Source: Promethearchaeota archaeon (GTDB lineage: Archaea > Asgardarchaeota > Heimdallarchaeia > Hodarchaeales > Hodarchaeaceae). Taken from it: DNA of 54,756 bases. A program made the position numbers and the translations under genes. A model generated the notes under the pieces. The model was not told the DNA's origin. It saw only the letters and a program-made list of their open reading frames with translations, and made no database searches. This document shows positions 1 to 54,756 of this stretch, piece after piece. Numbering within the stretch: position 1 is the first letter of the stretch; each line of letters opens with the position of its first letter. The stretch is from assembly GCA_048938105.1 (NCBI GenBank), contig JBHLMN010000029.1, positions 1-54,756 of the forward strand, in the 5' to 3' direction.

Positions 1-75
1 CTCCACAACAATGGGACTAACTCCCCATAATAGACTACTCAATAACATAGCGACTTGTGCATTCTTTTTCTGCAT
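1..75 (-). CDS. 5' end of a probable EamA/DMT-family transporter (runs off the window)
   Basis: Manual translation from ATG at 75: MQKKNAQVAMLLSSLLWGVSPIVVE; LLWGxS is typical of EamA TM1; divergent from the HTH regulator. Confidence 0.5.
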   Translation of the reverse strand, partial: MQKKNAQVAMLLSSLLWGVSPIVVE

Positions 76-187
76 GGTAAGAGTATGAGCTCTGAGATAC
101 AAGAACTCACTCCCTCGATTAGGAGGTTAGTTCTTTAAGTCAAGATGTCAAATTATGTTATAACAAATATAAAAAAGGTGAATTCTC

Positions 188-859
188 ATGCTTTATCATG
201 CACTCGTCAAAGTTCATCATAATTGCCCATTTTCCCGATTATCTACTAAATTTCCGATGGTTGAAATGCTACATTGGTGTAATTCTCATTATGACGTACT
301 AGAATTGAGAGGAACTAAGGATAATGTTACTGATGCTATCTCTGAGGTCAATACTTTAGGATCAATTGTTAAGAAATCATTGGATCAAGACCATGTACAG
401 ATGGTTATTAAACAATGTGAATGTGATTACGAACCTTTCTCAGTCATTCTAGACAACCATAAGTGTATTCGACTTCCACCTGTGAAATATCTCGCTGGAG
501 AAGAGGTAGTTAAGCTCCTGATCACCTTAGATGATCTGAAAGTTATTACAAATGAATTGAAAGCAAAAGATTCAAACGCTAAAATTCAAATTCTTAATTT
601 GGCCCCAATTAAAGAAATTGAAACTCCTAAATTTCACCTGTTATATCTAGATGAATTAAGAAAGGATCTGTCAGGAAAACAATTACTTGCATTAACTAAT
701 GCCTACAACAAAGGATATTATGAGCTTCCCAGAAATGTGTCAATTGAGACCCTTTCAGAAGAAATGGCAATTCAACCACGAACCTTTCAGGAACATTTAA
801 GGAAGGCAGAAAGAAAAATAATGAACAAAATTATCCCAGTGCTTAATTTAAATTCGTAA
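188..859 (+). CDS. HTH_10 (bacterio-opsin activator-like) transcriptional regulator
   Basis: C-terminal LSGKQLLALTNAYNKGYYELPRNVSIETLSEEMAI...TFQEHLRKAERKI is the archaeal HTH_10 signature. Confidence 0.85.
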   Translation: MLYHALVKVHHNCPFSRLSTKFPMVEMLHWCNSHYDVLELRGTKDNVTDAISEVNTLGSIVKKSLDQDHVQMVIKQCECDYEPFSVILDNHKCIRLPPVKYLAGEEVVKLLITLDDLKVITNELKAKDSNAKIQILNLAPIKEIETPKFHLLYLDELRKDLSGKQLLALTNAYNKGYYELPRNVSIETLSEEMAIQPRTFQEHLRKAERKIMNKIIPVLNLNS

Positions 860-869
860 TTGAATGCTA

Positions 870-1289
870 TTATATGGTAAAAAGCCTAATACTAAGGAGT
901 GGAAGGATTAGAAATCTCCAGGTCAGAAAGATTTCATACGCCAAAAGGAAGAATGACAACATCCGTGTCCCTTCTAGGATTAGTCTCGTGTTTTTTAGAT
1001 GATTAGTCAATATCTCGATATATTTCCAAAAGAATACACCGAGGATGATTTCGGGGATCGCATCAGGGATCTCAGTCAAATAGGAGTCAGGTTCACCATA
1101 ATTTATCGTAAGATATAGTCCAGACATGAAAGTGGTTAATATTATGAAGAAATCCCACGCATACCAAGTTTTCCGCTTAATAAGGCGCCCTTGATGTATA
1201 GTTTCCTGATGGAGAGGATTCAATTCATAAATGTCTTGTTTAATATGTTTGGCATACTTTTGTAAGCATAACGAATATCCTTTTGACAT
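870..1289 (-). CDS. hypothetical membrane protein
   Basis: 139 aa ORF with ~3 hydrophobic segments. Confidence 0.5.
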   Translation of the reverse strand: MSKGYSLCLQKYAKHIKQDIYELNPLHQETIHQGRLIKRKTWYAWDFFIILTTFMSGLYLTINYGEPDSYLTEIPDAIPEIILGVFFWKYIEILTNHLKNTRLILEGTRMLSFFLLAYEIFLTWRFLILPLLSIRLFTI

Positions 1290-1514
1290 CTAGATAAATG
1301 AAAAAAATGAAACTACCTTCCACGAGAATTGGATCACTTAACCAAGAATCCAGAAGGAATAATCTAAATGGAGACATTTTTCGGACTCCAGAACATCCCA
1401 ATATTTGTGTTTACGAAGATAAATACACATTACATTTTAATATTTTACTTATCCTTTTGTTAAGGGTTGTGGTATGTGTACCACGAAGGAGAATCGAAGG
1501 TGAATAAAAATTAT

Positions 1515-1611
1515 AAAGAGGGAATGTACCAACATTTTGTTTTTCATGTAATGAAATACTCATAGACAGTGAAGATCTAATAATATCCTTTGATGAAAAC
1601 TAATATGTGAA
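1515..1611 (+). pseudogene. orphan 3' end of a paralog of the 14591..15355 TPR/zinc-ribbon gene
   Basis: aaagagggaatgtaccaacattttgtttttcatgtaatgaaatactc...gaaaactaatatgtgaa matches ~15267-15363 with few substitutions, including the stop codon. Confidence 0.85.
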
Positions 1612-1725
1612 TACATTTTTGTGATAACAAAATGCACTTTTTTCCCCCTACTGGATTTAAAAAGGCCATTCTAGAACAACCAAAGTGAAAGAGGATAATC
1701 TCCATCATTAAAAGGATTCACACAG

Positions 1726-1995
1726 ATGTATCAGGCATGTTTGTATTTAATAAGGGGAGAAGAGGGCTATTTCTGTCTGAAGCTGAAAGAATGGAATGAG
1801 CCGTGTCCCCCCAAGTGTCCACATCATGAACCAGTTATAAGTGCCACTGATACTGAAGTGGACACTAGAAAATACCATGTCGAATGCCAGCATTGCACAC
1901 GAATCCTGTCCACGCAAGATTCGACATCTCGACCCATGGTTTATTGTACACTACTAGAAATGGAAGATCCCTGGTGCGACAAGTGTGAGATTTGA
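1726..1995 (+). CDS. small Cys-rich (putative zinc-binding) protein
   Basis: 89 aa, several CxxC-like motifs, upstream aagga. Confidence 0.55.
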   Translation: MYQACLYLIRGEEGYFCLKLKEWNEPCPPKCPHHEPVISATDTEVDTRKYHVECQHCTRILSTQDSTSRPMVYCTLLEMEDPWCDKCEI

Positions 1996-2363
1996 GCTGA
2001 AATGGAGATATGCTGGATGATGGGAGTTTAAAGAGTGGTTTGAACACGATATATTAAAACCTAGTGCCAATGCCATAAATCCTCAGAATTGATCTTAGGT
2101 TCTCGGCCGTATTTTCGTTCCAAGGGGTGTAAGGAGTCTGAAATCATAGATTTATTTTTCTTAGATGCTTGTGATGACTTATCAGGAGTTGGTTGCACAA
2201 GGGCTCACCAATGAAAAAGAATTACATGACAGAAAGAGTCGCTTGGAAAGCCTCAAGGCTACTTGAACTAGCAGGTCTGGTGCGACTAGATGTAACCGAC
2301 TAGCATTTCCACATTTCTGTCTTGAGGAGAACTAGCCCTAATGGGTATTTAAACTTCAAGCGG

Positions 2364-2615
2364 TCACGTTTCTAAATGATATCCAGTGCATCTTACAATC
2401 AGCGAAGTCTCCCTATAGTTACGCACTTTTTTTTTAAATCCTAAACATGAGATAAGGAAAAAGGGCTTAGGGGTCTCTTTTTCAAACTCTAGGAGCCCCT
2501 CATCCCGATATAGCTTGGATGCTATTGCTTTCCTGTAAAAATCAGGGACACTGTCAGCATATCCTGTTGCGATGGCTAAAGCGATGGCTCTTCTCAAGTT
2601 GTCACTCATTGGCAT
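2364..2615 (-). CDS. possible ribbon-helix-helix (CopG/Arc-like) protein, perhaps degenerate
   Basis: MPMSDNLRRAIALAIATGYADSVPDFYRKAI resembles RHH proteins; C-terminus looks non-specific. Confidence 0.35.
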   Translation of the reverse strand: MPMSDNLRRAIALAIATGYADSVPDFYRKAIASKLYRDEGLLEFEKETPKPFFLISCLGFKKKVRNYRETSLIVRCTGYHLET

Positions 2616-2842
2616 GTTGATGTTTTTTGGGAAGAATTTAGATCAATAAACTCCATTTCTTGAACCTTAGATACTTTTCTATGAATTAATTATGTTTCTC
2701 CTTTATAAACCCAAAAACATCATCTCTTTTCTTTCCCCCTACTTAGGATATCCTAAGGTTATTCTATACAAGGTGAATTATCTTTTGAGAGCTGTTTATC
2801 AGGTATACCCAGACGATCCTCCAATATAACACGAGTGAAAGA

Positions 2843-2900
2843 GATAGGTCTGCTTAATTTCCACAGTTTTATTAAAACTAATCCTTGTGCGATTAGTGGC
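2843..2900 (-). repeat. partial 23S 3'-end/trailer repeat (modules C+D)
   Basis: gataggtctgcttaatttccacagtttt...cttgtgcgattagtggc vs master at 53915-53964. Confidence 0.8.
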
Positions 2901-3011
2901 AGCTCCTAAAATAAGACATGAATTAAACTAAGAAAAGGCAACTTTGGAGGGTAAGGATTTATTAGGGAGGTAGGACTGAAATGATTCGGTTAATTTAATT
3001 TTTAGTGAAAA

Positions 3012-3950
3012 ATGATGAAAAGATGGGAGAAAAAACCAGAACTTACAATATTTGCTATGCTAATTTCTTATTTAACAATTCAAGCGATTCTCAATATTCC
3101 TCTCTATTTTCTCATTCTTAAACCAATTTTTCCTCACATCTCGAATGAGTGGGAGATTTATCATATCATACTATCTGGATCACCAGTGGGAATGGTAATA
3201 TTGTTTAGTATAATAACACTTGTCGTTCAATTTTTCAGTAGTGTTTTGGTGTTTCGTAGATTTTCTAAATCTAATCAGTGGAATCCAAATGCGTTTCATT
3301 GGTTAGGAAGTTATTTCGTCTATTTTTGTGTAATGGGCTCACTAATTCCGGTAATAGGATTATATATTCCTGAATTCCAAGGGAACTTGGAATGGCTGTG
3401 GCTTTGGTTAATGTTAGGTAGCCTATCATGTCTCATTATACTCGCCTCCCTCTCTTTCATCGGATTAATGCTTTTTGCTTTTCCTACTTTTCTTACAATA
3501 TTCATGGATAATATAATAATTTTCTCCGAAAAAACAGGAAATCTCCTGGGAATTAACAAGGTTTTTGTGGGAGATTACATCCCAGCGGGAGGGATCTGGG
3601 TAATGATTCGTGTAAGTGTTCTCTTTAGTCCAATACTTCTGCTTTTTCCAGTTGCACTCTTCAAGATCAGTCAAAGATTCATAGAAAATATTTCAACAGG
3701 AAAGAAAAAAGAACGAAAATCACTCTGTAGTTATATGAGAGAAAATAAAGGAATTTTTGGCTATTTATCCATTACTACTGGTTATTGGACGGTTCTACCA
3801 ATATTATTAATGCTTTATTTTGTCGAGGAACATTCAACTGTGGAAACAATAGGTGGATCCATATTTCTTATAATAATAAGTTGTCTATGGGTTATACTTT
3901 TCTTCATTTTACCCTTTTTACTATGTTTGACAAAAAGGTACACTGAATAA
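3012..3950 (+). CDS. multi-pass membrane protein
   Basis: 312 aa, ~7-8 TM segments; shares HWxxxYxxYF with 4071..4919. Confidence 0.7.
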   Translation: MMKRWEKKPELTIFAMLISYLTIQAILNIPLYFLILKPIFPHISNEWEIYHIILSGSPVGMVILFSIITLVVQFFSSVLVFRRFSKSNQWNPNAFHWLGSYFVYFCVMGSLIPVIGLYIPEFQGNLEWLWLWLMLGSLSCLIILASLSFIGLMLFAFPTFLTIFMDNIIIFSEKTGNLLGINKVFVGDYIPAGGIWVMIRVSVLFSPILLLFPVALFKISQRFIENISTGKKKERKSLCSYMRENKGIFGYLSITTGYWTVLPILLMLYFVEEHSTVETIGGSIFLIIISCLWVILFFILPFLLCLTKRYTE

Positions 3951-4070
3951 CTCTATCATTCAGTATGAAGATAGCAAAAAAATAACCAAAGATCGTTCCA
4001 AGTAAAACACCTACAATAAAAGCAAGTTTCAGGCTTGATTTGATGTTATCAAAGGTTTGATCTAATGGAT

Positions 4071-4919
4071 TCATAATCCTCGATGATTATCTTGTGTGGA
4101 ACTTCGCTTGGCTAATATAACCCCAATATGATATAAGATAGCATAAAGAAAAGGTAAGAAGAGTATGGCAATCATGAAAAGCATACCCATCATGAAAACG
4201 AAACCAAAGAAAGCATCACTTCCACTTGAACCCATAGAAGAACCAATTGCCCCAAGTCCTGCAATGAATAATCCAAAAGAAACAATAAAGAAATTCAATG
4301 CTCCTAAAATGCCTATTCCAGCCAAAGGCCAAAGAAGAATGTTCTTTACCGAGGGATTTAGAATTTGAAGAGAGAGTACACTAAGACCGACGGTTAAAAA
4401 ATAGATAATATATCCCACGAACCAGTGTAAACCATTGGGTCTATCTAGACCAGTTTTAATCCACTTCCACCCAATGTAAATATTTACCACAATAGTCGAT
4501 AAACTAAAACCACAACCAATAAGCCAAACGAGGATAATATCATCACCAGAAAAAGTGGATAGATCTAATAAATCAGGTTTCATGAAAACCAAACAGAGAG
4601 CGAGGAATATATTGAGACCAAATTGGAGTAACAAGAAAAGGGTAGTGTAAAATAGAATTCGAGGATCTAAAGCAAGAAAAGAAGCAGTCAAGTGTTTAGA
4701 TTCAAGGATGAATACCATAAGAATTAGGGGGACTGCAGCTGCGCCACCAAAGATCAATAGTGGATTTATATATATTCCATCTTCGGAAGAATTAGTATTT
4801 AGCATTTCAGGAATATAAGGAAGTGCTAGGAGAGATAGGATGACAAGATAGCCTCCATACAAAATCAGAGCAATAATGACAAATTTATTCTTGACTTGGT
4901 CGGGAATTCTAGAAGACAA
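4071..4919 (-). CDS. multi-pass membrane protein
   Basis: 282 aa, ~7 TM segments. Confidence 0.7.
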   Translation of the reverse strand: MSSRIPDQVKNKFVIIALILYGGYLVILSLLALPYIPEMLNTNSSEDGIYINPLLIFGGAAAVPLILMVFILESKHLTASFLALDPRILFYTTLFLLLQFGLNIFLALCLVFMKPDLLDLSTFSGDDIILVWLIGCGFSLSTIVVNIYIGWKWIKTGLDRPNGLHWFVGYIIYFLTVGLSVLSLQILNPSVKNILLWPLAGIGILGALNFFIVSFGLFIAGLGAIGSSMGSSGSDAFFGFVFMMGMLFMIAILFLPFLYAILYHIGVILAKRSSTQDNHRGL

Positions 4920-5060
4920 GGGTCAGAATCCTCCAATTCGTATTATCCTTAGGATTTCAAAATTCAGATACACTCACCATTTCCTCTCATATATTCCTTT
5001 CTCTCTTTTCTCTAAGATAGGCTTCTTTAAGCAATGGTTAATAATTAGGGCCATCACTCA

Positions 5061-5094
5061 CAAAAAATCTCCGTGTGGATTCATCATGAAACTT
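5061..5094. repeat. 34-bp perfect direct repeat, copy 1 (upstream of fba)
   Basis: caaaaaatctccgtgtggattcatcatgaaactt identical to 6428-6461. Confidence 0.9.
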
Positions 5095-5228
5095 ACAATT
5101 TTGTAATTCATGCAATAATGTGAATCAAACATCATTAATATTCCCATTCTTAAGTAGTTGGGATTGATATCTATTGATGTAGCTTAGTCAGATAATAGAC
5201 TTTCAATTGATGGAGAGATTTTTATTTC

Positions 5229-5282
5229 CCGAAAATAAACGAAAAACGTACATACATCAGACCGACTGCTATCACATTGAAA
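5229..5282 (-). repeat. partial 23S-trailer repeat (module A)
   Basis: cgtacatacatcagaccgactgctatcacattga. Confidence 0.7.
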
Positions 5283-5388
5283 ATTTTTGGAAGTATGATC
5301 TTAAAGGATGTATCCTAGAGCTCTTCCTAAACAGATAATTCATTAACTTTGATCAAAAGGAAAAAATCCCCAAAAATAGAAAGGAACG

Positions 5389-6411
5389 GTGAAAGAAATG
5401 GTAAGTTATCGAGAATTGGGATTAATAAACACTACAGGACTATTCAAGAAAGCTCTCAAAGGCAATTATGCGATTCCTGGTTATAATTTCAACAATATGG
5501 AGCAACTGCAAGCAATCATTAAAGCCTGTGTGGAAACTGAATCGCCTGTAATTTTACAAGTCTCAAAAGGGGCTCGAGACTATGCGAACCAAACACTCTT
5601 ACGATACATGGTAGAGGGAGCAGTGGCATACGCAAAAAAATTACACCCTGATGGAATACAGATTCCAATTGTCCTTCATCTTGATCACGGAGGAGATTTT
5701 GATATCTGTAAATCATGCATCGATATGGGGTTCAGTTCAGTCATGTATGACGGCTCTTACTTGCCCTATGAGGAAAATATTAAGATTTCGCAAAGAGTCG
5801 TAGAGTACGCACACTCTCAGGAAGATTATGTCTCAGTAGAATGTGAGTTAGGGGTATTGGCAGGTGTTGAAGACGAGATTTCCGCAGAGAAGTCAACCTA
5901 TACAAATCCAGAAGAGGTAATTGATTTTTCTACACGGACAGAGTGTGATAGCTTAGCAATTTCGATTGGCACTTCACACGGTGCAAATAAGTTTACTCCC
6001 ACGCAATGTACACGAAATGAAGAAGGCATTCTTATCCCCCCTCCTCTCCGATTTGATATCTTAAAAGAAATCCAGAAAAAGTTACCAGAATTTCCCATCG
6101 TACTCCACGGTTCATCATCTGTTCCTCCAGATTTTGTTAAAATGATTAATGAACATGGAGGAGCATTGAAAGATGCGATTGGTATCCCTGAGGAGCAATT
6201 AAAAAGGGCCGCACAGATGAACGTATGCAAAATAAACATCGATTCAGATGGAAGATTGGCGGTAACAGCTATGATTCGAAGAATGTTCGCAGAAAAACCG
6301 GCATCGTTTGACCCCAGAGAGTATTTAGGCCCAGCTCGTGAAGCGTTAGCTCAGTTGTATGCTCGAAAGAATCGAGAGGTCTTAGGCTCTGCAGGGCATG
6401 CTTTAGACTAA
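5389..6411 (+). CDS. fba: class II fructose-1,6-bisphosphate aldolase
   Basis: Motifs YNFNNMEQLQAI, VLHLDHG, FSSVMYDGS, VECELG, LAISIGTSHG, VLHGSSS, KINIDSD, FDPREYLG. Confidence 0.95.
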   Translation: MKEMVSYRELGLINTTGLFKKALKGNYAIPGYNFNNMEQLQAIIKACVETESPVILQVSKGARDYANQTLLRYMVEGAVAYAKKLHPDGIQIPIVLHLDHGGDFDICKSCIDMGFSSVMYDGSYLPYEENIKISQRVVEYAHSQEDYVSVECELGVLAGVEDEISAEKSTYTNPEEVIDFSTRTECDSLAISIGTSHGANKFTPTQCTRNEEGILIPPPLRFDILKEIQKKLPEFPIVLHGSSSVPPDFVKMINEHGGALKDAIGIPEEQLKRAAQMNVCKINIDSDGRLAVTAMIRRMFAEKPASFDPREYLGPAREALAQLYARKNREVLGSAGHALD

Positions 6412-6427
6412 AATTCATATGGAATGC

Positions 6428-6461
6428 CAAAAAATCTCCGTGTGGATTCATCATGAAACTT
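6428..6461. repeat. 34-bp perfect direct repeat, copy 2 (downstream of fba)
   Basis: identical to 5061-5094. Confidence 0.9.
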
Positions 6462-6665
6462 TCGATAATATTCATCTTTAGTCATTAGAGGAGAAGGATC
6501 AATACCAAGAGATCTCATAATAGAGTCTGTATTAAAATCTGAAAGAATTTAGTTAGGATGTATTTCACTAAAGAACTCCTTTCCACAATCGGGGTAAGAA
6601 ACAATTTTGATGAAGTAGGGTTCCCAACCATTGGTATCTCCGTAATCCACTTCCAAGTATTTCCT

Positions 6666-6785
6666 CCGAAACGCACAAACAGCGTACAGACATCAGACCG
6701 AATGCCCATACATTGAAGATTGACACTCATGAAGCTGCCTGGCGATAGTGTTTGCCAAAAAGCTTAACTTCCACAGTTTTTTAGA
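6666..6785 (-). repeat. near-complete 23S-trailer repeat
   Basis: cagcgtacagacatcagaccgaatgccc...gaagctgcctggcgatag...ttaacttccacagtttt. Confidence 0.85.
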
Positions 6786-6862
6786 AGGACTACTCCTTAA
6801 AGTGTTACGTTACATAGTGTCAAACAGAAAGAGAGAGAAAAAAAACAGAGATATCACTAAAG

Positions 6863-7345
6863 TTAACCAGCTACTGCTAAATATCTGTCTAAAACCCACC
6901 AGACAATAAAAAATACACCAAAAATTATCCAATCAATAATCCAGAAGAGGGGAATCGGGAAATCAATTTGAAACAGATCCCATAATGGGGTCCAGACTGG
7001 ATCACCGAATTTCCATGTGCCTTGGAAAAGTGCTTTAGTTAACCAATGGCCAATATCTTGAAAAAATTGGATTAAAAAAGCACCACCAATAGTCAATAAC
7101 CAATCCGTTTTCTCTCGGGTGAGGAATGGAACAATAGATAGCATCAAAAAGATAAAAAACGCGTAAAGCATCCAATAGAACGGAAAATTATGGAGTTCAT
7201 AGTCCAAATAATAAACAAATGCCTGAGCTTCAATTCCTCCAAGTAATAAGGCGATCAAACAAGCCCAAATGATAATTATGGCCTTATCAAATCTATCCAA
7301 GTCGATACGACGATTTTTCATTGCAGTTACACCAGATTTCAACAA
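6863..7345 (-). CDS. hypothetical membrane protein
   Basis: 160 aa (likely ATG start at 7321), 4 TM segments, Trp-rich. Confidence 0.65.
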   Translation of the reverse strand: MLKSGVTAMKNRRIDLDRFDKAIIIIWACLIALLLGGIEAQAFVYYLDYELHNFPFYWMLYAFFIFLMLSIVPFLTREKTDWLLTIGGAFLIQFFQDIGHWLTKALFQGTWKFGDPVWTPLWDLFQIDFPIPLFWIIDWIIFGVFFIVWWVLDRYLAVAG

Positions 7346-7520
7346 ATAGTTATCTGTTTAAAACAATTGTTCATAATTATAAGTGATTACTGCTGAAAAA
7401 AAGTGAAAAAAGAATAAAATCTAGTAAAAAACACATATTACATTTCCCCCAAGCCTCCTCAAAGGATGATTATCAACGAAGGTTCTTTTATCCAATATGT
7501 GGAGGAATTTTAAGGTGAAA

Positions 7521-7638
7521 TAAAGGAGGGGAGATTGGGGGATCGTGAAACTTGGAAAAAGCTATTTCTCAAAATAAAAAAAGATGTATAGACATCAGAT
7601 CGTTTGCTTCAATTTCAGGGTATTTGGTCTGATATCTG
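7521..7638. repeat. ~95-bp repeat shared with 27301-27394, ending in module A followed by an inverted module A
   Basis: taaaggaggggagattgggggatcgtgaaacttggaaaaagct...gacatcaga..gtttgcttcaatttcag; 7607-7638 is the reverse complement of module A. Confidence 0.8.
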
Positions 7639-7726
7639 AAGATTTATTTCGTTTTTCTGGAATTTCAGAAGAGTAGGGACAAAGTACTACCAACACCTAC
7701 TATACTCCCAGTTTTTATTCAAGAAA

Positions 7727-8533
7727 TCAAGAATTAAGATCTTTATGTTTATCCAAGAATTCTTCATAGTCTCTTAGCATAAGATGATAACTATCATACT
7801 TCAGTTCTAAATTCATATATAATGCTGTTTGTTTTATAAGCCAGTTATTCCATTTAGTGACTTCAGGATGAGCTAAATCGAGATGTAGAGCGGTATCGAT
7901 CAACTCGTTCTGCTTTATAGCAGTGTCAGTTCCCACTGATAAAGGTAATCGAAAAAGTTCGAGGAGTGATTGAGCACCTTGTATATCTTGTAAAGAAAAT
8001 CTAGGAGTCTCCTCAGTGTTAGGGAAGACTTCCTCAAGAAGACACTGGAGCTCGGTATATTCCTTAAGTTGGAAGTGACACTTTGCAAGAAGTAACTTGA
8101 CATCTAATTTCCTTTCAGGGGTAAGTGGGCCACTTTGTTGTAGACGTGTAAGCCGATTAATCGCAGACCGATAGTTACCAATGTTAAATTCTGTATTAGC
8201 TCTGCTAAAGTCATCACCGGAAAAAAATTTTCCAACAGGTTTGAGATAACTTGTTCGAATAGAAGAGTTCTCCAAACTTTTCGAAGAGAACCTATTAGGA
8301 TCTGGGGAATACTGATACAAAAAAACGAACATTCCAAAACTAAATAGTAATCCTAGGATACCAGCCACAAAGACAGCTACCATAAACATATCTCCGTTTG
8401 GAGTTGGACTAATCCATTCCATTCCAAGCATTGTTAAACCGAAATCTATCATGGATGGTAGGGATGCTACTATCAAGGTTCCACTAATAAAGGCTAAAAT
8501 GAAAGTACAAATGTAAAGCTTTAAACTACGCAT
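7727..8533 (-). CDS. membrane-anchored protein with TPR-like helices
   Basis: 2 N-terminal TMs then ANTEFNIGNYRSAI...LLLAKCHFQLKEY TPR-like segment. Confidence 0.6.
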   Translation of the reverse strand: MRSLKLYICTFILAFISGTLIVASLPSMIDFGLTMLGMEWISPTPNGDMFMVAVFVAGILGLLFSFGMFVFLYQYSPDPNRFSSKSLENSSIRTSYLKPVGKFFSGDDFSRANTEFNIGNYRSAINRLTRLQQSGPLTPERKLDVKLLLAKCHFQLKEYTELQCLLEEVFPNTEETPRFSLQDIQGAQSLLELFRLPLSVGTDTAIKQNELIDTALHLDLAHPEVTKWNNWLIKQTALYMNLELKYDSYHLMLRDYEEFLDKHKDLNS

Positions 8534-8564
8534 TTTTCACTCTACTCAACAATTTAATCTTCTC

Positions 8565-8637
8565 CCGAACATAGAACCACAGCGTACAGACATCAGACCG
8601 CTCTTGCTTTAATTGAGGCTAACAACTTTCTAAGCTA
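8565..8637 (-). repeat. 23S-trailer repeat (A + degenerate B) overlapping the stop of 8630..9124
   Basis: tagaaccacagcgtacagacatcagaccg...aattgaggctaac. Confidence 0.8.
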
Positions 8638-9124
8638 TTTCCCTAAGCTTCTGTAAAATAACCCTAAGATCACTAAAATAATCAATCTGCTGATTTACAC
8701 CAGCTGATAGATAACCCTTCAGAGCTATCTGAACTGCTTCTTTCTGACTTATTAATGCTTTTGGGTGAAAGATAAATACAGAAGCATTCGGATTATGCTG
8801 AGAAAGGTGTTGTAGGGAGAGATCTAAAAAATATTTGGCTCGAGAAAGATCAGAGATGAGGATAGACTCTATAATGAAGACCATTGCTTTCACATAACTG
8901 AAAATCTCTTGCTGGACGAATTTTTCACTTTCAATTAATTCCAGAGATTCACTCTGACTCAAGGGGAATACCTTCTGTTGTTTCTTTCGTAACGATTCGA
9001 TCGGACTCAAGATTCGATTCAATAATTCAGAATTAGACTCGATCCTATCGTAATAAACCATCTTATTTGAAAATCCCAGAATAAGAATCCAATCTTCTAG
9101 AACTCCCATAATAATCGACTTCAT
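8630..9124 (-). CDS. degenerate Rag/Gtr-like small-GTPase-fold protein (no P-loop); paralog of 45735..46229
   Basis: IFSYVKAMVFII...AKYFLDLSLQHLSQHNPNASVFIF resembles the Rag-like core also seen in 16894..17472. Confidence 0.55.
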   Translation of the reverse strand: MKSIIMGVLEDWILILGFSNKMVYYDRIESNSELLNRILSPIESLRKKQQKVFPLSQSESLELIESEKFVQQEIFSYVKAMVFIIESILISDLSRAKYFLDLSLQHLSQHNPNASVFIFHPKALISQKEAVQIALKGYLSAGVNQQIDYFSDLRVILQKLREIA

Positions 9125-9165
9125 ATTTTATAACATAAAATCTCAAGAGCTTCCTGAAATATTCA

Positions 9166-9702
9166 TCAGACATTTTCTTCTTCACATTTAAGTACTTTTA
9201 ATACCAAATCGTGTAAAATGGTTTCAATAGTTTCTTTATCCGTTGGTTTGATCTCGTAATAAGATAAACCCAGCTCTTCAGCTAATGCCATCCCCTCTCC
9301 TTTCATTATTGTTTCGGAATTAGTAATAAATCCAACTAAAGCAATAGGAAAGGCAGCTTGAGGATGATGTTTTTTTAATTCTCTATACCAATCTCTCACA
9401 GCGTGAAAGGAGTTTTGGTCAACCTTTTCAAATGTAATTATTGCAGCAGAAGCACCCCGAAAATAACTCGGACGGAGCTTATCAAAAAACTCCTGTCCTA
9501 TGGTATCTACGAGAATGAGGTTAACCTCATTGTTGTTTACTTTAATCTGTTTAGTTATAATATCAACTCCCAGAGTGGGTAAATAGTTCGTTGTAAACTT
9601 CCCTTCTGCAAATCTCCTGATAAGTGAGGTTTTAAACTCAGTAGATCCCAGAACGCAAATTTTCAATAATTCTTCATACATTCCTTTCTTCTGGACAGAC
9701 AT
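9166..9702 (-). CDS. Rab-like small GTPase with degenerate G1/G4
   Basis: KICVLG, YLPTLGVD, DTIGQEFFDKLRPSYFRGASAAIITF; G1 lacks GKS, no NKxD. Confidence 0.85.
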   Translation of the reverse strand: MSVQKKGMYEELLKICVLGSTEFKTSLIRRFAEGKFTTNYLPTLGVDIITKQIKVNNNEVNLILVDTIGQEFFDKLRPSYFRGASAAIITFEKVDQNSFHAVRDWYRELKKHHPQAAFPIALVGFITNSETIMKGEGMALAEELGLSYYEIKPTDKETIETILHDLVLKVLKCEEENV

Positions 9703-9783
9703 CAGACCGAACGCTCTGTAATTGAAGATTTACACTCCTTAAACTACCTGACGATAGTTCCGCTTAATTTCCACACGGTTAAC
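9693..9783 (-). repeat. near-complete 23S-trailer repeat supplying the ATG of 9166..9702
   Basis: ggacagacatcagaccgaacg...ctgacgatagttccgcttaatttccacacggtta. Confidence 0.9.
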
Positions 9784-9805
9784 ACATTTCAGTATAACTC
9801 ATTTT

Positions 9806-10480
9806 TCATATTATATTGTTAATCTCTTTTAAAACCTCTTCGAGAGACTTCCCAGTTAATTCTTTATAGCGCCTGCCAACAATTTCAAGAGATGTCTTTA
9901 AATAGGTTAAATATTGTTGCTTTTCTGCTTCCGATCGAATTAATCGACCATCATAAAGATTTTTTCTCTCTAGTGATTCAATCACGCGTAGTCGTTTAAA
10001 TATCTCGTCTTTGAGAGAAGTAATGACTTCTTTCTTACTCAAACGAGATGGTTTCACCTCAGTCGTGAGAGATTCAATACTAACTTTACTCACGCCTTCG
10101 ATTTTCGCCAGTTCATATGTTAGCTGCTCTTGAGAGATTCTCAAGTCAGAAAGATCGATGTAAACCTCATAAGTACAACGATCTTGCATGAAACACACCC
10201 CTGTGCTATAAAGGGTTCTTGTTTTGTACCTGATTAAAATTATACCAAACTCTTGTAAAAAATCGGGAGACAATTCACCAATTTCTATAGTAGCCTTGAG
10301 AACGTCAGGACTTCGGGCAGGAATGATTTGAATGACTTTGGTCGAGGGAGTAAGGATCATCAAAGCATACTTTACCCCTCCATAGATGTCATCCTTAATG
10401 GGGAGTGCTACAGGATATTTCCCCAGAAGGTCAAAGGGTTCATGAAGCTGAATCATTTTTGCGATGGTAAGAGGAAACAT
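9806..10480 (-). CDS. hypothetical protein with probable ACT-like domain and C-terminal helical region
   Basis: LKATIEIGELSPDFLQE...YEVYID...LAKIEGVSKVSIE beta-alpha-beta pattern. Confidence 0.5.
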   Translation of the reverse strand: MFPLTIAKMIQLHEPFDLLGKYPVALPIKDDIYGGVKYALMILTPSTKVIQIIPARSPDVLKATIEIGELSPDFLQEFGIILIRYKTRTLYSTGVCFMQDRCTYEVYIDLSDLRISQEQLTYELAKIEGVSKVSIESLTTEVKPSRLSKKEVITSLKDEIFKRLRVIESLERKNLYDGRLIRSEAEKQQYLTYLKTSLEIVGRRYKELTGKSLEEVLKEINNII

Positions 10481-10616
10481 TATTCACCATCCGCTTTCTG
10501 TAATGTCATTGATTCCACAAAGAGAGCATTTCATTATCAAAAAGGATGTTTAAACTTCAGAGATTATATTTGAACAATGAATTAGCATATCACCTTAAAT
10601 ATCCTATCTATGTGTT

Positions 10617-10749
10617 CCGAAAATGGAAAAATAGCGGACAGACATCAGACCGAACGCCTTGATATTGAAATAAACGATTCTTTAAACTACATGACGATAG
10701 ATTTTTGGAAAAATCTTAATTTCCACAGTTTTTCTTAAAACTAGCCCTT
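10617..10749 (-). repeat. near-complete 23S-trailer repeat
   Basis: gcggacagacatcagaccgaacgcc...tgacgatagatttttggaaaaatcttaatttccacagtttttcttaaaactagccctt. Confidence 0.9.
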
Positions 10750-11072
10750 TATATCACCTAATAATTCTATGGCAATGCCGACAGATAATGAGACCTGGTA
10801 TAGCCTATATCCTGTTTGTTTTTTTCTTATCTTTCACAGCATACGAACTTGTTCGGACTCCCACGGTAATAATGAGCAAATCTTCAGTAGAAACCATATC
10901 TCTATAGCTTGGGCGAAAGTGGCCTAGTCCTGAATAATCCAGGTTGATTTTTGCTTTACATGAGGGGCAGTACAGATGATCCAGGTAAATAATTTGAGAC
11001 AAACTAGAATCCTCTCATGATACCTTAATTAAAGCTTTCTAAGGAGTACGAAAAGAATCAATATAAAAAATA

Positions 11073-11630
11073 TCAGACCATTGCTTGTTTAGCGGTGGAT
11101 TTATTCCCAGGTAGATTATGGGTTATCAAAGAAAGAAGGATTTTTCTAAAGCCTTTGAAATCTTCGGATTTTAGACCATAATAAAAATCAGGCGACCCTT
11201 GTTCACTCTGGATCGATTCCTCAATAATTAGGGAATCATTTGTATCTTGGATTTCTATAAATGCAACGGGAATATTGGGATCACGATTGATAAACCGAAA
11301 ATAGTGGTAGAACGCTCTTGCAGACTCAAAAGATTCAGCATCATTCTTTGAAAACAGAATAAGGGCCCCATTGGAACGAAAATAGTGCTGAACCATTTTA
11401 TCGAAGAATCCCTGGCCAATGGGTTGGACTAATATCAATTTCACCCAGCACTCATCAATAAATACCCTTAAAGTAGAAATACTGATAGAAATAGATTCAA
11501 AAGTATGATTAGTGGTCTGACCGTGATGGCTTTGAACCAGTTGGCGAATAAGTTGGCCTACTAATTCATCAGGATGACCTAATACGGAAATCCTAATAAT
11601 AAACTCGTTTTTGTGGCTATTAGGGTTCAC
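11073..11630 (-). CDS. highly degenerate Rab-like GTPase-fold protein
   Basis: IRISVLG, VKLILVQPIGQGFFDK...YFRSNGALILFSK; stop lies in a tcagacc module-A remnant. Confidence 0.65.
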   Translation of the reverse strand: MNPNSHKNEFIIRISVLGHPDELVGQLIRQLVQSHHGQTTNHTFESISISISTLRVFIDECWVKLILVQPIGQGFFDKMVQHYFRSNGALILFSKNDAESFESARAFYHYFRFINRDPNIPVAFIEIQDTNDSLIIEESIQSEQGSPDFYYGLKSEDFKGFRKILLSLITHNLPGNKSTAKQAMV

Positions 11631-11818
11631 GGTTTCCCTAGTAGTCCTAGGAAATCAGAATATAAATACCTGGTGAAATGCTCTGAAATCACATCGAAAT
11701 CGTATACATATTCAGGTGTGGAGACGATGCGATTAACACCTCATATTTTCGTGCGCATTAGAAAATATTGTCAGGATTCGGTGAGAAGGGTTAAAGAGAT
11801 CATATCTTAGGATGTTAA

Positions 11819-12373
11819 TCAGTTATCAGAATCTTGGTTTTTTAGTACAACCTCTAAAATCGCGAAATTGCGTTGATGAAGCAGGACTTGAGCTCCAGGA
11901 ACGAGGAGGTCACGAGGAATGGAGGAGTCAACAACAACCGCAAATAACGGACCAGTACTGGATTTTACGATTGCTTTGCCACTCTCGAGTAGTGAATGGA
12001 TCGTGCCAACAAATAAGGGTGGTTGGCGTAATTTGATTAACTCTACTTTGAGATTATCTCTTTCTTCTTCAAATTTATTCCGTTGGACTTCAAGTAATGC
12101 ACGTTCCGTTTCTAATGCACGGATTCTCTTTTCCATGGTACGGGTATAAGAGTCCTCAAACTCTGAAATATCTGGAAGGCTCGAAACAGCAAACATAAGG
12201 CAGGCTTTAATATCCTCGACGGTGACCGAGGGAGAGTACTTTTCCATAATGTCTTCAAAAGACTTTCGTTCAGCAAGTAACTGGAGGATGGCTGTTACCG
12301 TAATACGAGTGCCTCGAATATGCGGTTGACCATCGCGGATATTAGGATCAATGACTATGCGATCTAATGACAT
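11819..12373 (-). CDS. DUF433-domain protein fused to the coiled-coil/OB N-domain of proteasome-activating nucleotidase (no AAA domain)
   Basis: RIVIDPNIRDGQPHIRGTRITV...TVEDIKACL (DUF433); ELIKLRQPPLFVGTI...AIVKSSTGPLFAV...LVPGAQVLLHQRNFAILEV (PAN N-domain); probable start MSLD at 12373. Confidence 0.8.
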   Translation of the reverse strand: MSLDRIVIDPNIRDGQPHIRGTRITVTAILQLLAERKSFEDIMEKYSPSVTVEDIKACLMFAVSSLPDISEFEDSYTRTMEKRIRALETERALLEVQRNKFEEERDNLKVELIKLRQPPLFVGTIHSLLESGKAIVKSSTGPLFAVVVDSSIPRDLLVPGAQVLLHQRNFAILEVVLKNQDSDN

Positions 12374-12447
12374 TTTCAATCCCCATCTGAAGTAGGGGAT
12401 CAGGTCATTTACCATTATAAATAATTCTCTTTCTCTGAAAGCCCATT

Positions 12448-12578
12448 AAAACGTAAAAAAACATATAGAAGTCAGACCGATTGCCCTCTCCTTGAAAATA
12501 GTTGAAATTATTGACTCCTGAAGCCCCCTGACGATAGCGTGTGGGAAAAAGTTTAATTTCCACACGGTTAGCCCTTGT
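12448..12578 (-). repeat. near-complete 23S-trailer repeat (insertion variant)
   Basis: tcagaccgattgccct...ttgaaattattgactcctgaagccccctgacgatag...ttaatttccacacggttagcccttgt. Confidence 0.9.
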
Positions 12579-12700
12579 TGTTCAAATGAGTATCAAGAAA
12601 GAGGATTATCAGTGTATATTGTTCTGAAATCTTAAAGTTCCCTGAAGGATAGTAAAGACTTAAAAAAGTCCAAGAGAAGATTAACAATGGGAGAAGAATA

Positions 12701-14032
12701 ATGGGGCCTAAACAATCCCTCCTGACTTTAATCCTTTCATTCCTGATTTTTTCATTGATTCTTACTTCTTTCAGTACCTTTGCCAATCTCGACAAATCAC
12801 CACTCTCTATTGATAGCACAGTATCTTATAAATCTCATCCGTCCATCGTTATTGACAGTAATGATGATTTTGGTGTTACAGGATACAGCTTTAATGGTTC
12901 TGGTACTATTCATGATCCTTACATAATAGCTAATTATAATTTTATCTCCTCTTCCTCTTATTTAATTTATATAGAAAATACAGGCGTACATTTCAAAATT
13001 GTGAACAATATCTTTGATGGTGTTAATCTTTCGTTCGACGCAATATACTTAAACAATGTTTCAAATGGGAAAATCTGTAATAATAGGTTTAAGAACCATA
13101 ACCATGCTATTTCTCTAGAGAAAAGCACCAATATTCTAATACAGATGAATCATATAACTTCCTCGAATCGTGGAATCTATCTCTACCCTCAAAGCAGTCA
13201 TAATACCATCATTGATAATTTAATGCTTAATAATAATCATCACGGTATATTTTTGGAATCTGGTTCATCTTATAACATTTTACGAGGAAACAAAATAGAA
13301 ACTATCATTAATGGTTGTGGAATTTACATAACAAAAGCAAATCATAATAAAATTGATAATAATACAATACGCAGCACCTCAGCATCTACTATACATCTCG
13401 GGGATTGTGTGAATAATACAGTCTCCGCAAATAATGTTAGTGGGAATGGAATAGTAATTTCGCATTCTTCCTATCTTAAAATTTTATCAAACATCGTTAA
13501 GTTCACAGCCGAGGATCCAGAGGAGCCAGGTTATTCTGGTGCAATAGAAATATACATGAGTGATTACATTTATCTGTTCAATAATTATGTGTCTAATCGG
13601 CCGGGATGGCTCGATTGTTTTTACCTCTGTTTCGCCCACTACAATACTTTAGAAAATAATACATTGTATTGTAATGACTCCTATGGATTCAGTCTGTATC
13701 CTACAACCTCATATAATTCTATTAAAGGAAATAATATCTATGGAACAACAGATCCAGAGGTGACTTCATTCGCTAGGGATAAAGGTTTCTCAAACACTTT
13801 TTCAATGAATTATTGGGAAGGATTTACTGATCCAGACTTAGATGGAGATGGATTTGTGGATAATAATTATTATATTGATGGGGATGCTGGAAATTTCGAC
13901 CCTCTACCCCTCACTGAACCCAATTCTCACGATCTCTCCGACCCTACAATAATCTTTCCAAATGGGGGAGAAATTCTAAATGGAACAGTAATTGTCCAAT
14001 TAAACCTTTTAAAAACACCCAAGAATCTTTAA
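12701..14032 (+). CDS. secreted right-handed beta-helix (NosD/PbH1-like) protein, C-terminally truncated
   Basis: Signal peptide, GSGTxxDPYII, Asn-rich repeats, NYW...DLDGDGFVD; ends inside the PNGGE Ig-like domain that is complete in 28083..31616. Confidence 0.8.
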   Translation: MGPKQSLLTLILSFLIFSLILTSFSTFANLDKSPLSIDSTVSYKSHPSIVIDSNDDFGVTGYSFNGSGTIHDPYIIANYNFISSSSYLIYIENTGVHFKIVNNIFDGVNLSFDAIYLNNVSNGKICNNRFKNHNHAISLEKSTNILIQMNHITSSNRGIYLYPQSSHNTIIDNLMLNNNHHGIFLESGSSYNILRGNKIETIINGCGIYITKANHNKIDNNTIRSTSASTIHLGDCVNNTVSANNVSGNGIVISHSSYLKILSNIVKFTAEDPEEPGYSGAIEIYMSDYIYLFNNYVSNRPGWLDCFYLCFAHYNTLENNTLYCNDSYGFSLYPTTSYNSIKGNNIYGTTDPEVTSFARDKGFSNTFSMNYWEGFTDPDLDGDGFVDNNYYIDGDAGNFDPLPLTEPNSHDLSDPTIIFPNGGEILNGTVIVQLNLLKTPKNL

Positions 14033-14251
14033 GGGAAGGCTTGTAAGCTGTTCCTCAATTTTCATAACCAACAAGCTATAAAAGCTTCTAAGTTTTCGGA
14101 TAATCTCATTTTCATTGATCACTCTCTCCAATGGGAATCAGAAGATGTCTCATGCATCAACAATTATGTAGAAGCAAAGTAGGGAGATAATGAAATCGCT
14201 CATCAGTAATAATCTGAAGAAGAACTCCAATGAATGATAGTGAACTAAAAC

Positions 14252-14365
14252 ATGAAGAAAAACACCATTCGGATAAACAACCGAGAACCTGCGATTCTGA
14301 CAGCAGAGTTAACCTATTTAGGGTATCAGGTGGAAAATGTCCTGTTAGAGGCGGGAGATTTTGAA
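14252..14365 (+). pseudogene. N-terminal remnant of an ERCC4/XPF-type nuclease domain
   Basis: IRINNREPAILTAELTYLGYQVENVLLEAGDF resembles the I.D.RE...L..GD(Y/F) start of ERCC4; the ERK motif is absent and the rest of the ORF is unrelated. Confidence 0.45.
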
Positions 14366-14590
14366 GGAAAGACGAATTTCCTAAATCGTATATTTATTAT
14401 TTCCCCTATCCAAAAGTCCCCCCAGCCACTTGTGCAGAAGCAATTCCTAAAAAGAAAAAAAGATAGGCACCAGAGGATCCACATGATGACTTCGAGAAAC
14501 TTAGGAGGGAGAGATCCCCTATGAAATCAATCTTAGAATGGTTGAAAAAGGATGAGAAAGATTATATAGGCCTCAAACGGAGGAAGAATC

Positions 14591-15355
14591 ATGATAACGC
14601 TGCCAATACCCCCAATAGTAATGGTGATAATCTCACTTTTTGTAATAATAATTGGGTTTCTAATAGGTGTAACTGAACCCTATGCGGGTGTGGTTCTTGT
14701 ATTACTAGGACTACTCAATTTGATTATTAATATCCCAGGATCAGTACTACAATTCTGGAGGATATATAAGCAGTCGAAAACGGGAGAAAGAGCCTTTATT
14801 AAATCATATCAAACTCAGAGAAGAAAACTAGCAAAAACTCAATCTAGATTGACATATGGAATAAAAGAATTTGAAAAACAGAATTATGGTCGGGCGATAG
14901 AGGATTTCAAAGCAGTTCTAAAGGATAGCAGTTTAACAGGGAAAATGGAAATGGAGGTTTTAGGCTTGATTGCTCGGAGTTATTTACTTAAGAAAGATTG
15001 GACAGAAGCACTTAATTATGCTGATCAAGTATTTTCCCTCGGACTAGCAATGAAAGTGCACCCCTCCTATGAGAATTACTTAGTCCGAATCGAAAGTGCA
15101 TTAAAAACAACAGATTTACAAAAAGCCTATTCAACACTGATAGTAGCAAAAGAAAAGTTTGGATCAAAACCAGAATTGGAAAAAGTAGAAAGCCTACTAA
15201 CACCATACATGAGAGATATTGAAGGAAAGTTACCTCTCATCTGTCCCAAATGTGGGTTGGCTTATCAAAGAGGGAATGTCCCAGCATTTTGTTTTTCATG
15301 TAATGAAATACTCATAGACGGTGATGATCTAATAACATCCTTTGATGAAAACTAA
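14591..15355 (+). CDS. membrane-anchored TPR protein with C-terminal zinc ribbon
   Basis: 2 TMs, TPR-like helices, CPKCG...FCFSCN. Confidence 0.75.
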   Translation: MITLPIPPIVMVIISLFVIIIGFLIGVTEPYAGVVLVLLGLLNLIINIPGSVLQFWRIYKQSKTGERAFIKSYQTQRRKLAKTQSRLTYGIKEFEKQNYGRAIEDFKAVLKDSSLTGKMEMEVLGLIARSYLLKKDWTEALNYADQVFSLGLAMKVHPSYENYLVRIESALKTTDLQKAYSTLIVAKEKFGSKPELEKVESLLTPYMRDIEGKLPLICPKCGLAYQRGNVPAFCFSCNEILIDGDDLITSFDEN

Positions 15356-15687
15356 TATGTGAAGGAAAAGAACCCTTTACCAGCAATTCCAAGTTAAAAT
15401 ACTCTCGATCTTCCATGATGATCTTTTTGATATAGAAAAGAGTCTTACGAAGAGGATACCCCCTTGAATCATTGACATTTTTTATATCAAATGATGTAAT
15501 TTTTTTTTCCTATCATAAATATATACTCAAAATTACGATCTTCTTCAGACTGATAGGGATGGAAAAATGATTAATCAAGAATACCTGCAAGACTTATTAG
15601 AAGAACAGAAATTGTCTGAAAACCAGATTACGAATCTAAAGAATTTAATAAATAAGATCCAGACACAATTAGAAGAATTAGAAGGTC

Positions 15688-15972
15688 ATGAAAGTGAGTA
15701 GGAGTACAAACAAAATCCTCTATTATGTCAGGGATCATGAAACCACGAAACGGTTCTTCGATCCAAGACTGATAATCATCCCAGGAGGATATTTGCTGGT
15801 AATGATTCTATTAAGCCCAGATATATACGCTATTAGGGGGTTTCTGTATATTCTCGTCATAGAATGGCTGATTGTCTATGGAATAATTGTCCTAGAAAAA
15901 ATACAAACGATCATCAACCAGCAGGAGACAATCATTACCTTATTAGAAAAGAGAGGATATGATCAGGCGTAA
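15688..15972 (+). CDS. small membrane protein
   Basis: 94 aa, 2 TMs. Confidence 0.45.
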   Translation: MKVSRSTNKILYYVRDHETTKRFFDPRLIIIPGGYLLVMILLSPDIYAIRGFLYILVIEWLIVYGIIVLEKIQTIINQQETIITLLEKRGYDQA

Positions 15973-16143
15973 CATCGAACTACCTGCGTGATCCATGAGC
16001 TCATGGGCGGGTACACCAGCAAAATCGACTGGAAGAACAAATATTCATGCTTCGATGAACTCGGTAGGAAAATGGATTATGATAGCAAAATGTATAAAGA
16101 TGCAAGTTCTAGAAATACCTACAAATGAAAGAGGGAAGATTTA

Positions 16144-16842
16144 TTGAGTTCTGATATGTTGGACTTGTATCTAGGCCGAGGGCTGCGATTATATCGAACT
16201 CACAAGTATGAACAGGCTGCAATTACCTTTCAAAAAGTACTCAAACACACGACAGCCAATGATAACCCAAAAGGTATTATTTACGCCCTGCTGGCACTGG
16301 GTGATTGTAATTTCTATCTACTACATATTGAGGAGGCTATGACTAATTTCGAGAGAGCTCGTACAATCACAAAACAGATAAAAGACAAAAATACACAGGC
16401 ACTCTCTCAAGTAAATCTAGGAAAATGCTTACTCCTCAAAGGAGGACATAGCACTCAAGCACGATATTTACTGATGGAAGCAATCCAGATTTTCGATGAG
16501 CTTGAAGATGACTTGGGCTTGTTGTACGCCTATAGCATATCGGGAGCACTGGAAGTAATTCAAGGAAATAGGGAAGCAGCGAAAGAGTATTTTGAACGAG
16601 GATTAATTCAAGCTCAATTGGTAGGCAAAAAACAGCTCCAAGACTATTTTAATCGAAGACTGAAGGAAAAAAGAGGAGAAGAAATACCATTCCCATACAT
16701 CTACTACCATCCATACCCGATGGGCCCACCAGCAGCCAGTGCAGAAGACATCCTAAAACGAATCCCCTGTCCCTCCTGTCAGGAGATAGTGCCAGACGGG
16801 ACAAAAATCTGCCCATTCTGTGGATATCGGTTTGTAGAATAG
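16144..16842 (+). CDS. TPR protein with C-terminal zinc ribbon
   Basis: Several TPR repeats (ALLALGDCNF, SQVNLGKCLL), CPSC...CPFCG. Confidence 0.8.
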   Translation: MSSDMLDLYLGRGLRLYRTHKYEQAAITFQKVLKHTTANDNPKGIIYALLALGDCNFYLLHIEEAMTNFERARTITKQIKDKNTQALSQVNLGKCLLLKGGHSTQARYLLMEAIQIFDELEDDLGLLYAYSISGALEVIQGNREAAKEYFERGLIQAQLVGKKQLQDYFNRRLKEKRGEEIPFPYIYYHPYPMGPPAASAEDILKRIPCPSCQEIVPDGTKICPFCGYRFVE

Positions 16843-16893
16843 TATCAAAGGTGACAATTAAATGAACTTATTTATAGGTGAAGGGGTTTTAGA

Positions 16894-17472
16894 TTGAAAT
16901 TAAGTCAACAAATTTCACATAAAATCTTATTCGGATCAGGTTTAACACTGGCAGGAGTATCAACTCTTCTTAAAACATTCCTAGACTGTTGTCCTCCAAG
17001 ACGAGACCACCTCTACCATGCCACAATCGATTATGAACGGATGGAATTAGATTATGCGAACACAAATTTCACCATTTTTGATCTAGGTAACCAAACTGCA
17101 TTTTTAGACAAATTTGTAGGAGAATTAAAGGAATTTCTATTTGGTAAAGTTCGAGTACTAGTATTTGTAGTAGATCCAATAGAAATCCTATCTTTGAAAC
17201 AAGTAAGGTACTATTTTGAGAAAATGATTAACCATCTTACAACATTTAGTCCTGAAGCAAAAGTCTTTGTCTTAATTAATAAATGGGATCTCGTGCCAAA
17301 AAATCTTACAGAAGAACTATATAACGAGATTGAATCTTATCTTTTTGAAAATGTAGACCCCTCCTATCAAAAGTCGAATATTCGGATATATAAAACCTCT
17401 GTATTCAATAAAACACTAACTAAACCAATGCTCGATGTATTTACCACGGTTTTAACAGGAGAATTTCTGTAA
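16894..17472 (+). CDS. Rag/Gtr- or Arf-like small GTPase with altered P-loop
   Basis: G1 GLTLAGVST, ATIDYE, DLGNQ (G3), VLINKWD (G4), KTSV (G5). Confidence 0.8.
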   Translation: MKLSQQISHKILFGSGLTLAGVSTLLKTFLDCCPPRRDHLYHATIDYERMELDYANTNFTIFDLGNQTAFLDKFVGELKEFLFGKVRVLVFVVDPIEILSLKQVRYYFEKMINHLTTFSPEAKVFVLINKWDLVPKNLTEELYNEIESYLFENVDPSYQKSNIRIYKTSVFNKTLTKPMLDVFTTVLTGEFL

Positions 17473-17690
17473 GAAGACATTACCGAATTTGACAAATATC
17501 AGATCGATCCCGTTCTAAAATAAGTGAAAAAGGACAAGATAAAAATCATGTTTTAACTAGTAAAGGAGTAAAACCACATTTCAAGAAAAGAATCACATTT
17601 GGAAGCTTTATAAATAAGGAGTGGATGCAATAAAAGGGAAGAGTGGAAAGCACGAAGGAAATCAAATAATGCGAGGAGCGATTTGATTGA

Positions 17691-18293
17691 GTGGAAAACA
17701 CTCTCGAGAAGCAGAAGAGGTGGAAGAGAATGGCATTAAAGCCACCAAGTAGACAGGTAAAGACAATCCGAGAGCTAATCTATTGGTATTATGCAGATTT
17801 AATTGCACGAGCGGCAGGGTTTGAGGGGAATTATGGATTTGTGATGTCCCGCTATAAGAAATTAAAATCGGGAGAAATGAAATGGGCATCGTCAATCCGA
17901 GATAAACAAAAGGAATGGGAAAAGGGGCAAGTGTGTGTCTATTGTGAAGCAACAACAAATGTGACTCATGACCATATCATCCCAGCATCAAGAGCAGGGG
18001 TGGATCCACGAGTGAAATGCCTTTTGGAATCAGCGGACAACTGCGTTTGGGCCTGCAAATCGTGTAATAGTAGCAAAGGGGCTCGTGATATCTTCGAATG
18101 GTATGGAGAAGATAAAATTAACGACATTCCACGGTTGGTCTTGTCCAAATTTCTCAAGCTGACATATCGCTTACATGAAATCCAAGGAACATTGGACTCG
18201 GCAGATCTCGATATGGACGGCGTTCTGAACATCTATGATTTAGGGGTCGTAATTACTCACCTGATTGCCAAACTCTCGGGCCAAACATCTTAA
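17691..18293 (+). CDS. HNH endonuclease
   Basis: CVYC...THDHIIP...NCVWACKSCNSSKG; probable ATG start at 17730. Confidence 0.9.
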   Translation: MENTLEKQKRWKRMALKPPSRQVKTIRELIYWYYADLIARAAGFEGNYGFVMSRYKKLKSGEMKWASSIRDKQKEWEKGQVCVYCEATTNVTHDHIIPASRAGVDPRVKCLLESADNCVWACKSCNSSKGARDIFEWYGEDKINDIPRLVLSKFLKLTYRLHEIQGTLDSADLDMDGVLNIYDLGVVITHLIAKLSGQTS

Positions 18294-18412
18294 GTGGTAT
18301 GGAATTTGTATAAACGAAATTTTCTAGAGCTTCTAATTAAATCTCAAGTAATTCAATATATTTTTTCTAATTTTGAATAGGGGTGTAAAAAATAACAATC
18401 TTACAAGATCCT

Positions 18413-19759
18413 GTGACTGGGCTATTTTCAGCAATTCAAGTAATAGGCCTTATTGCCAACTTGATTCTTATTGGAATTCTCATTCTTCTGCATTTATTAA
18501 CCACTTATTTGTTAGTAACAAAGGTTGGAATAATTAAAGCGCTGAAAGATGTCATCAAGATACGAAATCCATTTAATGACTCATTAGGAGTTTCGATCCT
18601 CTTGGGATCCTTAATTCTATGGGTGGGATTCTTCTTACTAGGATCAATAAATACTACTTACTGGACCCTTCTAGTCGGTATCTTTCTAGCAATTTTAATC
18701 GCAAGCTGCTTTGGCTTCTTGGCTAGTACAAATGTGGGAATAAATGTTGGTTTAAATGGAACAGCATTTGGTTTTCTCATATACAGTCTTAGTCTTAAAG
18801 GATTCAGTTTCTGGCAAGAATACTCATGGCTATTTGTCATTGTTACAATATGTAGTTTGTTCGCTGGATGGTTTGGTGGATGGCTAGGAAAAGGACAATT
18901 TCGCCACTCAATTGCTGTAAGTGTCTATAGAATCAAAGTAAGAGATTTGGATACAAATACAATCCTGAATCCAGTAATCGCAATTCCAAAAATCGAAAGC
19001 AAAATAATAGAGATTTATAATGAGGAATGGAAAAAAGGGGTCAAATTATCAAAAGGAACCTTATATGATTCAATTCACATCGAAACTAAAGGATCAACAA
19101 AATCTACAATGAAAGTCGGTTACCAAGAGTATCGAGAAGACTTCTTAATATCAAAAAAGATGAATAGAACAGTAATGACTCTTAAAGATGCCCTTAAGAT
19201 AGGAAAAAAGACCTTTCCTTATGCATCATACACAAATATGAATTATGTTCTTGATTCAATATACAATTTTGTGTTTAATGTCCGAACATGTGGAGTTATT
19301 ACTAATATTGATACCAATTCAACTCAAACCTATCTAATTGTTTCAACTTTCACAGAAACACCCTCTATGATCTGGAATAGTATATTCTCTAAAAAAATGG
19401 CGGAAAGAATTCATAAGGGACTGAAAATTCCAATAATTGATTTTTCTAATTCATTAAAGATCGATTTGGAATCACTAACCCAAAATGAAATATGTATCAC
19501 AGCATCAAAAGAAAGAAGTATTCCCCTTGAGTTAAAAACAAAGTTTGATCTTCCAATGTTCTCATGTTATGAGGAACGACTAGCATTGGAAGAGGGGATG
19601 AGTGAAATTCTTCATTTAGTAAAGAAATACCTATTTCCTGAAACATTCTTCTCAAGAATTCGTTCAATGACAAAGTATTTCTTGGTATTGTTCAATATCT
19701 CAGTAGGAGTAATTTTAACAATCATCCAGAATCTAGTAATTAACTTAATGGGGTCTTGA
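18413..19759 (+). CDS. hypothetical membrane protein
   Basis: 448 aa, ~5 N-terminal TMs, soluble domain, C-terminal TM. Confidence 0.65.
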   Translation: MTGLFSAIQVIGLIANLILIGILILLHLLTTYLLVTKVGIIKALKDVIKIRNPFNDSLGVSILLGSLILWVGFFLLGSINTTYWTLLVGIFLAILIASCFGFLASTNVGINVGLNGTAFGFLIYSLSLKGFSFWQEYSWLFVIVTICSLFAGWFGGWLGKGQFRHSIAVSVYRIKVRDLDTNTILNPVIAIPKIESKIIEIYNEEWKKGVKLSKGTLYDSIHIETKGSTKSTMKVGYQEYREDFLISKKMNRTVMTLKDALKIGKKTFPYASYTNMNYVLDSIYNFVFNVRTCGVITNIDTNSTQTYLIVSTFTETPSMIWNSIFSKKMAERIHKGLKIPIIDFSNSLKIDLESLTQNEICITASKERSIPLELKTKFDLPMFSCYEERLALEEGMSEILHLVKKYLFPETFFSRIRSMTKYFLVLFNISVGVILTIIQNLVINLMGS

Positions 19760-19765
19760 ATTCAG

Positions 19766-20377
19766 ATGTTAGCTTCGGGTCATCTTTTCTTTGCAGTCTT
19801 TTTAGGAACAATCCTTATGAGTATTACTGGGGCGGTCTCTATTGAAGGGCTGATTGTCGTTATGATAAGTGGGGTACTACCTGACTTAGATGGCGTATTA
19901 CATTTCTTGCGGGGGAAAAAGTATGATAATACATTTCGTCATCATACATGGCCAACGCACACATTCTTCCTGTATTTCCTAGGTTTTCTAGTAATTTTTC
20001 TCCTGGGGTTTCCATTGTTTTCACTATTGTTTTTAATCGGCACTTTTTCACATCTCGGGGAAGATATGATCGGATCAGGGGATGGCATAGCAGTTTTTTG
20101 GCCTTTTAGTAAAAAAATGTTCGGAATCCACCTACTAAACGCACACGGAAGGGAATGGATGGAGAAATATTTGAGTTTTTGGTATTTCCGTTGGATTGAA
20201 CGTATCGCTATAATACTAGGACTTTTATGCATTTTAATGATAGGAATGACTATTTGGGAAAGAAATGGAATTATAAATATTATATGGCTAACCATTATGG
20301 GTGTCAGTCTAATAGGGGGAATTTTAATGTTCAAAGTAACACTATCAATACCCCGATCCAGTCACGAAATTGCTTAA
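19766..20377 (+). CDS. membrane metal-dependent hydrolase (YdjM/DUF457-like)
   Basis: GHLFF, LPDLD, HH...THT, SHLGED..G, GI..FWP motifs. Confidence 0.8.
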   Translation: MLASGHLFFAVFLGTILMSITGAVSIEGLIVVMISGVLPDLDGVLHFLRGKKYDNTFRHHTWPTHTFFLYFLGFLVIFLLGFPLFSLLFLIGTFSHLGEDMIGSGDGIAVFWPFSKKMFGIHLLNAHGREWMEKYLSFWYFRWIERIAIILGLLCILMIGMTIWERNGIINIIWLTIMGVSLIGGILMFKVTLSIPRSSHEIA

Positions 20378-20399
20378 ATTGTGGAAATTTAACCGATTG

Positions 20400-20522
20400 C
20401 ATGAAATCCAGGGAACGCTAGACTCAGTAGATCTTGACATGGATGGTGTTCTGAACATCTACGATTTAGGAGTGGTCATCACGCACCTGATTGCCAAACT
20501 CTCGGGCCAAGTAGGCACTTAG
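20400..20522 (+). pseudogene. orphan 3' end of a second allele of the HNH gene
   Basis: Encodes HEIQGTLDSVDLDMDGVLNIYDLGVVITHLIAKLSGQVGT*, vs HEIQGTLDSADLDMDG...SGQTS* at 18174-18293; differences mostly synonymous. Confidence 0.9.
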
Positions 20523-20629
20523 TTGATGTAACATATTGACCTGGGTTACAAATTGACAACAACCAAAAAGCTTGTCTTATTTGGCTTAGCACGGTCAAAA
20601 AAGACCACAATCCGAAAATGGTTATTTAA

Positions 20630-21157
20630 ATGAAATTAAAAAAAATTAGGATAAAGCTTCCATGGTTCTTTGAGACAGAATTAGAGAGAGAGGTCTCCGT
20701 GGCGGAGGATGACCAAAAAATAGCTTGGGAACTATATTGTGATCTTATCACACGAATTGGAGTCGTTGAATTCAAGGAAGATGAGGATATTCTTCTGTAT
20801 TGCCTCGATTCATGGCATGAATTTTTTAGAATAGCACGAAATGCATTAAAGCGGCTTAAAACTCCAATTGGTTCACAAAGGAAAATTAAAACAGCCAAAA
20901 GGAAGATAACTGAAAGTCCAACTTATTTACTAAGTGATATCATTATTAGATTGCTTAATGAAGAACTCAGGCCCTTTCTCCGAAAATGGCATCCATATGT
21001 TCGTTATTTCATGAAACAAGAAGCAGATCAAACAAAATTTATGATCGAAGAGCAAAAGAAAATGCCAAAATGGGCTGAATTAATCGAGATAGTGAAGGAT
21101 CTGCACGTAAAACTTAAGAACACATCAAATGCATTATATGAGATTGCTGTATCATAA
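20630..21157 (+). CDS. hypothetical protein
   Basis: 175 aa with protein-like motifs AWELYCDLITR, LRPFLRKWH. Confidence 0.7.
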   Translation: MKLKKIRIKLPWFFETELEREVSVAEDDQKIAWELYCDLITRIGVVEFKEDEDILLYCLDSWHEFFRIARNALKRLKTPIGSQRKIKTAKRKITESPTYLLSDIIIRLLNEELRPFLRKWHPYVRYFMKQEADQTKFMIEEQKKMPKWAELIEIVKDLHVKLKNTSNALYEIAVS

Positions 21158-21159
21158 AG

Positions 21160-21221
21160 GACGATAGTTCCGCTTAATTTCCACAGTTTTTCTCTAAACT
21201 AGCCCTGGTGCGATTAGTGGC
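21160..21221 (-). repeat. partial 23S-trailer repeat (B end+C+D)
   Basis: gacgatagttccgcttaatttccacag...ctagccctggtgcgattagtggc. Confidence 0.85.
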
Positions 21222-21257
21222 AGGAATTCAGGATCCTTTCTCTAACATTTTCTGCTA

Positions 21258-21734
21258 TTATTCTGAGTGTCTTATGTAATTTTTCTTCCTATAAACCTTC
21301 TGACGAGAAGACAAAATAACTGCCATATGGGATAGAATAAACTTAATTTGAGAAAAATCATCAATTTCTGAATTCAGTCCCAGAAATACAACGGGACTAT
21401 CCTCTCGTGCCGAAAATTGGCGAAAATCCTTATAACATTCCATAACTCGATGGAAAGATGGGTCATCTCGAGTCTCATACAAAAAAAGAGCATAAGAAGA
21501 ACCCTGATAATAAAGATTACAACCTGCCCGATAATAGTCTGCTTTCGGATTAGTAATCCAGAGTTGTACTTTGATATTCCCCTCCTCAATCGAAAGAGGA
21601 CACACTATTAATCCTCCAGCAATATTTTGAAAAGGAAATCCTTGTTCACGAAATGTATGAAGAAGCTTTTGTAATACCGGTTGAGTCGATGTGACAACAC
21701 AGGCTTTTGCGATAATTCTAGTCATTTCGGTCAC
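21258..21734 (-). CDS. highly degenerate Rab-like GTPase-fold protein
   Basis: IKVQLWI...LYYQGSSYALFLYE...SF...PVVFLG pattern; no intact G motifs. Confidence 0.6.
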   Translation of the reverse strand: MTEMTRIIAKACVVTSTQPVLQKLLHTFREQGFPFQNIAGGLIVCPLSIEEGNIKVQLWITNPKADYYRAGCNLYYQGSSYALFLYETRDDPSFHRVMECYKDFRQFSAREDSPVVFLGLNSEIDDFSQIKFILSHMAVILSSRQKVYRKKNYIRHSE

Positions 21735-21793
21735 ATCAAAATACTTTTACAACAAGTTTTAGATATTAAAACATTATCCGAAATTTCATATTC

Positions 21794-21920
21794 CTGAAAA
21801 TAGAAACACAGCGCACAGACATCAGACCGACTCCCCTTTATGAATTAGGACTTGTTGTACCAGAGACCTCACGACATCATCGAAGGCCATCTCAAAAAGA
21901 CTTCATTTCCACAATTTTTT
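21794..21920 (-). repeat. 23S-trailer repeat (A and C) with an embedded Rab 3'-end remnant
   Basis: cagcgcacagacatcagaccgac; 21822-21884 encodes FDDVVRSLVQQVLIHKGESV*; atttccacaatttt follows. Confidence 0.85.
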
Positions 21921-21924
21921 GGGA

Positions 21925-24765
21925 TCAATCTTTTCGATGTTTAAAACTATTAATCCCCACAATACTGAATAAACCTATGATACAAATGGTTCCAAAACCT
22001 GGAGTCAGTGAGGTAGTAGAAGTGGTGGATTTTTCCGATGATGTGCTGACTGTTGAGGAAGTGGTTCCTTCCGAGGATGTGGACACTCCTGAGGATGTGG
22101 TTTCTTCTCCTATAGTGAATGACCAGACCGAACTCCAAGGACTACTATTACCCGTTGCATCCACAGCGTTCACACGCCAGTAATACGTCCCAACAGCTAA
22201 GTGTGAAGTCTTATATGAGGTGGTGGTGACACCCACGTCTATAATCCGAGGGAAATCGAATGCAGCCCCGTCATCTACTTGGACAACGTATTCAACGGTA
22301 TCATTGACCTCAGTCCACTTCAATAATGGTGTGGTATCAGTAAGAATTGCACCATTGGCAGGTGAGATTAAAGTTGGGACTTCGGCTGCAATGGTGAACG
22401 ACCAGACCGAACTCCAAGGGCCAATGGTACCCTCTGCATCTATAGCTTGGATACGCCAATAATACTTTCCATTTGGCAATGTTGATAACTCATTTGAAGT
22501 AGTGTAAGCATTGATATCAACAAGCCAAGGCCAGGTGAATGAGGCGTCCTCATCCACTTGTACTGCATAGTATGTAGTACCACTGACCTCAGTCCATTCT
22601 AATAGTGGTGAGGCATCTGTAAGGATTGCCCCGTCAACTGGGGAGAGTAAAATAGGAATTTTACCAGCAGTAGTAACTGGAAAATTGCTTTTAATGTACT
22701 TCAAAGCGGTATTCGTGTAGTCACGGTAACTGATGTGAGCATGGCCACTGGCATCTAACACCAGCGAAGTATACAGGCCAACCTCATCCGTACTGTCCAC
22801 AGTTGCAGTATGCCACCCACTCGCATCCTGGTAAGCCCACTTCAAAGCACTTTTCGAGATATCACAGTAGCTGATGCAAGCGTAACCACTGGCATCTAAC
22901 GCCAGCGAAGCATACCGACCAACATCACCCGTACTGTCCACAATCGCAGTATGCCACCCACTCGCGTCCTTGTAAGCGTACATCAAATCGTCATTCGTAC
23001 TATCATAGTAGCTGATGTGCGCATAGCCACTGATATCCAACGCCAGCGAAGTACCGAAGTCAAGGTCGCTCGTGCTATCTACAGTTTCAACATACCAACC
23101 AGTAGCATCCTGGTAAGCATATCTCAAATCGTTATTCGTGTATTCACGGTAGCTGATGTGTGCATATCCGCTAGCATCCAACGCTAGTGAGGTATCCCAA
23201 CCAGCATCGTCCGTAGCGTCCACAGTTGCAGTATGCCACCCACTCGCGTTCTGGTAAGCGTACTTCAAAGCACCAGCTGCATCAAAGTAACTGATGTGAG
23301 CATAGCCACTAGTATCCAATGTTTGCGATGTAAACATACCAACATAACTTGTGGTGTCCACAGTTGTGATATGCCACCCACTCCCATCCTGGTAAGCATA
23401 CTTCAAATAACCATTCGTGGAATCATGGTAGCTGATGTGCGCATATCCACTGGTATCCACCGTCAGCGAAGAATACCGGCCAATCTCACCCGTACTGTCC
23501 ACAATTGCAGTATACCACCCACTAGCATTCTGATGAGCGTACTTCAAATTGGCATTCGTGGAATCATAGTAGCTGATGTGCGCATAACCACTGGCATCCA
23601 GCGCCAGGGAAGTATCCCAACCAGTATCGTCCGTGGTGTCTACAGTGGTAGGAATCCAGTCAGGAACATCCTGGTAAGCGTACTTCAAATCACTATTCGT
23701 AGGATCATAGTAGCTGATGCTAGCAGATCCACTGGTATCCAACGCCAGCGAAGTATAAAACCCACCATCACCCGTGGCGTCCACAGTTGTTATATCCCAC
23801 CCACTTGCATCCTGGTGAGCGTACTTCAAATAGCCAGTCGAATCGTCATAGTAGCTAATGTGCGCATAGCCACTGGTATTCACCACCAGCGATGTAAAAT
23901 AACCAGCATCCCCCGTAGTGTCCACATTGGTAGGATGCCATCCACTCGCATCCTGATAAGCGTACTTCAAATCACCATTCGTCTCGTCATAGTAGCTGAT
24001 GTGCGCATACCAACTGGTGTCCAATGCCAGCGAAGTATACTTCCCAACACTATCGGAACTGTCCACGGTGGTAGGATGCCACCCACTCGCATCCTGATAA
24101 GCATACTTCAAATCGTCATTCGTCTCATCATAGTAGCTGATGTGCGCATACCCGTTGACATTTAACGCTAGGGAAGTATCATGGCCAACATCGCCCGCAC
24201 TGTCCACGATTGTAGTGTACCACCCACTAGTATTCTGGTAAGCATACTTCAAATCGTAATTTGTGTAATCATAGTAGCTAATGTGAACAAAGCCACTGGT
24301 ATCCAACGCCAGCGAAGTATCCATGCCAACATTACTCGTGGTGTCCACAGGTGCAGTATGCCATCCACTCGCGTCCTGGTGAGCGTACTTCAAATCACCA
24401 TTCGTCTCGTCATAGTAGCTGATGTGCGCATAGCCACTGGTATCCAACGCCAGTGAAGTATACCGGCCAGTAATACCCGTACTGTCAACAGTTGTAGTAT
24501 GCCACCCAGTCGCATCCTGGTAAGCGTACTTCAAATCACCATTCGTCTCGTCATAGTAGCTGATGTGCGCATAGCCACTGGTATCCAATGCCAGTGAAGT
24601 ATACTTGCCAACGTAACCTGTACTATCTACAGTTGTAGAATACCATTTTAATGAATCCCCTGCAACATAAGACCCGTTTCTTAAGCTGACAAACAGTACA
24701 ATAGTAAGAGTAATAAGTAGTAACCTTATAACAGTCAGTTTTATACTTCTTTGGGGTTTCTTCAT
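21925..24765 (-). CDS. cell-surface protein: 14 x ~47-aa beta-propeller repeats, two FN3/Ig-like domains, Ser/Thr linker, PGF-like C-terminal anchor
   Basis: Counted 14 units of WxxxxVDxxxxxGxxTSLALDxSGYAHISYYDxxNxDLKYAYQDASG; YYWR domains; TPGF-TM-basic tail. Confidence 0.85.
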   Translation of the reverse strand: MKKPQRSIKLTVIRLLLITLTIVLFVSLRNGSYVAGDSLKWYSTTVDSTGYVGKYTSLALDTSGYAHISYYDETNGDLKYAYQDATGWHTTTVDSTGITGRYTSLALDTSGYAHISYYDETNGDLKYAHQDASGWHTAPVDTTSNVGMDTSLALDTSGFVHISYYDYTNYDLKYAYQNTSGWYTTIVDSAGDVGHDTSLALNVNGYAHISYYDETNDDLKYAYQDASGWHPTTVDSSDSVGKYTSLALDTSWYAHISYYDETNGDLKYAYQDASGWHPTNVDTTGDAGYFTSLVVNTSGYAHISYYDDSTGYLKYAHQDASGWDITTVDATGDGGFYTSLALDTSGSASISYYDPTNSDLKYAYQDVPDWIPTTVDTTDDTGWDTSLALDASGYAHISYYDSTNANLKYAHQNASGWYTAIVDSTGEIGRYSSLTVDTSGYAHISYHDSTNGYLKYAYQDGSGWHITTVDTTSYVGMFTSQTLDTSGYAHISYFDAAGALKYAYQNASGWHTATVDATDDAGWDTSLALDASGYAHISYREYTNNDLRYAYQDATGWYVETVDSTSDLDFGTSLALDISGYAHISYYDSTNDDLMYAYKDASGWHTAIVDSTGDVGRYASLALDASGYACISYCDISKSALKWAYQDASGWHTATVDSTDEVGLYTSLVLDASGHAHISYRDYTNTALKYIKSNFPVTTAGKIPILLSPVDGAILTDASPLLEWTEVSGTTYYAVQVDEDASFTWPWLVDINAYTTSNELSTLPNGKYYWRIQAIDAEGTIGPWSSVWSFTIAAEVPTLISPANGAILTDTTPLLKWTEVNDTVEYVVQVDDGAAFDFPRIIDVGVTTTSYKTSHLAVGTYYWRVNAVDATGNSSPWSSVWSFTIGEETTSSGVSTSSEGTTSSTVSTSSEKSTTSTTSLTPGFGTICIIGLFSIVGINSFKHRKD

Positions 24766-25140
24766 CTTATCATCTTCATGTTAAATTTGAATGTTTGTAT
24801 CACTCATTAGAATATAAAAGGATGACTACTGGATATTGCGTACAGATTCAGATCATATTCCTGGTTTCTTTGGTTATGGATCTTGGGTATCCGAACAATA
24901 CTCATGATGATCTTCCTCTATTACATTCTCAGATTAGAGTTAAAGATCGGGAAACGGTGGTTCCCAATAGGCCCAGTTATGTTTATTGCTGGAGTGATAG
25001 CCCTAATTTTCATTGACTTCTATTAAGATATCTTTGGGGCTATAGTGGATATGTTTGGTGGGTTGTATTAGACAAGTCTAGGAATTTAAATAAAAGGATT
25101 GTTGATCTTTGGAACATGGATATGTTTTATTCAAAAAAAA

Positions 25141-25239
25141 ACATCAGATCGAACGCCCTGAAATTGAAGCTACTGACTCCTTAAGCCAACTGACGATAGG
25201 TCCGCAAAATTTCCACACGGTTAGCCCTTGATTAGTGGT
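25141..25239 (-). repeat. near-complete 23S-trailer repeat, almost identical to the master
   Basis: gaacgccctgaaattgaagctactgactccttaagccaactgacgataggtccgcaaaatttccacacggttagcccttg. Confidence 0.95.
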
Positions 25240-25347
25240 AAAGAGAATTTGAGTCGAAAAGCAGCAGAAGATGGATAAGGATGAGCAGTTTTTTTTAATT
25301 AGTTAAATTCTGTTAATAGAAATAATCATCTATTGGATTAAGTCGAA

Positions 25348-25764
25348 ATGCTATTTGCTATGATAACAGGGTTATTACTCGATCGAGAAGAAGTGTCTAA
25401 GAAAACATTATTTTTCAGGAAATTATTCCCCGTTAATTGTGTGATCTCTTTTCTATCAGCTTTCATATCAATCCCAATTCCTGGACTCCATCTTCCTTCA
25501 AATTACAGATTTTTTCTACCGTTTTCTTTTCCACTAGGGTTATCATGCAGCACATCACCACTCGCAATTTATCCTCCTTATATTACCTGGTATGTGTGGT
25601 TATTCTGCCCAAGGGATTTCTGCCCTAGTCCTGAGTTTCATTTTATACTACAGCTTGAAAGAGTCCAATTTTTTCTCATAGAAACATTCTTTTTCTTTCT
25701 ATTCCTTTTGATAAATACTATTGTTTTGCTTAATGTCCTCATCTTGTTGAAACGATCTAAATAA
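25348..25764 (+). CDS. hypothetical membrane protein
   Basis: 138 aa hydrophobic ORF. Confidence 0.4.
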   Translation: MLFAMITGLLLDREEVSKKTLFFRKLFPVNCVISFLSAFISIPIPGLHLPSNYRFFLPFSFPLGLSCSTSPLAIYPPYITWYVWLFCPRDFCPSPEFHFILQLERVQFFLIETFFFFLFLLINTIVLLNVLILLKRSK

Positions 25765-25783
25765 GCCAAAATTTGGCTGCTCG

Positions 25784-25820
25784 GAAACTGAAGCTACTGA
25801 CTCCTGAAGTCCCCTGACGA
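25784..25820 (-). repeat. partial 23S-trailer repeat (module B)
   Basis: gaaactgaagctactgactcctgaagtcccctgacga. Confidence 0.8.
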
Positions 25821-25882
25821 AATGCAGAGTAACGTACAGAAATTAGACTGATCCCACTCTAACTAAGTGTACACAGTTATAG

Positions 25883-26164
25883 TTATAGATTAAACTTAAA
25901 AAACGAGAATATCTCCACCATAATAATGAAAGTTATCACTAATCCAAATATGAATAAACCTAGGGTGATGTACCAGACTCTTGTGTTAGTTGGGCTCTCA
26001 TAATTAGCTAATGCCAGCAAAATCATTCCAATAAGCAGCATTATTAGATAATTCAGGACGATTAGAGTTGTATCGTAGTCTACGATTATCAATACTGCAA
26101 TTAAGAATGTATGAGCTAGAAGTTGATTAATTGTAAAGAAGATGAAGAACAAACCCCCAATCAC
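25883..26164 (-). CDS. small membrane protein (in-frame ATG at 26200 is followed by a TAA; possibly a pseudogene)
   Basis: 3 TM segments. Confidence 0.45.
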   Translation of the reverse strand: MIGGLFFIFFTINQLLAHTFLIAVLIIVDYDTTLIVLNYLIMLLIGMILLALANYESPTNTRVWYITLGLFIFGLVITFIIMVEIFSFFKFNL

Positions 26165-26576
26165 TTCAACCAGAATTCTTGTTTTTTACTGTTCTTCCAT
26201 TATAGATCACATTCACTATCATATTATCTCAAGGTTAAAAAACTCATTACTGATTAAGACAATAAGAAAATGAGAACTCAAAAAATGAGGAGTTAAATGT
26301 TCACTGTGGAAACGAAGTAAAAAGGGATATAGGGCACTTTTGCGATTAGTGGTAACATCAGCTATTTTTCATATTGCATATTTACTCTCTTTCAAAACCT
26401 CGTTGAAAAGAAACTGGATTTCTGAAATAAAAATTCAATAGTTCCGACAAAAAAATTGAAATGAAAGGGTTTTTCCCCGAATCCGAGGAAAGTTCACGCG
26501 ACACCCGGAGAGATTCTCGAGATAACCTTTTATTACCACAAGCAACTCAAATTACTAGAAGGGAGAAACTTGATAG

Positions 26577-27227
26577 ATGAATGGGTTCTCAAAATCTGCC
26601 TGGTGGGAAACTCGGAGTCAGAGTTGTGTAATTTTGAATTTAGATAAATTAAAGAAAGTTATTCCTGAACGATTGTCTATAGATGCTGAATTTGTAGACG
26701 CTAGAATAAAAAAACTTAATCTAGATAAAGATGCTAAGATATTGGAGATTGGAACTGGTTTTGGGACTATGACAATCATTTTAGCAATGAATGGTTTTAA
26801 TGTAGTAACGGGAGAACCTGAATATACTTGTCATCATAATTGGAGGAAAGCTGCAAAAGTTATTGGTGTTGAACATAAGATTACATACCAACGATTAGAC
26901 GCAGAACAGCTTTCTTTTCCTGAAGACTTCTTTGATGGGGTCTTTATGCATATTACCCTCCTCTATATTCGAAATAAGGAGGGTGCTCTCAATGAATGCT
27001 TAAGAGTCATTAAACCCAACGGATTGATTGTTATTGTAGAAGATAATCACAAAGGAATTGAGTATTTACGAAATAAACATCCAGCTTGGTTAGCTGGAGC
27101 TGGAACCTTCTTTACTCTCCCCCTAGACCCGAGAAAAATTATTAAGCGGAATGATGTGTTTACTGAAGTTATTACAGGAACATATGTAGATTTATACATA
27201 CTTAAGAAATGCAAAGTCAATTGCTAG
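26577..27227 (+). CDS. class I SAM-dependent methyltransferase
   Basis: ILEIGTGFG, LDAEQLSFPEDFFD, ECLRVIKPNG. Confidence 0.9.
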   Translation: MNGFSKSAWWETRSQSCVILNLDKLKKVIPERLSIDAEFVDARIKKLNLDKDAKILEIGTGFGTMTIILAMNGFNVVTGEPEYTCHHNWRKAAKVIGVEHKITYQRLDAEQLSFPEDFFDGVFMHITLLYIRNKEGALNECLRVIKPNGLIVIVEDNHKGIEYLRNKHPAWLAGAGTFFTLPLDPRKIIKRNDVFTEVITGTYVDLYILKKCKVNC

Positions 27228-27300
27228 AATCAGATACAGGATTTTTGGTTCTTATTGCTTATTTGTGAATTCCTCCTGTTGCTCCATTTATCACTAAAGT

Positions 27301-27394
27301 TAAAGGAGGGGAGATTGGGGGATCGTGAAACTTGGAAAAAGCTGTTTCTCAAAAAAAAAATGTATAGACATCAGATTGTTTGCTTCAATTTCAG
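27301..27394. repeat. ~95-bp repeat shared with 7521-7617, containing module A
   Basis: near-identical sequence to 7521-7617. Confidence 0.85.
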
Positions 27395-27628
27395 AAAAGT
27401 GGTATGGGATAATATTTCACTGCTAAAATTGTTAATTGAAAGAAGAATAGAAACCACCATATCTCTATCATACTGTGGATTGCCAAATTCTTGACTATAA
27501 ATTGATGAACCAGTCTCAAGAGCTAATCAATGGCTTTAAGGCGATTCTCTGAAATTTCAACAAGACTTCCTGAATAGTCTTCCTCTGCCATTTGAAGTCT
27601 CCACATTTCACTTCCATTAGTTGCTTCC

Positions 27629-27750
27629 AAAACGCAACAACAGCGCACAGACATCAGACCGAACGCCCTCACATTGAAGCTAACGACTCCTGAAGCCAAC
27701 TGAAGATAGATTTTGTAAAAAAATCTTAATTTCCACAATTTTCTTAAAAC
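27629..27750 (-). repeat. near-complete 23S-trailer repeat attached to a 23S fragment
   Basis: cagcgcacagacatcagaccgaacgccct...gactcctgaagccaactga...ttaatttccacaattttcttaaaac. Confidence 0.95.
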
Positions 27751-28081
27751 TAGCTCTTGTGCGATTAGTGGCCGCTCGCTGAGCATGTCTGTCGAAACCT
27801 CCACGCTTACACGATGACTCTATAAACGGGATCTTCCATCCCAGCACTCATTCACTCACTCACGGTTGCTGTCGCCAGCCCCCGTGTCATACTGACGCGA
27901 GCAAAGCGGATCTGTCTTTTCGAGGGGTGCTTCGTACTTAGATGCATTCAGCACTTATCGCGTGGTGCGTGACAGCCGGGCGATACCCTTTCAGATAACC
28001 CGTAGATTAGAGGCGCCGACGTCCCGTTCCTCTCGTACTAAAAACGTCTTCCTCTCACAGATCCAACACGTCCAATAGATA
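27751..28081 (-). pseudogene. 23S rRNA 3'-terminal fragment (~330 nt, includes the sarcin-ricin loop)
   Basis: Aligns by eye to 53943-54273; SRL AGTACGAGAGGAAC intact; ends at cgtccaatagata. Confidence 0.95.
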
Positions 28082-28082
28082 G

Positions 28083-31000
28083 TCAAAACAAACCAGATCT
28101 CCGTTTAAAGACTCTAAAGAGCGTAAATACTAACATGGAAACAAGAAGAAGGAATAATGTCCAACTAGGGGTTGATAAGGGTTTGATTGTAGAACTAGAT
28201 TCAGTGGTTGTGGGTTCAGAATTTTGGATAATAAATGTAGAGTCTGAAATATCTTCAGATGAAATCGCAGAAGAGCTTATTGCTACAACTTTCACTAGAT
28301 AATTGGAACCATCAGGAACACTAGATAGATCCCAATAAAATAAAGTTCCAGTAAGGCGATCAGCTAGCAAAATCCATGAATTTCCAGCATTAGGAGAGTA
28401 AAAGATTGTATATGTTACTGAATCGCCAAATGAATCTACGGATGGTGACCATTCAATGTGCACACCATAAGCAAGAACCTCATTCCCATTCGGATAGATC
28501 ACCCTTGGCCGCGAAACTAGGTGCACACTAGGATCATACGCTGTAATTAATGGATAATAATCCAAATATCCTTCCGGTCCTTCTAAAAGGTAAGGACTAT
28601 CCACAATACCATCACCATCAATGTCTGGCCCGATCCAGTCACTGTAGTAATTAAACGAATATGTATTTCCACCGAGTTGCTGACCATCATAAAGTTGGGA
28701 ACCTCCACCCTGATTGTTATCAATGAAATTATTGAACGAGACCATGGTTCTCCAGGCCCTACTTTCAATGGCATACATTGAATTACCAAAAAAGGTGTTT
28801 AAAGTAACATTGCAATATTTAGAAGCGATAAAATGGAGACCAATCGAATTCTGAGAAAAAGTATTGTTATGAATTAGCGCAAGATCTGAATCGTCAACAG
28901 AGAGTCCGAAATTTTCATTGAACTGGAGTGTATTATTTATTATTGTCACACCAGGGGAGTCCCAGACAAGAATTCCAGAATTATTGTTTGAGATTAATAA
29001 ATTGCTGTCAACAGTGTTCTTATATCCAAAGAAGTGGTTATCTATGTCATTTACTAAAATTCCAGCAAGGAAATTGGCATAGGCAATATTGCATGAGATA
29101 GTAAAGTTGTTTCCATATCGGATGTGAATTCCAGCTTCTGTATTATTAAATGCCTCATTGAAAGCAATAATGATGTCATTAGAACGATATGTTTTAGCTC
29201 CTGAATAATAATTGGAGTACAGTTTGTTATTGAAGATTAGTACTAGATCTGATTCCCGGACCTGAACCCCTACTCGATTGTTACACAAAATATTCTCAGT
29301 AACATCTATTTGAAAAGACTCACGGACAAAAATCCCATGCCAGCGATTGTCAACAATGGAATTATCTGTAAGGTAAAGATTAACGCCCTCCTGAATGTCA
29401 ACACCATCATCGTTATTTTCTGTAATAGTATTGTTAAAAATTCTCAAATCCTCTACTTTGAGAAAATATATTCCATCTCCATCATTTTTAATGACATAAT
29501 TATCCTTTAGTGTAACATTAGAGGTATACCAGAAATACATTCCCTCAAACAATGAATAGGAAACATTGTTTTCACAAATAATAAGATCTCTGGTTCCTAA
29601 ACAGATCAACCCAATAGAAGAATTGTATAGCGTTTGGTGAGATATCATTATATTTCTACAGTCCAACAGAATTATTTGTCCTGTATTTTGAGGAATAGTC
29701 TTATCACTGACATTACACCAGAAAATCAGCTTCTTACCATTGATAGTATTTCCTGTAACGTTTTTATGATAGTAATCATCAAGGTCTAACTCACTCGAAG
29801 GTGTTGTGAGCCCTATACCAGTATTCTCTAGAGTATTATTCAAAATGTAATTAGATCTCCCCCTATGCAGATAGATTCCCCAATTCTGGTTTTTTATGGT
29901 GTTGTTGAAAACATACGAAAGGCCACCTCTTAAATATATACCATAATCACCATTATCTTTGATAATATTTGATGAGATATTCCCCCGAGTTATAGAAATT
30001 CCCCAGAAAGAATTGTCATGAATATAGTTATTTAGAATTGAACAGTTGCTTCCCCCAGGATAAAGTCCTCCTGCTCGATTGTTGTCAATTTCATTCTTAC
30101 GAATATTACTATAGTATGCTGCTACGTACATGCCATAATTAGTGTTATTAGTAACATGATTATTGAAAATGAAGTTGTCAGTCGAATCATAGTTGTAAGA
30201 GGAGCGTAGTTCAATGCCATTAAATCCATTATTAGATACAAAATTTGATGAAATAACCGATAATGCGATAGCCATCAGCATCATTCCGGTATCATCATTA
30301 TTGAAGACCAAATTTCCTATAAATGAACTATTCTCTGAATAACAAACGTAAATCCCCTCCCAATGATTATAGGAAGCAGTATTTCCTGAAATATTGAGGT
30401 AATGAGAGTGATCAGTCCTAATTCCCCAATGATTGATGAAAGAGACATTATTTTCAATTATTGAAACGTTAAAGGAGGAGTCTACCGAAATTCCCGCACC
30501 ATCTATGCATTCCAAGATAACGTTTGAAAAAATGGAAATGTTGTTAGCATGCATAACCTGAATTCCTATTCTATCAATTCCAGAAATCATATTATTATGG
30601 ATCGAAAGATTTGAGCTTTGATAAACAAAAATCGCATTTGATGTGTTTGTAAGCTCGTGGCCCGAAATCTCTATGTTTGCTGAATTGATAACGAATATTT
30701 GTCCTGCGCCTCCTCCTGTGGCTGTATATGCTGTTACATTATACAAATAAAGTAAGTGTTTGTCATTAACATAATTATTAGTAACGCTATATTGAATGTA
30801 ATGAGAATCTTCTGATGCTGCAATATATAAACCAGCATTGTATAAATAATTTCCAATTAGAGTATTATTGAAGGAATGAAAAAGAGAAATGCCATAAACA
30901 GGTTCGAGAGAGTGGTCAAGATTATTTGAGATAATATTATTCTGAATATAAGCACTTTCAGTTATATCGACATCAATCCCTCTTGGTGAGTCAATAATAG

Positions 31001-31616
31001 TATTCCCTGAAATATTGCAATATGGGGAATATGAGATAGAAATCCCGCTCTCCACAAAATTTGAGATGTTATTACGGACAATAAGCCCATTTCTGACATC
31101 ATCGAACGATATCCCAATATGTCCTAAAGAAGAAGTGCCTCTATCAAGATTACAATTCAAAATTTGAAAAAAGAGACTAGTATCTTGAATATCGATAAAT
31201 GTATAAGTGTCTGCAGAGATAATATTAATATTTTCAATAAGAATAGGATTTGAAGAAGTACCAGTACCAGGCCATCCTTCAGTTGCAGCTTGAGAAAGAA
31301 AATCAGAGTTACTAGTAATGCGAATCGGGGTATGAGACTGAATAGCTCTTGAAATTCCTCCAAGTCGTAACCCATTAGTTTGAACTACCTCTGATGGACA
31401 AACAGGTTCTTGGAAATCAACGGAATTCGTGATACGATTATGACTGCTACGGGGTGAAAGTAATCGCTGCGGTATGGAAACACGGTGATGACTTTCTGAA
31501 GACAGGAGATCGGTTTCTGATGCAGATATGCTTTTCCAATGCAATAGAAGTAAATACATTAAAAAAATAACTAAAATCCAATGTTTTGGTGTTCTGGACA
31601 TTTTTCCAACCCTCAA
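28083..31616 (-). CDS. large cell-surface right-handed beta-helix (NosD/PbH1-like) protein with Ig-like domain and C-terminal anchor
   Basis: Signal peptide, GWPGTGTSSNPILI, many Asn-rich repeats, DIDGDGIVD, PNGNE Ig-like domain, Ser/Thr linker, TM, basic tail. Confidence 0.85.
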   Translation of the reverse strand: MRVGKMSRTPKHWILVIFLMYLLLLHWKSISASETDLLSSESHHRVSIPQRLLSPRSSHNRITNSVDFQEPVCPSEVVQTNGLRLGGISRAIQSHTPIRITSNSDFLSQAATEGWPGTGTSSNPILIENINIISADTYTFIDIQDTSLFFQILNCNLDRGTSSLGHIGISFDDVRNGLIVRNNISNFVESGISISYSPYCNISGNTIIDSPRGIDVDITESAYIQNNIISNNLDHSLEPVYGISLFHSFNNTLIGNYLYNAGLYIAASEDSHYIQYSVTNNYVNDKHLLYLYNVTAYTATGGGAGQIFVINSANIEISGHELTNTSNAIFVYQSSNLSIHNNMISGIDRIGIQVMHANNISIFSNVILECIDGAGISVDSSFNVSIIENNVSFINHWGIRTDHSHYLNISGNTASYNHWEGIYVCYSENSSFIGNLVFNNDDTGMMLMAIALSVISSNFVSNNGFNGIELRSSYNYDSTDNFIFNNHVTNNTNYGMYVAAYYSNIRKNEIDNNRAGGLYPGGSNCSILNNYIHDNSFWGISITRGNISSNIIKDNGDYGIYLRGGLSYVFNNTIKNQNWGIYLHRGRSNYILNNTLENTGIGLTTPSSELDLDDYYHKNVTGNTINGKKLIFWCNVSDKTIPQNTGQIILLDCRNIMISHQTLYNSSIGLICLGTRDLIICENNVSYSLFEGMYFWYTSNVTLKDNYVIKNDGDGIYFLKVEDLRIFNNTITENNDDGVDIQEGVNLYLTDNSIVDNRWHGIFVRESFQIDVTENILCNNRVGVQVRESDLVLIFNNKLYSNYYSGAKTYRSNDIIIAFNEAFNNTEAGIHIRYGNNFTISCNIAYANFLAGILVNDIDNHFFGYKNTVDSNLLISNNNSGILVWDSPGVTIINNTLQFNENFGLSVDDSDLALIHNNTFSQNSIGLHFIASKYCNVTLNTFFGNSMYAIESRAWRTMVSFNNFIDNNQGGGSQLYDGQQLGGNTYSFNYYSDWIGPDIDGDGIVDSPYLLEGPEGYLDYYPLITAYDPSVHLVSRPRVIYPNGNEVLAYGVHIEWSPSVDSFGDSVTYTIFYSPNAGNSWILLADRLTGTLFYWDLSSVPDGSNYLVKVVAISSSAISSEDISDSTFIIQNSEPTTTESSSTIKPLSTPSWTLFLLLVSMLVFTLFRVFKRRSGLF

Positions 31617-31747
31617 GATGCAGAAGGTACTAAAATAGCACCTAAAAAGACTTGTTAAAGGGATTAAATAAAGTTTCGTTATTTAAAACCTCTTCTTATA
31701 GCTATATCATTTGGCGACAATTTCTAAGGAATAATTGTCTAGTACTC

Positions 31748-31843
31748 AAATATCAGACCGAAAGCCCTCACATTGAAGATGATTGAAATTATTGACCCTG
31801 AAGCCCCCTGACGATAGGACTACTTAATTTCCACACGGTTAGC
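31748..31843 (-). repeat. near-complete 23S-trailer repeat (insertion variant)
   Basis: atcagaccgaaagccctcacattgaag...ctgacgataggactacttaatttccacacggttagc. Confidence 0.9.
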
Positions 31844-31991
31844 TTTTTGTAATAACTTTTTGGGAATGCGACTTCAAAACAGTATCTAAAGCCTTAAGAT
31901 CATCAACAGCCATTTCAAAATAGGTAGCACCCCACTCCTGAGCGATCGATTGGCCATCAACCCGTGTAACCACCTCAGAGTCAGCAAGAAG
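31839..31991 (-). pseudogene. 3' remnant of a Rab-like GTPase gene
   Basis: Translates LLADSEVVTRVDGQSIAQEWGATYFEMAVDDLKALDTVLKSHSQKVITKS*, close to 40839..41381; stop codon lies within the repeat. Confidence 0.85.
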
Positions 31992-32124
31992 TCATGGGGA
32001 GCGGATGTCTTGAAAGAAGTTATAAAAATATGAAAATCATTTTTCCATGTAGATGAAACTCTACTGATAAAATTTTAAAATGATGAAAAACACTACATAA
32101 AGAGTAATATTTTCGTGAACCACA

Positions 32125-33381
32125 ATGGGAAGAAATCAATCTCTCTGGATTTTAATAATATGGATTTTATCACAAGGATACTTGTTTTTTATCTTCTTCG
32201 AACAGCGTTCATCAGATTCTTATTATTTTTTCTCAGCGATTTCATTAATCTTTTACTTGATTTTCATCCTCCTTTTCACTAGTCGTTATCAGCACTCGCC
32301 TTCTTGGGTTGAGGAATATCACTCACAGATACAATCTGATTCTTTACAGTCACTTTATGAGCCTCTTACAGAACAAGACATTCTTACTGGTTGGTGGATT
32401 GCTCAGAAAAGGGGGTTAAGAGGCTTCTTACGGAGATTACCTCACATTGAGAGTTTCAGTTCTGATGAAACCGAACGCTCTATTCTTGTTGAAGTAGAGT
32501 CCGAAGCAGAATATTTTCAGACATCCAATACTGAAAGGTCTTTACCTTACTCTCAAGCCAGTGGTTTAGCTTATTTTTCAGAAAAAGAACCCTTTCCAGT
32601 CAATTATCCTAAGACCTTTATCAATTACCACCAAGAATTTCCTCTGCGTGGGACTCTGAAAAAAGAAACGTGTTCTACATGTGGAGGACGAGGGAAAGTA
32701 TCCTGTTCCAATTGTAATGGAAGTGGTACCGTCAGGTGTTCAAGATGTTCTGGCCGAGGTTATATAGAACGGACAGAATGGGATGGGGATAAAACCACAA
32801 CTGTTCGAGATTCCTGTTCGTGTTTTAGTGGAAGAGTTAGCTGTAGTTCCTGTGGTGGTTCTGGGGATATTACGTGTTCTATGTGCCAGGGTGAGGGTTC
32901 TCTTGGGAAATTCACTGGTAGATTATACGAATTCTTTCATTGGAAGAATGTCCATGTCTTTAAGGAGAGAAATAATGAGATCGTGGGAGACGCTGAACTC
33001 AAAGATTTACCTAATGAAGATGCACGCCTGATCGAGATATTAGAAAAAGATTTCTTTCGGGATTCAGAGCCAGATAAAATCCCAAAGGTCAGCAAAAACA
33101 CAATTACTAAGCTGTTAAGTAAAAAACAAGAATTTCAAGGGAATATTAATGAACTTGAAAACCTCTTATTCTATCGACATACATTCAGAGAATTCCCAGA
33201 AGTAAAGATTACCATAAGTAAGGATCAGAAAGATTATGTATTAGTGGGTAGAGGCTTTAGACCATTTAAAGAAGAACATGCGAAATTGGGGGATTATCCA
33301 ATATCTAAATTGCGATTGATCGCACTGTATATCCCCTATAGTGTTATTTTAACCCTCGCTTACATCTTAATCTTGCTCTAA
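32125..33381 (+). CDS. membrane protein with a DnaJ-type CxxCxGxG zinc-finger array (SSUH2-like architecture)
   Basis: CSTCGGRG, CSNCNGSG, CSRCSGRG, CSSCGGSG, CSMCQGEG; no J-domain HPD. Confidence 0.7.
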   Translation: MGRNQSLWILIIWILSQGYLFFIFFEQRSSDSYYFFSAISLIFYLIFILLFTSRYQHSPSWVEEYHSQIQSDSLQSLYEPLTEQDILTGWWIAQKRGLRGFLRRLPHIESFSSDETERSILVEVESEAEYFQTSNTERSLPYSQASGLAYFSEKEPFPVNYPKTFINYHQEFPLRGTLKKETCSTCGGRGKVSCSNCNGSGTVRCSRCSGRGYIERTEWDGDKTTTVRDSCSCFSGRVSCSSCGGSGDITCSMCQGEGSLGKFTGRLYEFFHWKNVHVFKERNNEIVGDAELKDLPNEDARLIEILEKDFFRDSEPDKIPKVSKNTITKLLSKKQEFQGNINELENLLFYRHTFREFPEVKITISKDQKDYVLVGRGFRPFKEEHAKLGDYPISKLRLIALYIPYSVILTLAYILILL

Positions 33382-33392
33382 AAGCCGTCATT

Positions 33393-34538
33393 TTATTGTA
33401 TTCGGATTAACCTTCCCTGACAAAAAGGGCATGCACTAATACCAACGACTTTACTGCTCTCATGACAGCTCGCGCACACATTACGAGAACATTTTTCACA
33501 CTCATAGGCGGAATCGGTAGCGGGATGTTTTTGGCCATCGATCTGACAAAAAAAACTCCTTCTTTCTTTAGGAGTCGGAATAATTTCTGAATCAAGATCC
33601 ATTGGTTCAGGTGCTACAGGTTTTGGTGGTTTTTCAATTGTTGTCTCATAGAGTTTCTTAGCTAGAGGAGTAAAAATAATGTCATTCCTTGCCTCTGACT
33701 CAATTGAAGGTGGAGGTTTAGGAGATTTCCTAGGTAGCACTGGACTGGGAGGCGAAGGCGACCTCAGCAGGAATAAAAAGATAATAATGAAAAATCCCAA
33801 TCCTGTAAGAAAAAGCGATGCGATCAGGGAATATGTAGGATCATCAGCTAAAGGAGAAGTTGTAGCTGGAGCTGAAGTTGGTGCAGGAGGATCTTCAGAA
33901 TAAAAAATGAGGAGAGGAGGACTACCAAGACCTTTTTGTGTCCCCTCCCTAGAAATAAATGAAATAAGGTCAAATCCAGTTCTAATTGTATCTGTTTGGA
34001 GAATAAAAGTCAATTTTTCATCTACCATTAAATTATCCTCAATCCAGCTAGAGACATCCCAACTATAATTATAAAAATCTGAACCCACATTCTGTGTATC
34101 CAAAGGTATGTAAGGAGGAAGTGGGAAATTATTGAAGGTGACCTCTGCTTCGTCCCAGGTAGTATTATTACAACCATAAACCTCAACCAAATAACTTGTT
34201 AACACAACTCCTGTTTGTAATTGTAATACAACAAAAGCTAATGAATCTGGAAGTAGTTTATATGGAATATCAAATCGAAGAATGATCAACTGTTCAGCAG
34301 TTTCAGTCTTCCAGATCTGTAATCCATCAGCGAAACCATGATTTCTAGAAGGAGCAGTTGAATCAACGTAGGAATCAGCTTCAGCAATGCAGACAACTCT
34401 TGGGTATAGGTTCGGACTCCCATCAACCCCAAAAAACCCATATATCTGTAAAACGAGGGTAAAGATAAAGAAAAAGGAAAACGTCCTTGTAGAAGATTTT
34501 CTAAACAAATGATGGATTTTTTGTAGCATTCCTGCCAC
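33393..34538 (-). CDS. single-pass protein: extracellular DNRLRE/CBM96-like domain, TM, Pro-rich linker, cytoplasmic Cys-rich zinc finger
   Basis: ADSYVD..P..NHG, LRFDI, WDEAEVTFNN, FISRE; C-terminal CQID...CEKC...CASC...CPFC. Confidence 0.7.
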   Translation of the reverse strand: MAGMLQKIHHLFRKSSTRTFSFFFIFTLVLQIYGFFGVDGSPNLYPRVVCIAEADSYVDSTAPSRNHGFADGLQIWKTETAEQLIILRFDIPYKLLPDSLAFVVLQLQTGVVLTSYLVEVYGCNNTTWDEAEVTFNNFPLPPYIPLDTQNVGSDFYNYSWDVSSWIEDNLMVDEKLTFILQTDTIRTGFDLISFISREGTQKGLGSPPLLIFYSEDPPAPTSAPATTSPLADDPTYSLIASLFLTGLGFFIIIFLFLLRSPSPPSPVLPRKSPKPPPSIESEARNDIIFTPLAKKLYETTIEKPPKPVAPEPMDLDSEIIPTPKERRSFFCQIDGQKHPATDSAYECEKCSRNVCASCHESSKVVGISACPFCQGRLIRIQ

Positions 34539-34713
34539 TCATCCTTATCCATAAACATATGACCTTGTAGTTTTATAACCTTAACTCTCATCTGGAGGAA
34601 GATCAAAATCAGAATGGCCAATAATTTCTTGAAAATATTCTTTTGATGCTAGAGGTGAACCAAAAAAACAGAATCTAAGATAATTAAATCTCCAGTCATC
34701 TAACGGCGAGAAT

Positions 34714-36513
34714 TCAGCTCGTAAATCTTTTGCGACACATAAAACGAAAAAGCACCATAGCTAGGACTAAACTAATGGAACTAATGGTTCCAAAACCTGG
34801 AGATGTTTCTGAGGATGTCGTTTCTGAGGATGTCGTTGCTTCCCTTATAGAAAACGACCAGACCAAACTCCATGGGCTACTCTCACTCTTGGAATCGACA
34901 GCTCTCACACGCCAGTAATACGTCCCAACCGCAAGGGGGAGGGTTTCATATGAAGAAGTGGTGACATTAACGTCAAGAACTCGAGGGATGTTGAAAAAAA
35001 CCGCATCATCAATTTGAATTACATATTCAACGGTATCATTGACCTCTGTCCAGTTTAGCAATGGTGTATTATCTGTAAGGACTGTTCTGTCAGGAGGAGA
35101 GATTAAAATAGGAACGTCAGCCGCAATGGTGAACGACCAGCTCAAACTCCAGGGGCTAACATTACCCTCTGCATCCACAGCATGGACACGCCAATAAAAA
35201 CTGCCATTTGGGAGGATTGATAACTCATTTGAGTTAGTAAAGGCATTGATATATACAAGCCAAGGCCAGGTGAATGAAAGCTCATCATCCACTTGCACCA
35301 CATAGTATGCAGCATTTCCGATCTCAATCCATTCTAATAGTGGTGAAGCATCTGTAAGGATTACCCCGTCAACAGGGGAGAGTAAAATAGGTGCATTACT
35401 AACAATTGGAGGATAACTTCTAGTATACTTCAAATCATGAGGTCCACCAGCAAAGTAGCTAATGTGAACATAGCCACTGGTATCCAGCGCCAGCGAAGTA
35501 TACCGGCCAACAGAGCTCCAACTGTCCACCGTTGTAATATGCCACCCACTAGCATTCTGGTAAACGTACTTCAAATCACTATTTGGTAAGCCATCATAAT
35601 AGCTGATGTGAGCATAGCCACTGGCATCCAGCGCCAGCGAAGTATATTGACCAACATCACCCGTACTGTCCACCGTTGTAGTATACCACCCACTAACATT
35701 CTGGTGAGCATACTTCAAATCACCATATGTGGAGTAATAATAGCTGATGTGAGCATAGCCACTGGCATCCAGCGCCAGCGAAGTATACTGGCCCGTTTCC
35801 CATGTACGATCCACAGTTATAGTATACCACCCACTAGCATTCTGGTGAGCGTACTTCAAATCACGATTTGCGGAATCATAATAGCTGATGTGAGCATAGC
35901 CACTGGCATCCAGCGCCAGCGAAGTATACCGGCCTGTTGTACCCGCACTGTCCACGGTTGTAATATACCACCCACTAGCATTCTGATGAGCGTACTTCAA
36001 ATCACCATGTGAGGTATCATAATAGCTGATGTGAGCATAGCCACTAGCATCCAGCGCCAGCGAAGTCTCCCAGCCGACATAACCCGTACTGTCCAATGTT
36101 GTAATATACCACCCACTAGCATTCTGGTGAGCGTACTTCAAATCACTATTTGTAGAGTCATGATAGCTGATGTGAGCATAGCCACTGGCATCCAGCGCCA
36201 GCGAAGTATGCAAGCCAACATTACCCACGGTGTCCACGGTTATAATGTGCCACCCACTAGCATTCTGGTGAGCGTACTTCAAATCACCATTTAAGTAATC
36301 ATGATAGCTGATGTGAGCATTGCCACTGGCATCCAGCGCCAAGGAAGTGAACACGCCAACGGTCTCTGAACTATCTACAATCGTAAAGGACCAGGTTATT
36401 GAAACCCCTGCAACATAAGACACCTTTCTAAAGCTCATAAACAGTAAAAGGGCAAGAGTAAGAAGTAGGAACCACATAGGTGTCGATTTCCTCTTTCTGT
36501 GGAAAGGCTTCAT
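34714..36513 (-). CDS. cell-surface protein with 7 x ~47-aa beta-propeller repeats and two FN3/Ig-like domains; paralog of 21925..24765
   Basis: Counted 7 repeats; same C-terminal domains and SPGF-TM-basic tail. Confidence 0.85.
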   Translation of the reverse strand: MKPFHRKRKSTPMWFLLLTLALLLFMSFRKVSYVAGVSITWSFTIVDSSETVGVFTSLALDASGNAHISYHDYLNGDLKYAHQNASGWHIITVDTVGNVGLHTSLALDASGYAHISYHDSTNSDLKYAHQNASGWYITTLDSTGYVGWETSLALDASGYAHISYYDTSHGDLKYAHQNASGWYITTVDSAGTTGRYTSLALDASGYAHISYYDSANRDLKYAHQNASGWYTITVDRTWETGQYTSLALDASGYAHISYYYSTYGDLKYAHQNVSGWYTTTVDSTGDVGQYTSLALDASGYAHISYYDGLPNSDLKYVYQNASGWHITTVDSWSSVGRYTSLALDTSGYVHISYFAGGPHDLKYTRSYPPIVSNAPILLSPVDGVILTDASPLLEWIEIGNAAYYVVQVDDELSFTWPWLVYINAFTNSNELSILPNGSFYWRVHAVDAEGNVSPWSLSWSFTIAADVPILISPPDRTVLTDNTPLLNWTEVNDTVEYVIQIDDAVFFNIPRVLDVNVTTSSYETLPLAVGTYYWRVRAVDSKSESSPWSLVWSFSIREATTSSETTSSETSPGFGTISSISLVLAMVLFRFMCRKRFTS

Positions 36514-36697
36514 TCAATCATCTTCATCAAAATTCAGTGTTAAGTTCGAATACTAGTATCAGGCATCAGAATATAAAAAGATGACTACTCATAGGATACA
36601 AAAACTGAACTGCTGAAGAGTCAACGCACCTTAATAAGGCGGAATGCAGCATTCCAGCTAATCTTCCACGATGTTATTTTATTGATTGAGTTCGAAA

Positions 36698-36759
36698 TAA
36701 GCTAACGACTCCTGAAGCCCCCTGACGATAGCGTGGGGGAAAGATCCTAATTTCCATAC
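36698..36759 (-). repeat. partial 23S-trailer repeat (B+C)
   Basis: aagctaacgactcctgaagccccctgacgatagcgtggggg...taatttcca. Confidence 0.85.
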
Positions 36760-36933
36760 TGTCGGATCTTTGAACTCCTCTAAATTGGGGTTTTTAGCAA
36801 TGTATCAAGTTGAGATCACAAAGTGATTGCTATAGTTAATTTCTAAGATCTTCGAAGAATCACATTTTTTGTTCAAAGAAAGGTATTTATATGAATAAAT
36901 ATACTTATTCAAATAAGATAGCTTATTTGGATA

Positions 36934-37407
36934 ATGGTGTTTAAAATGCAGAAAGATATCAGATATCTCCAAGAAAGAAGTGTAAATTTAAATCGAATCA
37001 CAGATCGTCTGGTAACAACTTTTAACAAATTTGCAGATGAATATTTGAAAGTTGAAGGCAAATTTGACCCAATCTATTTCTATAGAGATGGAAAACTAGT
37101 CCAATATGTTACTATCGATGAGGGCGGGTACCCAGAGGAATCAGTTATTCTAGCATTAGATTCAGCTGGTTTATGGATTCTAGAAGCTGAACCTTCTGAC
37201 TTGAAAGAGATCTTCCCAATGAAAAGTAGTGCTCGGAAATTCAGTGAGCTGCCATCCAAAGTGCAATTTCAATTGATCTCAGACCTCCCAGAGATAGTGA
37301 AATTCTTTGCAAATGAAATGCTGAAAAGAGAAGAACAAGCACAGGAAATCCTTGAAAAATTAGAAAAAATAGTTGATGACTTTAATTCAAAGGAAGAAAA
37401 TCAATAA
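36934..37407 (+). CDS. hypothetical protein
   Basis: 157 aa, charged soluble composition. Confidence 0.65.
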   Translation: MVFKMQKDIRYLQERSVNLNRITDRLVTTFNKFADEYLKVEGKFDPIYFYRDGKLVQYVTIDEGGYPEESVILALDSAGLWILEAEPSDLKEIFPMKSSARKFSELPSKVQFQLISDLPEIVKFFANEMLKREEQAQEILEKLEKIVDDFNSKEENQ

Positions 37408-37658
37408 CATCACTGGAAGTCTTTGATAGAGAGTGATAATCTTGGAACCGTCTGCTAAGCCTTTTTCAGAGAAAAAAAAGTGTAGCAAGACTCTAAACCA
37501 TGACAGTGATTGTGATATAAATCTTTGCAACCCAGAGATTTTGAATTATCTGTTTAATGCTAAAGCAATTCTAAAAAAGTATTACACTGAGAAGCTGGTA
37601 AAAGAAAATAATTTTGAGTAAGGCGAGAAATCAGAAGATTGAGGAAGAAAATATTAAC

Positions 37659-37761
37659 CAGACATCAGACCGAACACCCTCACATTGAAGATTATTGAAA
37701 TTATTGACTCCTGAAGCCAACTGACAATATTTTTCTAAAGATACTTAATTTCCACACAGTT
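37659..37761 (-). repeat. near-complete 23S-trailer repeat (insertion variant)
   Basis: cagacatcagaccgaacaccctcacattgaag...gactcctgaagccaactgac...ttaatttccacac. Confidence 0.9.
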
Positions 37762-38339
37762 TGTGCTAAGTCCTCTAAATTGGTGTTTTAAGTATCGATT
37801 CAATTTGATGCGATAATAAACGAATAGTTTCTTCAATTTCTTGAAGGTCTTAGTTTCTAACATAGCACTTGGGTCACTGGAAATTAGCACTAGCAAATTA
37901 ATCGGCTCTAGCTTGGATTTGAACCCCATCAATGATTCAAGCTGTTTTGCTTCCGATTAAACCCCAGAGGGTAACTGCAATTCGTTAGCCTTCTCTAGGA
38001 GAGTTAAAAATGTTATACGTCAGACTCATAAGCATCTGAGACATGAAGTCTTAAAGTGGGATCTGCTAATGATATTAAAAGGACATCATCTAAATGATTC
38101 ATAAACTTCAGAGTCAGGAGAACTTGTCGAATTGTTCGGAGTCAAAATCGTTATAGAATTGCCTGTAAATCCTCTTCTTTTTCGATTGCTTCTGCTTCAG
38201 GAATGATTTCACTTGCTTCCGTAGTTATTCGTTTAACCGCTTCATGAATTGAATTATTATAGATAGATGTCTGGAAAAACGTGATCGAAGCCACTAGCAG
38301 CTTATAATAAAAAAAAGGAATAAATTAATGATAATTTAT

Positions 38340-39374
38340 TCATTCGAACTCCGCGCCAGTTATTACTGGACGAATAAGAAGTGGATGATCTCCGCTGAAA
38401 CCAACACTACTGCTGCATTCTTCATCTTCTGCTTCCAAGAGGAATCGAATAGCACTAAAAACAGATACCCTTCCATCCTGTGGAATCGGATACTCTCGGG
38501 TAGCTAGCCAATGATCAAGCTTAAAGTAATATGGCAATTGTCCAAGTCGGTTATAATCTTGAGACTCATGACGATTAGCAATATTTCGGTGCTTTTCTTC
38601 GAGTAATATCCAATTGTTGTCATAATAATCGTACATCACACCAATATAAATATCTGCCCAGAAATGAGCCTCTTCAGGCCAAAAAAGCTCTCCATCACCA
38701 TGGCAACCGCCATCGTAATATTCAGATTCAGCACCTCCAAAATGATAATGTGCTTTGAATCTCCCTCGATATCTTGGATACCACATTGCTTGGACTAAGA
38801 GATAGAATGAACACCTGTTCCAGCCGTCATGTCCACCGATTAAATACATGTTCATCTCAGCTGAGGCAGTTGTAACCTGATCTGCTTCTGGTTTGACTAT
38901 CCACTTAAAATCTGGGGGCGCGTCATCCCAATCTGTTATATTTGGTTGGTGATCACCCTCAAGATGCCAACTGAGCTTTGGTCCATCAATAAATCCAGTC
39001 CACGCTGGTTGTATGTAAAGTTCTGGGGAAGGTGGGGGAATATTACCTTGTATGTAATCTTCAATATTCTGAACTTTATGAATCATTTCATCAATAGTTG
39101 GTTGATTCACTCTCATGTATACTTGTCCAGTTGGGCCTGGATTCGACTTCAGTCCAAAAATACGTTTTTTCTCTTCAATTCGCCAACGTTTAGCCTCTCT
39201 GTCACCAATTATGCCCTGTTTGATAAGCCATTCCCGGGCTTTTTCACGCCTTTGTTGGATAAGAGGATAGATCTCTTTGGACTTCTCAATCAGTCTGTTT
39301 CTTTCTTCAATAAGGGTCTTTAATTTTTTAAGACCAAAATGTTCTATTAGATCAATTTCTCTCTTTTTCTCCAT
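38340..39374 (-). CDS. hypothetical protein (N-terminal coiled coil, aromatic-rich beta domain)
   Basis: 344 aa with ggagg upstream of the start. Confidence 0.7.
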   Translation of the reverse strand: MEKKREIDLIEHFGLKKLKTLIEERNRLIEKSKEIYPLIQQRREKAREWLIKQGIIGDREAKRWRIEEKKRIFGLKSNPGPTGQVYMRVNQPTIDEMIHKVQNIEDYIQGNIPPPSPELYIQPAWTGFIDGPKLSWHLEGDHQPNITDWDDAPPDFKWIVKPEADQVTTASAEMNMYLIGGHDGWNRCSFYLLVQAMWYPRYRGRFKAHYHFGGAESEYYDGGCHGDGELFWPEEAHFWADIYIGVMYDYYDNNWILLEEKHRNIANRHESQDYNRLGQLPYYFKLDHWLATREYPIPQDGRVSVFSAIRFLLEAEDEECSSSVGFSGDHPLLIRPVITGAEFE

Positions 39375-39620
39375 TTTTCTACCTCCAATACTTAAGATGG
39401 TTCTTTTTTACAGTTTAGGTATTTCTTGTCATCGCGCCCCTCCTCGGCGCTCCCTCTTGAGAGGTAATATGAATAGGGAGAGATCAAAGCTAATATTAAT
39501 CCATTCCCAGATTTCAACCTCTCAGGAATCAGAAATATCGACTCTCCTCATCGTAATGAAAAACTTTGCAATGAGACCCTTTATAGTAGATTCATTTGCA
39601 TATAAACTTTTCGAGAATAA

Positions 39621-39710
39621 AAAACGCAGAAATCATGACTCCTGAAGCCCCCTGATGATAGATTTTTGGAAAAATCTTAATTTCCACAATTTCTGAAAAA
39701 ATTAGTCTTG
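39621..39710 (-). repeat. partial 23S-trailer repeat (B+C)
   Basis: tgactcctgaagccccctgatgatagatttttggaaaaatcttaatttccacaa. Confidence 0.85.
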
Positions 39711-39766
39711 ACTAAGATATAAAAACCCTTATAAGTGGAGAATTTCCTCTATTAGAATGGAGTAAA

Positions 39767-40204
39767 ATGATTTCCTTTGAGAAAGAAAATGACTTGGATC
39801 GAATTCTTGGGACACCTAGTGCTCAAAACATAATCCGAACTCTCGCGTGTTGGGAAAGATTACCAGTCAAAGCATTAATTGAAAAAACACATTTGAGTGA
39901 AAGCCAAATTCATGCAACATTAAAGAACTTAATTCAAATTGGGATTGTAACCAGTCCTTCACGCGGATATTACCAGTTTACACAAACAGAAGTGGTAAGA
40001 AAAATCCAAGAAGCTTATACCTCCATTCTTATTCAGTCCGTGGGAGAGGAGCTCTACAAAATAATGAAGACTACCAACGAGTATACACCAGAGGAATTAG
40101 CAGCCATTTTAGGAAAACTACAAGAAAAATGGGGCCCAATAATACAGAACCATTATTCACGAATGTTTTCATCTCTAGTCGAATCTACAATTGATCAGAT
40201 TTAA
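39767..40204 (+). CDS. winged helix-turn-helix protein
   Basis: LIEKTHLSESQIHATLKNLIQIGIV...RGYY wHTH pattern. Confidence 0.75.
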   Translation: MISFEKENDLDRILGTPSAQNIIRTLACWERLPVKALIEKTHLSESQIHATLKNLIQIGIVTSPSRGYYQFTQTEVVRKIQEAYTSILIQSVGEELYKIMKTTNEYTPEELAAILGKLQEKWGPIIQNHYSRMFSSLVESTIDQI

Positions 40205-40212
40205 GGGATTCT

Positions 40213-40683
40213 ATGCGACACCCCTCTGATCAGCTGTTAGAATCTATAGACGAGGCAAAACGACTCATTTTCGATCATTTTCAAATCAACATTGAAGCTG
40301 ACATTATCATTTGTACCATTGATGAAATGACCAATCGACTTAACCAGCTTTATTCACCAAAAGCATTACCCATTTTTGAAAAAATCAAACCATTATTACG
40401 CTATCTGGATGGAAAATACTTCAAGGAAGAACAGGAAATATGGCTGATTGAGGAAAGAGGAGAAAATTTACCCACAATTATGCATGAAATGTTACATTCA
40501 ATCCAAAAATGTGATACAGACTATCGGGACCCTATTGTACACTATCTCACATTTAAACTAACTGGAGACAAAACAGGGATTTATAATACTTTGATCGAAG
40601 ATTGGAGAGAAATAGAAAGAATATATGGCCTCAATCAAATAAAAGAAAGATTGATCTCAGAAGGAGACTGTGAAGACTTCTAG
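40213..40683 (+). CDS. HExxH zinc-metallopeptidase-like protein
   Basis: TIMHEMLHSIQ; 8 bp downstream of the wHTH gene. Confidence 0.65.
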   Translation: MRHPSDQLLESIDEAKRLIFDHFQINIEADIIICTIDEMTNRLNQLYSPKALPIFEKIKPLLRYLDGKYFKEEQEIWLIEERGENLPTIMHEMLHSIQKCDTDYRDPIVHYLTFKLTGDKTGIYNTLIEDWREIERIYGLNQIKERLISEGDCEDF

Positions 40684-40811
40684 AAAGATCTATCTTCTCA
40701 AAAAGAACTATAAAAGAAAACAGACAGAATAATAAAACACCAACAAGAAACCAAGGGTGAGGAGAGGCTTTTTGACCAGAATGTTGCGTTTCCTCATCCA
40801 TTTCTCATTCA

Positions 40812-40854
40812 CCGAAACGCAAGAACAGCGTACAGACATCAGACCGACTGCCCT
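40812..40854 (-). repeat. module A of the 23S-trailer repeat supplying the stop of 40839..41381
   Basis: gaaacgcaagaacagcgtacagacatcagaccgactgccct. Confidence 0.9.
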
Positions 40855-41381
40855 TTATGTGTAAGGACTTGTTGTACAAGAGACCTCACGACAGCATCGA
40901 AGGTCGAGAGATCATCCACCGCCATTTCAAAATAGGTAGCACCACACTCCTGAGCGAGGGATTGACCTTCAACCTGAGGTACAACCTCAGAGTCAGCACG
41001 AAGGCCAATAAAAGCAACAGGAACAGCAAGGTCAGGGATATGGGTTCGAAACTCGTGATAATGCTTAATGGCGGACTTAAAAAAGGTACGATCCGCTTTG
41101 GAGAAAGCAAAGACAGCAGCAGAAGCCCCTCGAAAATAGGTTGGCCGTAGTTTATCAAAAAATTCTTTTGTTGAAATATCGTCCAAAATAAGTTTGATAT
41201 TGTTATTATTGGCCGTAATCTGTTTAGTAGGAAAAGGTGCTAAAACACCTAGGGAAGACCTTGTAGAGGAATTAGGTGTTCTATCCGCATAGGAACATAA
41301 AGATGGGGTTAATAATTCATCAGGGCAACATAAAACACAAATTTTGAGTAGATATTCTTGTTCTACCAATGAGAGCTCCAC
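40839..41381 (-). CDS. degenerate Rab-like GTPase
   Basis: LLKICVL, KLILDD...FFDKLRPTYFRGASAAVFAF; P-loop replaced by CCPDELL. Confidence 0.8.
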   Translation of the reverse strand: MELSLVEQEYLLKICVLCCPDELLTPSLCSYADRTPNSSTRSSLGVLAPFPTKQITANNNNIKLILDDISTKEFFDKLRPTYFRGASAAVFAFSKADRTFFKSAIKHYHEFRTHIPDLAVPVAFIGLRADSEVVPQVEGQSLAQECGATYFEMAVDDLSTFDAVVRSLVQQVLTHKGQSV

Positions 41382-41403
41382 ATTCCACTTCTATATATTT
41401 CCT

Positions 41404-41446
41404 CCGAAACGCACAAACAGCGTACAAACATCAGACCGACTCCCCT
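41404..41446 (-). repeat. module A of the 23S-trailer repeat supplying the stop of 41431..41967
   Basis: gaaacgcacaaacagcgtacaaacatcagaccgactcccct. Confidence 0.9.
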
Positions 41447-41967
41447 TTATGCAATAGTACTTTTTGAAAAAGAGACCTCACGACAGCATCAAAGGTCTGG
41501 AGATCATCCGCAGCCAATTCAAAATAAGCAACGCTAAGCTCTTGAGCTAAGGCTTGACCGTCCTTCTGAGAAACTATTTCAGGATCAGAATGCAGACCAA
41601 GAAAGGCAATGGTAGGGACAGGATGAGGGATATGTTGTTTGAACCAGTGATATAAAGCAATAGCTGAATCAAAAAACTTGTGGTTGCTTTTGGAGAAAGC
41701 AAAGACAACAGCAGAAGCGGAACGAATATGGTTCGGATAGAGAACTTTAAAAACGGGATTGGTTGAAAGATCGGTTAAAATGAGTTTAATATTGGCGTTA
41801 ACAACCGTAATCTGTTTAGGAAGAATATTAACACCAGTGGTAGATTTTGTTAAGGGGTCAAGTCCTCCATCTGCATAAGAAAAAAGAGATGGGGATAGGA
41901 GTCTATCAGGATAACAGAAAATACAAATTTTGAGAAGATATTCCCGTTCTGCCATATGTATCTCCAC
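41431..41967 (-). CDS. degenerate Rab-like GTPase, tandem paralog of 40839..41381
   Basis: Shared termini and FDAVVRSL...HKGxSV. Confidence 0.8.
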   Translation of the reverse strand: MEIHMAEREYLLKICIFCYPDRLLSPSLFSYADGGLDPLTKSTTGVNILPKQITVVNANIKLILTDLSTNPVFKVLYPNHIRSASAVVFAFSKSNHKFFDSAIALYHWFKQHIPHPVPTIAFLGLHSDPEIVSQKDGQALAQELSVAYFELAADDLQTFDAVVRSLFQKVLLHKGESV

Positions 41968-41990
41968 ATTCCACTACCATATATTCACTA

Positions 41991-42103
41991 CGAAACGCAA
42001 GAACAGCGTACAGACATCAGACCAAACGCCCACACATTGAAGATAATTGAAATAATTGACTCCTAAAGCCACCTGACGATAGATCCACTGAATTTCCACA
42101 CAC
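41991..42103 (-). repeat. near-complete 23S-trailer repeat (insertion variant)
   Basis: cagcgtacagacatcagacc...gactcctaaagccacctgacgatag...aatttccacac. Confidence 0.9.
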
Positions 42104-42126
42104 TAATTTTTTTTTGCTAATAGCTT

Positions 42127-42624
42127 TTATTTCTCACTAAAATATGTTTGCACGAAATCAACGAAGATCCTGTGCATTGTCTGTTTGTCAGAAAGAGCCA
42201 GTTCATAATACGTCATATTCAAATTGGTTGCGACTTCTTTACCTTTTTCAGTGGAAATTTTCTCATTATTATCGATGATAACGCTAATTAAGGCATTAGG
42301 GATACTTCGCTTGGGATACTTCTCTCTATAAAGGCTATACAAGTGTTGTGCGAGGATAAACGACTCCGAATCATTTTTAGCATAACAAAAGATGTTAGCA
42401 ATAGAGGAACGAAAATCGTTCAGCTGCTGTTGGTGAAGATTGGGAGGAACAGCAGCGAGGATTAATTTAATGGTTTGATTATCTACTATAATCTTTCTAG
42501 TATTAAATAGTGGTATTCCTGAATGATAGTACTGTTTATCCATTCGACTATCAGCATGAATATCTACCAAATCAGCACTTAATTTGCCAACAAAAGATAT
42601 TTTTAGCAGATATTCATCAGGCAT
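42127..42624 (-). CDS. degenerate Rab-like GTPase
   Basis: MPDEYLLKISFVG, IIVDNQTIKLIL, EKGKEVATNLNMTYYE. Confidence 0.7.
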   Translation of the reverse strand: MPDEYLLKISFVGKLSADLVDIHADSRMDKQYYHSGIPLFNTRKIIVDNQTIKLILAAVPPNLHQQQLNDFRSSIANIFCYAKNDSESFILAQHLYSLYREKYPKRSIPNALISVIIDNNEKISTEKGKEVATNLNMTYYELALSDKQTMHRIFVDFVQTYFSEK

Positions 42625-42658
42625 TTATCTCTCCACAATCCACTTCGATTTATTCACT

Positions 42659-42747
42659 CCGAAAAGCAAGAACAGCGTACAGACATCAGACCGAACGCCC
42701 TCACATTGAAGATAATTGAAATTATTGCCTCCTGAAGCCATCTGACA
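42659..42747 (-). repeat. 23S-trailer repeat (A+B, insertion variant)
   Basis: cagcgtacagacatcagaccgaacgccctcacattgaagataattgaaattattgcctcctgaagccatctgac. Confidence 0.9.
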
Positions 42748-42851
42748 AAAGGAATTTTCCTAGAAATTCATTATTTTGGAATTCTATACCTTGCTATTGG
42801 TCAGTATTTTCATTTATAAATAAGATTAAATAGGATAAAACTAGTGAATAA

Positions 42852-43547
42852 TTGGAAAAAGAGATGGGAAGACTTTCAATATTAGATAAGAAGAACTTGG
42901 CTGTCATACGTATAGGATTGGTTGCTATCTTCTTTATCACCTGTGTGGTTGTACCCGCAATGAAACTCCTCCCTTTTTTTGAATGGACTATAATTCAGGT
43001 ACATCACACATTCGTGGAATTTGATCAAACAACTACAAGAGTCTATTTTGATGGAATAACTCGTTATAAAACTTACTCCGCTGAACGTTTTCCTGATACT
43101 ATTCATGAATACTCGTTTAATGAACTAAAAAACGATTTGTGGAAATATGATCTTTACCCCAAATTGTCTAGAGAATACCTAGAGATTCTGTCACCGTCAG
43201 GGATGGGATTGATTTTACTAGGAACGATTATTTTCGGGTTGAAACTTGGAATGTATTATTACTTATGGCAATTCGAGAAACAAATTAAACCTTTGATATA
43301 TCACGGGAGTTCGATCGTTACAGTTCTTGGAATTTCTATACATTGGACTCTTCTAATTATAGCATTCGTAGGAGCAAACCCGATCCCCGTATATGGCGCA
43401 ACAAGAAGTTTTTTACTCCCTCCAACACCAAATCTGATACTGGTTATCTTAATGGTCTTGGGGATAGTTAGCTTAATGGTCTCAGATCATATTGAATCGA
43501 TTTTATCACGTCTTGAAAGAGTGCTCAGCTCAGACCGAAAGTCCTGA
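42852..43547 (+). CDS. hypothetical membrane protein
   Basis: 4 TMs; last codons and stop lie in the repeat at 43530. Confidence 0.65.
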   Translation: MEKEMGRLSILDKKNLAVIRIGLVAIFFITCVVVPAMKLLPFFEWTIIQVHHTFVEFDQTTTRVYFDGITRYKTYSAERFPDTIHEYSFNELKNDLWKYDLYPKLSREYLEILSPSGMGLILLGTIIFGLKLGMYYYLWQFEKQIKPLIYHGSSIVTVLGISIHWTLLIIAFVGANPIPVYGATRSFLLPPTPNLILVILMVLGIVSLMVSDHIESILSRLERVLSSDRKS

Positions 43548-43646
43548 AACTGAAGCTAACGACTCCTTAAGCCAACTGACGATATTTTTCTAAAAATACT
43601 TAATTTCCACAGTTTTCTTAAAATTAGCCCGTGTGCGATTAGTAGG
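43530..43646 (-). repeat. near-complete 23S-trailer repeat with 23S end (D)
   Basis: tcagaccgaaagtcctgaaactgaagctaacgactcc...ttaatttccacag...ttagcccgtgtgcgattagt. Confidence 0.9.
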
Positions 43647-43711
43647 AAAGGATCATACAACCATAATATTTTTAATACTGTACTACATGTATATACATAA
43701 GGGGTGTTATA

Positions 43712-43969
43712 ATGGCTAATATCAGCGTACGCGTAGATGCAAGGATGAAGAAAGAAATGGAGCGCTTGAAGCAAGTAAATTGGAGTGAAGTGATCAGAGT
43801 AGCGATAAAAGAGCGCCTCGATCAGGAAAAACAAAAAAATCTTGCAAAAGCAGTTTTAATTAACGAAAAAATCCGTAGAAAAGCCCCAAGCGGATATGAC
43901 AGTACAAAGATCATTCGAGAATGGAGAGATCGGAGAAGTCAGAGCACTGAAAGATCGACAGGAGGGTGA
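43712..43969 (+). CDS. vapB: VapB-type antitoxin (RHH)
   Basis: ISVRVDARMKKEM...VNWSEVIRVAI; GTGA overlap with the PIN gene. Confidence 0.8.
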   Translation: MANISVRVDARMKKEMERLKQVNWSEVIRVAIKERLDQEKQKNLAKAVLINEKIRRKAPSGYDSTKIIREWRDRRSQSTERSTGG

Positions 43970-44424
43970 AACAGATACAAAAAATAGTCGTGGATGCAAG
44001 TCTAGTGGTAAAGTGGTTCATTAGCGAAAAATACAGTAATCTAGCTCTAGAAATTAGAGACCATTTTGTTGATGGGCAAATAGAGTTGTATGCGCCTAAT
44101 TTATTGCATTATGAGGTTCTGAATGCACTAAAATACAGTAATTTATTCTCTCGAGAGAACCTAGCTGATGCGGTCACCTCATTAGAAAATTATGGGATTA
44201 TTCAATTACCACTAAATGGGGAATATGCACAAAAAACAATGCATTTAGCAGTGGATCATAACATCTCCATCTATGATGCAGCATATGTGAGTTTAACCGA
44301 TGTCATGGGAATTTGCGCATATTCAGCAGATAAGAAATTAGTGGATACAGTGCATAAAGACTATGGAAAGTCTTTCTTTTTCATTACAACCCTAGAGGAG
44401 AAGAATGAAAAACCTGACGCCTAA
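43966..44424 (+). CDS. vapC: VapC PIN-domain toxin
   Basis: VVDASLVVKWF, YEVLNAL, SIYDAAYV, SADKKL. Confidence 0.9.
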   Translation: MKQIQKIVVDASLVVKWFISEKYSNLALEIRDHFVDGQIELYAPNLLHYEVLNALKYSNLFSRENLADAVTSLENYGIIQLPLNGEYAQKTMHLAVDHNISIYDAAYVSLTDVMGICAYSADKKLVDTVHKDYGKSFFFITTLEEKNEKPDA

Positions 44425-44477
44425 AAAGAATAATTTCCACAAATTTTGAAAAAATAAGCCCTTGTGCGATTAATGGG
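44413..44477 (-). repeat. partial 23S-trailer repeat (C+D)
   Basis: cctgacg...taatttccacaaattttgaaaaaataagcccttgtgcgatta. Confidence 0.8.
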
Positions 44478-44613
44478 AGGCCTGTTATCAAAAGTAATAT
44501 TACTAGCAACTCTTATTAGTTTTCAATCTCACAATGTTGTAATAATTTTAGTCAGCTGGATAAAACAAAAGAGAAAAGGAGATTGTTAATACGAATAAAA
44601 AGGGGAAAATCAA

Positions 44614-45582
44614 GTGAAATTATTCAAACTATCACGAGCTTTATCCACAACAACATGGTTATCTTTGATATTTTCATGTTTAATCCTTTCTTCGATTGCT
44701 GTAAATAGCGACAGTCGAAGCTGGAATGTAGGAAAAACCTATTCCTATAAAGGATTAACAGAAGTAAAGGAAGATGGAGAACATCATCAAAGAGAAGAAA
44801 AGTTTCAGTTTCGGATTGAGGAGATCAAAGAAAAAACAATTGTCACGTATGTTGATATGCTTACTTCAAAGGGAAGGTATAATCGCACACTTGAATTTCA
44901 GAATGATATTGGTTTCTTTAGAGGGGTGCGGCCATGCGAACTGAAAGTCCTCCCAGCTGACTGTGTAACCCCTCCCTTCCCTGGAATAGTTTACACTGAT
45001 ATTCTCTTGAGGTATGGTATAGATTCTGATATATATGGTATATATGATATGCCCATGCCTTTATTTATAAATCCGGAATGGGATCTGATCAATTCATATC
45101 TGAAAAATATTGGATTCAACCCAGATACGTATATATACCGATCTCAGACAGACTATCAGACCAAGGTGACTTTGGGTGAATTCCTTAATCAGGCAAGCTC
45201 ATACGAAATTATGGGAAAAACGAATATCACAGAGGCCTTAGATCTTTTCACTAATTCAACTCGGGAATGGTGGTGGGAGTTTCATTTTAACAACATTGTA
45301 CGAGTACGAAAGCAAGGTGCCCCAATCCATGCAGATCAACCCAGGTACAAGACCTATGACCTGTCAGTGAATATCAAATATTCAGAAGGAGGGATCCTAG
45401 AGACATTTCAAGCTGAGAGGGGTTATAGTTATGAGAATGAAAGTTTCTTCTCTTTCTCCAAAGACTTTACAATAGATCAACCCTCACTAGGTATCCCAGG
45501 ATTTGATTTTTTCAGTGTCACAATGGCTGTGCTTCTTACTACAGGATTAATAGTTCAAAGAAGAAGAAGATCTCTTTATTAA
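44614..45582 (+). CDS. secreted/cell-surface protein with PGF-like C-terminal anchor
   Basis: Signal peptide; IPGF-TM-RRRR tail. Confidence 0.75.
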   Translation: MKLFKLSRALSTTTWLSLIFSCLILSSIAVNSDSRSWNVGKTYSYKGLTEVKEDGEHHQREEKFQFRIEEIKEKTIVTYVDMLTSKGRYNRTLEFQNDIGFFRGVRPCELKVLPADCVTPPFPGIVYTDILLRYGIDSDIYGIYDMPMPLFINPEWDLINSYLKNIGFNPDTYIYRSQTDYQTKVTLGEFLNQASSYEIMGKTNITEALDLFTNSTREWWWEFHFNNIVRVRKQGAPIHADQPRYKTYDLSVNIKYSEGGILETFQAERGYSYENESFFSFSKDFTIDQPSLGIPGFDFFSVTMAVLLTTGLIVQRRRRSLY

Positions 45583-45742
45583 GAAAATTAGCCCTTGTGC
45601 GATTAGTAGGATCTAGGAGGAAGTTTTTTCACATGAGAAATTAAGAGCGATTTTAGAAAATTAATATCCTCTGAAACGCAACAACAGCAGACAGAAATCA
45701 GACCGCTCCTGCTTTAATTGAAGCTAACAACATTTTAAGCTA
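45583..45742 (-). repeat. two partial 23S-trailer repeats (D at 45583-45610; A+degenerate B at 45672-45742)
   Basis: aaattagcccttgtgcgattagt; cagcagacagaaatcagaccg...aattgaagctaac. Confidence 0.8.
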
Positions 45743-46229
45743 TTTCCCTAAGCTTTTGTAAAATTTCTTTAACATTACTGAAATAATCAATCTGCTGAGT
45801 TACACCCGTTGATAGATAGCCTTTCAGAGTTTTCTGAATTACCTCTTTCTGACTTATTGATACCTGATTTGCTTTTGGGTGAAAGATAAAAACAGAAGCA
45901 TTCGGACTATACTGAGAAAGGCATTGTAGGGAGAGATCTAAACAATATTTTGCTCGAGAAAGATCGGAGATGATGATTGACTCTATAATGAAGACTAATG
46001 CTTTCACATAACTAAAAATCTCTCGTTTAACAAATTTCTCACTTTCAAGCAATTCCAGAGATTCACTATGACTTAATGGATAGAGCTTCCTTCTTAATAA
46101 GTCGATCCGTCTCAAGATCCGATTTATTAATTCAGAATTAGCCTCGATCCTATCGTAATAAACCATCTTTTCTGAAAATCCCAGAATAAGAATTCTATCT
46201 TCTTTAACTCCCATAACAATCAGCTTCAT
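45735..46229 (-). CDS. degenerate Rag/Gtr-like fold protein; paralog of 8630..9124
   Basis: Very similar sequence and same repeat context. Confidence 0.6.
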   Translation of the reverse strand: MKLIVMGVKEDRILILGFSEKMVYYDRIEANSELINRILRRIDLLRRKLYPLSHSESLELLESEKFVKREIFSYVKALVFIIESIIISDLSRAKYCLDLSLQCLSQYSPNASVFIFHPKANQVSISQKEVIQKTLKGYLSTGVTQQIDYFSNVKEILQKLREIA

Positions 46230-46234
46230 GGTTC

Positions 46235-46358
46235 CCGAAAATAACGGAACAGCGTACAGACATCAGACTGAATGCCCTGAAATTGAAAATAATTGAAATT
46301 ATTGACTCCTTAAGCTATCTGACGATAGGACTACTTAATTTCCACAGTATTTTAAAAC
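46235..46358 (-). repeat. near-complete 23S-trailer repeat attached to a 23S fragment
   Basis: cagcgtacagacatcagactgaatgccctg...gacgataggactacttaatttccacag. Confidence 0.95.
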
Positions 46359-46678
46359 TAGCCCTTGTGCGATTAGTGGCCGCTCGCTGAGCATGTCGGT
46401 CGAAACCTCCACGCTTGCATGACGGCTCTATCAACGGGATCTTCTATCCCAGCACTCGTTCACTCGCTCACGGTTACCGTCGCCAGCCCCCGTGTCATAC
46501 TGACGCGAGCAAAGCGGATCTGTCTTTTCGAGGGGCGCTTCGTACTTAGATGCATTCAGCACTTATCGCGTGGCGGTCGGGCGATACCCTTCCGGATAAC
46601 CCGTAGACTTGAGGCGCCTACATCCCGTTCCTCTTGTAATGAGAGCGTGTTCCTCTCACAGATCCAACACGTCCTATA
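46359..46678 (-). pseudogene. 23S rRNA 3'-terminal fragment (~320 nt), decayed
   Basis: Aligns to 53943-54270; 7-nt deletion and a mutated sarcin-ricin loop; ends at cgtcctata. Confidence 0.95.
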
Positions 46679-46684
46679 CTTGCT

Positions 46685-47563
46685 TTAACTTACTGTCAAA
46701 CTTTCCAAACTCGGATAAATTTGTTGTCCTTCAATGTATCTTTCGTGGAAGTCCGTTGGAACAAAAATATTCCATCTTTCATCACGATACACTTTCTCAA
46801 GTACATTACGATTTACTAAATATACAGGAGAACCATCATTAACCCAATCTCGGAGTTCATTTAAAAGATCCATGGAATTGGACAGTGTTCCAACAGATGA
46901 AAAGACTTCAAGTAGGTATCCAACTCTTCCAACTAATGATTTCTTCTTGAAAAGATTTAATTCCAACAATTCAATGACCTCATTGAGATCATTCGGCCTG
47001 AATTCCATGGTTAGTAAATACAGTGCACGAATCATTTCAGCCCAACCTCCAACAAGTTGAGGTCGATTGATGATTTCAATCAGAGTTCTAGCTGGGGAGC
47101 TTACAATGACTTCTTCTTCTTGATATTTCACCTTCCGCAGCCCATAGATGAAATCACTAGACATTGTGGCATTAATAGTATATTTAGGGTTACTTTCAGG
47201 CAAATTAAATGAGCTAAAGTAATCTTGCTTTTGTACAGATACAATATAACTAGAATAGATAACTGGAGCTGCTCCCCACATCTCTAATGCTGATGTGTAA
47301 CCAAGGTAGTAAGGATCACGGAGCCGTGACGCCATAATGATCATATCAGGCAATGAATCAGGATTTTCAACATCAACAATTGAATATAAACCTTTTCGAT
47401 GTCGAAGGATGTGACCATGCTGCAATAGGTAACGTAGATAAGTTTTATATAAATAACGGCTATTATCGATTCCTAATTGGTCTTTAGCAAATCGTTGTAG
47501 CTCTTTTACGGTCACAGATTTTCTTTTTTGGATATACGATAGTAATACTAACAAATTTTTCAT
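46685..47563 (-). CDS. AbiEi-like type IV TA antitoxin / wHTH regulator
   Basis: N-terminal wHTH (GHILRHRKGLYSI), YLGYTSALEMWG, SSPARTLIE, RVGYLLE, DERWNI. Confidence 0.8.
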   Translation of the reverse strand: MKNLLVLLSYIQKRKSVTVKELQRFAKDQLGIDNSRYLYKTYLRYLLQHGHILRHRKGLYSIVDVENPDSLPDMIIMASRLRDPYYLGYTSALEMWGAAPVIYSSYIVSVQKQDYFSSFNLPESNPKYTINATMSSDFIYGLRKVKYQEEEVIVSSPARTLIEIINRPQLVGGWAEMIRALYLLTMEFRPNDLNEVIELLELNLFKKKSLVGRVGYLLEVFSSVGTLSNSMDLLNELRDWVNDGSPVYLVNRNVLEKVYRDERWNIFVPTDFHERYIEGQQIYPSLESLTVS

Positions 47564-47670
47564 TTATTGCACTCAGTTAAATTAATATCCAATATCTTTA
47601 AAAAGTTTTACCTTGTACTGCAACAATCAAAAATATCAAATTGAATATGACCTTAAATTTTCAATAATAT

Positions 47671-48612
47671 TTGGAACTATCTTTAATGAGACTAAGTATG
47701 AAATTAGAAAATGAAGGATATAATAACGCAATAATTCAGAAAGTATATCGAATAGCTGATGTATTAGAGTTAATCAGCAAGAATTATTTTTTGAAAAATC
47801 GTTTGGCTTTTACTGGTGGCACTGCTTTAAATTTTGTCATTTTTCCAAAAATTGAAAGACTTTCTGTTGATTTAGATTTTGATTTTCGTGAAATTGATTC
47901 AAAAAATGACTGGGGAAAAACAAGGGATATGGTTGATTCCAATATAAAAGGGATTTTGAGAGATCTAGAGTATGAAGATGATGACATCAGGATTGATGCA
48001 AAATATCCTCTAACACGCTTTATAGTGAAATATGAGCTGAGAACATCATTTAACATTGAAATAGGGTATTTAAATCGATATTCACTTTTTACTTCAGATG
48101 AAACTAAGAATTTTATTCATCCGAAGACTGGAAAAGCGTTTAAAATACTTATTCCAAGAATAGAAGAAATTTCAGCAGGAAAGTGTTCAGCATTAATTTC
48201 ACGGAGAATTCCTAGAGATCTCTTTGACACAGCAATAATCGCCAAACTACAATTTAGTAGAAAATTGCTGCGAAAAGCTCTAATATTGAAAAATATGATG
48301 AATCTAAGCTATAATATTACTACTCTTAATTTTTCGACTCATCTCGGGAATATAAGACTTGATGATAACCTTAAAGTTGTATTAGGGGATTTTTTTTCAA
48401 AGGAAACCTTTAGAAATTATCGGAAAACAGCTATCGATTTCTTGAATCAGTTGCAGATGGAATTTACAGAGAAGGAAAAGGATTGTCTTTCAGCCTTTAT
48501 AAATGACCAGGAATTGAATATTGGTTTATTAGGAAAGAGAGAGATGTTCCATCCACAAATTGCCAAGCATCCTAATATTCTTTGGTCTTTAGAAAAAATG
48601 AAAGGAACTTAA
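47671..48612 (+). CDS. AbiEii-family nucleotidyltransferase toxin
   Basis: LAFTGGTALN...RLSVDLDF, EEISAGKCSALISRRIPRDLFD. Confidence 0.9.
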   Translation: MELSLMRLSMKLENEGYNNAIIQKVYRIADVLELISKNYFLKNRLAFTGGTALNFVIFPKIERLSVDLDFDFREIDSKNDWGKTRDMVDSNIKGILRDLEYEDDDIRIDAKYPLTRFIVKYELRTSFNIEIGYLNRYSLFTSDETKNFIHPKTGKAFKILIPRIEEISAGKCSALISRRIPRDLFDTAIIAKLQFSRKLLRKALILKNMMNLSYNITTLNFSTHLGNIRLDDNLKVVLGDFFSKETFRNYRKTAIDFLNQLQMEFTEKEKDCLSAFINDQELNIGLLGKREMFHPQIAKHPNILWSLEKMKGT

Positions 48613-48652
48613 AATTCTGATCTTTGAGTTAGTGTTAGATCCTAAGATAACG

Positions 48653-49192
48653 CTAATCCCTGTCCCAACACGCGAGAGTTCGGATTATGTTTTGCACAAC
48701 TTTCCGAGCTAAATTGTGAAAAATTCCCTCAATGGTTGCTTTATCGGTGGGTGTGGTCTCATAATAAGGAACATTCAGCTCCTCGGCTAAACCTTGACCT
48801 TCAAACGATGTTATTTCCTCTGAGTCGGAAATAAATCCGACTAAAGCAATAGGAAAGGTGGCTTGGGGAAGATGTTTTTTTAATTCGTTAAACCAATCTT
48901 TCACATTGTGAAAGGAGTTTCTGTTAACCTTTTCAAACGTAATAATTGCAGCAGAAGCACCACGAAAATAACTCGAACGGAGCTTGCCAAAAAACTCCTG
49001 TCCTATGGTATCTACAAGAACTAGGTGAACATTGAAGTCGTTAACTTTAATCTGTTTAGTTGTAATGTCAACTCCCAGAGTAGGCAAATGACTTGTTGTA
49101 AATTTGCCTCCAACAAATGTATTAACCATTTTTGTTTTCAACTCCCGAGCTGATCCCATAATGCAGATTTTTATAAAATACTCATCAGGCAT
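48653..49192 (-). CDS. Rab-like small GTPase with chimeric C-terminus
   Basis: HLPTLGVD, DTIGQEFFGKLRSSYFRGASAAII; tail QNIIRTLACW matches 39824-39855. Confidence 0.85.
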   Translation of the reverse strand: MPDEYFIKICIMGSARELKTKMVNTFVGGKFTTSHLPTLGVDITTKQIKVNDFNVHLVLVDTIGQEFFGKLRSSYFRGASAAIITFEKVNRNSFHNVKDWFNELKKHLPQATFPIALVGFISDSEEITSFEGQGLAEELNVPYYETTPTDKATIEGIFHNLARKVVQNIIRTLACWDRD

Positions 49193-49286
49193 TTATTTAT
49201 CCCCACACTTCCATCTTCTCTAACGGGTTCCACTTTTAATAGATTATTAAATTGTTATTGTGAGATTCCTCCGATCCACGCAATAA

Positions 49287-49310
49287 CACACAGACACCAG
49301 ACCGACTGCC
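49287..49310 (-). repeat. partial 23S-trailer repeat (module A)
   Basis: cacagacaccagaccgactgccc. Confidence 0.6.
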
Positions 49311-49501
49311 CGGAAACCGAATCTCCTTGGAAAAATTGTTTTATTTTCGGAAAAAAAATGAAATACAGGATCGTTAATTCAAAATTAGATACTTTCATAA
49401 TAATGATTAGTGTAAGTAAAAAGATACATCCTGGGAATAATATAAATCGTAATATACTGAAAGGAAGAAAAAATCCAGTCCTAGCCAAAATGTATGGAAC
49501 T

Positions 49502-50557
49502 CTAGTAGAATTTCTTTCTACCTTTTTTTACTGAAATTGTAACTATAGTGATACCAAGTAAAAGGAAGAAAATGTTATAGCCACTAGTAATTTCATCATT
49601 ATTAATAGATTGTGCAAGATCTAAAGTCCAAACATAAGCATAGTAATTTCCTGGGGCATCTCGAAGTCCTATTGAAAAAACAGTTTGATCAAGACAAACA
49701 AGTGAATTGGCGAAAAAACCTCCTTTGTAATCGGGGTTGACTGGTATGATATCTTCGTACAGCAACGATTCCCAACTATTCCAAGTGTTTTTAGATACAT
49801 CAAAAATTGAGGTGTGCGTAACATTGGATACAATGATTTGATCGTCTCCCTTAGTTGTTGAACCACACTGGTGATATTCATAATCATTAGCTTTCATATA
49901 CTCCCATTCATCCGTGAGGGGATTGTACCTCTCAACACTTGTTGTTACATTGATAAATCCCCAACCTGTATATCCTCCTATCACATATAAATAGCCTCCA
50001 ATTCCTACCATTTCATGCATCCTTCGACTAGTACCCATTGGACTTACTGTCCACCATGTATCATTCTTAGGATTATATGCTTCAACTTTAGTTATAGCCA
50101 TTGAAGTTCCGCTCAACCAACCACCAGATACATAAAGAATATCATTAACAGCAGCAACGGCAACATCTAGACGATTAGTCGGTGGACGAGTGAAAGTACT
50201 AATGGAATCTTTAGTGATATCATAAATCTTAGACTTCTCACCAGACCATCCATGTATTATATAGATTTTATCTCCAATTAGGGCGCTTCCTCCCCGATAA
50301 GAACGGTAACCCAAACCAGTTTCCTTAATTCTAATCCAATTCCCTCTTTCAGGATCGTATTCTTGGACAGAATATTGACCAACAAAGTAGATCTTGTCAT
50401 TATAGACATAAGCATGTCCAGTTTCATTAATAACTAGCGGTGACCCCTCTACCCACTTCAAACCAGATGTCATAATAAGACATAAGGCCTTTTCTTGAGA
50501 GTAATGAAACGAAAATGTACAAGTAACTATTAGCCATAAAACAAAAAATTTCCTCAT
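49502..50557 (-). CDS. secreted/anchored Kelch-repeat protein
   Basis: LYVSGG...VEAYNPKNDTW, LYVIGG...VERYNPLTDEW; signal peptide and C-terminal TM. Confidence 0.9.
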   Translation of the reverse strand: MRKFFVLWLIVTCTFSFHYSQEKALCLIMTSGLKWVEGSPLVINETGHAYVYNDKIYFVGQYSVQEYDPERGNWIRIKETGLGYRSYRGGSALIGDKIYIIHGWSGEKSKIYDITKDSISTFTRPPTNRLDVAVAAVNDILYVSGGWLSGTSMAITKVEAYNPKNDTWWTVSPMGTSRRMHEMVGIGGYLYVIGGYTGWGFINVTTSVERYNPLTDEWEYMKANDYEYHQCGSTTKGDDQIIVSNVTHTSIFDVSKNTWNSWESLLYEDIIPVNPDYKGGFFANSLVCLDQTVFSIGLRDAPGNYYAYVWTLDLAQSINNDEITSGYNIFFLLLGITIVTISVKKGRKKFY

Positions 50558-50706
50558 TGAGTTTCCCCAAGTTTGATATGTCCTTTTTGTGTTAATAAAG
50601 TATTGGAAGGAGCAATTTTCCTAAATTTAGAATGATTATTTTCCTATCTTTTTGAAGTTGATGGTTCTCATTCTAATATATTCATTCACTTCCTGGAAAT
50701 TAAAAA

Positions 50707-50801
50707 CCAGACATCAGACCGAACGCCCTGTAATTGAAGCTAACGACTCCTGAAGCTACCTGACGATAGGACTACTTAATTTCCACACGGTTAGCCCTTG
50801 T
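50707..50801 (-). repeat. near-complete 23S-trailer repeat
   Basis: cagacatcagaccgaacgccctg...ctgacgataggactacttaatttccacacggttagcccttgt. Confidence 0.95.
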
Positions 50802-51041
50802 ACAGTTAGGCCAGGAGGACTTGGTTTGTTATTTTTTAACACTAATTAAAATATAAAAGGATAACCACGCACGAAATGAAGGGAAATGAAAACAAATGAA
50901 ATTATCCAGAAAAGGCATACAGACCTTAGAAAAAGCCATCCTTCCAGGTTTTGGGGTTTCTCTCTTCAAGCATTTCTGTACCTCGGTTGGCTTTATATAT
51001 TCAAAAAGGACATTCTTTGGACAAAGAAGGTAGAATAAAAA

Positions 51042-52016
51042 ATGCTGACTGAAGAAAAATACTGGGATCAACTAGCACCAACATGGGACAAGAAAATTAC
51101 TTCTAAACGAAATCCTCATTATCATTATTATCATACGATTGATTTGCTAGTCATTCAGCTTCTACAGGAAACCAAGGCAAAGAAAGCTCTAGAAATAGGC
51201 TGTGGTACGGCTGGCTGTGCCATTAATGTTCTCAAAACTCTGAAAAGGGACAATATTCATATAACGGGGATTGATATCTCAAAAAAGATGATAAAGTTTG
51301 GAAGAGAAAAGATCAAGAAGGCGAATCTAGAAGATAAAATTTCACTAGAGGTGGGGAATGCTACTGATCTTCCATTCCAAGATAAAGAATTTGATATGGT
51401 CTTTAGTCGAGGAGGAGTTCTCAGTTATACGACAGAACCTTCAAAACTTCTGCAACAAATAAAGAGAGTCCTTTGTATTGGAGGGGTTATTGGTTTAGAT
51501 GTAATTCCAAAACCTCCAAAAGGCAAAGATTATTACATTGGGAAAATTAGTGACAGTCCTTCTAATAAAGAAGTATTTCAGGTAGAGTCAACAAGTCTTA
51601 TGTATGAAGAATTCTATACAGATGGTTTTGTTCAAGTTGCTCGCAAATACCATGTAAAATCTGACGCAAATCTATACAATGAATTACAGACACTTTTTCA
51701 GAAACTCCCTTCGAGCTTACCAGGAATTCTACAACCTCCTATACATCTAAAAGAAGCCCAATTGATCAGTGATAGAAGTGTTACTCTCTATAGTATTAAT
51801 AAAATACAGGAAAAAATGACTGAAGTAGGATTTCAGATAACTGATGTCTATGGTACTGGATATGCAAATTTAATGAGCAAAAACAGCGAAATATTCGAAT
51901 TTGTTACTGCCAATCGTGATAAATTCAGTCGGATAGAAATAATTCTTCATAAAGTACTCTGTCTTGATTCTGCATCTATGCTTTTCATAACAGGAAAAAA
52001 ATGTGAGAAGTGTTAA
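51042..52016 (+). CDS. class I SAM-dependent methyltransferase
   Basis: ALEIGCGTAG, GIDISKKMI, GNATDLPFQDKEFD, RVLCIGG. Confidence 0.9.
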   Translation: MLTEEKYWDQLAPTWDKKITSKRNPHYHYYHTIDLLVIQLLQETKAKKALEIGCGTAGCAINVLKTLKRDNIHITGIDISKKMIKFGREKIKKANLEDKISLEVGNATDLPFQDKEFDMVFSRGGVLSYTTEPSKLLQQIKRVLCIGGVIGLDVIPKPPKGKDYYIGKISDSPSNKEVFQVESTSLMYEEFYTDGFVQVARKYHVKSDANLYNELQTLFQKLPSSLPGILQPPIHLKEAQLISDRSVTLYSINKIQEKMTEVGFQITDVYGTGYANLMSKNSEIFEFVTANRDKFSRIEIILHKVLCLDSASMLFITGKKCEKC

Positions 52017-52051
52017 GTTCAAGCATAAAAAGAATCTTTGAAAATAATCCT

Positions 52052-52178
52052 CTGAAACGCTAGAAAAAAAGCGTATAGACATCAGACCGAACGCCCTGAC
52101 ATTGAAGATAATTGAGAGTATTGACTCCTGAAGCCAACTGACGATAAATTTTAGGAAAAATCTTAATTTCCACAATTT
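52052..52178 (-). repeat. near-complete 23S-trailer repeat (insertion variant)
   Basis: gcgtatagacatcagaccgaacgccctg...ttgactcctgaagccaactgacgata...ttaatttccacaa. Confidence 0.95.
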
Positions 52179-52196
52179 GTAAAAAAGGAGCTACAA

Positions 52197-52799
52197 TTAA
52201 GTTTGGCCAGTTTTTATAGCTAATACTCTTGCCGCTAAATCCTCAAAGATTTTCGCAATAGTTTCTTTGTCAGTTAGTTTGGTTTCATAATAGAAGAACT
52301 TCAACTCCTCGGCTAAATTCTGTCCCTCTAAGGTTGTTATTTCCTCTGAGTTGGTGATGAAACCAATTAAAAAAATAGGAATAACAACATCTGAGGATTC
52401 ATATTCTTCTACTTCTTCTTCTGGAAATAAGCGAGGATGTCTTCGCATTATCAGCAGTGATTTCGTTTTATTGGGTTTAAGGTGACGTTTAACTTCCATA
52501 TAGAAATCTTTAGCTGCTTTAAAGGAGTTCCTATCGCCCTTATCAAAAGTAATGATAGCAGCAGAAGCACCTTGATAGCTTGGTTGTTCTAAAGCATCTA
52601 CAAGAGCTAGTTTAACCTTATTGTTGTTTACTCTAATCTGTTTAGTTGTAATGTCAATTCCCAGAGTGGGTAAATAGTCTGTTGTAAATTTCTCTCCAGC
52701 AAAAGTGCGAACCATTCTTGTTTTTAACTCTCGAGCTGCCCCCATAATGCAGATTTTCATGAAATATTCATCAGGCATTGTCTTATTCCCACATATCAA
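52197..52799 (-). CDS. Rab-like small GTPase, degenerate, with internal insertion
   Basis: KICIMG, YLPTLGID, YQGASAAIITFD; likely start MPDEY at 52778. Confidence 0.85.
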   Translation of the reverse strand: MICGNKTMPDEYFMKICIMGAARELKTRMVRTFAGEKFTTDYLPTLGIDITTKQIRVNNNKVKLALVDALEQPSYQGASAAIITFDKGDRNSFKAAKDFYMEVKRHLKPNKTKSLLIMRRHPRLFPEEEVEEYESSDVVIPIFLIGFITNSEEITTLEGQNLAEELKFFYYETKLTDKETIAKIFEDLAARVLAIKTGQT

Positions 52800-52884
52800 C
52801 CTTCTCCAAATAATCAGACGATTAATATGTTACAATGTTTTTATATTTTGGGAAATTCAAAGCTAAAGTATTATTTTCCTCCCT

Positions 52885-53022
52885 CCGAAACAACGAAAAT
52901 AGCATACAGACATCAGACCGAGTGGTCGCTACTTGAAGCTAACGACTCCTTAAAGCTAACTGACGAAAGGATTACTCAATTTCCACAATTTTTGAGAAAA
53001 TTAGCCCGTGTGCGATTAGTGG
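52885..53022 (-). repeat. near-complete 23S-trailer repeat with 23S end (D)
   Basis: cagacatcagaccga...gaagctaacgactcc...aatttccacaatt...ttagcccgtgtgcgattagtgg. Confidence 0.95.
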
Positions 53023-53027
53023 GAGGA

Positions 53028-53702
53028 TTACTCATTATTTATTTGTAAGCTATTACCACAATGAATACAATATTTTTGATGAGCTTCATTCTTCGTTCCA
53101 CAATTAGTGCAAAAATGATAGGTAGAAGTAGCTGGGTGAGGAAGTGAATTATGATAAGAGGGTGATATTTGAGATATGTATGGATCAAGAGGAGCTTGTT
53201 GTTGCGATTGTTGATATAAACGCAATCTTTGTTGTTTATAGGTATTAATCAAAAAAATATAGCTATTTTGATTGGAAAAAACAATAATGGTAGAAACTAT
53301 AATCATCAAAGATGAAAAAGCTCCAAGAATAAGGCCTATTTCAAAATTTAATGGAATAGCGAATCCCATTTCTTGTATAGAATACTCATAATAATACTGA
53401 TATTGGAGGTACACTATAAACCATGAAAAAAGTACTGAAAGCGTACTTATTACTAAACACACCTTGGGATTTCCCCCAAGACTCCCATTGAGATTTATTC
53501 CAGCAATTAAGGAGAGTATTGCAGATAAAGCAAGGGGGCCCCAAACTAATAATCCTAAGTCAAATGCATTAAGAGAAATTGTAATTAAGAAAGTAACACT
53601 AAAATAAGGAAAAAGAGCACTTAATCCGATTCCTATCCCTCCAATGATGGCGAGAATACTCGCAGGACGTAATTTTCCTTTTGCATCCATGATATCTATC
53701 AA
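53028..53702 (-). CDS. membrane protein with C-terminal zinc ribbon
   Basis: 4 TMs, FCTNCG...YCIHCG. Confidence 0.75.
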   Translation of the reverse strand: MIDIMDAKGKLRPASILAIIGGIGIGLSALFPYFSVTFLITISLNAFDLGLLVWGPLALSAILSLIAGINLNGSLGGNPKVCLVISTLSVLFSWFIVYLQYQYYYEYSIQEMGFAIPLNFEIGLILGAFSSLMIIVSTIIVFSNQNSYIFLINTYKQQRLRLYQQSQQQAPLDPYISQISPSYHNSLPHPATSTYHFCTNCGTKNEAHQKYCIHCGNSLQINNE

Positions 53703-53842
53703 AATTTTTCCCTCTTACTTCTTACCTCCTATAAAAAAATAGGATTTTGTGGAAGAGGGCCTTTTTCTTCATAAAAAGCTTTGTGTAATTTCACAACCTT
53801 AATAAAAAAGCTCAAACATGTTTCGAAATCTCATCGCATAAA

Positions 53843-53942
53843 ATAGAACCACAACGGACAGACATCAGACCGAACGCCCTGAAATCGAAGCTACTGACTC
53901 CTTAAGCCAACTGACGATAGGTCCGCAAAATTTCCACACGGT
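53843..53942 (-). repeat. master copy: 3' trailer directly downstream of the 23S rRNA gene
   Basis: Contiguous with the 23S 3' end; contains modules A, B and C. Confidence 0.9.

Positions 53943-54756
<814 letters not shown>

Follow-up and report, generated by a model that had tools for sequence, protein, structure and literature searches.

In Dehalococcoides, the single-copy essential stable-RNA gene ssrA is followed, within 100 kb, by tandem genomic islands, each bounded by a 20 bp direct repeat of the 3' end of the gene. The insertion point inside the gene is fixed and the cargo is strain-specific; 16 of 31 islands carry an integration module with the serine recombinase DsiB, and some units without integration genes have been proposed to be cis-mobilizable (PMC3146451). 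Among tycheposons and other integrative elements stacked at tRNA genes, newly arriving elements push older ones further into the island and partial copies of the target gene mark old events; the cargo is adaptive or defensive, tycheposons carry tyrosine recombinases and replication modules, and fragmented integrases remain in the islands (bioRxiv 10.1101/2020.12.28.424599). Integrons and integrase-less cassette arrays (CALINs), including archaeal integrons, form long arrays of small cassettes separated by co-oriented sites, with toxin-antitoxin cassettes within the array and cassettes shared between species in different orders. The SAR11 hypervariable region HVR2, between the 23S and 5S rRNA genes, is a conserved location for a strain-variable island of about 50 genes bounded by rRNA genes, whose content includes methyltransferases, membrane proteins and paralogs and which is thought to turn over by recombination in its conserved flanks (PMC3448164). 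SCC elements insert serially at the 3' end of the conserved gene rlmH (orfX) in staphylococci and form composite tandem arrays bounded by short direct repeats of about 15-20 bp; the Ccr serine recombinases are known and often present, although some members lack recombinase genes. SCC elements are also discussed in PMC3146451.

Here we describe an island of about 66 kb behind the 23S rRNA gene (rrl) of an Asgard (Hodarchaeales) archaeon, in which about 35 small gene packets are separated by spare copies of the tail of the rRNA gene. The window, i.e. the whole stretch of DNA analysed, is a contig of 54,756 nt from a metagenome-assembled genome (MAG) of 5.85 Mb. Rfam places the 3' part of the 23S rRNA gene at its right end on the minus strand, cut by the contig end. 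An iterated nhmmer search with positions 53830-53975 found 29-31 copies of the 23S 3' end plus trailer on this contig, of which 30 are co-oriented with rrl and one short copy is inverted (binomial p = 3e-8). Elsewhere in the genome there are five copies on contig C18 (135-146 kb), single copies on contigs C42 and C53, and a complementary 30-mer on contig C9. An exact 77-nt overlap continues the array into C18, giving 36 copies, so that 36 of 39 genome-wide hits lie in one 66-kb stretch. Spacing between copies is 0.5-8.6 kb with a median of 1.1 kb.

The initial annotation had described a four-module repeat recurring about 30 times, nearly always in the rRNA orientation, between positions 2843 and 53965, and this observation is confirmed. 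Its modules A-D are visible in the alignment, position 2843 is the start of the first copy and 53965 is the inner edge of the resident copy. The statement that copies lie almost always between genes is nearly right: five copies overlap the last 10-60 nt of a GTPase-like ORF, and there only module A aligns convincingly. Two copies which run about 330 nt into 23S sequence had not been singled out. The cargo is as described, with 12 Ras/Rag-like proteins without a P-loop, beta-helix surface proteins, AbiE and PIN toxin-antitoxin pairs, methyltransferases, one HNH gene and a class II aldolase; no integrase is present. The components of the island are listed below, in window coordinates; "HMM" gives positions in the repeat profile, and class-1 and class-2 denote inner edges about 30 nt and about 330 nt, respectively, from the 23S 3' end.

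53937-54756, minus strand: 3' part of the resident 23S rRNA gene, cut by the contig end (Rfam RF02540, 328 bits, model positions 2545-2987); the 5' half lies on C9, where C9:1-1450 holds model positions 1-1452
54314-54685, minus strand: 372-nt intron in the 23S gene, with no long ORF; the Rfam match spans 820 nt for 443 model positions, and a contig of sequencing run X5 joins 54313 to 54686, an intron-less allele
53842-53965, minus strand: resident tail (nhmmer 118 bits), the last ~29 nt of 23S (module D) plus a ~95-nt trailer (modules C, B, A); the modules of the initial annotation are its plus-strand reading
53028-53702, minus strand: cassette next to rrl with one 224-aa membrane protein with a C-terminal zinc ribbon, not a recombinase
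52895-53024, minus strand: complete orphan tail (HMM 7-125), class-1 edge after GATTAGTGG+GAG
52063-52178, minus strand: orphan tail (HMM 6-102)
50708-50809, minus strand: orphan tail (HMM 19-120), predicted still to pair with this genome's 23S leader (-47 kcal/mol)
49282-49325, minus strand: tail remnant (module A only) directly upstream of the Ras-like gene 48653-49192
46685-48612, no strand assigned: AbiEi/AbiEii toxin-antitoxin cassette, 91% identical to one on contig C144 of G012, a genome of another species, where it has other neighbours
46245-46678, minus strand: long orphan, full tail plus ~320 nt of 23S (class-2 edge), 94% identical to the resident gene (Rfam 161 bits, model positions 2721-2973)
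45675-45767, minus strand: orphan tail; module A is convincing, the rest overlaps the end of the gene 45735-46229
45585-45609, minus strand: module-D-only fragment with a class-1 edge, followed by a nearly empty cassette
44429-44478, minus strand: partial tail (modules C-D, HMM 86-125) 5 nt after the PIN gene stop
43664-44424, plus strand: PIN toxin-antitoxin cassette, 85% identical to one in the relative G015; the shared block ends 18 and 30 nt from the flanking tails
43520-43646, minus strand: orphan tail (HMM 13-124), class-1 edge
42663-42758, minus strand: orphan tail (HMM 2-87) followed by a Shine-Dalgarno sequence and a GTPase-like gene
41994-42107, minus strand: orphan tail (HMM 2-105) followed by a Shine-Dalgarno sequence and a GTPase-like gene
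41408-41488, minus strand: orphan tail (module A) followed by a Shine-Dalgarno sequence and a GTPase-like gene; part of a tandem triplet of tail-plus-GTPase units
40816-40901, minus strand: orphan tail (module A), overlapping the end of gene 40839-41381
39724-40683, plus strand: two-gene cassette (wHTH protein plus a 156-aa protein), 88% identical to contig C333 of G012
39632-39693, minus strand: partial tail (HMM 51-103)
37658-37767, minus strand: orphan tail (HMM 18-109)
36699-36769, minus strand: partial tail (HMM 48-109)
31746-31846, minus strand: orphan tail (HMM 18-109)
27631-28081, minus strand: long orphan, full tail plus ~330 nt of 23S (class-2 edge), 94% identical to the resident gene (Rfam 191 bits); abuts the stop codon of the 1177-aa beta-helix gene
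26327-26352, minus strand: module-D-only fragment
25778-25864, minus strand: two abutting partial tails (HMM 35-80 and 9-46) with no cargo between them
25139-25239, minus strand: orphan tail 96% identical to the resident tail, with the best predicted pairing with the 23S leader (-53 kcal/mol)
21799-21918, minus strand: orphan tail (HMM 2-103)
21159-21222, minus strand: partial tail (modules C-D) directly after the stop of gene 20630-21157, class-1 edge
12701-21157, plus strand: largest cassette (8.6 kb, about 12 genes) with beta-helix, TPR, Rag-like GTPase, HNH endonuclease (17691-18293) and YdjM
12452-12578, minus strand: orphan tail (HMM 5-112)
10622-10748, minus strand: orphan tail (HMM 2-109)
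9693-9786, minus strand: orphan tail (HMM 16-109)
8571-8659, minus strand: orphan tail (module A), overlapping the end of gene 8630-9124
7588-7640, plus strand: the only inverted copy (hit at 7600-7640), a module-A fragment facing its own complement (small palindrome)
6670-6780, minus strand: orphan tail (HMM 2-103), followed by a GTPase 5' remnant
5239-5285, minus strand: partial tail (HMM 7-53)
2843-2901, minus strand: partial tail (modules C-D), class-1 edge, the first copy in the window
1-77, no strand assigned: exact overlap with the right end of C18, where five more tails lie

The repeat is the whole functional 3' end of the rRNA operon: the end of 23S, the 3' strand of the 23S processing stem, and a strand that pairs with the leader upstream of 16S. 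In folding predictions the trailer pairs with the 23S leader on C9 at -48 kcal/mol (shuffles -28 +/- 3.8), and module A pairs with the 16S leader at C9:4095-4124 at -47 kcal/mol (shuffles -25 +/- 4). Several orphans are predicted to pair as well or better. The inner edges of the orphans are fixed at two points inside 23S. About 36 short orphans end 3-6 nt after GATTAGTGG and are followed by unrelated sequence, and about 28 long fragments in 13 genomes end at 23S position 321-338 from the 3' end, the nine flanks checked being unrelated. Orphans in this genome carry CAG or GAG after GATTAGTGG, which are the 23S alleles of other species, whereas the resident gene has CCG.

In 27 loci of 12 genomes of the genus, all 118 copies are co-oriented within each locus. 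Multi-copy 23S ends occur in 15 of 20 genomes of this genus, while the genomes with a match in the other genera of the class show one full-length gene each. All relatives are fragmented MAGs, and only one other array, in G005, is seen attached to a true 23S gene. Single cassettes are shared between species at 78-93% identity; the shared blocks end within tens of nt of the tails, 24 of 27 keep their orientation relative to the tails, and the neighbours and the cargo order differ. The distal flank of the island is syntenic with that of the relative G003, so the island grew between a conserved flank and rrl. No tyrosine or serine recombinase and no LAGLIDADG gene was found on any array contig searched in this genome or in five relatives.

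The initial annotation had interpreted the array as an integron-like system in which the 23S 3' end acts as a reusable attachment or homology anchor for serial gene capture, with either an enzyme in trans or ordinary homologous recombination doing the work. This interpretation is partly supported. The repeat derives from the real 23S end, is concentrated in one polarised locus anchored on rrl and is not a dispersed MITE. Cargo order is not conserved among relatives while single cassettes are shared, no integrase is encoded in cis in this genome or on the array contigs of five relatives, and even depth and independent contigs across several repeats argue against a chimeric assembly. Membership in the integron family is not supported: there is no IntI, the sites are not imperfect palindromes and do not fold like attC sites, and cargo lies on both strands. 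The sites here also derive from a host gene and restore it, and the entry point lies inside an rRNA gene. Compared with the ssrA islands, the repeat is 125-460 bp and includes the whole functional trailer, the units are much smaller (median 1.1 kb), none of about 150 units seen in 12 genomes carries a recombinase, and the target is the 23S rRNA gene of an archaeon. Neither tyrosine recombinase and replication genes of the tycheposon kind nor their remnants were found here. For HVR2 neither orphan copies of the rRNA end nor a cassette structure is reported (PMC3448164), and the target of the SCC elements is a protein gene. We found no published description of the system reported here.

Four alternatives to site-specific capture were weighed. 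Homologous recombination alone, in which the tails are portable homology, circles of one tail plus cargo arise by recombination between two tails and re-enter at any tail by a single crossover, and no site-specific enzyme exists, appears unlikely as a full account, although several observations agree with it: no recombinase is encoded in cis, the tandem triplet of tail-plus-GTPase units at 40816-42758 looks like unequal crossing-over, the nearest relative of a tail lies in the same genome 47 times of 85 against 14.5 expected, and cassettes are reordered between species while keeping their orientation. This model propagates existing cassettes but cannot create new ones, whereas about 36 different cargo sequences abut the same inner edge within 3-4 nt and a second fixed edge exists 300 nt further in, which requires repeated precise events. 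In addition, the tails are only about 70% identical to each other with short perfect blocks of 10-18 nt, a poor substrate for RadA-type recombination. Repair after a site-specific double-strand break (intronless homing) is somewhat less likely still. Here a homing-type endonuclease would cut 23S rDNA at the two sites, the upstream end would copy a donor's tail and downstream cargo, and the recipient's own tail, starting at the cut, would be kept as the orphan. This would explain fixed edges with a few nt of play, the absence of an integrase and the strict polarity, and the rRNA operon of this genome does host homing-type elements, namely a 16S intron with a LAGLIDADG ORF at C9:2500-2730 and the 372-nt 23S intron. 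However, no free-standing LAGLIDADG gene lies on any 23S-tail array contig in this genome or in five relatives, the only HNH gene in the window lies 36 kb from rrl inside a large cassette, and neither junction coincides with the intron site, the class-2 edge lying 40-50 nt from it. The resident gene also keeps both target sequences intact, so it would remain cleavable.

That the repeat is instead a functional RNA or regulatory module (terminator, 5' leader with ribosome-binding site, or decoy for the rRNA leaders) which spread with a GTPase gene family by local duplication is very doubtful. Module A is followed at a fixed distance by GGAGG and the start of GTPase-like genes in at least seven copies, the conserved blocks persist in many orphans, and several orphans could still pair with the rRNA leaders. 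Against this, most cargo is unrelated (73 ORFs, few families), cassettes are shared with other species in other contexts, old syntenic orphans decay (C18:135389), and the tails have no predicted structure of their own (z-scores of 0 or higher). An assembly artefact, stitching the rrl flanks of several strains together through the shared repeat, is the most remote possibility. The MAG has 7% contamination and is larger than its relatives, and assemblies of relatives break at tails. But the tails are only 70-90% alike, too divergent to collapse, and independent Logan contigs of the source run bridge 42682-46388 and 50771-53916 across five tails at an even depth of 15-22 along the 20 kb examined. 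A second sample carries the same cassettes at 99-100% identity, and polarised arrays recur in 12 genomes and in three contigs of another metagenome.

The best reading, held with moderate confidence, is an accretion island anchored on the 3' end of the single 16S-23S rRNA operon and built by serial, site-specific insertion of cassettes. In this view small cassettes of one to about twelve genes enter at the two fixed points inside the 23S gene, each carrying its own copy of everything downstream of that point: the rest of the mature 23S, the 3' strand of the processing stem, and the strand that closes the whole operon against the 16S leader. The copy would end at about the operon's terminator, followed in many copies by a ribosome-binding site for the first cargo gene. 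Fixed edges at two positions, together with the identity of the repeat with the functional pre-rRNA 3' end, favour such insertion with tail replacement over plain homologous recombination as the founding event. We regard the anatomy, the fixed junctions, the predicted RNA pairing, the genus-wide polarity and cassette sharing, and the absence in cis of the recombinase and endonuclease families searched for as shown by the analysis, while the direction of growth, the circular or linear form of the incoming DNA and the enzyme are inferred. No enzyme was identified and no circular or empty-site form was seen, the contig joints observed being explained by other tail copies. Tail quality does not fall significantly with distance from rrl (rho = -0.30, p = 0.12), so a strict newest-next-to-rrl order is not shown. 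Some partial tails lack the trailer's distal end (modules C-D only, at 2843, 21159 and 44429), which simple tail displacement does not predict, so that later deletions or insertions into orphans are needed. Tails flanking the same cargo in two species are mostly no more alike than random tails, leaving it unresolved which tail travels with which cargo.

On this reading, insertion would keep the rRNA gene intact and push the previous tail downstream as an orphan, and repetition would give a polarised stack between rrl and the conserved distal flank. Recombination between tails would afterwards duplicate, delete and reorder cassettes and move them between species, and the enzyme for the founding insertions, not being encoded in the array, would have to act in trans. 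The end of an rRNA operon thus appears to serve as a reusable landing site for new genes without any recognisable integrase.

The window is a whole contig (C8) of a 5.85-Mb Hodarchaeales-type Asgard MAG, and its right end holds the 3' part of a 23S rRNA gene (rrl) that is interrupted by an intron, the limits of which are given by an intron-less allele in another sediment metagenome (run X5). BLASTN and iterated nhmmer searches with the 23S end plus trailer (53830-53975) find 29-31 copies on the contig, of which thirty run in the direction of the rRNA gene and one short copy is inverted (p = 3e-8). In the rest of the genome there are only five copies near the right end of contig C18, two single intergenic copies on contigs C42 and C53, and one 30-mer on contig C9 in the opposite sense. 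The last 77 nt of C18 are identical to the first 77 nt of C8, and the array therefore runs from C18:135389 to C8:53965, about 66 kb with 36 copies. The principal features are as follows.

53937-54756, minus strand: 3' part of the 23S rRNA gene
54314-54685: 372-nt intron in the 23S gene, without a long ORF
27631-28081: copy extending about 330 nt into 23S sequence
46245-46678: copy extending about 330 nt into 23S sequence
7588-7640: the only inverted tail fragment, which faces a direct module-A fragment and forms a small palindrome that mimics the leader-trailer helix
5389-6411: class II fructose-bisphosphate aldolase, a core metabolic enzyme that sits as cargo inside the array
17691-18293: HNH gene, deep in the largest cassette
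40816-42758: triplet of tail-plus-GTPase units
8630-9124, 9166-9702, 9806-10480, 11073-11630, 16894-17472, 21258-21734, 40839-41381, 41431-41967, 42127-42624, 45735-46229, 48653-49192 and 52197-52799: twelve Ras- or Rag-like cargo proteins

The observation made in the initial annotation, that the 23S 3' end and trailer recur as a polarised array, holds, and its coordinates and its description of four modules (A to D) are correct. Its interpretation was only partly supported, and membership in the integron family was not supported, as set out below. A dispersed repeat of the MITE type was to be expected in both orientations throughout the genome, but 36 of 39 hits lie in one locus with one inverted copy, and no terminal inverted repeats were seen in the alignment. 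The two single copies outside the array (C42:74712-74785 and C53:85392-85456) are of a variant type (GAGATTAGACC...) that is also seen flanking a shared cassette in the relatives G009 and G011. An isolated 107-nt 23S fragment (C52:482647-482753), which ends at the second of the two junctions described below, lies far from the array and has no trailer modules nearby.

The other half of the operon lies on C9, with 23S positions 1-1452 at C9:1-1450 and the 16S rRNA gene at C9:1695-3919. The 16S gene spans 2225 nt for a 1478-position model and contains an intron with a 232-aa LAGLIDADG ORF (C9:2500-2730), presumably an intron-encoded homing endonuclease. Modules B and C of the trailer are complementary to the 23S leader in the 16S-23S spacer (-48 kcal/mol; shuffles -28 +/- 3.8). 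Module A (within 53842-53885) is complementary to a 30-nt stretch 175 nt upstream of 16S at C9:4095-4124 (-47 kcal/mol; shuffles -25 +/- 4), which implies a helix that closes the whole 16S-23S primary transcript in addition to the separate 23S stem. By the established archaeal pathway pre-rRNAs are excised from leader-trailer processing stems, and the repeat, as inferred from these predicted pairings, is thus the complete functional 3' end of the operon, consisting of the last nucleotides of mature 23S, the 3' strand of the 23S stem and the 3' strand of an operon-closing helix. It stops where the function of the operon stops. Most orphan copies then carry GGAGG, and in at least seven cases the start of a GTPase-like gene follows at a fixed distance. 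Several orphans pair with the leaders of this genome as well as or better than the resident tail, while others do not, and on their own the tails have no structure. The linker between modules C and D (e.g. 27720-27750 and 52985-53005) comes in two types: the short type is CCACACGGTTAGCC, as in the resident tail, whereas the other has an A/T palindrome (AATTTT-N-AAAATT) with T-runs on both strands and might act as a bidirectional terminator for cargo.

Across this genome and 20 loci of relatives, about 36 short orphans end 3-6 nt after GATTAGTGG, some 30 nt before the 23S 3' end (class-1 edge), and continue with unrelated sequence, usually the stop codon of a cargo gene within 5-10 nt. The few retained nucleotides (CAG, CAGC, CAGCCA, GAG) match the 23S alleles of other species of the genus, whereas the resident gene has CCG. 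A second class of about 28 fragments in 13 genomes ends at position 321-338 from the 3' end (class-2 edge); the nine of these that were checked are followed by unrelated sequence. This point is 40-50 nt from the intron site and not at it. Many different cargos abutting the same nucleotide positions call for repeated precise events, which is the main argument against recombination between tails as the only process.

The repeat occurs in 17 of 20 other genomes of the genus and in none of 20 genomes of other genera. Multi-copy 23S ends are found in 15 of 20 genomes of the genus, and where the other genera of the class gave a match, it was one gene that runs on past the junction. In 27 loci of 12 genomes all 118 copies are co-oriented within their locus. 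In one relative (contig C44 of G005) the true 23S gene is followed by a tail, a 3.6-kb cassette and an orphan. Single cassettes are shared between species at 78-93% nucleotide identity, the shared blocks end within tens of nucleotides of the tails, 24 of 27 keep their orientation relative to the tails, and the neighbours differ. Examples are the AbiE pair (91%, relative G012), a PIN pair (85%, relative G015) and a two-gene unit (88%, G012). The order is reshuffled relative to G011 and partly collinear with the relative G003, which also shares the distal flank, including a luciferase-like monooxygenase. The island therefore sits at a conserved place, between that flank and rrl, and its content turns over. 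The relatives G009 and G015 looked like closed genomes but are N-joined scaffolds. A scan of metagenomes returned mostly chance 16-mer hits, and the three real loci are again co-oriented arrays without new information.

The twelve Ras- or Rag-like cargo proteins all lack a canonical P-loop (no GxxxxGK[ST]), and several read G-S/A-x-x-E-L-K-T instead; they are a family of probable pseudo-GTPases expanding inside the array. A Pfam scan of 50 ORFs of the window found no recombinase or transposase domain and hence no integron integrase (IntI). A six-frame search with PF00589 gave three hits in the genome, none of them on C8 or C18, and likewise none on the array contigs of five relatives. In searches with PF00589, PF16795 and PF00239 together with searches for LAGLIDADG domains, the three tyrosine recombinases of the genome, its four serine-recombinase hits and its LAGLIDADG domains (mostly inteins) all lie elsewhere, and the genome has no SSV-type integrase. 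Five array-rich relatives have no tyrosine or serine recombinase and no LAGLIDADG gene on any array contig, and three of them have no serine recombinase at all; with this genome, no LAGLIDADG_3 hit was obtained on array contigs in six genomes. The single HNH gene of the window lies 36 kb from rrl. The second tyrosine recombinase of the genus (C56:201681) has an uninformative neighbourhood. No viral contig in IMG/VR carries a tail, the one 16-mer hit being chance. Dif/Xer-like 28-bp sites are not in this window, where AACGTTGG and TTTTRCGACMT occur at or below chance. A 518-aa protein family (C18:141305-142861, equal to 13305-14861 of the extracted locus L032; C18:125076-126620; and relatives) recurs in six tail arrays of five genomes, always in the same orientation relative to the tails and only 34-54% identical between species, and was considered as a candidate enzyme. 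It has no Pfam hit, and its predicted fold is a tandem Lrp/AsnC-like wHTH plus RAM domain (NirDL-like) behind a helical N-terminus, so that it is probably a DNA-binding protein and not a recombinase. An enzyme, if it exists, would therefore act in trans.

We favour, with only slightly better than even confidence, serial site-specific insertion at two points in 23S; this mechanism is inferred. In this view the incoming DNA carries a replacement tail plus cargo, the previous tail is displaced and decays, and recombination between tails then gives tandem duplication (as in the tail-plus-GTPase triplet), deletions, partial tails and exchange of blocks between species. Some findings are not explained by it. 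Tail quality does not fall significantly with distance from rrl (rho = -0.30, p = 0.12), and some fragments keep only modules C-D. When the flanking tails of shared cargo were compared to see which is co-inherited, mostly neither was, and fast decay of orphans and recombination at the edges both fit this. Segment-wise correlation of tail similarity breaks near HMM position 63, but this may reflect lineage-specific divergence of module A rather than a crossover hotspot, because several relatives' tails match the model only from about position 50. In the assembled contigs of the sequencing runs no circle or empty site was seen, and joints between tails cannot be read as excision products because several match other tail copies of the genome, for example the C18:145939 tail.

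Among the alternatives, recombination alone appears unlikely in view of the precise edges, and repair of endonuclease cuts is considered slightly less likely still. Insertion driven by a homing endonuclease would fit units that carry a replacement copy of the end of the target gene and displace the original, a feature that the tails do show, but apart from the distant HNH gene no endonuclease gene was found in or beside the units in the LAGLIDADG_3 searches. A regulatory or RNA module spreading by duplication is improbable, and an assembly artefact is very improbable, since the depth is even along the 20 kb examined, contigs bridge five tails, and a second sample holds the same cassettes. A more far-reaching reading, which we regard as possible but doubtful, is that Hodarchaeales possess a general gene-capture mechanism of a so far unknown enzymatic kind, which inserts small cassettes at fixed points near the ends of essential genes, here the 23S rRNA gene, each cassette carrying a working replacement of the gene's end. 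The result would be integron-sized gene libraries without integrases or attC sites.

The layout works like tandem islands at tRNA or tmRNA genes, with an intact target gene followed by same-direction repeats of its 3' end and a fixed insertion point within the gene, but no tyrosine or serine recombinase or its remnants was found in the units. The closest case is that of the Dehalococcoides ssrA islands, with 20-bp repeats and a serine recombinase in half of the units (PMC3146451), and Tycheposon stacks are also similar. The array resembles integrons only in being a polarised cassette array: there is no IntI, and four tails folded as DNA on both strands give z-scores from -0.26 to +1.37 against shuffles, unlike attC sites, which are imperfect palindromes that fold as single-stranded hairpins. 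From the ssrA islands, the Tycheposon stacks and integrons it differs in that the target is an archaeal 23S rRNA gene, the repeat is long and functionally complete, the units are small, and no recombinase occurs in about 150 units. The HVR2 region of SAR11 shows that rRNA genes can bound a variable island, but without orphan tails (PMC3448164). Literature searches for an rRNA-anchored cassette array in Asgard archaea found no description of this system. The present array is particularly long and is attached to rrl, and what is new is the leader pairing of the tail, the two fixed junctions, the foreign alleles at the junctions, and the negative searches for enzymes.

Gene flow into Asgard archaea bears on how the archaeal ancestor of eukaryotes assembled its gene repertoire, and the routes of that flow are poorly known. 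This locus shows a concrete and testable route, namely a 66-kb, fast-changing library of accessory genes hung on the end of the only rRNA operon, with a cargo that includes many Ras/Rag-like proteins, surface proteins, toxin-antitoxin pairs and methyltransferases, and which in this view is built from units that must each supply a working pre-rRNA 3' end. It predicts two defined DNA target sequences for a so far unknown enzyme, and it explains why rRNA operons break Hodarchaeales assemblies. It also suggests that the rRNA tail itself is exchanged between species, which matters for rRNA-based phylogeny of the last few hundred bases of 23S.

Follow-up and report, generated by a model that had tools for sequence, protein, structure and literature searches.

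Copies of the 23S rRNA gene end in the window

The window analysed here, 54,756 nucleotides from a member of the Hodarchaeales, is an entire contig that terminates in the 3' end of a 23S rRNA gene; the operon's other half lies on contig C9 (23S 5' part at 1-1448, 16S at 1695-3919). An iterated nhmmer profile search of the 5.85-Mb genome found 38 copies of a unit consisting of the final ~33 nt of 23S and a ~95-nt trailer. Thirty are located in the window, although this 54.8-kb contig makes up only 0.94% of the genome, five lie at the end of C18, and C42, C53 and C9 carry one each. The minus strand, which is the rRNA strand, carries 29 of the 30 window copies, and among the 107 further copies detected at 20 loci in 11 congeneric genomes, orientation is uniform inside every locus. 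The copies contain the last ~33 nt of 23S; two window copies extend to ~330 nt and comprise all of 23S domain VI. Frequent starting points of homology are ..CCACTAATCG and the 23S domain V/VI border (at least 10 genomes), and homology frequently ends within B1 or directly after GGTCTGATGTCTG; truncation at one or the other end is common among the window copies. We interpret the repeats as orphan 23S rRNA gene ends, each with 3' trailer sequence attached. Our literature search found no published description of the array. The window copies are listed below.

53840-53965, minus strand: resident ('master') copy, contiguous with LSU rRNA 53937-54756 (nhmmer 122.7 bits); block D (23S 3' end), spacer 1 ACCGT, block C GTGGAAAT, spacer 2 TTTGCGGAC, block B (CTATCGTCAG..GCTTAAGGAGTC), no insert, block A (TTCGGTCTGATGTCTG)
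52889-53024, minus strand: orphan without insert, spacer 1 being palindrome ATTTTCTCAAAAATT and spacer 2 short (TGAGTAATC); followed by Ras-family gene 52197-52799
52062-52178, minus strand: orphan lacking D, with long spacer 2 (GATTTTTCCTAAAAT) and insert
50708-50809, minus strand: orphan with ACCGT and short spacer 2 TAAGTAGTC, no insert; homology ends right after GGTCTGATGTCTG
46238-46678, minus strand: orphan 23S domain VI fragment (46359-46678), then repeat with decayed spacer 1 palindrome GTTTTAAAATACT, spacer 2 short (TAAGTAGTC) and insert
44430-44478, minus strand: partial copy with D, palindrome ATTTTTTCAAAATTT and C, ending near block B1
43529-43646, minus strand: orphan with palindrome ATTTTAAGAAAACT and long spacer 2 (GTATTTTTAGAAAA), no insert
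42662-42756, minus strand: 5'-truncated copy beginning at B, with insert; upstream of Ras gene 42127-42624
41993-42106, minus strand: copy lacking D, with short spacer 2 TCAGTGGAT and insert; upstream of Ras gene 41431-41967
40815-41449, minus strand: two copies of block A only (40815-40927, 41407-41449), flanking and overlapping the tandem Ras genes
39632-39693, minus strand: partial copy, C to B2, with long spacer 2 GATTTTTCCAAAAAT
37659-37767, minus strand: copy with insert, spacer 1 short and ACTGT-like, spacer 2 long (GTATCTTTAGAAAA); ends right after GGTCTGATGTCTG
36699-36768, minus strand: partial copy, C to B2, with long non-palindromic spacer 2
31747-31845, minus strand: copy with ACCGT, short spacer 2 TAAGTAGTC and insert
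27629-28081, minus strand: orphan 23S domain VI fragment (27751-28081), then repeat with palindrome GTTTTAAGAAAATT and long spacer 2, no insert
25139-25239, minus strand: copy closest to the master, both spacers short and master-type; deletion in D; homology ends inside A
21159-21223, minus strand: partial copy with D, palindrome GTTTAGAGAAAAACT, C and short spacer 2 TAAGCGGAA, ending inside B1
12450-12578, minus strand: copy with ACCGT, long spacer 2 and insert
10620-10749, minus strand: copy without insert, its palindrome of the GTTTTAAGAAAAACT type and its spacer 2 long (GATTTTTCCAAAAAT)
9693-9787, minus strand: copy without insert, with ACCGT and spacer 2 short (TAAGCGGAA); immediately followed by Ras gene 9166-9702
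6669-6780, minus strand: copy with long spacer 2, no insert
2843-2902, minus strand: most distal copy in the window, with D, palindrome GTTTTAATAAAACT (identical in G015 L039) and C; ends inside B1
49281-49325, 45674-45767, 25777-25823, 21797-21918, 8568-8658 and 5233-5285, minus strand: other short or partial copies
7600-7638, plus strand: inverted A fragment

Variable points and their combinations

The copies differ chiefly at three points: the 23S terminus (spacer 1), spacer 2 and the site of a 10-nt insert. Spacer 1 is either ACCGT or an AT-rich palindrome of 13-16 nt; of the 52 typed copies, 16 have the short form and 36 the palindrome. Spacer 2 is either 9 nt long or an AT-rich T-run/A-run form with a total length of 17-19 nt. 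Among the short forms, TTTGCGGAC occurs in the master and the copy at 25239, TAAGTAGTC in those at 50809, 46382 and 31845, and TAAGCGGAA in those at 9787 and 21223; the long form occurs in the copies at 10749, 39693, 52178, 27773, 43646 and 37767. A net insert of 10 nt, of the AATAATTTCAATTAT type, separates blocks B and A in seven copies (12450-12578, 31747-31845, 37659-37767, 41993-42106, 42662-42756, 46238-46382 and 52062-52178). These are the seven places at which the original prediction had seen an insertion between A and B. The spacer it had described as alternating between B and C corresponds to our spacer 2 read on the rRNA strand, in its short and T-run/A-run forms, and the C-D spacer it had given as acggt or a hairpin is spacer 1; both descriptions hold.

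Particular, complex indel types combine freely, as had been claimed. TAAGTAGTC and GATTTTTCC-type spacer 2 are each found with and without the insert, and the GTTTTAAG-type palindrome and ACCGT are each found with both types of spacer 2, so that all four combinations are present in both cases. The same allele types are found again in other species of the genus, and identical palindromes are common to G000 and G015 or G011. Modules are also common to this genome and G011 (92%), G003 (84%) and G015 (85%), in differing array contexts. The repeat at 52889-53024 and its Ras gene match G003 L032:195-551 at 71%. Within this genome, the nearest neighbours of 10 of 12 copies are other copies of the same genome. 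A PHI test, one of the recombination tests that could answer the earlier proposal, was not significant when applied to substitutions (p 0.58 and 0.36); the case for recombination comes solely from the indel combinations. Since the palindromes may have several origins, a four-gamete argument from their presence or absence is weakened, and any crossover between spacer 1 and spacer 2 would be confined to ~12 nt, so that exchange there may call for short-patch conversion, or the spacers may have been replaced independently. The view that the copies are mosaics is thus supported by the recurrence of indel types in all combinations and across species but not by the substitutions.

Divergence does not follow distance from the resident gene. 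The copy most like the master, at 25139-25239, lies 28.7 kb away and is 94.9% identical over C to A, while the nearest copy (52889-53024, 0.9 kb away) is only 73.8% identical; identity and distance are uncorrelated (Spearman rho 0.05, p 0.89). Both the remote position of the closest copy, previously placed at 25141, and the lack of decay with distance from rrl are in agreement with what had been read from the sequence.

Predicted pairing with the rRNA spacers, and the orphan palindromes

Cofolding of the ITS with the trailer yielded a predicted stem of ~45 bp, whose trailer side consists of spacer 2, block B and a CTTCGAT motif and whose partner is the ITS just upstream of 23S. Its centre is predicted to resemble a bulge-helix-bulge (BHB), with CGUC/GACG, a 3-nt trailer bulge and GACGA/UCGUC between the bulges; for G000 the prediction gives a leader bulge AA/AAA, helix GACG(A)/(U)CGUC and trailer bulge AGU, the bulges not being strictly 3-4-3. 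Block A is predicted to pair with a conserved element ~180 nt upstream of 16S, and a 16S-leader element complementary to it is found in both operons (C9, L057). The independent complete operon L057 gives the same predicted stem architecture. Both the stems and the BHB-like motif have been predicted from these two operons, whose leader sequences are nearly identical and so offer little covariation. Trailers of other families retain a B1-like TTCGTCAG. The conserved trailer blocks are accordingly predicted to be the 3' strands of two processing helices, with spacer 2 at the outermost 4-5 base pairs of the top helix and the insert in an internal loop between the B and A0 helices.

Archaeal pre-rRNA processing stems contain BHB motifs that are cut by EndA and joined by RtcB (PMC12918454). 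Like these, the resident trailer and the ITS would form a long stem with a central 4-5 bp helix between bulges on opposite strands. In contrast to them, only the trailer strand is multiplied in the array, where the top helix is gone in many orphans; no second copy of the ITS strand was detected anywhere in the genome.

Both spacers are short in all five resident lineages recovered, a set that includes none of the closest relatives; the rRNA genes of most relatives are unassembled. Spacer 1 palindromes occur in 36 of 51 orphans versus 0 of 5 residents (Fisher p=0.004), in line with the earlier remark that hairpin-like segments are absent from the master; for the long form of spacer 2 the corresponding value is p 0.06. 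The palindrome stems have 27 different arms, with 192 Watson-Crick, one G-U and two A-C pairs. Mean stem length exceeded that of 1000 of 1000 shuffles for both spacers, even when the halves were shuffled separately. In many palindromes of G000, G003, G009, G011, G014 and G015, T4-T7 is followed by A4-A7, while several palindromes of G002, G013 and G019 lack any stretch of at least four T. Archaeal oligo-T terminators consist of ~5 or more T on the coding strand, where the transcript ends. The relation between palindromes and the orientation of neighbouring genes is a trend only (p 0.18 and 0.19).

The palindromes are predicted to delete the bases by which the resident trailer pairs with the ITS. 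Intact copies of the short type have predicted ITS pairing energies of -35 to -46 kcal/mol, and long-type copies, with one exception, of -20 to -32 kcal/mol, against a shuffled mean of -23 kcal/mol (Mann-Whitney p 0.003). Given that the palindromes occur in no recovered resident trailer and remove ITS-pairing bases, comparison of the sequences identifies them as a feature of orphan copies rather than as imports of the kind of resident trailer recovered. The short-spacer copies, which still fit the ITS of this genome, could be displaced or exchanged resident-type trailers. The proposal that the copies derive from trailers of several donor lineages may thus apply to the short types but does not extend to the palindromes, found in none of the five resident lineages. 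Comparison with the rrl trailers of relatives gave a divided result: in G003, the closest relative, TAAGTAGTC follows a piece of 23S domain VI whose structure is intact and which shares 96% identity with the 23S of this genome, but no short type exactly matches the four other residents.

Origin of the array and comparison with known systems

The reading we favour, with a probability of about 0.55, is that the array consists of orphan copies of the 23S end and trailer in which resident-type short alleles and orphan-only palindromes recombine freely, the copies serving as portable homology. Gene modules bearing one trailer copy each may be gained, lost and swapped through homologous recombination or short-patch gene conversion between trailer copies, which would generate mosaics. 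Alleles at the three points combine freely and recur in other species, sometimes beside homologous genes, and the palindrome stays palindromic while its sequence drifts. Orphan copies might be insulated or disarmed by their palindromes: a T-run with an A-run behind it could act as an oligo-T terminator readable on both strands, and loss of the top helix should keep an orphan from forming an EndA substrate with the ITS.

In tandem islands at the 3' ends of tRNA and tmRNA genes, serial integration leaves displaced 3' gene fragments as direct repeats, and each island has an integrase gene beside one of its att sites. The array is similar in that its target is the 3' end of a stable-RNA gene, its repeats are copies of the 3' part of that gene (the last ~33 nt of 23S; ~330 nt in two cases), and co-oriented partial copies split blocks of accessory genes; there, too, copies could differ because different elements brought or displaced different versions. 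A less probable reading is that the copies are site-specific integration scars, with an unseen integrase inserting elements serially at the 23S 3' end, the types being attL/attR hybrids of various attP and the palindromes binding sites for a recombinase or accessory protein. Strict co-orientation and recurrent boundaries would fit, as would the integration of MGEs beside the 16S gene in Heimdallarchaeum (PMC8813620). However, a six-frame search for tyrosine recombinases (PF00589, Phage_integrase) gave no match on C8 or C18 and only three in the whole genome (C14, C56, C45), and Pfam, PHROGs and NCBIfam detected no recombinase domain among the window ORFs. Unlike in tandem islands, the target is 23S plus trailer, the ~30 modules are often single genes, no integrase adjoins any array copy, end points are heterogeneous with no single core, and palindromes are present in orphans but not in the functional copy. 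With 27 arms, moreover, the palindromes vary too much in sequence to fit a sequence-specific binding site.

A rather improbable alternative is that the copies are shared promoter or 5'-UTR modules of small-GTPase and other genes, with the types as regulatory variants and the palindromes as RNA hairpins or promoter elements resembling a TATA box. A gene on the same strand comes after about 18 of 30 copies, in many cases a Ras or Gtr1/RagA-like one, and at several GTPase genes homology runs past block A to a GGAG motif and start codon. In at least eight orphans the A region is a better complement to the 16S leader than that of the master (best in the copy at 6669-6780, -47.4 versus -38.2 kcal/mol), and most copies with long spacer 2 allow pairing between block C and the U-rich stretch of that spacer. 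Nevertheless, ~10 copies adjoin the 3' ends of convergent genes, many are truncated at either end, and the RNAalifold consensus of 24 units reaches only -0.5 kcal/mol with 6 pairs. A covariation check, as had been suggested for the repeats, found none in the proposed GCGGAC/GTCCGC helix (p 0.34), and in the nearly all Watson-Crick stems G-U is not in excess over A-C, so there is no sign of strand-specific selection at the RNA level. It is a long shot that the orphan trailers are working RNA modules rather than scars. They would then sit in the 5' leaders of genes of the array, including many small GTPase genes, pair with the spacer RNAs that rRNA maturation sets free (the ITS and the element upstream of 16S) and couple array expression to the rate of rRNA synthesis; whether a copy could form an EndA-cleavable BHB in trans would depend on its spacer alleles, short or palindromic.

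Plain decay, in which local duplicates of the present resident trailer mutated at random and palindromes are AT-biased chance, is very improbable: the 35% G+C of the genome, the within-genome nearest neighbours and the decayed look of both orphan 23S fragments (46359-46678, which relative to the resident has a 7-nt deletion and 4 pairs broken but no compensatory change; 27751-28081, with 2 compensatory and 7 one-sided pair-keeping changes and 5 broken pairs) would agree with it, but derived indels are common to subsets of copies and across species, palindromy far exceeds composition-matched shuffles, divergence is unrelated to distance and the fit to the 16S leader is better in many orphans than in the master.

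Among known organisms, eukaryotes have their closest relatives in the Asgard archaea, especially in the Hodarchaeales, and the gain and reshuffling of genes such as small GTPases bears on the origin of the large eukaryote-like Asgard gene sets. New here are the predicted original role of the repeated sequence as strands of rRNA processing helices and the apparent split of its spare copies into processing-competent and palindrome-bearing classes, both recombined and common to several species. Pairing bases, break points and alleles to compare provide handles for testing integrase-free gene stacking behind an rRNA operon.

Integron cassette arrays lie next to an IntI-type tyrosine recombinase gene; their cassettes are co-oriented and mostly promoterless, and their attC sites are imperfect inverted repeats that fold over their full length into a long hairpin. 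Clusters of attC without an integrase are termed CALINs. The array shares with these its small, mostly one-gene modules between co-oriented repeats and a repeat whose conserved feature is partly structural, its palindromes varying in sequence. It differs in that it has no IntI, the unit does not fold back as a whole but forms only local palindromes of 5-8 bp, and about one third of the modules are in opposite orientation (~10 of 30 neighbouring genes on the other strand); sequence conservation in its remaining blocks reflects their descent from the predicted rRNA processing helices. Integrons have been reported in Archaea (bioRxiv 10.1101/2022.02.06.479319). The pdif/Xer modules of Acinetobacter likewise comprise accessory genes between short sites of uniform orientation and have no dedicated integrase close by, although the site in the array is a ~130-nt rRNA-derived repeat and not an 11-6-11 Xer site.

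A co-oriented array of 23S rRNA tails

The window is one entire contig (C8) of a 5.85-Mb, 65-contig archaeal assembly with 35% G+C, a metagenome bin (genome G000) that is 99% complete with 7% contamination. Its 23S rRNA sequence is located as follows:

53937-54756, minus strand, 3' part of the 23S rRNA gene, at the high end of the window
27751-28081 and 46359-46678, extra pieces of the 23S 3' end, 93.6-94.2% identity

An iterated nhmmer search of G000, with a profile made from the 23S end and its trailer, returned 38 repeat copies: 30 on C8, five at the end of contig C18 and one each on contigs C42, C53 and C9. All but one of the C8 copies (29/30) lie in rRNA-strand orientation. Ordered together with the genes, the copies divide C8 into some 30 modules, 0.6-9 kb long. 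The window's genes are rich in small GTPases of the Ras, Arf and Gtr1/RagA types. A same-strand gene, often a GTPase, lies downstream of about 18 copies, and about 10 copies adjoin the 3' end of a convergent gene. A further 107 copies were found in 20 loci of 11 other genomes of the genus, with complete co-orientation within every locus. We found no published description of arrays of 23S tails in the literature searched. Long assembled contig pieces cross several repeats (for example 42682-46388 and 50771-53916) in the run that is the probable source and in another sample from that study, which is not fully independent support. Given the co-oriented copies at the end of C18 (135388-146075), the array may extend past position 1 of the window.

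Several features between the copies were also recorded. An ORF at 11819-12415 joins DUF433 to the OB domain known from proteasomal ATPases and lacks an ATPase domain. Two large minus-strand genes, 21925-24765 and 34714-36513, probably encode paralogous surface proteins; both have tandem repeats of 141 nt (47 codons), numbering 12-13 and 5-6 units, respectively, at 65-80% identity. The arms of a 35-nt inverted repeat (97% complementary) lie 8.8 kb apart at 39824-39858 and 48660-48694, connecting a wHTH gene with the end of a Ras gene. At 40815-41449, two tandem Ras-family ORFs (40839-41381 and 41431-41967) overlap at their 3' ends with block A of the repeat and the sequence that follows it; the repeat may thus encode the C-terminal tails of these genes.

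The repeat unit and the predicted rRNA processing stem

Read on the rRNA strand, the full unit begins with block D, which covers the final ~33 nt of 23S, and continues through spacer 1, block C (GTGGAAAT) and spacer 2 to block B (CTATCGTCAG, 3 nt, GCTTCAGGAGTC); a short stretch of variable sequence then leads to CTTCAAT and block A (TTCGGTCTGATGTCTG). The original prediction that copies fall into recurring allelic types was borne out. A 10-nt net insert of the AATAATTTCAATTAT type is present in exactly the seven copies for which it had been claimed; spacer 2 alternates among TTTGCGGAC, TAAGTAGTC, TAAGCGGAA and a 17-19-nt T-run/A-run form; and spacer 1 is either ACCGT or a 13-16-nt palindrome. 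One of the C18 copies shares this insert, and its spacer 1 palindrome matches that of copy 53024 exactly.

The rest of the rRNA operon lies on C9 (23S 5' part, 1-1448; ITS, the spacer between 16S and 23S, 1449-1694; 16S, 1695-3919). Since C9 starts with the operon's other half, C9 and C8 should join across ~1.2 kb of missing 23S. The C9 16S carries an insertion of ~750 nt between 2438 and 3188. When the final 110 nt of the ITS were cofolded with the resident trailer, a long stem between the two was predicted. In its top helix, trailer GCGG(A)CCUA, which spans the junction of spacer 2 and B, would pair with ITS UAGG(A)CCGC; in the next, trailer UCGUC would pair with GACGA, with a 2-3-nt bulge on the ITS strand. 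Beyond this helix come a 3-nt trailer bulge (AGU) and predicted helices of 11 bp (UGGCUUAAGGA) and 10 bp (GCUUCGAUUU). As modelled, the stem is bulge-helix-bulge-like and centred on block B1. The same fold was predicted for an independent complete metagenome operon (L057) despite its different trailer, and the TTCGTCAG motif is kept in trailers of other families. Block A, together with the sequence following it, is in addition the complement of a conserved element that lies ~180 nt upstream of 16S, in G000 as well as in L057; on C9, the element complementary to block A lies at ~4096-4124. Leader sequences are nearly invariant and covariation is therefore scarce, so that these helices stand as predictions. 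A long-range GCGGAC/GTCCGC helix within the master trailer was also predicted but rejected, as it lacked covariation (p 0.34) and ITS pairing explains it better. No second copy of the ITS strand occurs anywhere in G000, and hence only the trailer strand has been multiplied.

Palindromic segments of the orphan copies

The variable segments map to distinct parts of this stem. Spacer 1 coincides with the 23S terminus as annotated, spacer 2 is predicted to contribute the outermost 4-5 bp of the top helix, and the insert would fall in the internal loop that separates the two lower helices. Five resident trailers contiguous with 23S domain V were recovered (G000, G005/L052, L054, L057 and L059), most relatives having no assembled rRNA operon. 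The search pattern could admit the longer spacer state, but all five showed the short state at both spacers. By comparison, among orphan copies (those away from the working gene) the spacer 1 palindrome occurs in 36 of 51 (Fisher p 0.004) and a long spacer 2 in 33 of 70 (p 0.06). With this genome's ITS, predicted pairing was -35 to -46 kcal/mol for intact short-type copies and -24 kcal/mol for a copy cut off inside B1. Long-type copies reached, with one exception, -20 to -32 kcal/mol, values near the average of -23 for shuffled sequences (Mann-Whitney p 0.003). Pairing between block C and long spacer 2 exceeded that in shuffles modestly (4.5 versus 3.3 nt), and we give this no weight.

Stems of 4-8 bp were found in 32 of 36 spacer 1 palindromes, with 27 different 5' arms (for example ATTTTT, CTAAT, TTGTT, CTCTT, GTTTT and TTTCT types). 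Their pairs comprise 192 Watson-Crick pairs, 17 of them G-C, against one G-U and two A-C. Mean stem length was 5.2 bp versus 3.1-3.3 in shuffled sequences, a value reached by none of 1000 shuffles even when the halves were shuffled separately; spacer 2 palindromy likewise exceeded 1000/1000 shuffles. Altogether, these results indicate that complementarity is kept while sequence changes. The lack of a G-U excess gives no sign of selection on one RNA strand, and the pairing data would also fit either a constraint at the DNA level or correction of the palindrome from a template. Association of palindromes with neighbouring-gene orientation was limited to trends (p 0.18-0.19). The palindromes could be an orphan-specific adaptation, serving as insulator or terminator or disarming an EndA substrate.

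Mosaicism and proposed exchange between copies

We favour homologous exchange between trailer copies, which would produce mosaics, as the origin of the assorted alleles. The prediction that copies recombine with each other gained support from indels, whose specific types occur in all four combinations, but a PHI test on the 24 informative substitutions was not significant; the case for exchange thus rests on the indels. Spacer 2 TAAGTAGTC occurs with the insert in copies 46382 and 31845 and without it in 50809; the GATTTTTCC type with it in 52178 and without it in 27773 and 10749; and the GTATTTTTAG type with it in 37767 and without it in 43646. The GTTTTAAG-type palindrome is combined with five different spacer 2 types. 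Each specific indel type is unlikely to have arisen twice. Only ~12 nt separate spacer 1 from spacer 2, so the process may involve short-patch conversion or independent replacement rather than simple crossovers.

A site-specific recombinase may instead act at the repeats, as certain end points are found repeatedly (at the beginning of D, within B1 and following GGTCTGATGTCTG), but no such enzyme is encoded on C8 or C18 or recognisable among the window ORFs. Ten unannotated window ORFs gave no match in PHROGs and NCBIfam. The view that the copies are purely regulatory leaders is weakened by the convergent gene contexts, the truncated copies and the failure to find a conserved RNA fold for the whole unit. 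Plain decay from the master is contradicted by derived indels shared among copies and by the palindrome statistics; as predicted, there was no ordered decay with distance (identity to master versus distance, Spearman 0.05, p 0.89, n=10), and the copy closest to the master (25139-25239, 94.9% identity) lies 28.7 kb away, while the nearest is just 73.8% identical.

Exchange between trailer copies had been predicted to involve several donor lineages, a claim that stands in part. Displacement and exchange of resident-type trailers fit several observations, but these do not fit a source of the palindromes in foreign resident trailers of the sort recovered. Scans for resident rrl ends yielded one relevant record in genome contigs and four in metagenome contigs, too few for orphan-to-donor matching, and the nearest neighbours of G000 copies were other G000 copies in 10 of 12 cases. 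For at least eight orphan A regions, predicted pairing with the 16S leader is stronger than for the master (-42 to -47 versus -38 kcal/mol), which points to an ancestral trailer of this operon other than the present master. Longer orphan 23S fragments (27751-28081 and 46359-46678 in the window; loci L002, L003, L005-L008, L010 and L011) all start within ~10 nt of the domain V/VI border, in at least 10 genomes of the genus, and hence are whole copies of domain VI. The two G000 fragments show signs of decay when compared with the resident gene (0-2 compensatory changes, 4-5 broken pairs), whereas those of four congeners (G017, G012, G003 and G001) keep rRNA structure as well as true residents do (4-17 compensatory changes, 0-3 broken pairs). 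An AbiEi/AbiEii toxin-antitoxin pair (46685-48612) lies immediately upstream of the 23S fragment located at 46.4 kb; in G017 (L005), too, a 23S fragment adjoins this AbiEi 3' end, so the junction is common to two species.

Alleles and modules are likewise shared between genomes of the genus. GTTTTAATAAAACT is common to G000 and G015, ATTTTCTCAAAAATT-like forms to G000, G003, G011 and G015, and the insert is also found in G003. Modules recur in different array contexts: 6852-7482 in G011 (92%), 9995-10624 in G003 (84%) and 43664-44399 in G015 (85%), where homology stops beside the flanking repeats. When contigs of four DNA runs were aligned to the window, many joints appeared, each situated within repeats and with just 23-80 nt on the shorter side; these reflect other mosaic copies in the samples and do not prove excision or insertion. 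At 43664-44424 is a plus-strand two-gene PIN-domain module, 85% identical to one in G015 (L039), and a diverged allele of it is present in a second sediment sample (run X2).

Follow-up and report, generated by a model that had tools for sequence, protein, structure and literature searches.

In an Asgard archaeon of the Heimdall group (Hodarchaeales type), eleven degenerate small-GTPase genes are concentrated among repeats that lie downstream of the 23S rRNA gene, and with moderate confidence we favor the view that they encode pseudo-GTPases maintained by selection, which would bind partner proteins without a nucleotide switch and which are clustered in an array of rRNA trailer repeats. The window is a contig of 54,756 nucleotides (GCA_048938105.1 JBHLMN010000029.1:1-54756) from a metagenome-assembled genome with 7% contamination. 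As an earlier note on this DNA had listed, it holds eight Rab-like and three Rag-like open reading frames together with two remnants. In the text the genes are named by their first coordinate.

6681..53938, minus strand: array of the interspersed repeat REP, about 85-105 nt, 21 detected copies
8630..9124, minus strand: predicted short Rag-derived pseudo-GTPase, 164 aa (Pfam Gtr1_RagA, E 3e-4)
9166..9702, minus strand: predicted Rab-like pseudo-GTPase, group A (Pfam Ras, E 3.5e-32; motif table; tree)
11073..11630, minus strand: predicted Rab-like pseudo-GTPase, group C (Pfam Ras, E 9.5e-5; own-genome profile, E 1.8e-34)
16894..17472, plus strand: Rag-like G domain, 192 aa (Pfam Gtr1_RagA, E 2.8e-25)
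21258..21734, minus strand: highly divergent, C-terminally truncated Rab-like frame, 158 aa (Pfam Ras, E 5e-6)
21822..21902, minus strand: remnant, final 26 codons of a group-B gene (translation agrees with the C-terminal ends of 40839 and 41431), with repeat module C after it
31842..31991, minus strand: remnant, final 50 codons of a group-B-like gene (hmmsearch, E 8.6e-7), immediately upstream of a repeat copy; as DNA repeat D17 it has 78% identity to 40860-41003
40839..41381, minus strand: predicted Rab-like pseudo-GTPase, group B (Pfam Ras, E 2e-13)
41431..41967, minus strand: predicted Rab-like pseudo-GTPase, group B, in tandem with 40839 (Pfam Ras, E 3.5e-11)
42127..42624, minus strand: predicted divergent Rab-like pseudo-GTPase (Pfam Ras, E 7e-7; own-genome profile, E 1.4e-27)
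45735..46229, minus strand: predicted short Rag-derived pseudo-GTPase, paralog of 8630 with 78% identity (Pfam Gtr1_RagA, E 3.9e-7)
48653..49192, minus strand: predicted Rab-like pseudo-GTPase, group A (Pfam Ras, E 2.7e-34)
52197..52799, minus strand: predicted Rab-like pseudo-GTPase, group A (Pfam Ras, E 1.4e-19)
53937..54756, minus strand: 3′ end of the 23S rRNA gene (Rfam LSU_rRNA_archaea)

The family assignments made from sequence alone in the earlier note were borne out by profile searches. All eight Rab-like frames match the Pfam Ras profile (PF00071) above its cut-off, with E values from 3e-34 to 1e-4. Gtr1_RagA (PF04670) matches 16894 and 45735, and 8630 reaches 20.7 bits against a curated cut-off of 22; the remote matches of the Rag-like genes are canonical Rag-like proteins. 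By regular-expression scan and profile alignment GxxxxGK[ST] is absent from 11 of 11 genes, and NKxD occurs in 16894 alone (as NKWD), both as claimed. G4 ([NT]KxD) and G5 (SAK) were not found in the Rab-like genes, being replaced by, for example, FITx/xPT in group A and IGL in group B. Group A retains only the K-T of the P-loop motif, plus the switch I threonine and DxxGQ, whereas in groups B to D and the short Rag-like genes the P-loop Lys/Thr, the switch I threonine and the DxxGQ ligands are all absent.

The individual genes differ in how far they have departed from the canonical form. Both 9166 (G1 = GSTEFKT, with a P-loop shortened by one residue; NKxD replaced by FITN) and 48653 (G1 = GSARELKT; FISD) retain LPTLGVD and DTIGQE, the switch sequences reported previously, while 52197 has lost part of switch II (DALEQ) and gained about 25 aa by insertion. 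In 40839 the P-loop has become CCPDELLT, DTAGQ has become DIST and GNKxD has become IGL; homologs from other assemblies, several named Hodarchaeales, are 46-71% identical and carry the same replaced motifs. In 11073, which has paralogs elsewhere in the genome (C63_7694, C35_68484 and C65_424), the P-loop reads GHPDELVG and DxxGQ reads QPIGQ, and in 42127 none of G1, G3 and G4 is recognizable. The Pfam Ras match of 21258 covers profile positions 40-123 only, another profile matches it at 4-130 of 175, and its branch length in the tree is 3.6; this gene is probably decaying. Among the Rag-like genes, 8630 lacks G1-G3 and has HPKA for HKxD, its C-terminal two thirds being alignable to canonical Rag-like proteins, and 16894 has lost the P-loop lysine (GLTLAGVS) and has DLGNQ at G3. 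None of the three has a C-terminal roadblock domain: at 164-192 aa the chain stops with the G domain, against about 300 aa in related canonical Rag-like proteins. The short form has about four relatives in public data.

Structure prediction indicates that the fold has survived. The model of 48653 (pLDDT 88.6) adopts the Rab/Ras fold and superposes on Rab, Ras and RIT1 structures with TM about 0.8. That of 45735 (pLDDT 77.8) has a Rag-type G-domain core, and its best PDB matches are the G domains of Gtr1/RagA/RagC (3r7w, 6s6a; E 9e-5).

The clustering of these genes is marked. The contig makes up 0.94% of the genome, yet carries 11 of its 101 GTPase-type frames where 0.95 would be expected (binomial P = 3.5e-9), confirming the concentration that had been proposed. 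The frames without a P-loop account for all of it (11 of 23 on the contig, against 0 of 78 canonical ones; Fisher P = 8.5e-9). The second-densest 55-kb window of the genome has six GTPase-type frames, all canonical. Ten of the 11 genes lie on the minus (rRNA) strand, 16894 being the exception, and for nine of them the closest repeat module is no more than about 110 nt away, in agreement with what had been described; for 11073 the distance is 345 nt, and around 16894 there is no module for 3.7 kb.

In the phylogeny all eight Rab-like genes fall into one degenerate clade (69 rows, SH-aLRT 98), although where the long-branched groups C and D attach within the tree is uncertain. The clade has as its neighbor one canonical Asgard Rab-like orthogroup, of which the genome has its own canonical copy (C52:423315-423851, with GSGSVGKT, NKKD and SAK). 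Its basal members have G1 (GxxxxGK[ST]) and have lost G4 and G5. Within group B, 41431 is an older paralog of 40839 and not its sister, since the two are in different subclades, 40839 together with P0126/P0127. The sources of the wider clade include genomes named Hodarchaeales, Heimdallarchaeota and Thorarchaeota. The idea that the array was the birthplace of the degenerate forms therefore fails for the Rab-like genes, which belong to an older and wider clade; it is also countered by the finding that half of the degenerate copies of the genome lie outside any array.

Conservation was compared position by position between 44 degenerate and 70 canonical proteins. In the degenerate set the P-loop K19/T20, the switch I sequence LPTLGVDITTK and DTxGQEFFGKLRPxYYRGASA are kept at 80-100%, with K19, T20, T38, D61, G64 and Q65 at 82-93%; G15, V17, G18, N120, K121, D123 and S150/A151 are lost. 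The losses are thus limited to positions of nucleotide contact (P-loop glycines, NKxD and SAK), and switch I, the interswitch and switch II are conserved as well as in the canonical proteins.

These observations suggest a pathway. The eight Rab-like genes would have descended from one canonical Asgard Rab-like orthogroup, losing the base-recognition motifs (NKxD, SAK) before the P-loop glycines; groups B to D would also have given up the P-loop Lys/Thr and DxxG. The G-domain fold persists, and in group A so does the whole switch I/interswitch/switch II face. The three Rag-like genes are G domains lacking the roadblock dimerization domain, with degenerate G1 to G3. Such proteins would cease to cycle with GTP, and through the retained switch-side surface might constitutively bind the partners (regulators or effectors) of canonical Rab-like or Rag-like GTPases, acting as adaptors or competitors. 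The genes sit in an apparently recombination-prone array of pre-23S trailer copies, which recurs across the genus and in which they undergo duplication, truncation and recombination. The earlier suggestion of nucleotide-independent adaptors or decoys fits the lost nucleotide contacts and preserved switch surfaces. It fits group A less well, as this group keeps the Lys/Thr, the switch I threonine and DxxGQ; with these residues (K, T, T, D, G, Q) its full set of ligands for phosphate and Mg2+ is in place, and it may bind nucleotide.

The repeat itself duplicates the 3′ trailer from the processing stem of pre-23S rRNA, the first copy following immediately after the 23S 3′ end. Twenty copies are on the minus strand and one, partial, on the plus strand, and there are additional partial copies adjoining the ends of genes. 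In the rest of the genome REP is rare: nhmmer finds 21 copies here, four at the end of C18 and two elsewhere. Copies, 300 nt long, of the 3′ end of the 23S gene are displaced to 27759-28068 and 46367-46669, and the 5′ part of the 23S gene is on C9:31-1435. REP arrays of constant orientation are present in 11 of 20 genomes of the same genus; being relatives within one genus, these are non-independent samples. GTPase-like frames inside the arrays of other genomes lack G1 in 10 of 10 cases; close to one of these arrays, but not within it, there is a pair of canonical Rag genes. Among 244 frames of array cargo the degenerate Rab-like proteins are the largest family (19 members in six genomes), and the group-B genes found are inside arrays in seven of seven cases.

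Could the array simply be a recombination hot spot in which duplicated GTPase genes are becoming pseudogenes, their open frames being merely young? Some copies do decay: 21258 is truncated, two others are reduced to remnants, 52197 has its switch II deletion, and the 3′ end of 48653 is chimeric, with a 32-bp stretch identical to 39824-39855. The rates of substitution bear on this directly. In four paralog pairs dN/dS is 0.34-0.55 with the bootstrap confidence interval below 1, and not near 1 as plain decay would have it; the values are 0.55 (0.37-0.79) for 40839/41431, 0.37 for 45735 against 8630 and 0.34 for 52197 against 48653. This is several-fold above the canonical paralogs (about 0.06-0.3), so constraint has been relaxed, but all four pairs are significantly below 1. 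Moreover, in this AT-rich DNA all eleven frames are intact over 158-200 aa, and group-B homologs from other assemblies have new motifs in common (CxPDxLLT, DIST, FAFSK). The losses are also non-random, sparing the switch regions. We consider plain decay distinctly unlikely, and the balance tips toward genes held by selection as pseudo-GTPases. Of the proposal that the array amplifies and diversifies these genes, the recent duplication within it (dS 0.3-0.8 for array pairs, where canonical paralogs are saturated) and the turnover seen in the remnants, the truncated copy and the chimeric end stand; an origin of the forms in the array does not.

The retention of ligands in group A raises another interpretation, that these proteins (9166, 48653, C37_97825 and relatives) are NTPases of altered specificity, which, guanine recognition being lost, would still bind a phosphate-bearing ligand through the retained residues and switch with ATP or another nucleotide. 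The phosphate and Mg2+ ligands persist while only base contacts and P-loop glycines change, and the basal members of the clade have an intact G1 without G4 and G5. However, the glycine before the P-loop lysine has become leucine and the equivalent of Ras G12 has become proline. Such replacements of glycine in the Ras P-loop should disturb the cradling of phosphate. The one-residue loop deletion in 9166 also argues against this interpretation, which is inapplicable to groups B to D and the short Rag-like genes without any ligand residue, and we regard it as unlikely. A further alternative is that the genes are cargo of mobile or defense-type cassettes on an integron- or island-like platform, their role being in a conflict system or for the element itself and not in host cell biology; they might, for instance, disturb GTPase signaling of the host or of viruses. 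REP keeps its orientation at spacings of 0.6-12.7 kb whatever that of the genes, AbiEi/AbiEii, PIN and HNH genes are present in the array, related genomes have such arrays with their contents reshuffled, and clusters of attC sites are reported to be enriched in Asgard MAGs (PMC9668308). On the other hand, six REP copies fold as single-stranded DNA no better than shuffled sequences (z -1.1 to +0.2), nor does the repeat do better as RNA, for which RNAalifold gives −3 kcal/mol with zero covariation in the alignment, so REP is not attC-like. No tyrosine recombinase was found in the neighborhood of the arrays examined or on this contig (C8, which stops within the 23S gene, so that a recombinase gene beyond the rRNA would fall outside it), the PF00589 matches in G000, G009 and G011 being far from arrays. 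A copy of an rRNA trailer is no obvious att site, and half of the degenerate GTPases of the genome lie outside arrays. We judge cassette cargo very unlikely. An integron or CALIN array is itself not supported, as REP forms no attC-type hairpin and no integron integrase was found beside the examined arrays; the likeness to archaeal integron arrays (PMC9668308) lies in same-orientation repeats between short gene units, toxin-antitoxin cargo and paralogous cassettes. We can offer only as a doubtful proposal that REP arrays are an undescribed, non-integron gene-cassette platform of this Hodarchaeales genus, with the trailer copy as junction element, capturing, duplicating and shuffling, as preferred cargo, beta-helix surface proteins together with pseudo-GTPases of Rab and Rag origin. 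If true, this would be a dedicated diversification system for signaling modules derived from eukaryotic signature proteins, in the archaeal lineage closest to eukaryotes.

Returning to selected pseudo-GTPases, the nearest parallels are the eukaryotic pseudoGTPases CENP-M, the pG1 and pG2 domains of p190RhoGAP and the Rnd proteins (reviewed in PMC10211241). The G-domain fold, loss of motifs and retention of the gene by selection that characterize the class were all found here, and from their sequences the array proteins look like an archaeal counterpart. The eukaryotic proteins serve as protein-binding or scaffold modules and not as GTP switches, while the array proteins, known from sequence and models, are archaeal, stand-alone, of 160-200 aa and clustered in a repeat array. 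Starting from one Rab-like orthogroup they also make up a graded series, in which group A has switch I and II almost unchanged. A literature search found no paper with both 'pseudoGTPase' and 'Asgard'.

Compared with canonical Asgard Rab-like (RasL) proteins, for which Thorarchaeota and MK-D1 Rab structures exist (PMC10933270), identity is about 50-54% for 9166 and 48653 and 41% for 52197. The N-terminus MPDEY..KIC, the switch and interswitch regions, a RabF4-like YYRGA and the predicted fold are held in common; the differences are those of the nucleotide-contact motifs described above. With Rag/Gtr proteins (3r7w, 6s6a) the G-domain core is alignable from beta4 onward in 8630, 45735 and 16894. 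In Vargova et al. (bioRxiv 10.1101/2024.02.28.582541), Asgard members of the Ras superfamily labeled 'divergent / unannotated' were set aside; they are described there as fast-evolving derivatives that may be pseudogenes, or as groups particular to certain taxa and still to be studied. The array genes are probably of the same kind, but here they resolve into a single clade in which motifs were lost in order, with signs of purifying selection and a defined place in the genome.

An earlier note had placed eleven small-GTPase-like genes in this window, and an open reading frame is present at all eleven positions, frames and start codons being set by a mechanical rule. Eight of these (9166, 11073, 21258, 40839, 41431, 42127, 48653 and 52197, named by start coordinate) are Rab-like and match the Pfam Ras family. 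Gtr1_RagA is matched by the Rag-like 16894 and 45735, and just under the cut-off by 8630; the roadblock domain, by which Rag GTPases dimerize, is absent from all three. The loss of the nucleotide-binding motifs is as described before: the P-loop GxxxxGK[ST] occurs in 0 of 11, and NKxD is found in 16894 alone. All but 16894 share the strand of the rRNA (10 of 11). Most were said to abut an interspersed repeat, and for nine of the 11 a repeat module lies no more than about 110 nt from the start or stop. The two remnants are also real, 21822-21902 coding for the final 26 residues of a group-B gene (the group of 40839 and 41431) and 31842-31991 for a 50-residue C-terminal piece. Gene 21258, and perhaps 52197, are probably decaying copies.

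The window takes up all 54,756 nt of contig C8, which has a GC content of 37.5%, close to the 35.1% of its genome, a metagenome-assembled genome of 5.85 Mb in 65 contigs with completeness of 99% and contamination of 7%. Related proteins carry the source names Hodarchaeales or Heimdallarchaeota. In the window, Rfam matched rRNA pieces only and ARAGORN found no tRNA. The 23S rRNA gene is divided between two contigs, and C8 is thus the DNA downstream of the rRNA gene:

End of C8, minus strand: 3′ part of the 23S rRNA gene (rRNA model match)
Start of contig C9: 5′ part of the 23S rRNA gene, split from the portion on C8

The degenerate genes are strongly concentrated here. An iterative profile search of all open reading frames of at least 90 amino acids, with the two short Rag-like genes added, gave 101 GTPase-type frames in the genome. 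C8 is 0.94% of the genome yet carries 11 of these, where 0.95 would be expected (P = 3.5e-9). Of the 23 frames genome-wide that lack the P-loop motif it holds 11, and of the 78 canonical frames 0 (Fisher P = 8.5e-9). No other 55-kb window exceeds six GTPase-type frames, and the six in the runner-up are all canonical; an equal density of such genes across the genome, which the earlier note had named as a refutation, is thereby excluded. About eleven further degenerate copies are dispersed on other contigs, and no repeat module lies within 3 kb of the 11 degenerate GTPase genes located there.

We estimated selection on paralogous pairs by the pairwise Nei-Gojobori method, with codon bootstrap confidence intervals.

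Selection on pairs of array copies (ω, with 95% confidence interval)
8630 / 45735: 0.37 (0.21-0.58)
48653 / 9166: 0.34 (0.22-0.51)
48653 / 52197: 0.34 (0.21-0.51)
40839 / 41431: 0.55 (0.37-0.79)

A ratio near 1 with no expression had been named as the mark of plain decay; the values of 0.34-0.55 all have intervals below 1. The synonymous divergence of these pairs is 0.3-0.8, whereas in canonical paralog pairs of this genome synonymous sites are saturated and ω is about 0.06-0.3. The copies in the array are therefore duplicates of recent origin, on which purifying selection acts in relaxed form.

The nearest canonical relative of the Rab-like genes lies in the same genome (contig C52, 423315-423851, with GSGSVGKT, NKKD and SAK), and is 52-54% identical to 48653 and 9166. 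A database search with 48653 brought up dozens of similarly degenerate proteins beside many canonical members of the orthogroup; Hodarchaeales, Heimdallarchaeota, Thorarchaeota and Promethearchaeota are among the source names of the degenerate ones. In a tree obtained by a quick search, with SH-aLRT as its sole support, the degenerate proteins, including all Rab-like genes of the window, form one clade (69 rows, SH-aLRT 98) adjoining a short-branched canonical group; 11073, 42127 and 21258, on long branches, are less securely placed. Basal members of the clade have the P-loop and have lost NKxD and SAK. Four rows scored as degenerate that fall outside it are canonical sequences truncated at the N-terminus. 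The tree indicates that the degenerate clade derives from one identifiable canonical Rab-like protein. Group A (9166, 48653 and 52197) clusters together, and its members are thus recent duplicates within the array. Group B has homologs in other assemblies at 46-71% identity with common new conserved motifs, and group C comprises 11073 and five dispersed paralogs with an hPDELh motif where the P-loop would be. The suggestion that the array is a nursery for such genes holds insofar as it duplicates them and turns them over, but the degenerate clade predates the array and reaches beyond it.

Which positions were lost? We compared 44 degenerate with 70 canonical proteins position by position in a single alignment. 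Retention is 80-100% for the Lys and Thr of the P-loop, all of switch I (LPTLGVDITTK), the strands of the interswitch, and switch II together with helix 2 (DTxGQEFFGKLRPxYYRGASA). The P-loop glycines are replaced by Pro and Leu, NKxD by FITx and SAK by xPT; in groups B to D the Lys/Thr and DxxG have gone as well. It is by the switch side that small GTPases meet their regulators and effectors. The pattern of loss in the alignment is not one of random decay: nucleotide contacts have been removed and this face has been spared.

Structure prediction gave a confident model of 48653 (built with an alignment; pLDDT 88.6, pTM 0.86), with low confidence only in switch I and switch II, that resembles Rab, Ras and RIT1 structures with a TM score of about 0.8. 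The model of 45735 is moderate (pLDDT 77.8); across about 100 residues it is closest in the PDB to the Gtr1, RagA and RagC G domains, and its N-terminal third is predicted to be remodeled. In an exhaustive sequence search, residues 69-151 of 45735 are 40-46% identical to canonical Rag-like proteins of 300 amino acids, and the short Rag-like form has very few close relatives. PDB 9mey is among the fold matches of 48653, and directly upstream of this gene is

49502-50557, same strand as 48653: Kelch-repeat beta-propeller gene

This is one instance only of a Kelch gene beside a Rab-like gene. Eukaryotic LZTR1 binds RIT1/RAS through its Kelch domain.

Taking together the G-domain fold, the absence of the nucleotide motifs and the retention of the genes by selection, we conclude from sequences and models that the window genes are probably pseudo-GTPases, as the term is applied in eukaryotes to CENP-M or the pG domains of p190RhoGAP (PMC10211241). 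For group A there is a real alternative, that these proteins might be nucleotide switches of altered specificity; they keep all the ligands of the phosphates and Mg2+. If the proteins are pseudo-GTPases, their most likely action would be for the retained switch side to bind constitutively the partners of canonical Rab-like and Rag-like proteins.

Among the papers searched, none pairs the term pseudoGTPase with Asgard, and the two that pair it with archaea review pseudoenzymes in general. In a large survey of Asgard GTPases such sequences were set aside as divergent or possibly pseudogenes (bioRxiv 10.1101/2024.02.28.582541). Pseudo-GTPases as such are already known, and an array of rRNA-trailer copies may be the more unusual element. 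No other family of eukaryotic-signature proteins in Asgard archaea is as large as the small GTPases, whose roles there are largely obscure. A whole clade without nucleotide contacts, in which the switch face appears still to be under selection, would make the question of their role partly testable, and descent from a single canonical ancestor would let each pseudo-switch be matched with a switch in biochemistry and in the search for partners. If this is confirmed, pseudo-GTPases would extend beyond eukaryotes. Their tie to arrays of rRNA-trailer copies also points to an unusual route of gene-family expansion in this lineage.

The repeat is built of three conserved modules, with a middle part that varies. 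Copies found by nhmmer number 21 on C8 (20 in minus orientation), four at the end of contig C18 and two elsewhere. The first abuts the 3′ end of 23S, and several others carry 20-300 nt of that end. The copy following 23S (53854-53938) can base-pair, leaving bulges, with about 45 nt of the 5′ leader of 23S (C9, 1436-1650), the local alignment score being 28 against 16.9 ± 2.4 for shuffled sequences. By this complementarity, the repeat copies the 3′ strand of the pre-23S processing stem. A structured RNA or attC-like site was rejected because the repeat folds no better than shuffled sequence and has no covariation, and 5S rRNA was ruled out by the presence of about 20 copies, the lack of an Rfam match and the complementarity to the 23S leader.

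The final 300 nt of 23S recur as displaced copies at 27759-28068 and 46367-46669. Both begin at model position 2721, about 15 nt past the stop of the preceding gene, and each is followed by a repeat copy. Short pieces of the 23S tail lie beside repeats in two other genomes (G003 and G009) too. Several pseudo-GTPase genes have their final codons and stop (e.g., ..KGQSV-stop) encoded by module C of the repeat, at 40809-40879, 41401-41471, 45668-45738 and 8563-8633; this module contains TGATG, in which a stop and an ATG overlap.

The repeat was found in 11 of 20 genomes of the same genus versus 0 of 19 from other genera, relatives that are not independent and many of them fragmented. All ten GTPase-like frames in the arrays of five other genomes lack the P-loop motif, and immediately outside one such array there is a canonical Rag pair. 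Of 244 array frames in six genomes, 19 are degenerate Rab-like genes, the largest cargo family and represented in all 6; NosD-type beta-helix proteins come second, with 11 members spread over 5 genomes. All seven group-B genes from a class-wide search are inside arrays; a group-B homolog of another genome adjoins a NosD/beta-helix gene. One genome (G009, CP070695.1, loci L010-L013) is listed as a single 4.9-Mb contig, yet contains 100-N gaps, several beside repeat copies, and as a scaffold is unusable as a closed array reference; the LSU model matched no 23S in it.

Recombination in C8 shows in both remnants, in the truncation of 21258 and in a shared stretch of 32 bp. This stretch, at the 3′ end of 48653 (48663-48694), is the exact reverse complement of 39824-39855, inside an unrelated wHTH gene 9 kb away, and indicates recent illegitimate recombination. 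No tyrosine recombinase was found near the repeat arrays, the Phage_integrase matches all being far off. Aloposons, which integrate at tRNA genes and carry giant genes (PMC8813620), were considered as a counterpart and are not comparable.

Other genes of the window are as follows:

12701-14032 and 28083-31616: NosD/beta-helix surface-type proteins, also at loci L009-L021 of other genomes
46685-48612 and 43966-44424: AbiEi/AbiEii toxin-antitoxin pair and PIN-domain gene, inside the array
21925-24765 and 34714-36513: two large frames with 141-nt (47-aa) tandem repeats, 13 and 6 copies, of higher GC
11819-12415: small protein with DUF433 and the OB domain of the proteasomal ATPase PAN, without the ATPase part

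The two large frames are likely to encode repeat-rich surface proteins. The Rag-like 45735 and the Rab-like 48653 have the AbiE pair between them, whereas 8630 and 9166, their respective paralogs, are next to each other.

What the first reader, a model, noticed from the sequence alone, without database searches (positions are those of the whole stretch)
27751..46678. Two displaced 23S 3' fragments share nearly the same breakpoint
Seen: both long copies (27751-28081, 46359-46678) run from the 23S 3' end to cagatccaacacgtcc(aatagata/tata) and stop within 3-4 nt of each other, just 3' of the central loop of domain V (about E. coli 2613-2617 by motif). Each abuts the stop codon of a cargo gene (1 and 6 bp away). 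Inference: a common endpoint suggests a site-specific crossover inside rrl, with an incoming element supplying a replacement 3' end as in tRNA-targeting islands. This defines successive islands of ~7.6 kb (46679-54270) and ~18.6 kb (28082-46678).
Basis: partly seen in the sequence, partly recalled or inferred. Interest (0 to 1): 0.85.

Follow-up and report, generated by a model that had tools for sequence, protein, structure and literature searches.

The report
Fixed entry point in 23S rRNA
In a genus of Asgard archaea (Hodarchaeales), spare copies of the tail of the large ribosomal RNA gene almost always begin at the same base (about position 2622), each time joined to unrelated foreign DNA, so the rRNA gene seems to have a preferred break point through which new genes enter, although no integrase or recombination site could be found.

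Summary
Observation confirmed and much extended. Both fragments are real, independent, decaying copies of the resident 23S tail. Across relatives, 22 independent cargo/23S junctions fall at E. coli 2612-2628. Identity to 23S jumps from background (7/22 at 2621) to 17-18/22 at 2622-2624; a minority reach back to 2612-2619. The proximal fragment really starts at 2621, not 2617. This class was seen only in this genus.

The tRNA-island reading holds only in part. There is no integrase in the array, no conserved cargo-side arm, only weak dyad symmetry and no match to the genome's two dif-like site families. The "7.6 and 18.6 kb islands" are composites of 0.6-2.3 kb modules separated by 4 and 11 shorter tail copies in a 66-kb array. 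The AbiE module moved between species with its junction, and the tail behind it mostly follows the host.

Best model (0.45): a site-preferring break or one-ended strand exchange at 2621/2622, repaired with a replacement tail plus cargo, then shuffled by homologous recombination. The enzyme is unknown. The scan had already noted such arrays in other Asgard genomes; the fixed breakpoint is what this adds. I found no paper on it.

The parts
53937..54756 (-). 3' part of the resident 23S rRNA gene (about E. coli 2450 to the 3' end), cut by the contig end; the 5' part lies on contig C9
   Evidence: Rfam RF02540
54309..54628 (-). 320-nt ORF-less insert at E. coli 2577/2578 with paired ends, probably a BHB-type intron
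   Evidence: (fold z -4.3)
54264..54274 (-). Breakpoint zone in the resident gene, E. coli 2612-2622 (3' strand of helix 73); the dominant edge is G2622 = window 54264
53829..53936 (-). Resident trailer (3' ETS): 3' arm of the pre-23S BHB stem (pairs with the ITS) plus an arm complementary to the leader upstream of 16S
   Evidence: duplex energies -59 and -46 kcal/mol
46359..46674 (-). Proximal long fragment: 23S 2621 to 3' end, 96% identical to the gene, 7-nt deletion
46226..46358 (-). Trailer copy of the proximal fragment
27751..28081 (-). Distal long fragment: 23S 2613 to 3' end, 94% identical, 17 of 21 changes C>T or G>A (decay)
27612..27750 (-). Trailer copy of the distal fragment
46675..48602 (.). 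AbiE toxin-antitoxin module (AbiEi 46685-47563 minus, AbiEii 47671-48612 plus) whose end is joined to the proximal fragment; moved between species with the junction
28083..31616 (-). 1177-aa beta-helix protein gene whose stop codon lies 1 bp before the distal fragment
49280..53027 (-). Four short tail/trailer copies (49280, 50695, 52045, 52879) that split the '7.6-kb island' into modules (Zn-ribbon, Ras-like GTPases, methyltransferase, Kelch)
31722..45742 (-). Eleven short tail/trailer copies that split the '18.6-kb island' into modules (four small GTPases, PIN, CBM96, repeat protein and others)
43638..44441 (.). PIN module shared at 95% with another genome, bounded by tail copies
39697..40686 (.). 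Two-gene module shared at 89% with another genome, bounded by tail copies
2843..25823 (-). Distal part of the array: 12 further short copies (one inverted, 7600-7661); it continues into contig C18 (77-bp overlap, 5 more copies); the whole array is about 66 kb

Best explanation
The 3' end of the 23S gene is an entry point for accessory DNA, and the long fragments are the displaced old tails. Step 1 (inferred): the gene is opened at a preferred position in the 3' strand of helix 73, mostly between 2621 and 2622 and sometimes up to 10 nt upstream, by a trans-acting nuclease or a one-ended strand-exchange reaction. Step 2 (inferred from layout): the upstream end is completed from another allele (incoming DNA or a sister copy), which restores the tail and trailer and brings the cargo behind it; the far end of the cargo is joined to the old tail with 0-2 nt of microhomology. 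Step 3 (shown by distribution): junction-bearing modules then spread between species, using the tail as a homology arm, and the tail is mostly replaced by or converted to the host's allele. Step 4 (shown): tails erode by internal deletion into the short copies, which keep the processing-stem boxes and go on bounding 0.6-2.3 kb modules. The enzyme for step 1 is not identified.
For: 22 junctions with unrelated upstream DNA share one edge: 7/22 identity at 2621, 17-18/22 at 2622-2624. Four reach into 2613-2621 (6 or more of 9 matches; null 2.4%), and none starts upstream of 2612. Unjoined versions of cargo ends share only 1-2 nt with the tail, and no arm consensus exists, which fits a break on one side only. 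Fragments group by host lineage, not by junction. The AbiE module is 91% identical between species whose rpoB region is 82% identical. It ends in a long fragment in 7 samples and in shorter tail classes in 3 other sequence types, and fragment type conflicts with AbiEi similarity. All but one copy are co-oriented and stacked behind the operon, and the distal copy is more decayed (6% against 4%). Internally deleted long fragments link the long and short classes. Homing-type nucleases are active in this operon: a LAGLIDADG gene sits in a 16S intron.
Against: No candidate enzyme was tied to the site. No nuclease recurs behind the long tails, the 16S-intron enzyme's own site is unrelated, and the recurrent genus-specific 515-aa family folds like NirDL/Lrp. 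A nuclease that cuts the resident gene must be stopped after repair, and the restored site looks unchanged. The edge at 2622 is sharper than resection usually leaves. In one sample the fragment's 5' part travelled with the cassette (shared C2646), so crossover is not always at the edge.
Confidence: 0.45

Rival explanations
1. True site-specific recombination: a trans-acting tyrosine recombinase (host XerA or an unlinked integrase) crosses over in a short core starting at 2621/2622, with relaxed demands on the donor arm.
For: Sharp edge at 2622. Host-type tail from 2634 on behind the same junction in several hosts. A XerA-like gene is present across the genus, and the genome has two families of dif-like cassette sites.
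Against: No conserved cargo-side arm in any register. The 23S site is not among the top-scoring positions of its own region for either dif-like matrix. Dyad only 7/11 and centred on 2610-2618. The edge varies from 2612 to 2628. No integrase in the array.
Confidence: 0.2
2. Selection boundary rather than cut site: a few old long fragments were copied around by homologous recombination while upstream DNA was repeatedly replaced; sequence from 2622 onward is kept because it is needed (as homology arm, protein-binding site or folded domain VI).
For: Several junction families are old and shared between species. The 2622-2675 piece often survives when the rest is deleted. The trailer boxes are conserved, with spacers that change only in steps of about 10 bp.
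Against: It does not explain why nothing starts upstream of 2612, nor the exact 9-nt extension in the distal fragment. The fragments decay neutrally.
Confidence: 0.2
3. RNA origin: cDNA of pre-23S plus trailer, 5'-truncated where a reverse transcriptase stalls on entering helix 73 (long class) or helix 101 (short class), then inserted.
For: Both start classes lie a few bases inside the 3' strand of a helix. The long class is almost exactly domain VI.
Against: No reverse transcriptase in this 99%-complete genome; the hits in one relative look like contaminating LTR and bacterial genes. Few stops inside the highly structured domain VI. Copies stack behind the operon instead of dispersing.
Confidence: 0.1
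4. Assembly artefact or a second, degraded rRNA operon.
For: The contig breaks inside 23S, and many relatives' contigs end in the fragments.
Against: Private mutations, different trailers and cargo junctions, and the same edge in more than a dozen independent assemblies.
Confidence: 0.02

Closest known systems
Integrative elements at tRNA/tmRNA or housekeeping-gene 3' ends, with CIMEs and tandem accretion (PMC5704250)
   Same: Target gene restored, its end duplicated as a direct repeat, tandem stacking, integrase-less decayed units.
   Different: Target is the 23S rRNA gene; the duplicated end is 320-450 bp; no integrase, no conserved att arm; the edge varies over about 16 nt; most units are bounded by much shorter tail copies.
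Homing-endonuclease insertions that leave a duplicated 3' segment of atp6 or cob in fungal mitochondria (layout in PMC6279837; mechanism from my own knowledge)
   Same: An essential gene followed by inserted DNA and then a displaced copy of its own 3' end.
   Different: No endonuclease gene lies between gene and fragment here; cargo is varied (TA systems, small GTPases, surface proteins); dozens of copies.
Integrons and Xer/pdif modules (own knowledge; two dif-like cassette families verified in this genome)
   Same: Co-oriented repeats bound small gene modules exchanged between species.
   Different: The repeat is an rRNA tail and processing-stem arm, not an attC hairpin or an 11-6-11 site; no IntI; no match to the dif-like matrices.
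23S-tail cassette arrays noted by this scan in Thor-, Loki- and Hodarchaeales genomes (unpublished AI notes)
   Same: Same array layout behind the 23S gene, no integrase.
   Different: This report adds the fixed long-fragment edge at 2622, its restriction to one genus among those searched, the host-type tail behind a mobile junction, and the 10-bp spacer steps.

Membership tests
Tyrosine-integrase island at a gene 3' end (tRNA-type) | Displaced copy of the target's 3' end as a direct repeat, target intact | tested here: met
Tyrosine-integrase island at a gene 3' end (tRNA-type) | Constant crossover point | tested here: inconclusive
   edge at 2622 in 17-18 of 22, range 2612-2628
Tyrosine-integrase island at a gene 3' end (tRNA-type) | Integrase encoded in the element or beside the array | tested here: not met
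   PF00589 only on C14, C56, C45; none on array contigs of relatives; serine recombinases elsewhere, no IS110
Tyrosine-integrase island at a gene 3' end (tRNA-type) | Conserved element-side binding arm or dyad around the core | tested here: not met
Tyrosine-integrase island at a gene 3' end (tRNA-type) | Excised circle or empty site | not testable with these tools
Xer/dif-exploiting module (IMEX, pdif) | 11-6-11 site like the host's dif-like sites | tested here: not met
Integron | IntI beside the array | tested here: not met
Integron | attC-type self-folding site with crossover at GTT | tested here: not met
   a GTTRRRY match lies at 2627-2633, but junctions keep 2622-2626; the repeat pairs with ITS and leader instead
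Homing endonuclease with replacement 3' end | Endonuclease gene carried between gene and displaced end | tested here: not met
   the one HNH gene (17691-18293) is distal to both fragments; orphan ORFs remain unassigned
Homing endonuclease with replacement 3' end | Cleavage of the site by an enzyme acting in trans | not testable with these tools
   needs biochemistry
Retro-copy of rRNA (R2- or SINE-like) | Reverse transcriptase in the host | tested here: not met

The most novel reading that the evidence does not exclude
This genus has a dedicated, undescribed gene-capture reaction: a trans-acting enzyme opens the 23S rRNA gene at 2621/2622 and joins that end to arbitrary DNA, while phased protein-binding boxes in the rRNA trailer serve as the recombination platform. 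The rRNA operon would then be an integron-like engine that brings in and shuffles small GTPases and other eukaryote-like genes in the lineage closest to eukaryotes.
Probability: 0.3. Interest if true: 0.87.

Novelty: new variant of a known kind. Interest (0 to 1): 0.63.

Why it matters
Integration at tRNA ends is textbook. A fixed, integrase-free entry point inside the 23S gene, one helix from the peptidyl-transferase centre, is not something I could find described (ten literature searches; Wu 2022 PMC8813620 and Valentin-Alvarado 2024 PMC11529989 do not mention it in the passages searched). It gives a precise, testable substrate (23S 2605-2640) for finding the enzyme. The array carries many Ras/Rag-like GTPases and toxin-antitoxin genes in Hodarchaeales, so it may be a route by which eukaryotic-signature genes expand and move between species. 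In practice, these tails break assemblies at the rRNA operon and can be mistaken for split or extra rRNA genes.

Tried and rejected
- Reverse transcriptase: none in the genome; relatives' hits look like contaminants.
- Integrases, serine recombinases, IS110: none linked to the array.
- Dif-like match of the site or of cargo flanks: none.
- Restriction-type hexamer at 2622-2627: not depleted in the genome, and absent from unjoined cargo ends.
- The 515-aa family (21/21 genomes of the genus, 0/49 others; beside four long fragments) as the enzyme: its confident model (pLDDT 92) matches NirDL/Lrp-type folds (Z 12.3, rmsd 5.0, 265 aligned), and most copies are not beside fragments. Residues 1-130 were not searched alone.
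- Foreign functional allele in the distal fragment: 17 of 21 changes are C>T or G>A and sites from 2711 on are resident-type, so one compensated pair is expected by chance.
- 16S-intron LAGLIDADG as the cutter: its own site is unrelated.
- Viral contigs: no fragment with the pattern used.
- Sigma-70 promoter scan uninformative.
Full report
Host and setting. The window is the whole contig C8 of a 5.85-Mb, 35% GC genome. Same-genus relatives are mostly titled Candidatus Hodarchaeota, so the host is an Asgard archaeon of the Hodarchaeales. The contig ends inside the 23S gene (53937-54756, minus strand). The 5' part of 23S, the ITS and 16S lie on C9. A 320-nt ORF-less insert interrupts 23S at E. 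coli 2577/2578. E. coli numbers are counted from the conserved 2580 motif, from my own knowledge of that sequence; helix 73 as 2043-2057/2611-2625 is also from my own knowledge.

The observation. Both long copies are there. They are 94% and 96% identical to the gene. The distal one has 21 changes, 17 of them C>T or G>A; the proximal one has 13 changes and a 7-nt deletion; they share only two. Neither is a duplicate of the other, and both look like decaying copies of the resident allele. Both continue into the trailer. The trailer is the 3' arm of the pre-23S bulge-helix-bulge stem, followed by an arm complementary to the leader upstream of 16S.

They belong to a larger array. A profile of the tail finds 29 copies in the window besides the real trailer, all but one in the same orientation. 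Five more lie on contig C18, which overlaps C8 by 77 bp; the array spans about 66 kb. Four short copies lie inside the proposed 7.6-kb island and eleven inside the 18.6-kb one. Relatives share this DNA only as 0.6-2.3 kb blocks, several of which end at tail copies. The cargo includes many Ras/Rag-like GTPases, AbiE and PIN toxin-antitoxin genes, methyltransferases and surface proteins. So the two 'islands' are not single insertions.

The breakpoint in relatives. DNA searches of the genus, a pattern scan and protein look-ups gave about 35 long fragments, which collapse to 22 junctions with unrelated upstream DNA. Identity to the 23S gene is at background up to 2621 (7/22) and 17-18/22 at 2622-2624. 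Positions from 2625 on were partly used to select fragments; 2622-2624 were not. Four junctions extend into 2613-2621 with 6 or more of 9 matches (null 2.4%), the window's distal fragment being the cleanest. None starts upstream of 2612, although the query reached back to 2578. About seven fragments start at scattered places between 2660 and 2890. The short copies cluster too, 12-16 nt before the last helix. In 399 Asgard genomes, the listed and checked matches outside this genus were full genes or contig ends. That search scored only two candidates per genome, so 'not found in those searched' is all that can be said.

The proximal junction is old and mobile. The module is 91% identical between genomes whose rpoB region is 82% identical. 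Over eleven samples, this gene end is followed by a long fragment (7), by shorter tail classes (3 sequence types), or by none (1). The fragment type mostly follows the host's other 23S copies, or another rRNA lineage, rather than AbiEi similarity, already at 2634-2636. That fits crossover right at the edge, but also later gene conversion. In one sample the fragment kept a private base of the window's copy, so the 5' part can also travel with the cassette.

Search for the enzyme and site. The genome has three tyrosine recombinases, none on C8 or C18, and only a XerA-like gene is general in the genus. Serine recombinases lie elsewhere; no IS110 or reverse transcriptase was found. Following a lead from earlier notes, I rebuilt two families of dif-like sites in this genome. 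The 23S site does not score against them, and the cargo flanks match neither arm in any register. Dyad symmetry is weak. Unjoined cargo ends share 1-2 nt with the tail. A LAGLIDADG gene sits in a 16S intron of the same operon, but its own site is unrelated. A 515-aa family confined to the genus and sometimes beside the junction folds like NirDL/Lrp and is best read as a regulator or cargo.

How it most likely works. One side of the junction is fixed and the other arbitrary. That is what a site-preferring break, or a one-ended strand exchange, would leave if the upstream end is completed from another allele carrying tail, trailer and cargo, and the cargo's far end is joined to the old tail. Existing junctions then spread through tail homology, and tails erode to the short classes. 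Shown: fixed edge, arbitrary flank, host-type tails, horizontal movement of modules, erosion. Inferred: the cut, the enzyme and the order of steps. I give this 0.45, a relaxed site-specific recombinase 0.2, a selection boundary 0.2 and an RNA origin 0.1.

An unexplained clue. The spacers between the conserved trailer boxes take two lengths about 10 bp apart: 5 or 15, 10 or 19-20, 24 or 34, with one spacer fixed at 8. Similar 9-10 bp AT-rich inserts occur inside old long fragments. One helical turn suggests phased protein binding on DNA, so the repeats may be functional sites and not only debris. A few ancestral inserts shuffled among copies could also give this pattern.

Comparison and verdict. 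The closest known kind is tandem accretion of integrative elements at gene 3' ends (PMC5704250). Only the displaced-end criterion is met; the integrase and arm criteria fail. Duplicated 3' segments beside homing endonucleases in fungal mitochondria (PMC6279837) are the other analogue, but no such gene lies here. I found no paper on 23S tails in Asgard archaea. The scan's own notes report the arrays in other Asgard genomes, so the array is not new to the scan; the genus-wide edge at 2622 is. Verdict: new variant of a known kind, interest 0.63.

Noticed in passing
trailer copies throughout the window and loci L030-L069: Spacers between conserved boxes change only in steps of about 10 bp (5/15, 10/19-20, 24/34; one fixed at 8). 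The extra bases are mostly AT-rich quasi-palindromes, and similar inserts occur inside old long fragments.
   Followed up: partly
trailer copies, e.g. window 41979-42114, 42644-42776, 46226-46386: Many copies are better complements of the 16S leader than the resident trailer is; small GTPase genes start right behind them.
   Followed up: no
own genome C9:2450-3185 (minus): 16S rRNA intron at the conserved position 781 (numbering from memory) encoding a LAGLIDADG homing endonuclease (232-aa open frame).
   Followed up: partly
window 54309-54628: ORF-less 320-nt intron-like insert at 23S 2577/2578; relatives have other short inserts near 2477.
   Followed up: partly
L070:1477-3033 and L071:1471-3027 (own C18), L066:9989-11539: 515-aa NirDL/Lrp-fold orphan family, in 21 of 21 genomes of the genus (1-10 copies) and none of 49 other genomes of the class; an inverted TTTATAA repeat lies upstream of many copies.
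   Followed up: yes
own genome C52:482647-482753: A lone 107-nt 23S piece far from the array that also starts at about 2620; lone trailer-like pieces at C42:74722 and C53:85392.
   Followed up: partly
own genome C3, C56, C61, C53 (family A); C39, C63, C43, C5 (family B): Two families of co-oriented 28-bp dif-like sites (spacers CGTTGG and GGCTGG), about 60 sites each by matrix scan: a separate cassette system.
   Followed up: partly
window 36888-36933: Two overlapping 11-6-11 inverted repeats (10/11) just upstream of a 157-aa gene; probably an operator.
   Followed up: no
window 21925-24765 and 34714-36513: Two paralogous proteins built of 47-aa (141-nt) repeats.
   Followed up: no
L024, L027 (G002) and L047 (G001:C57): LTR-retrotransposon genes and a divergent full 23S gene in relatives' bins, most likely contamination.
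   Followed up: partly
own genome C37:33437-97821: About a dozen co-oriented copies of another short motif (core TTACTCATGAA), not examined.
   Followed up: no
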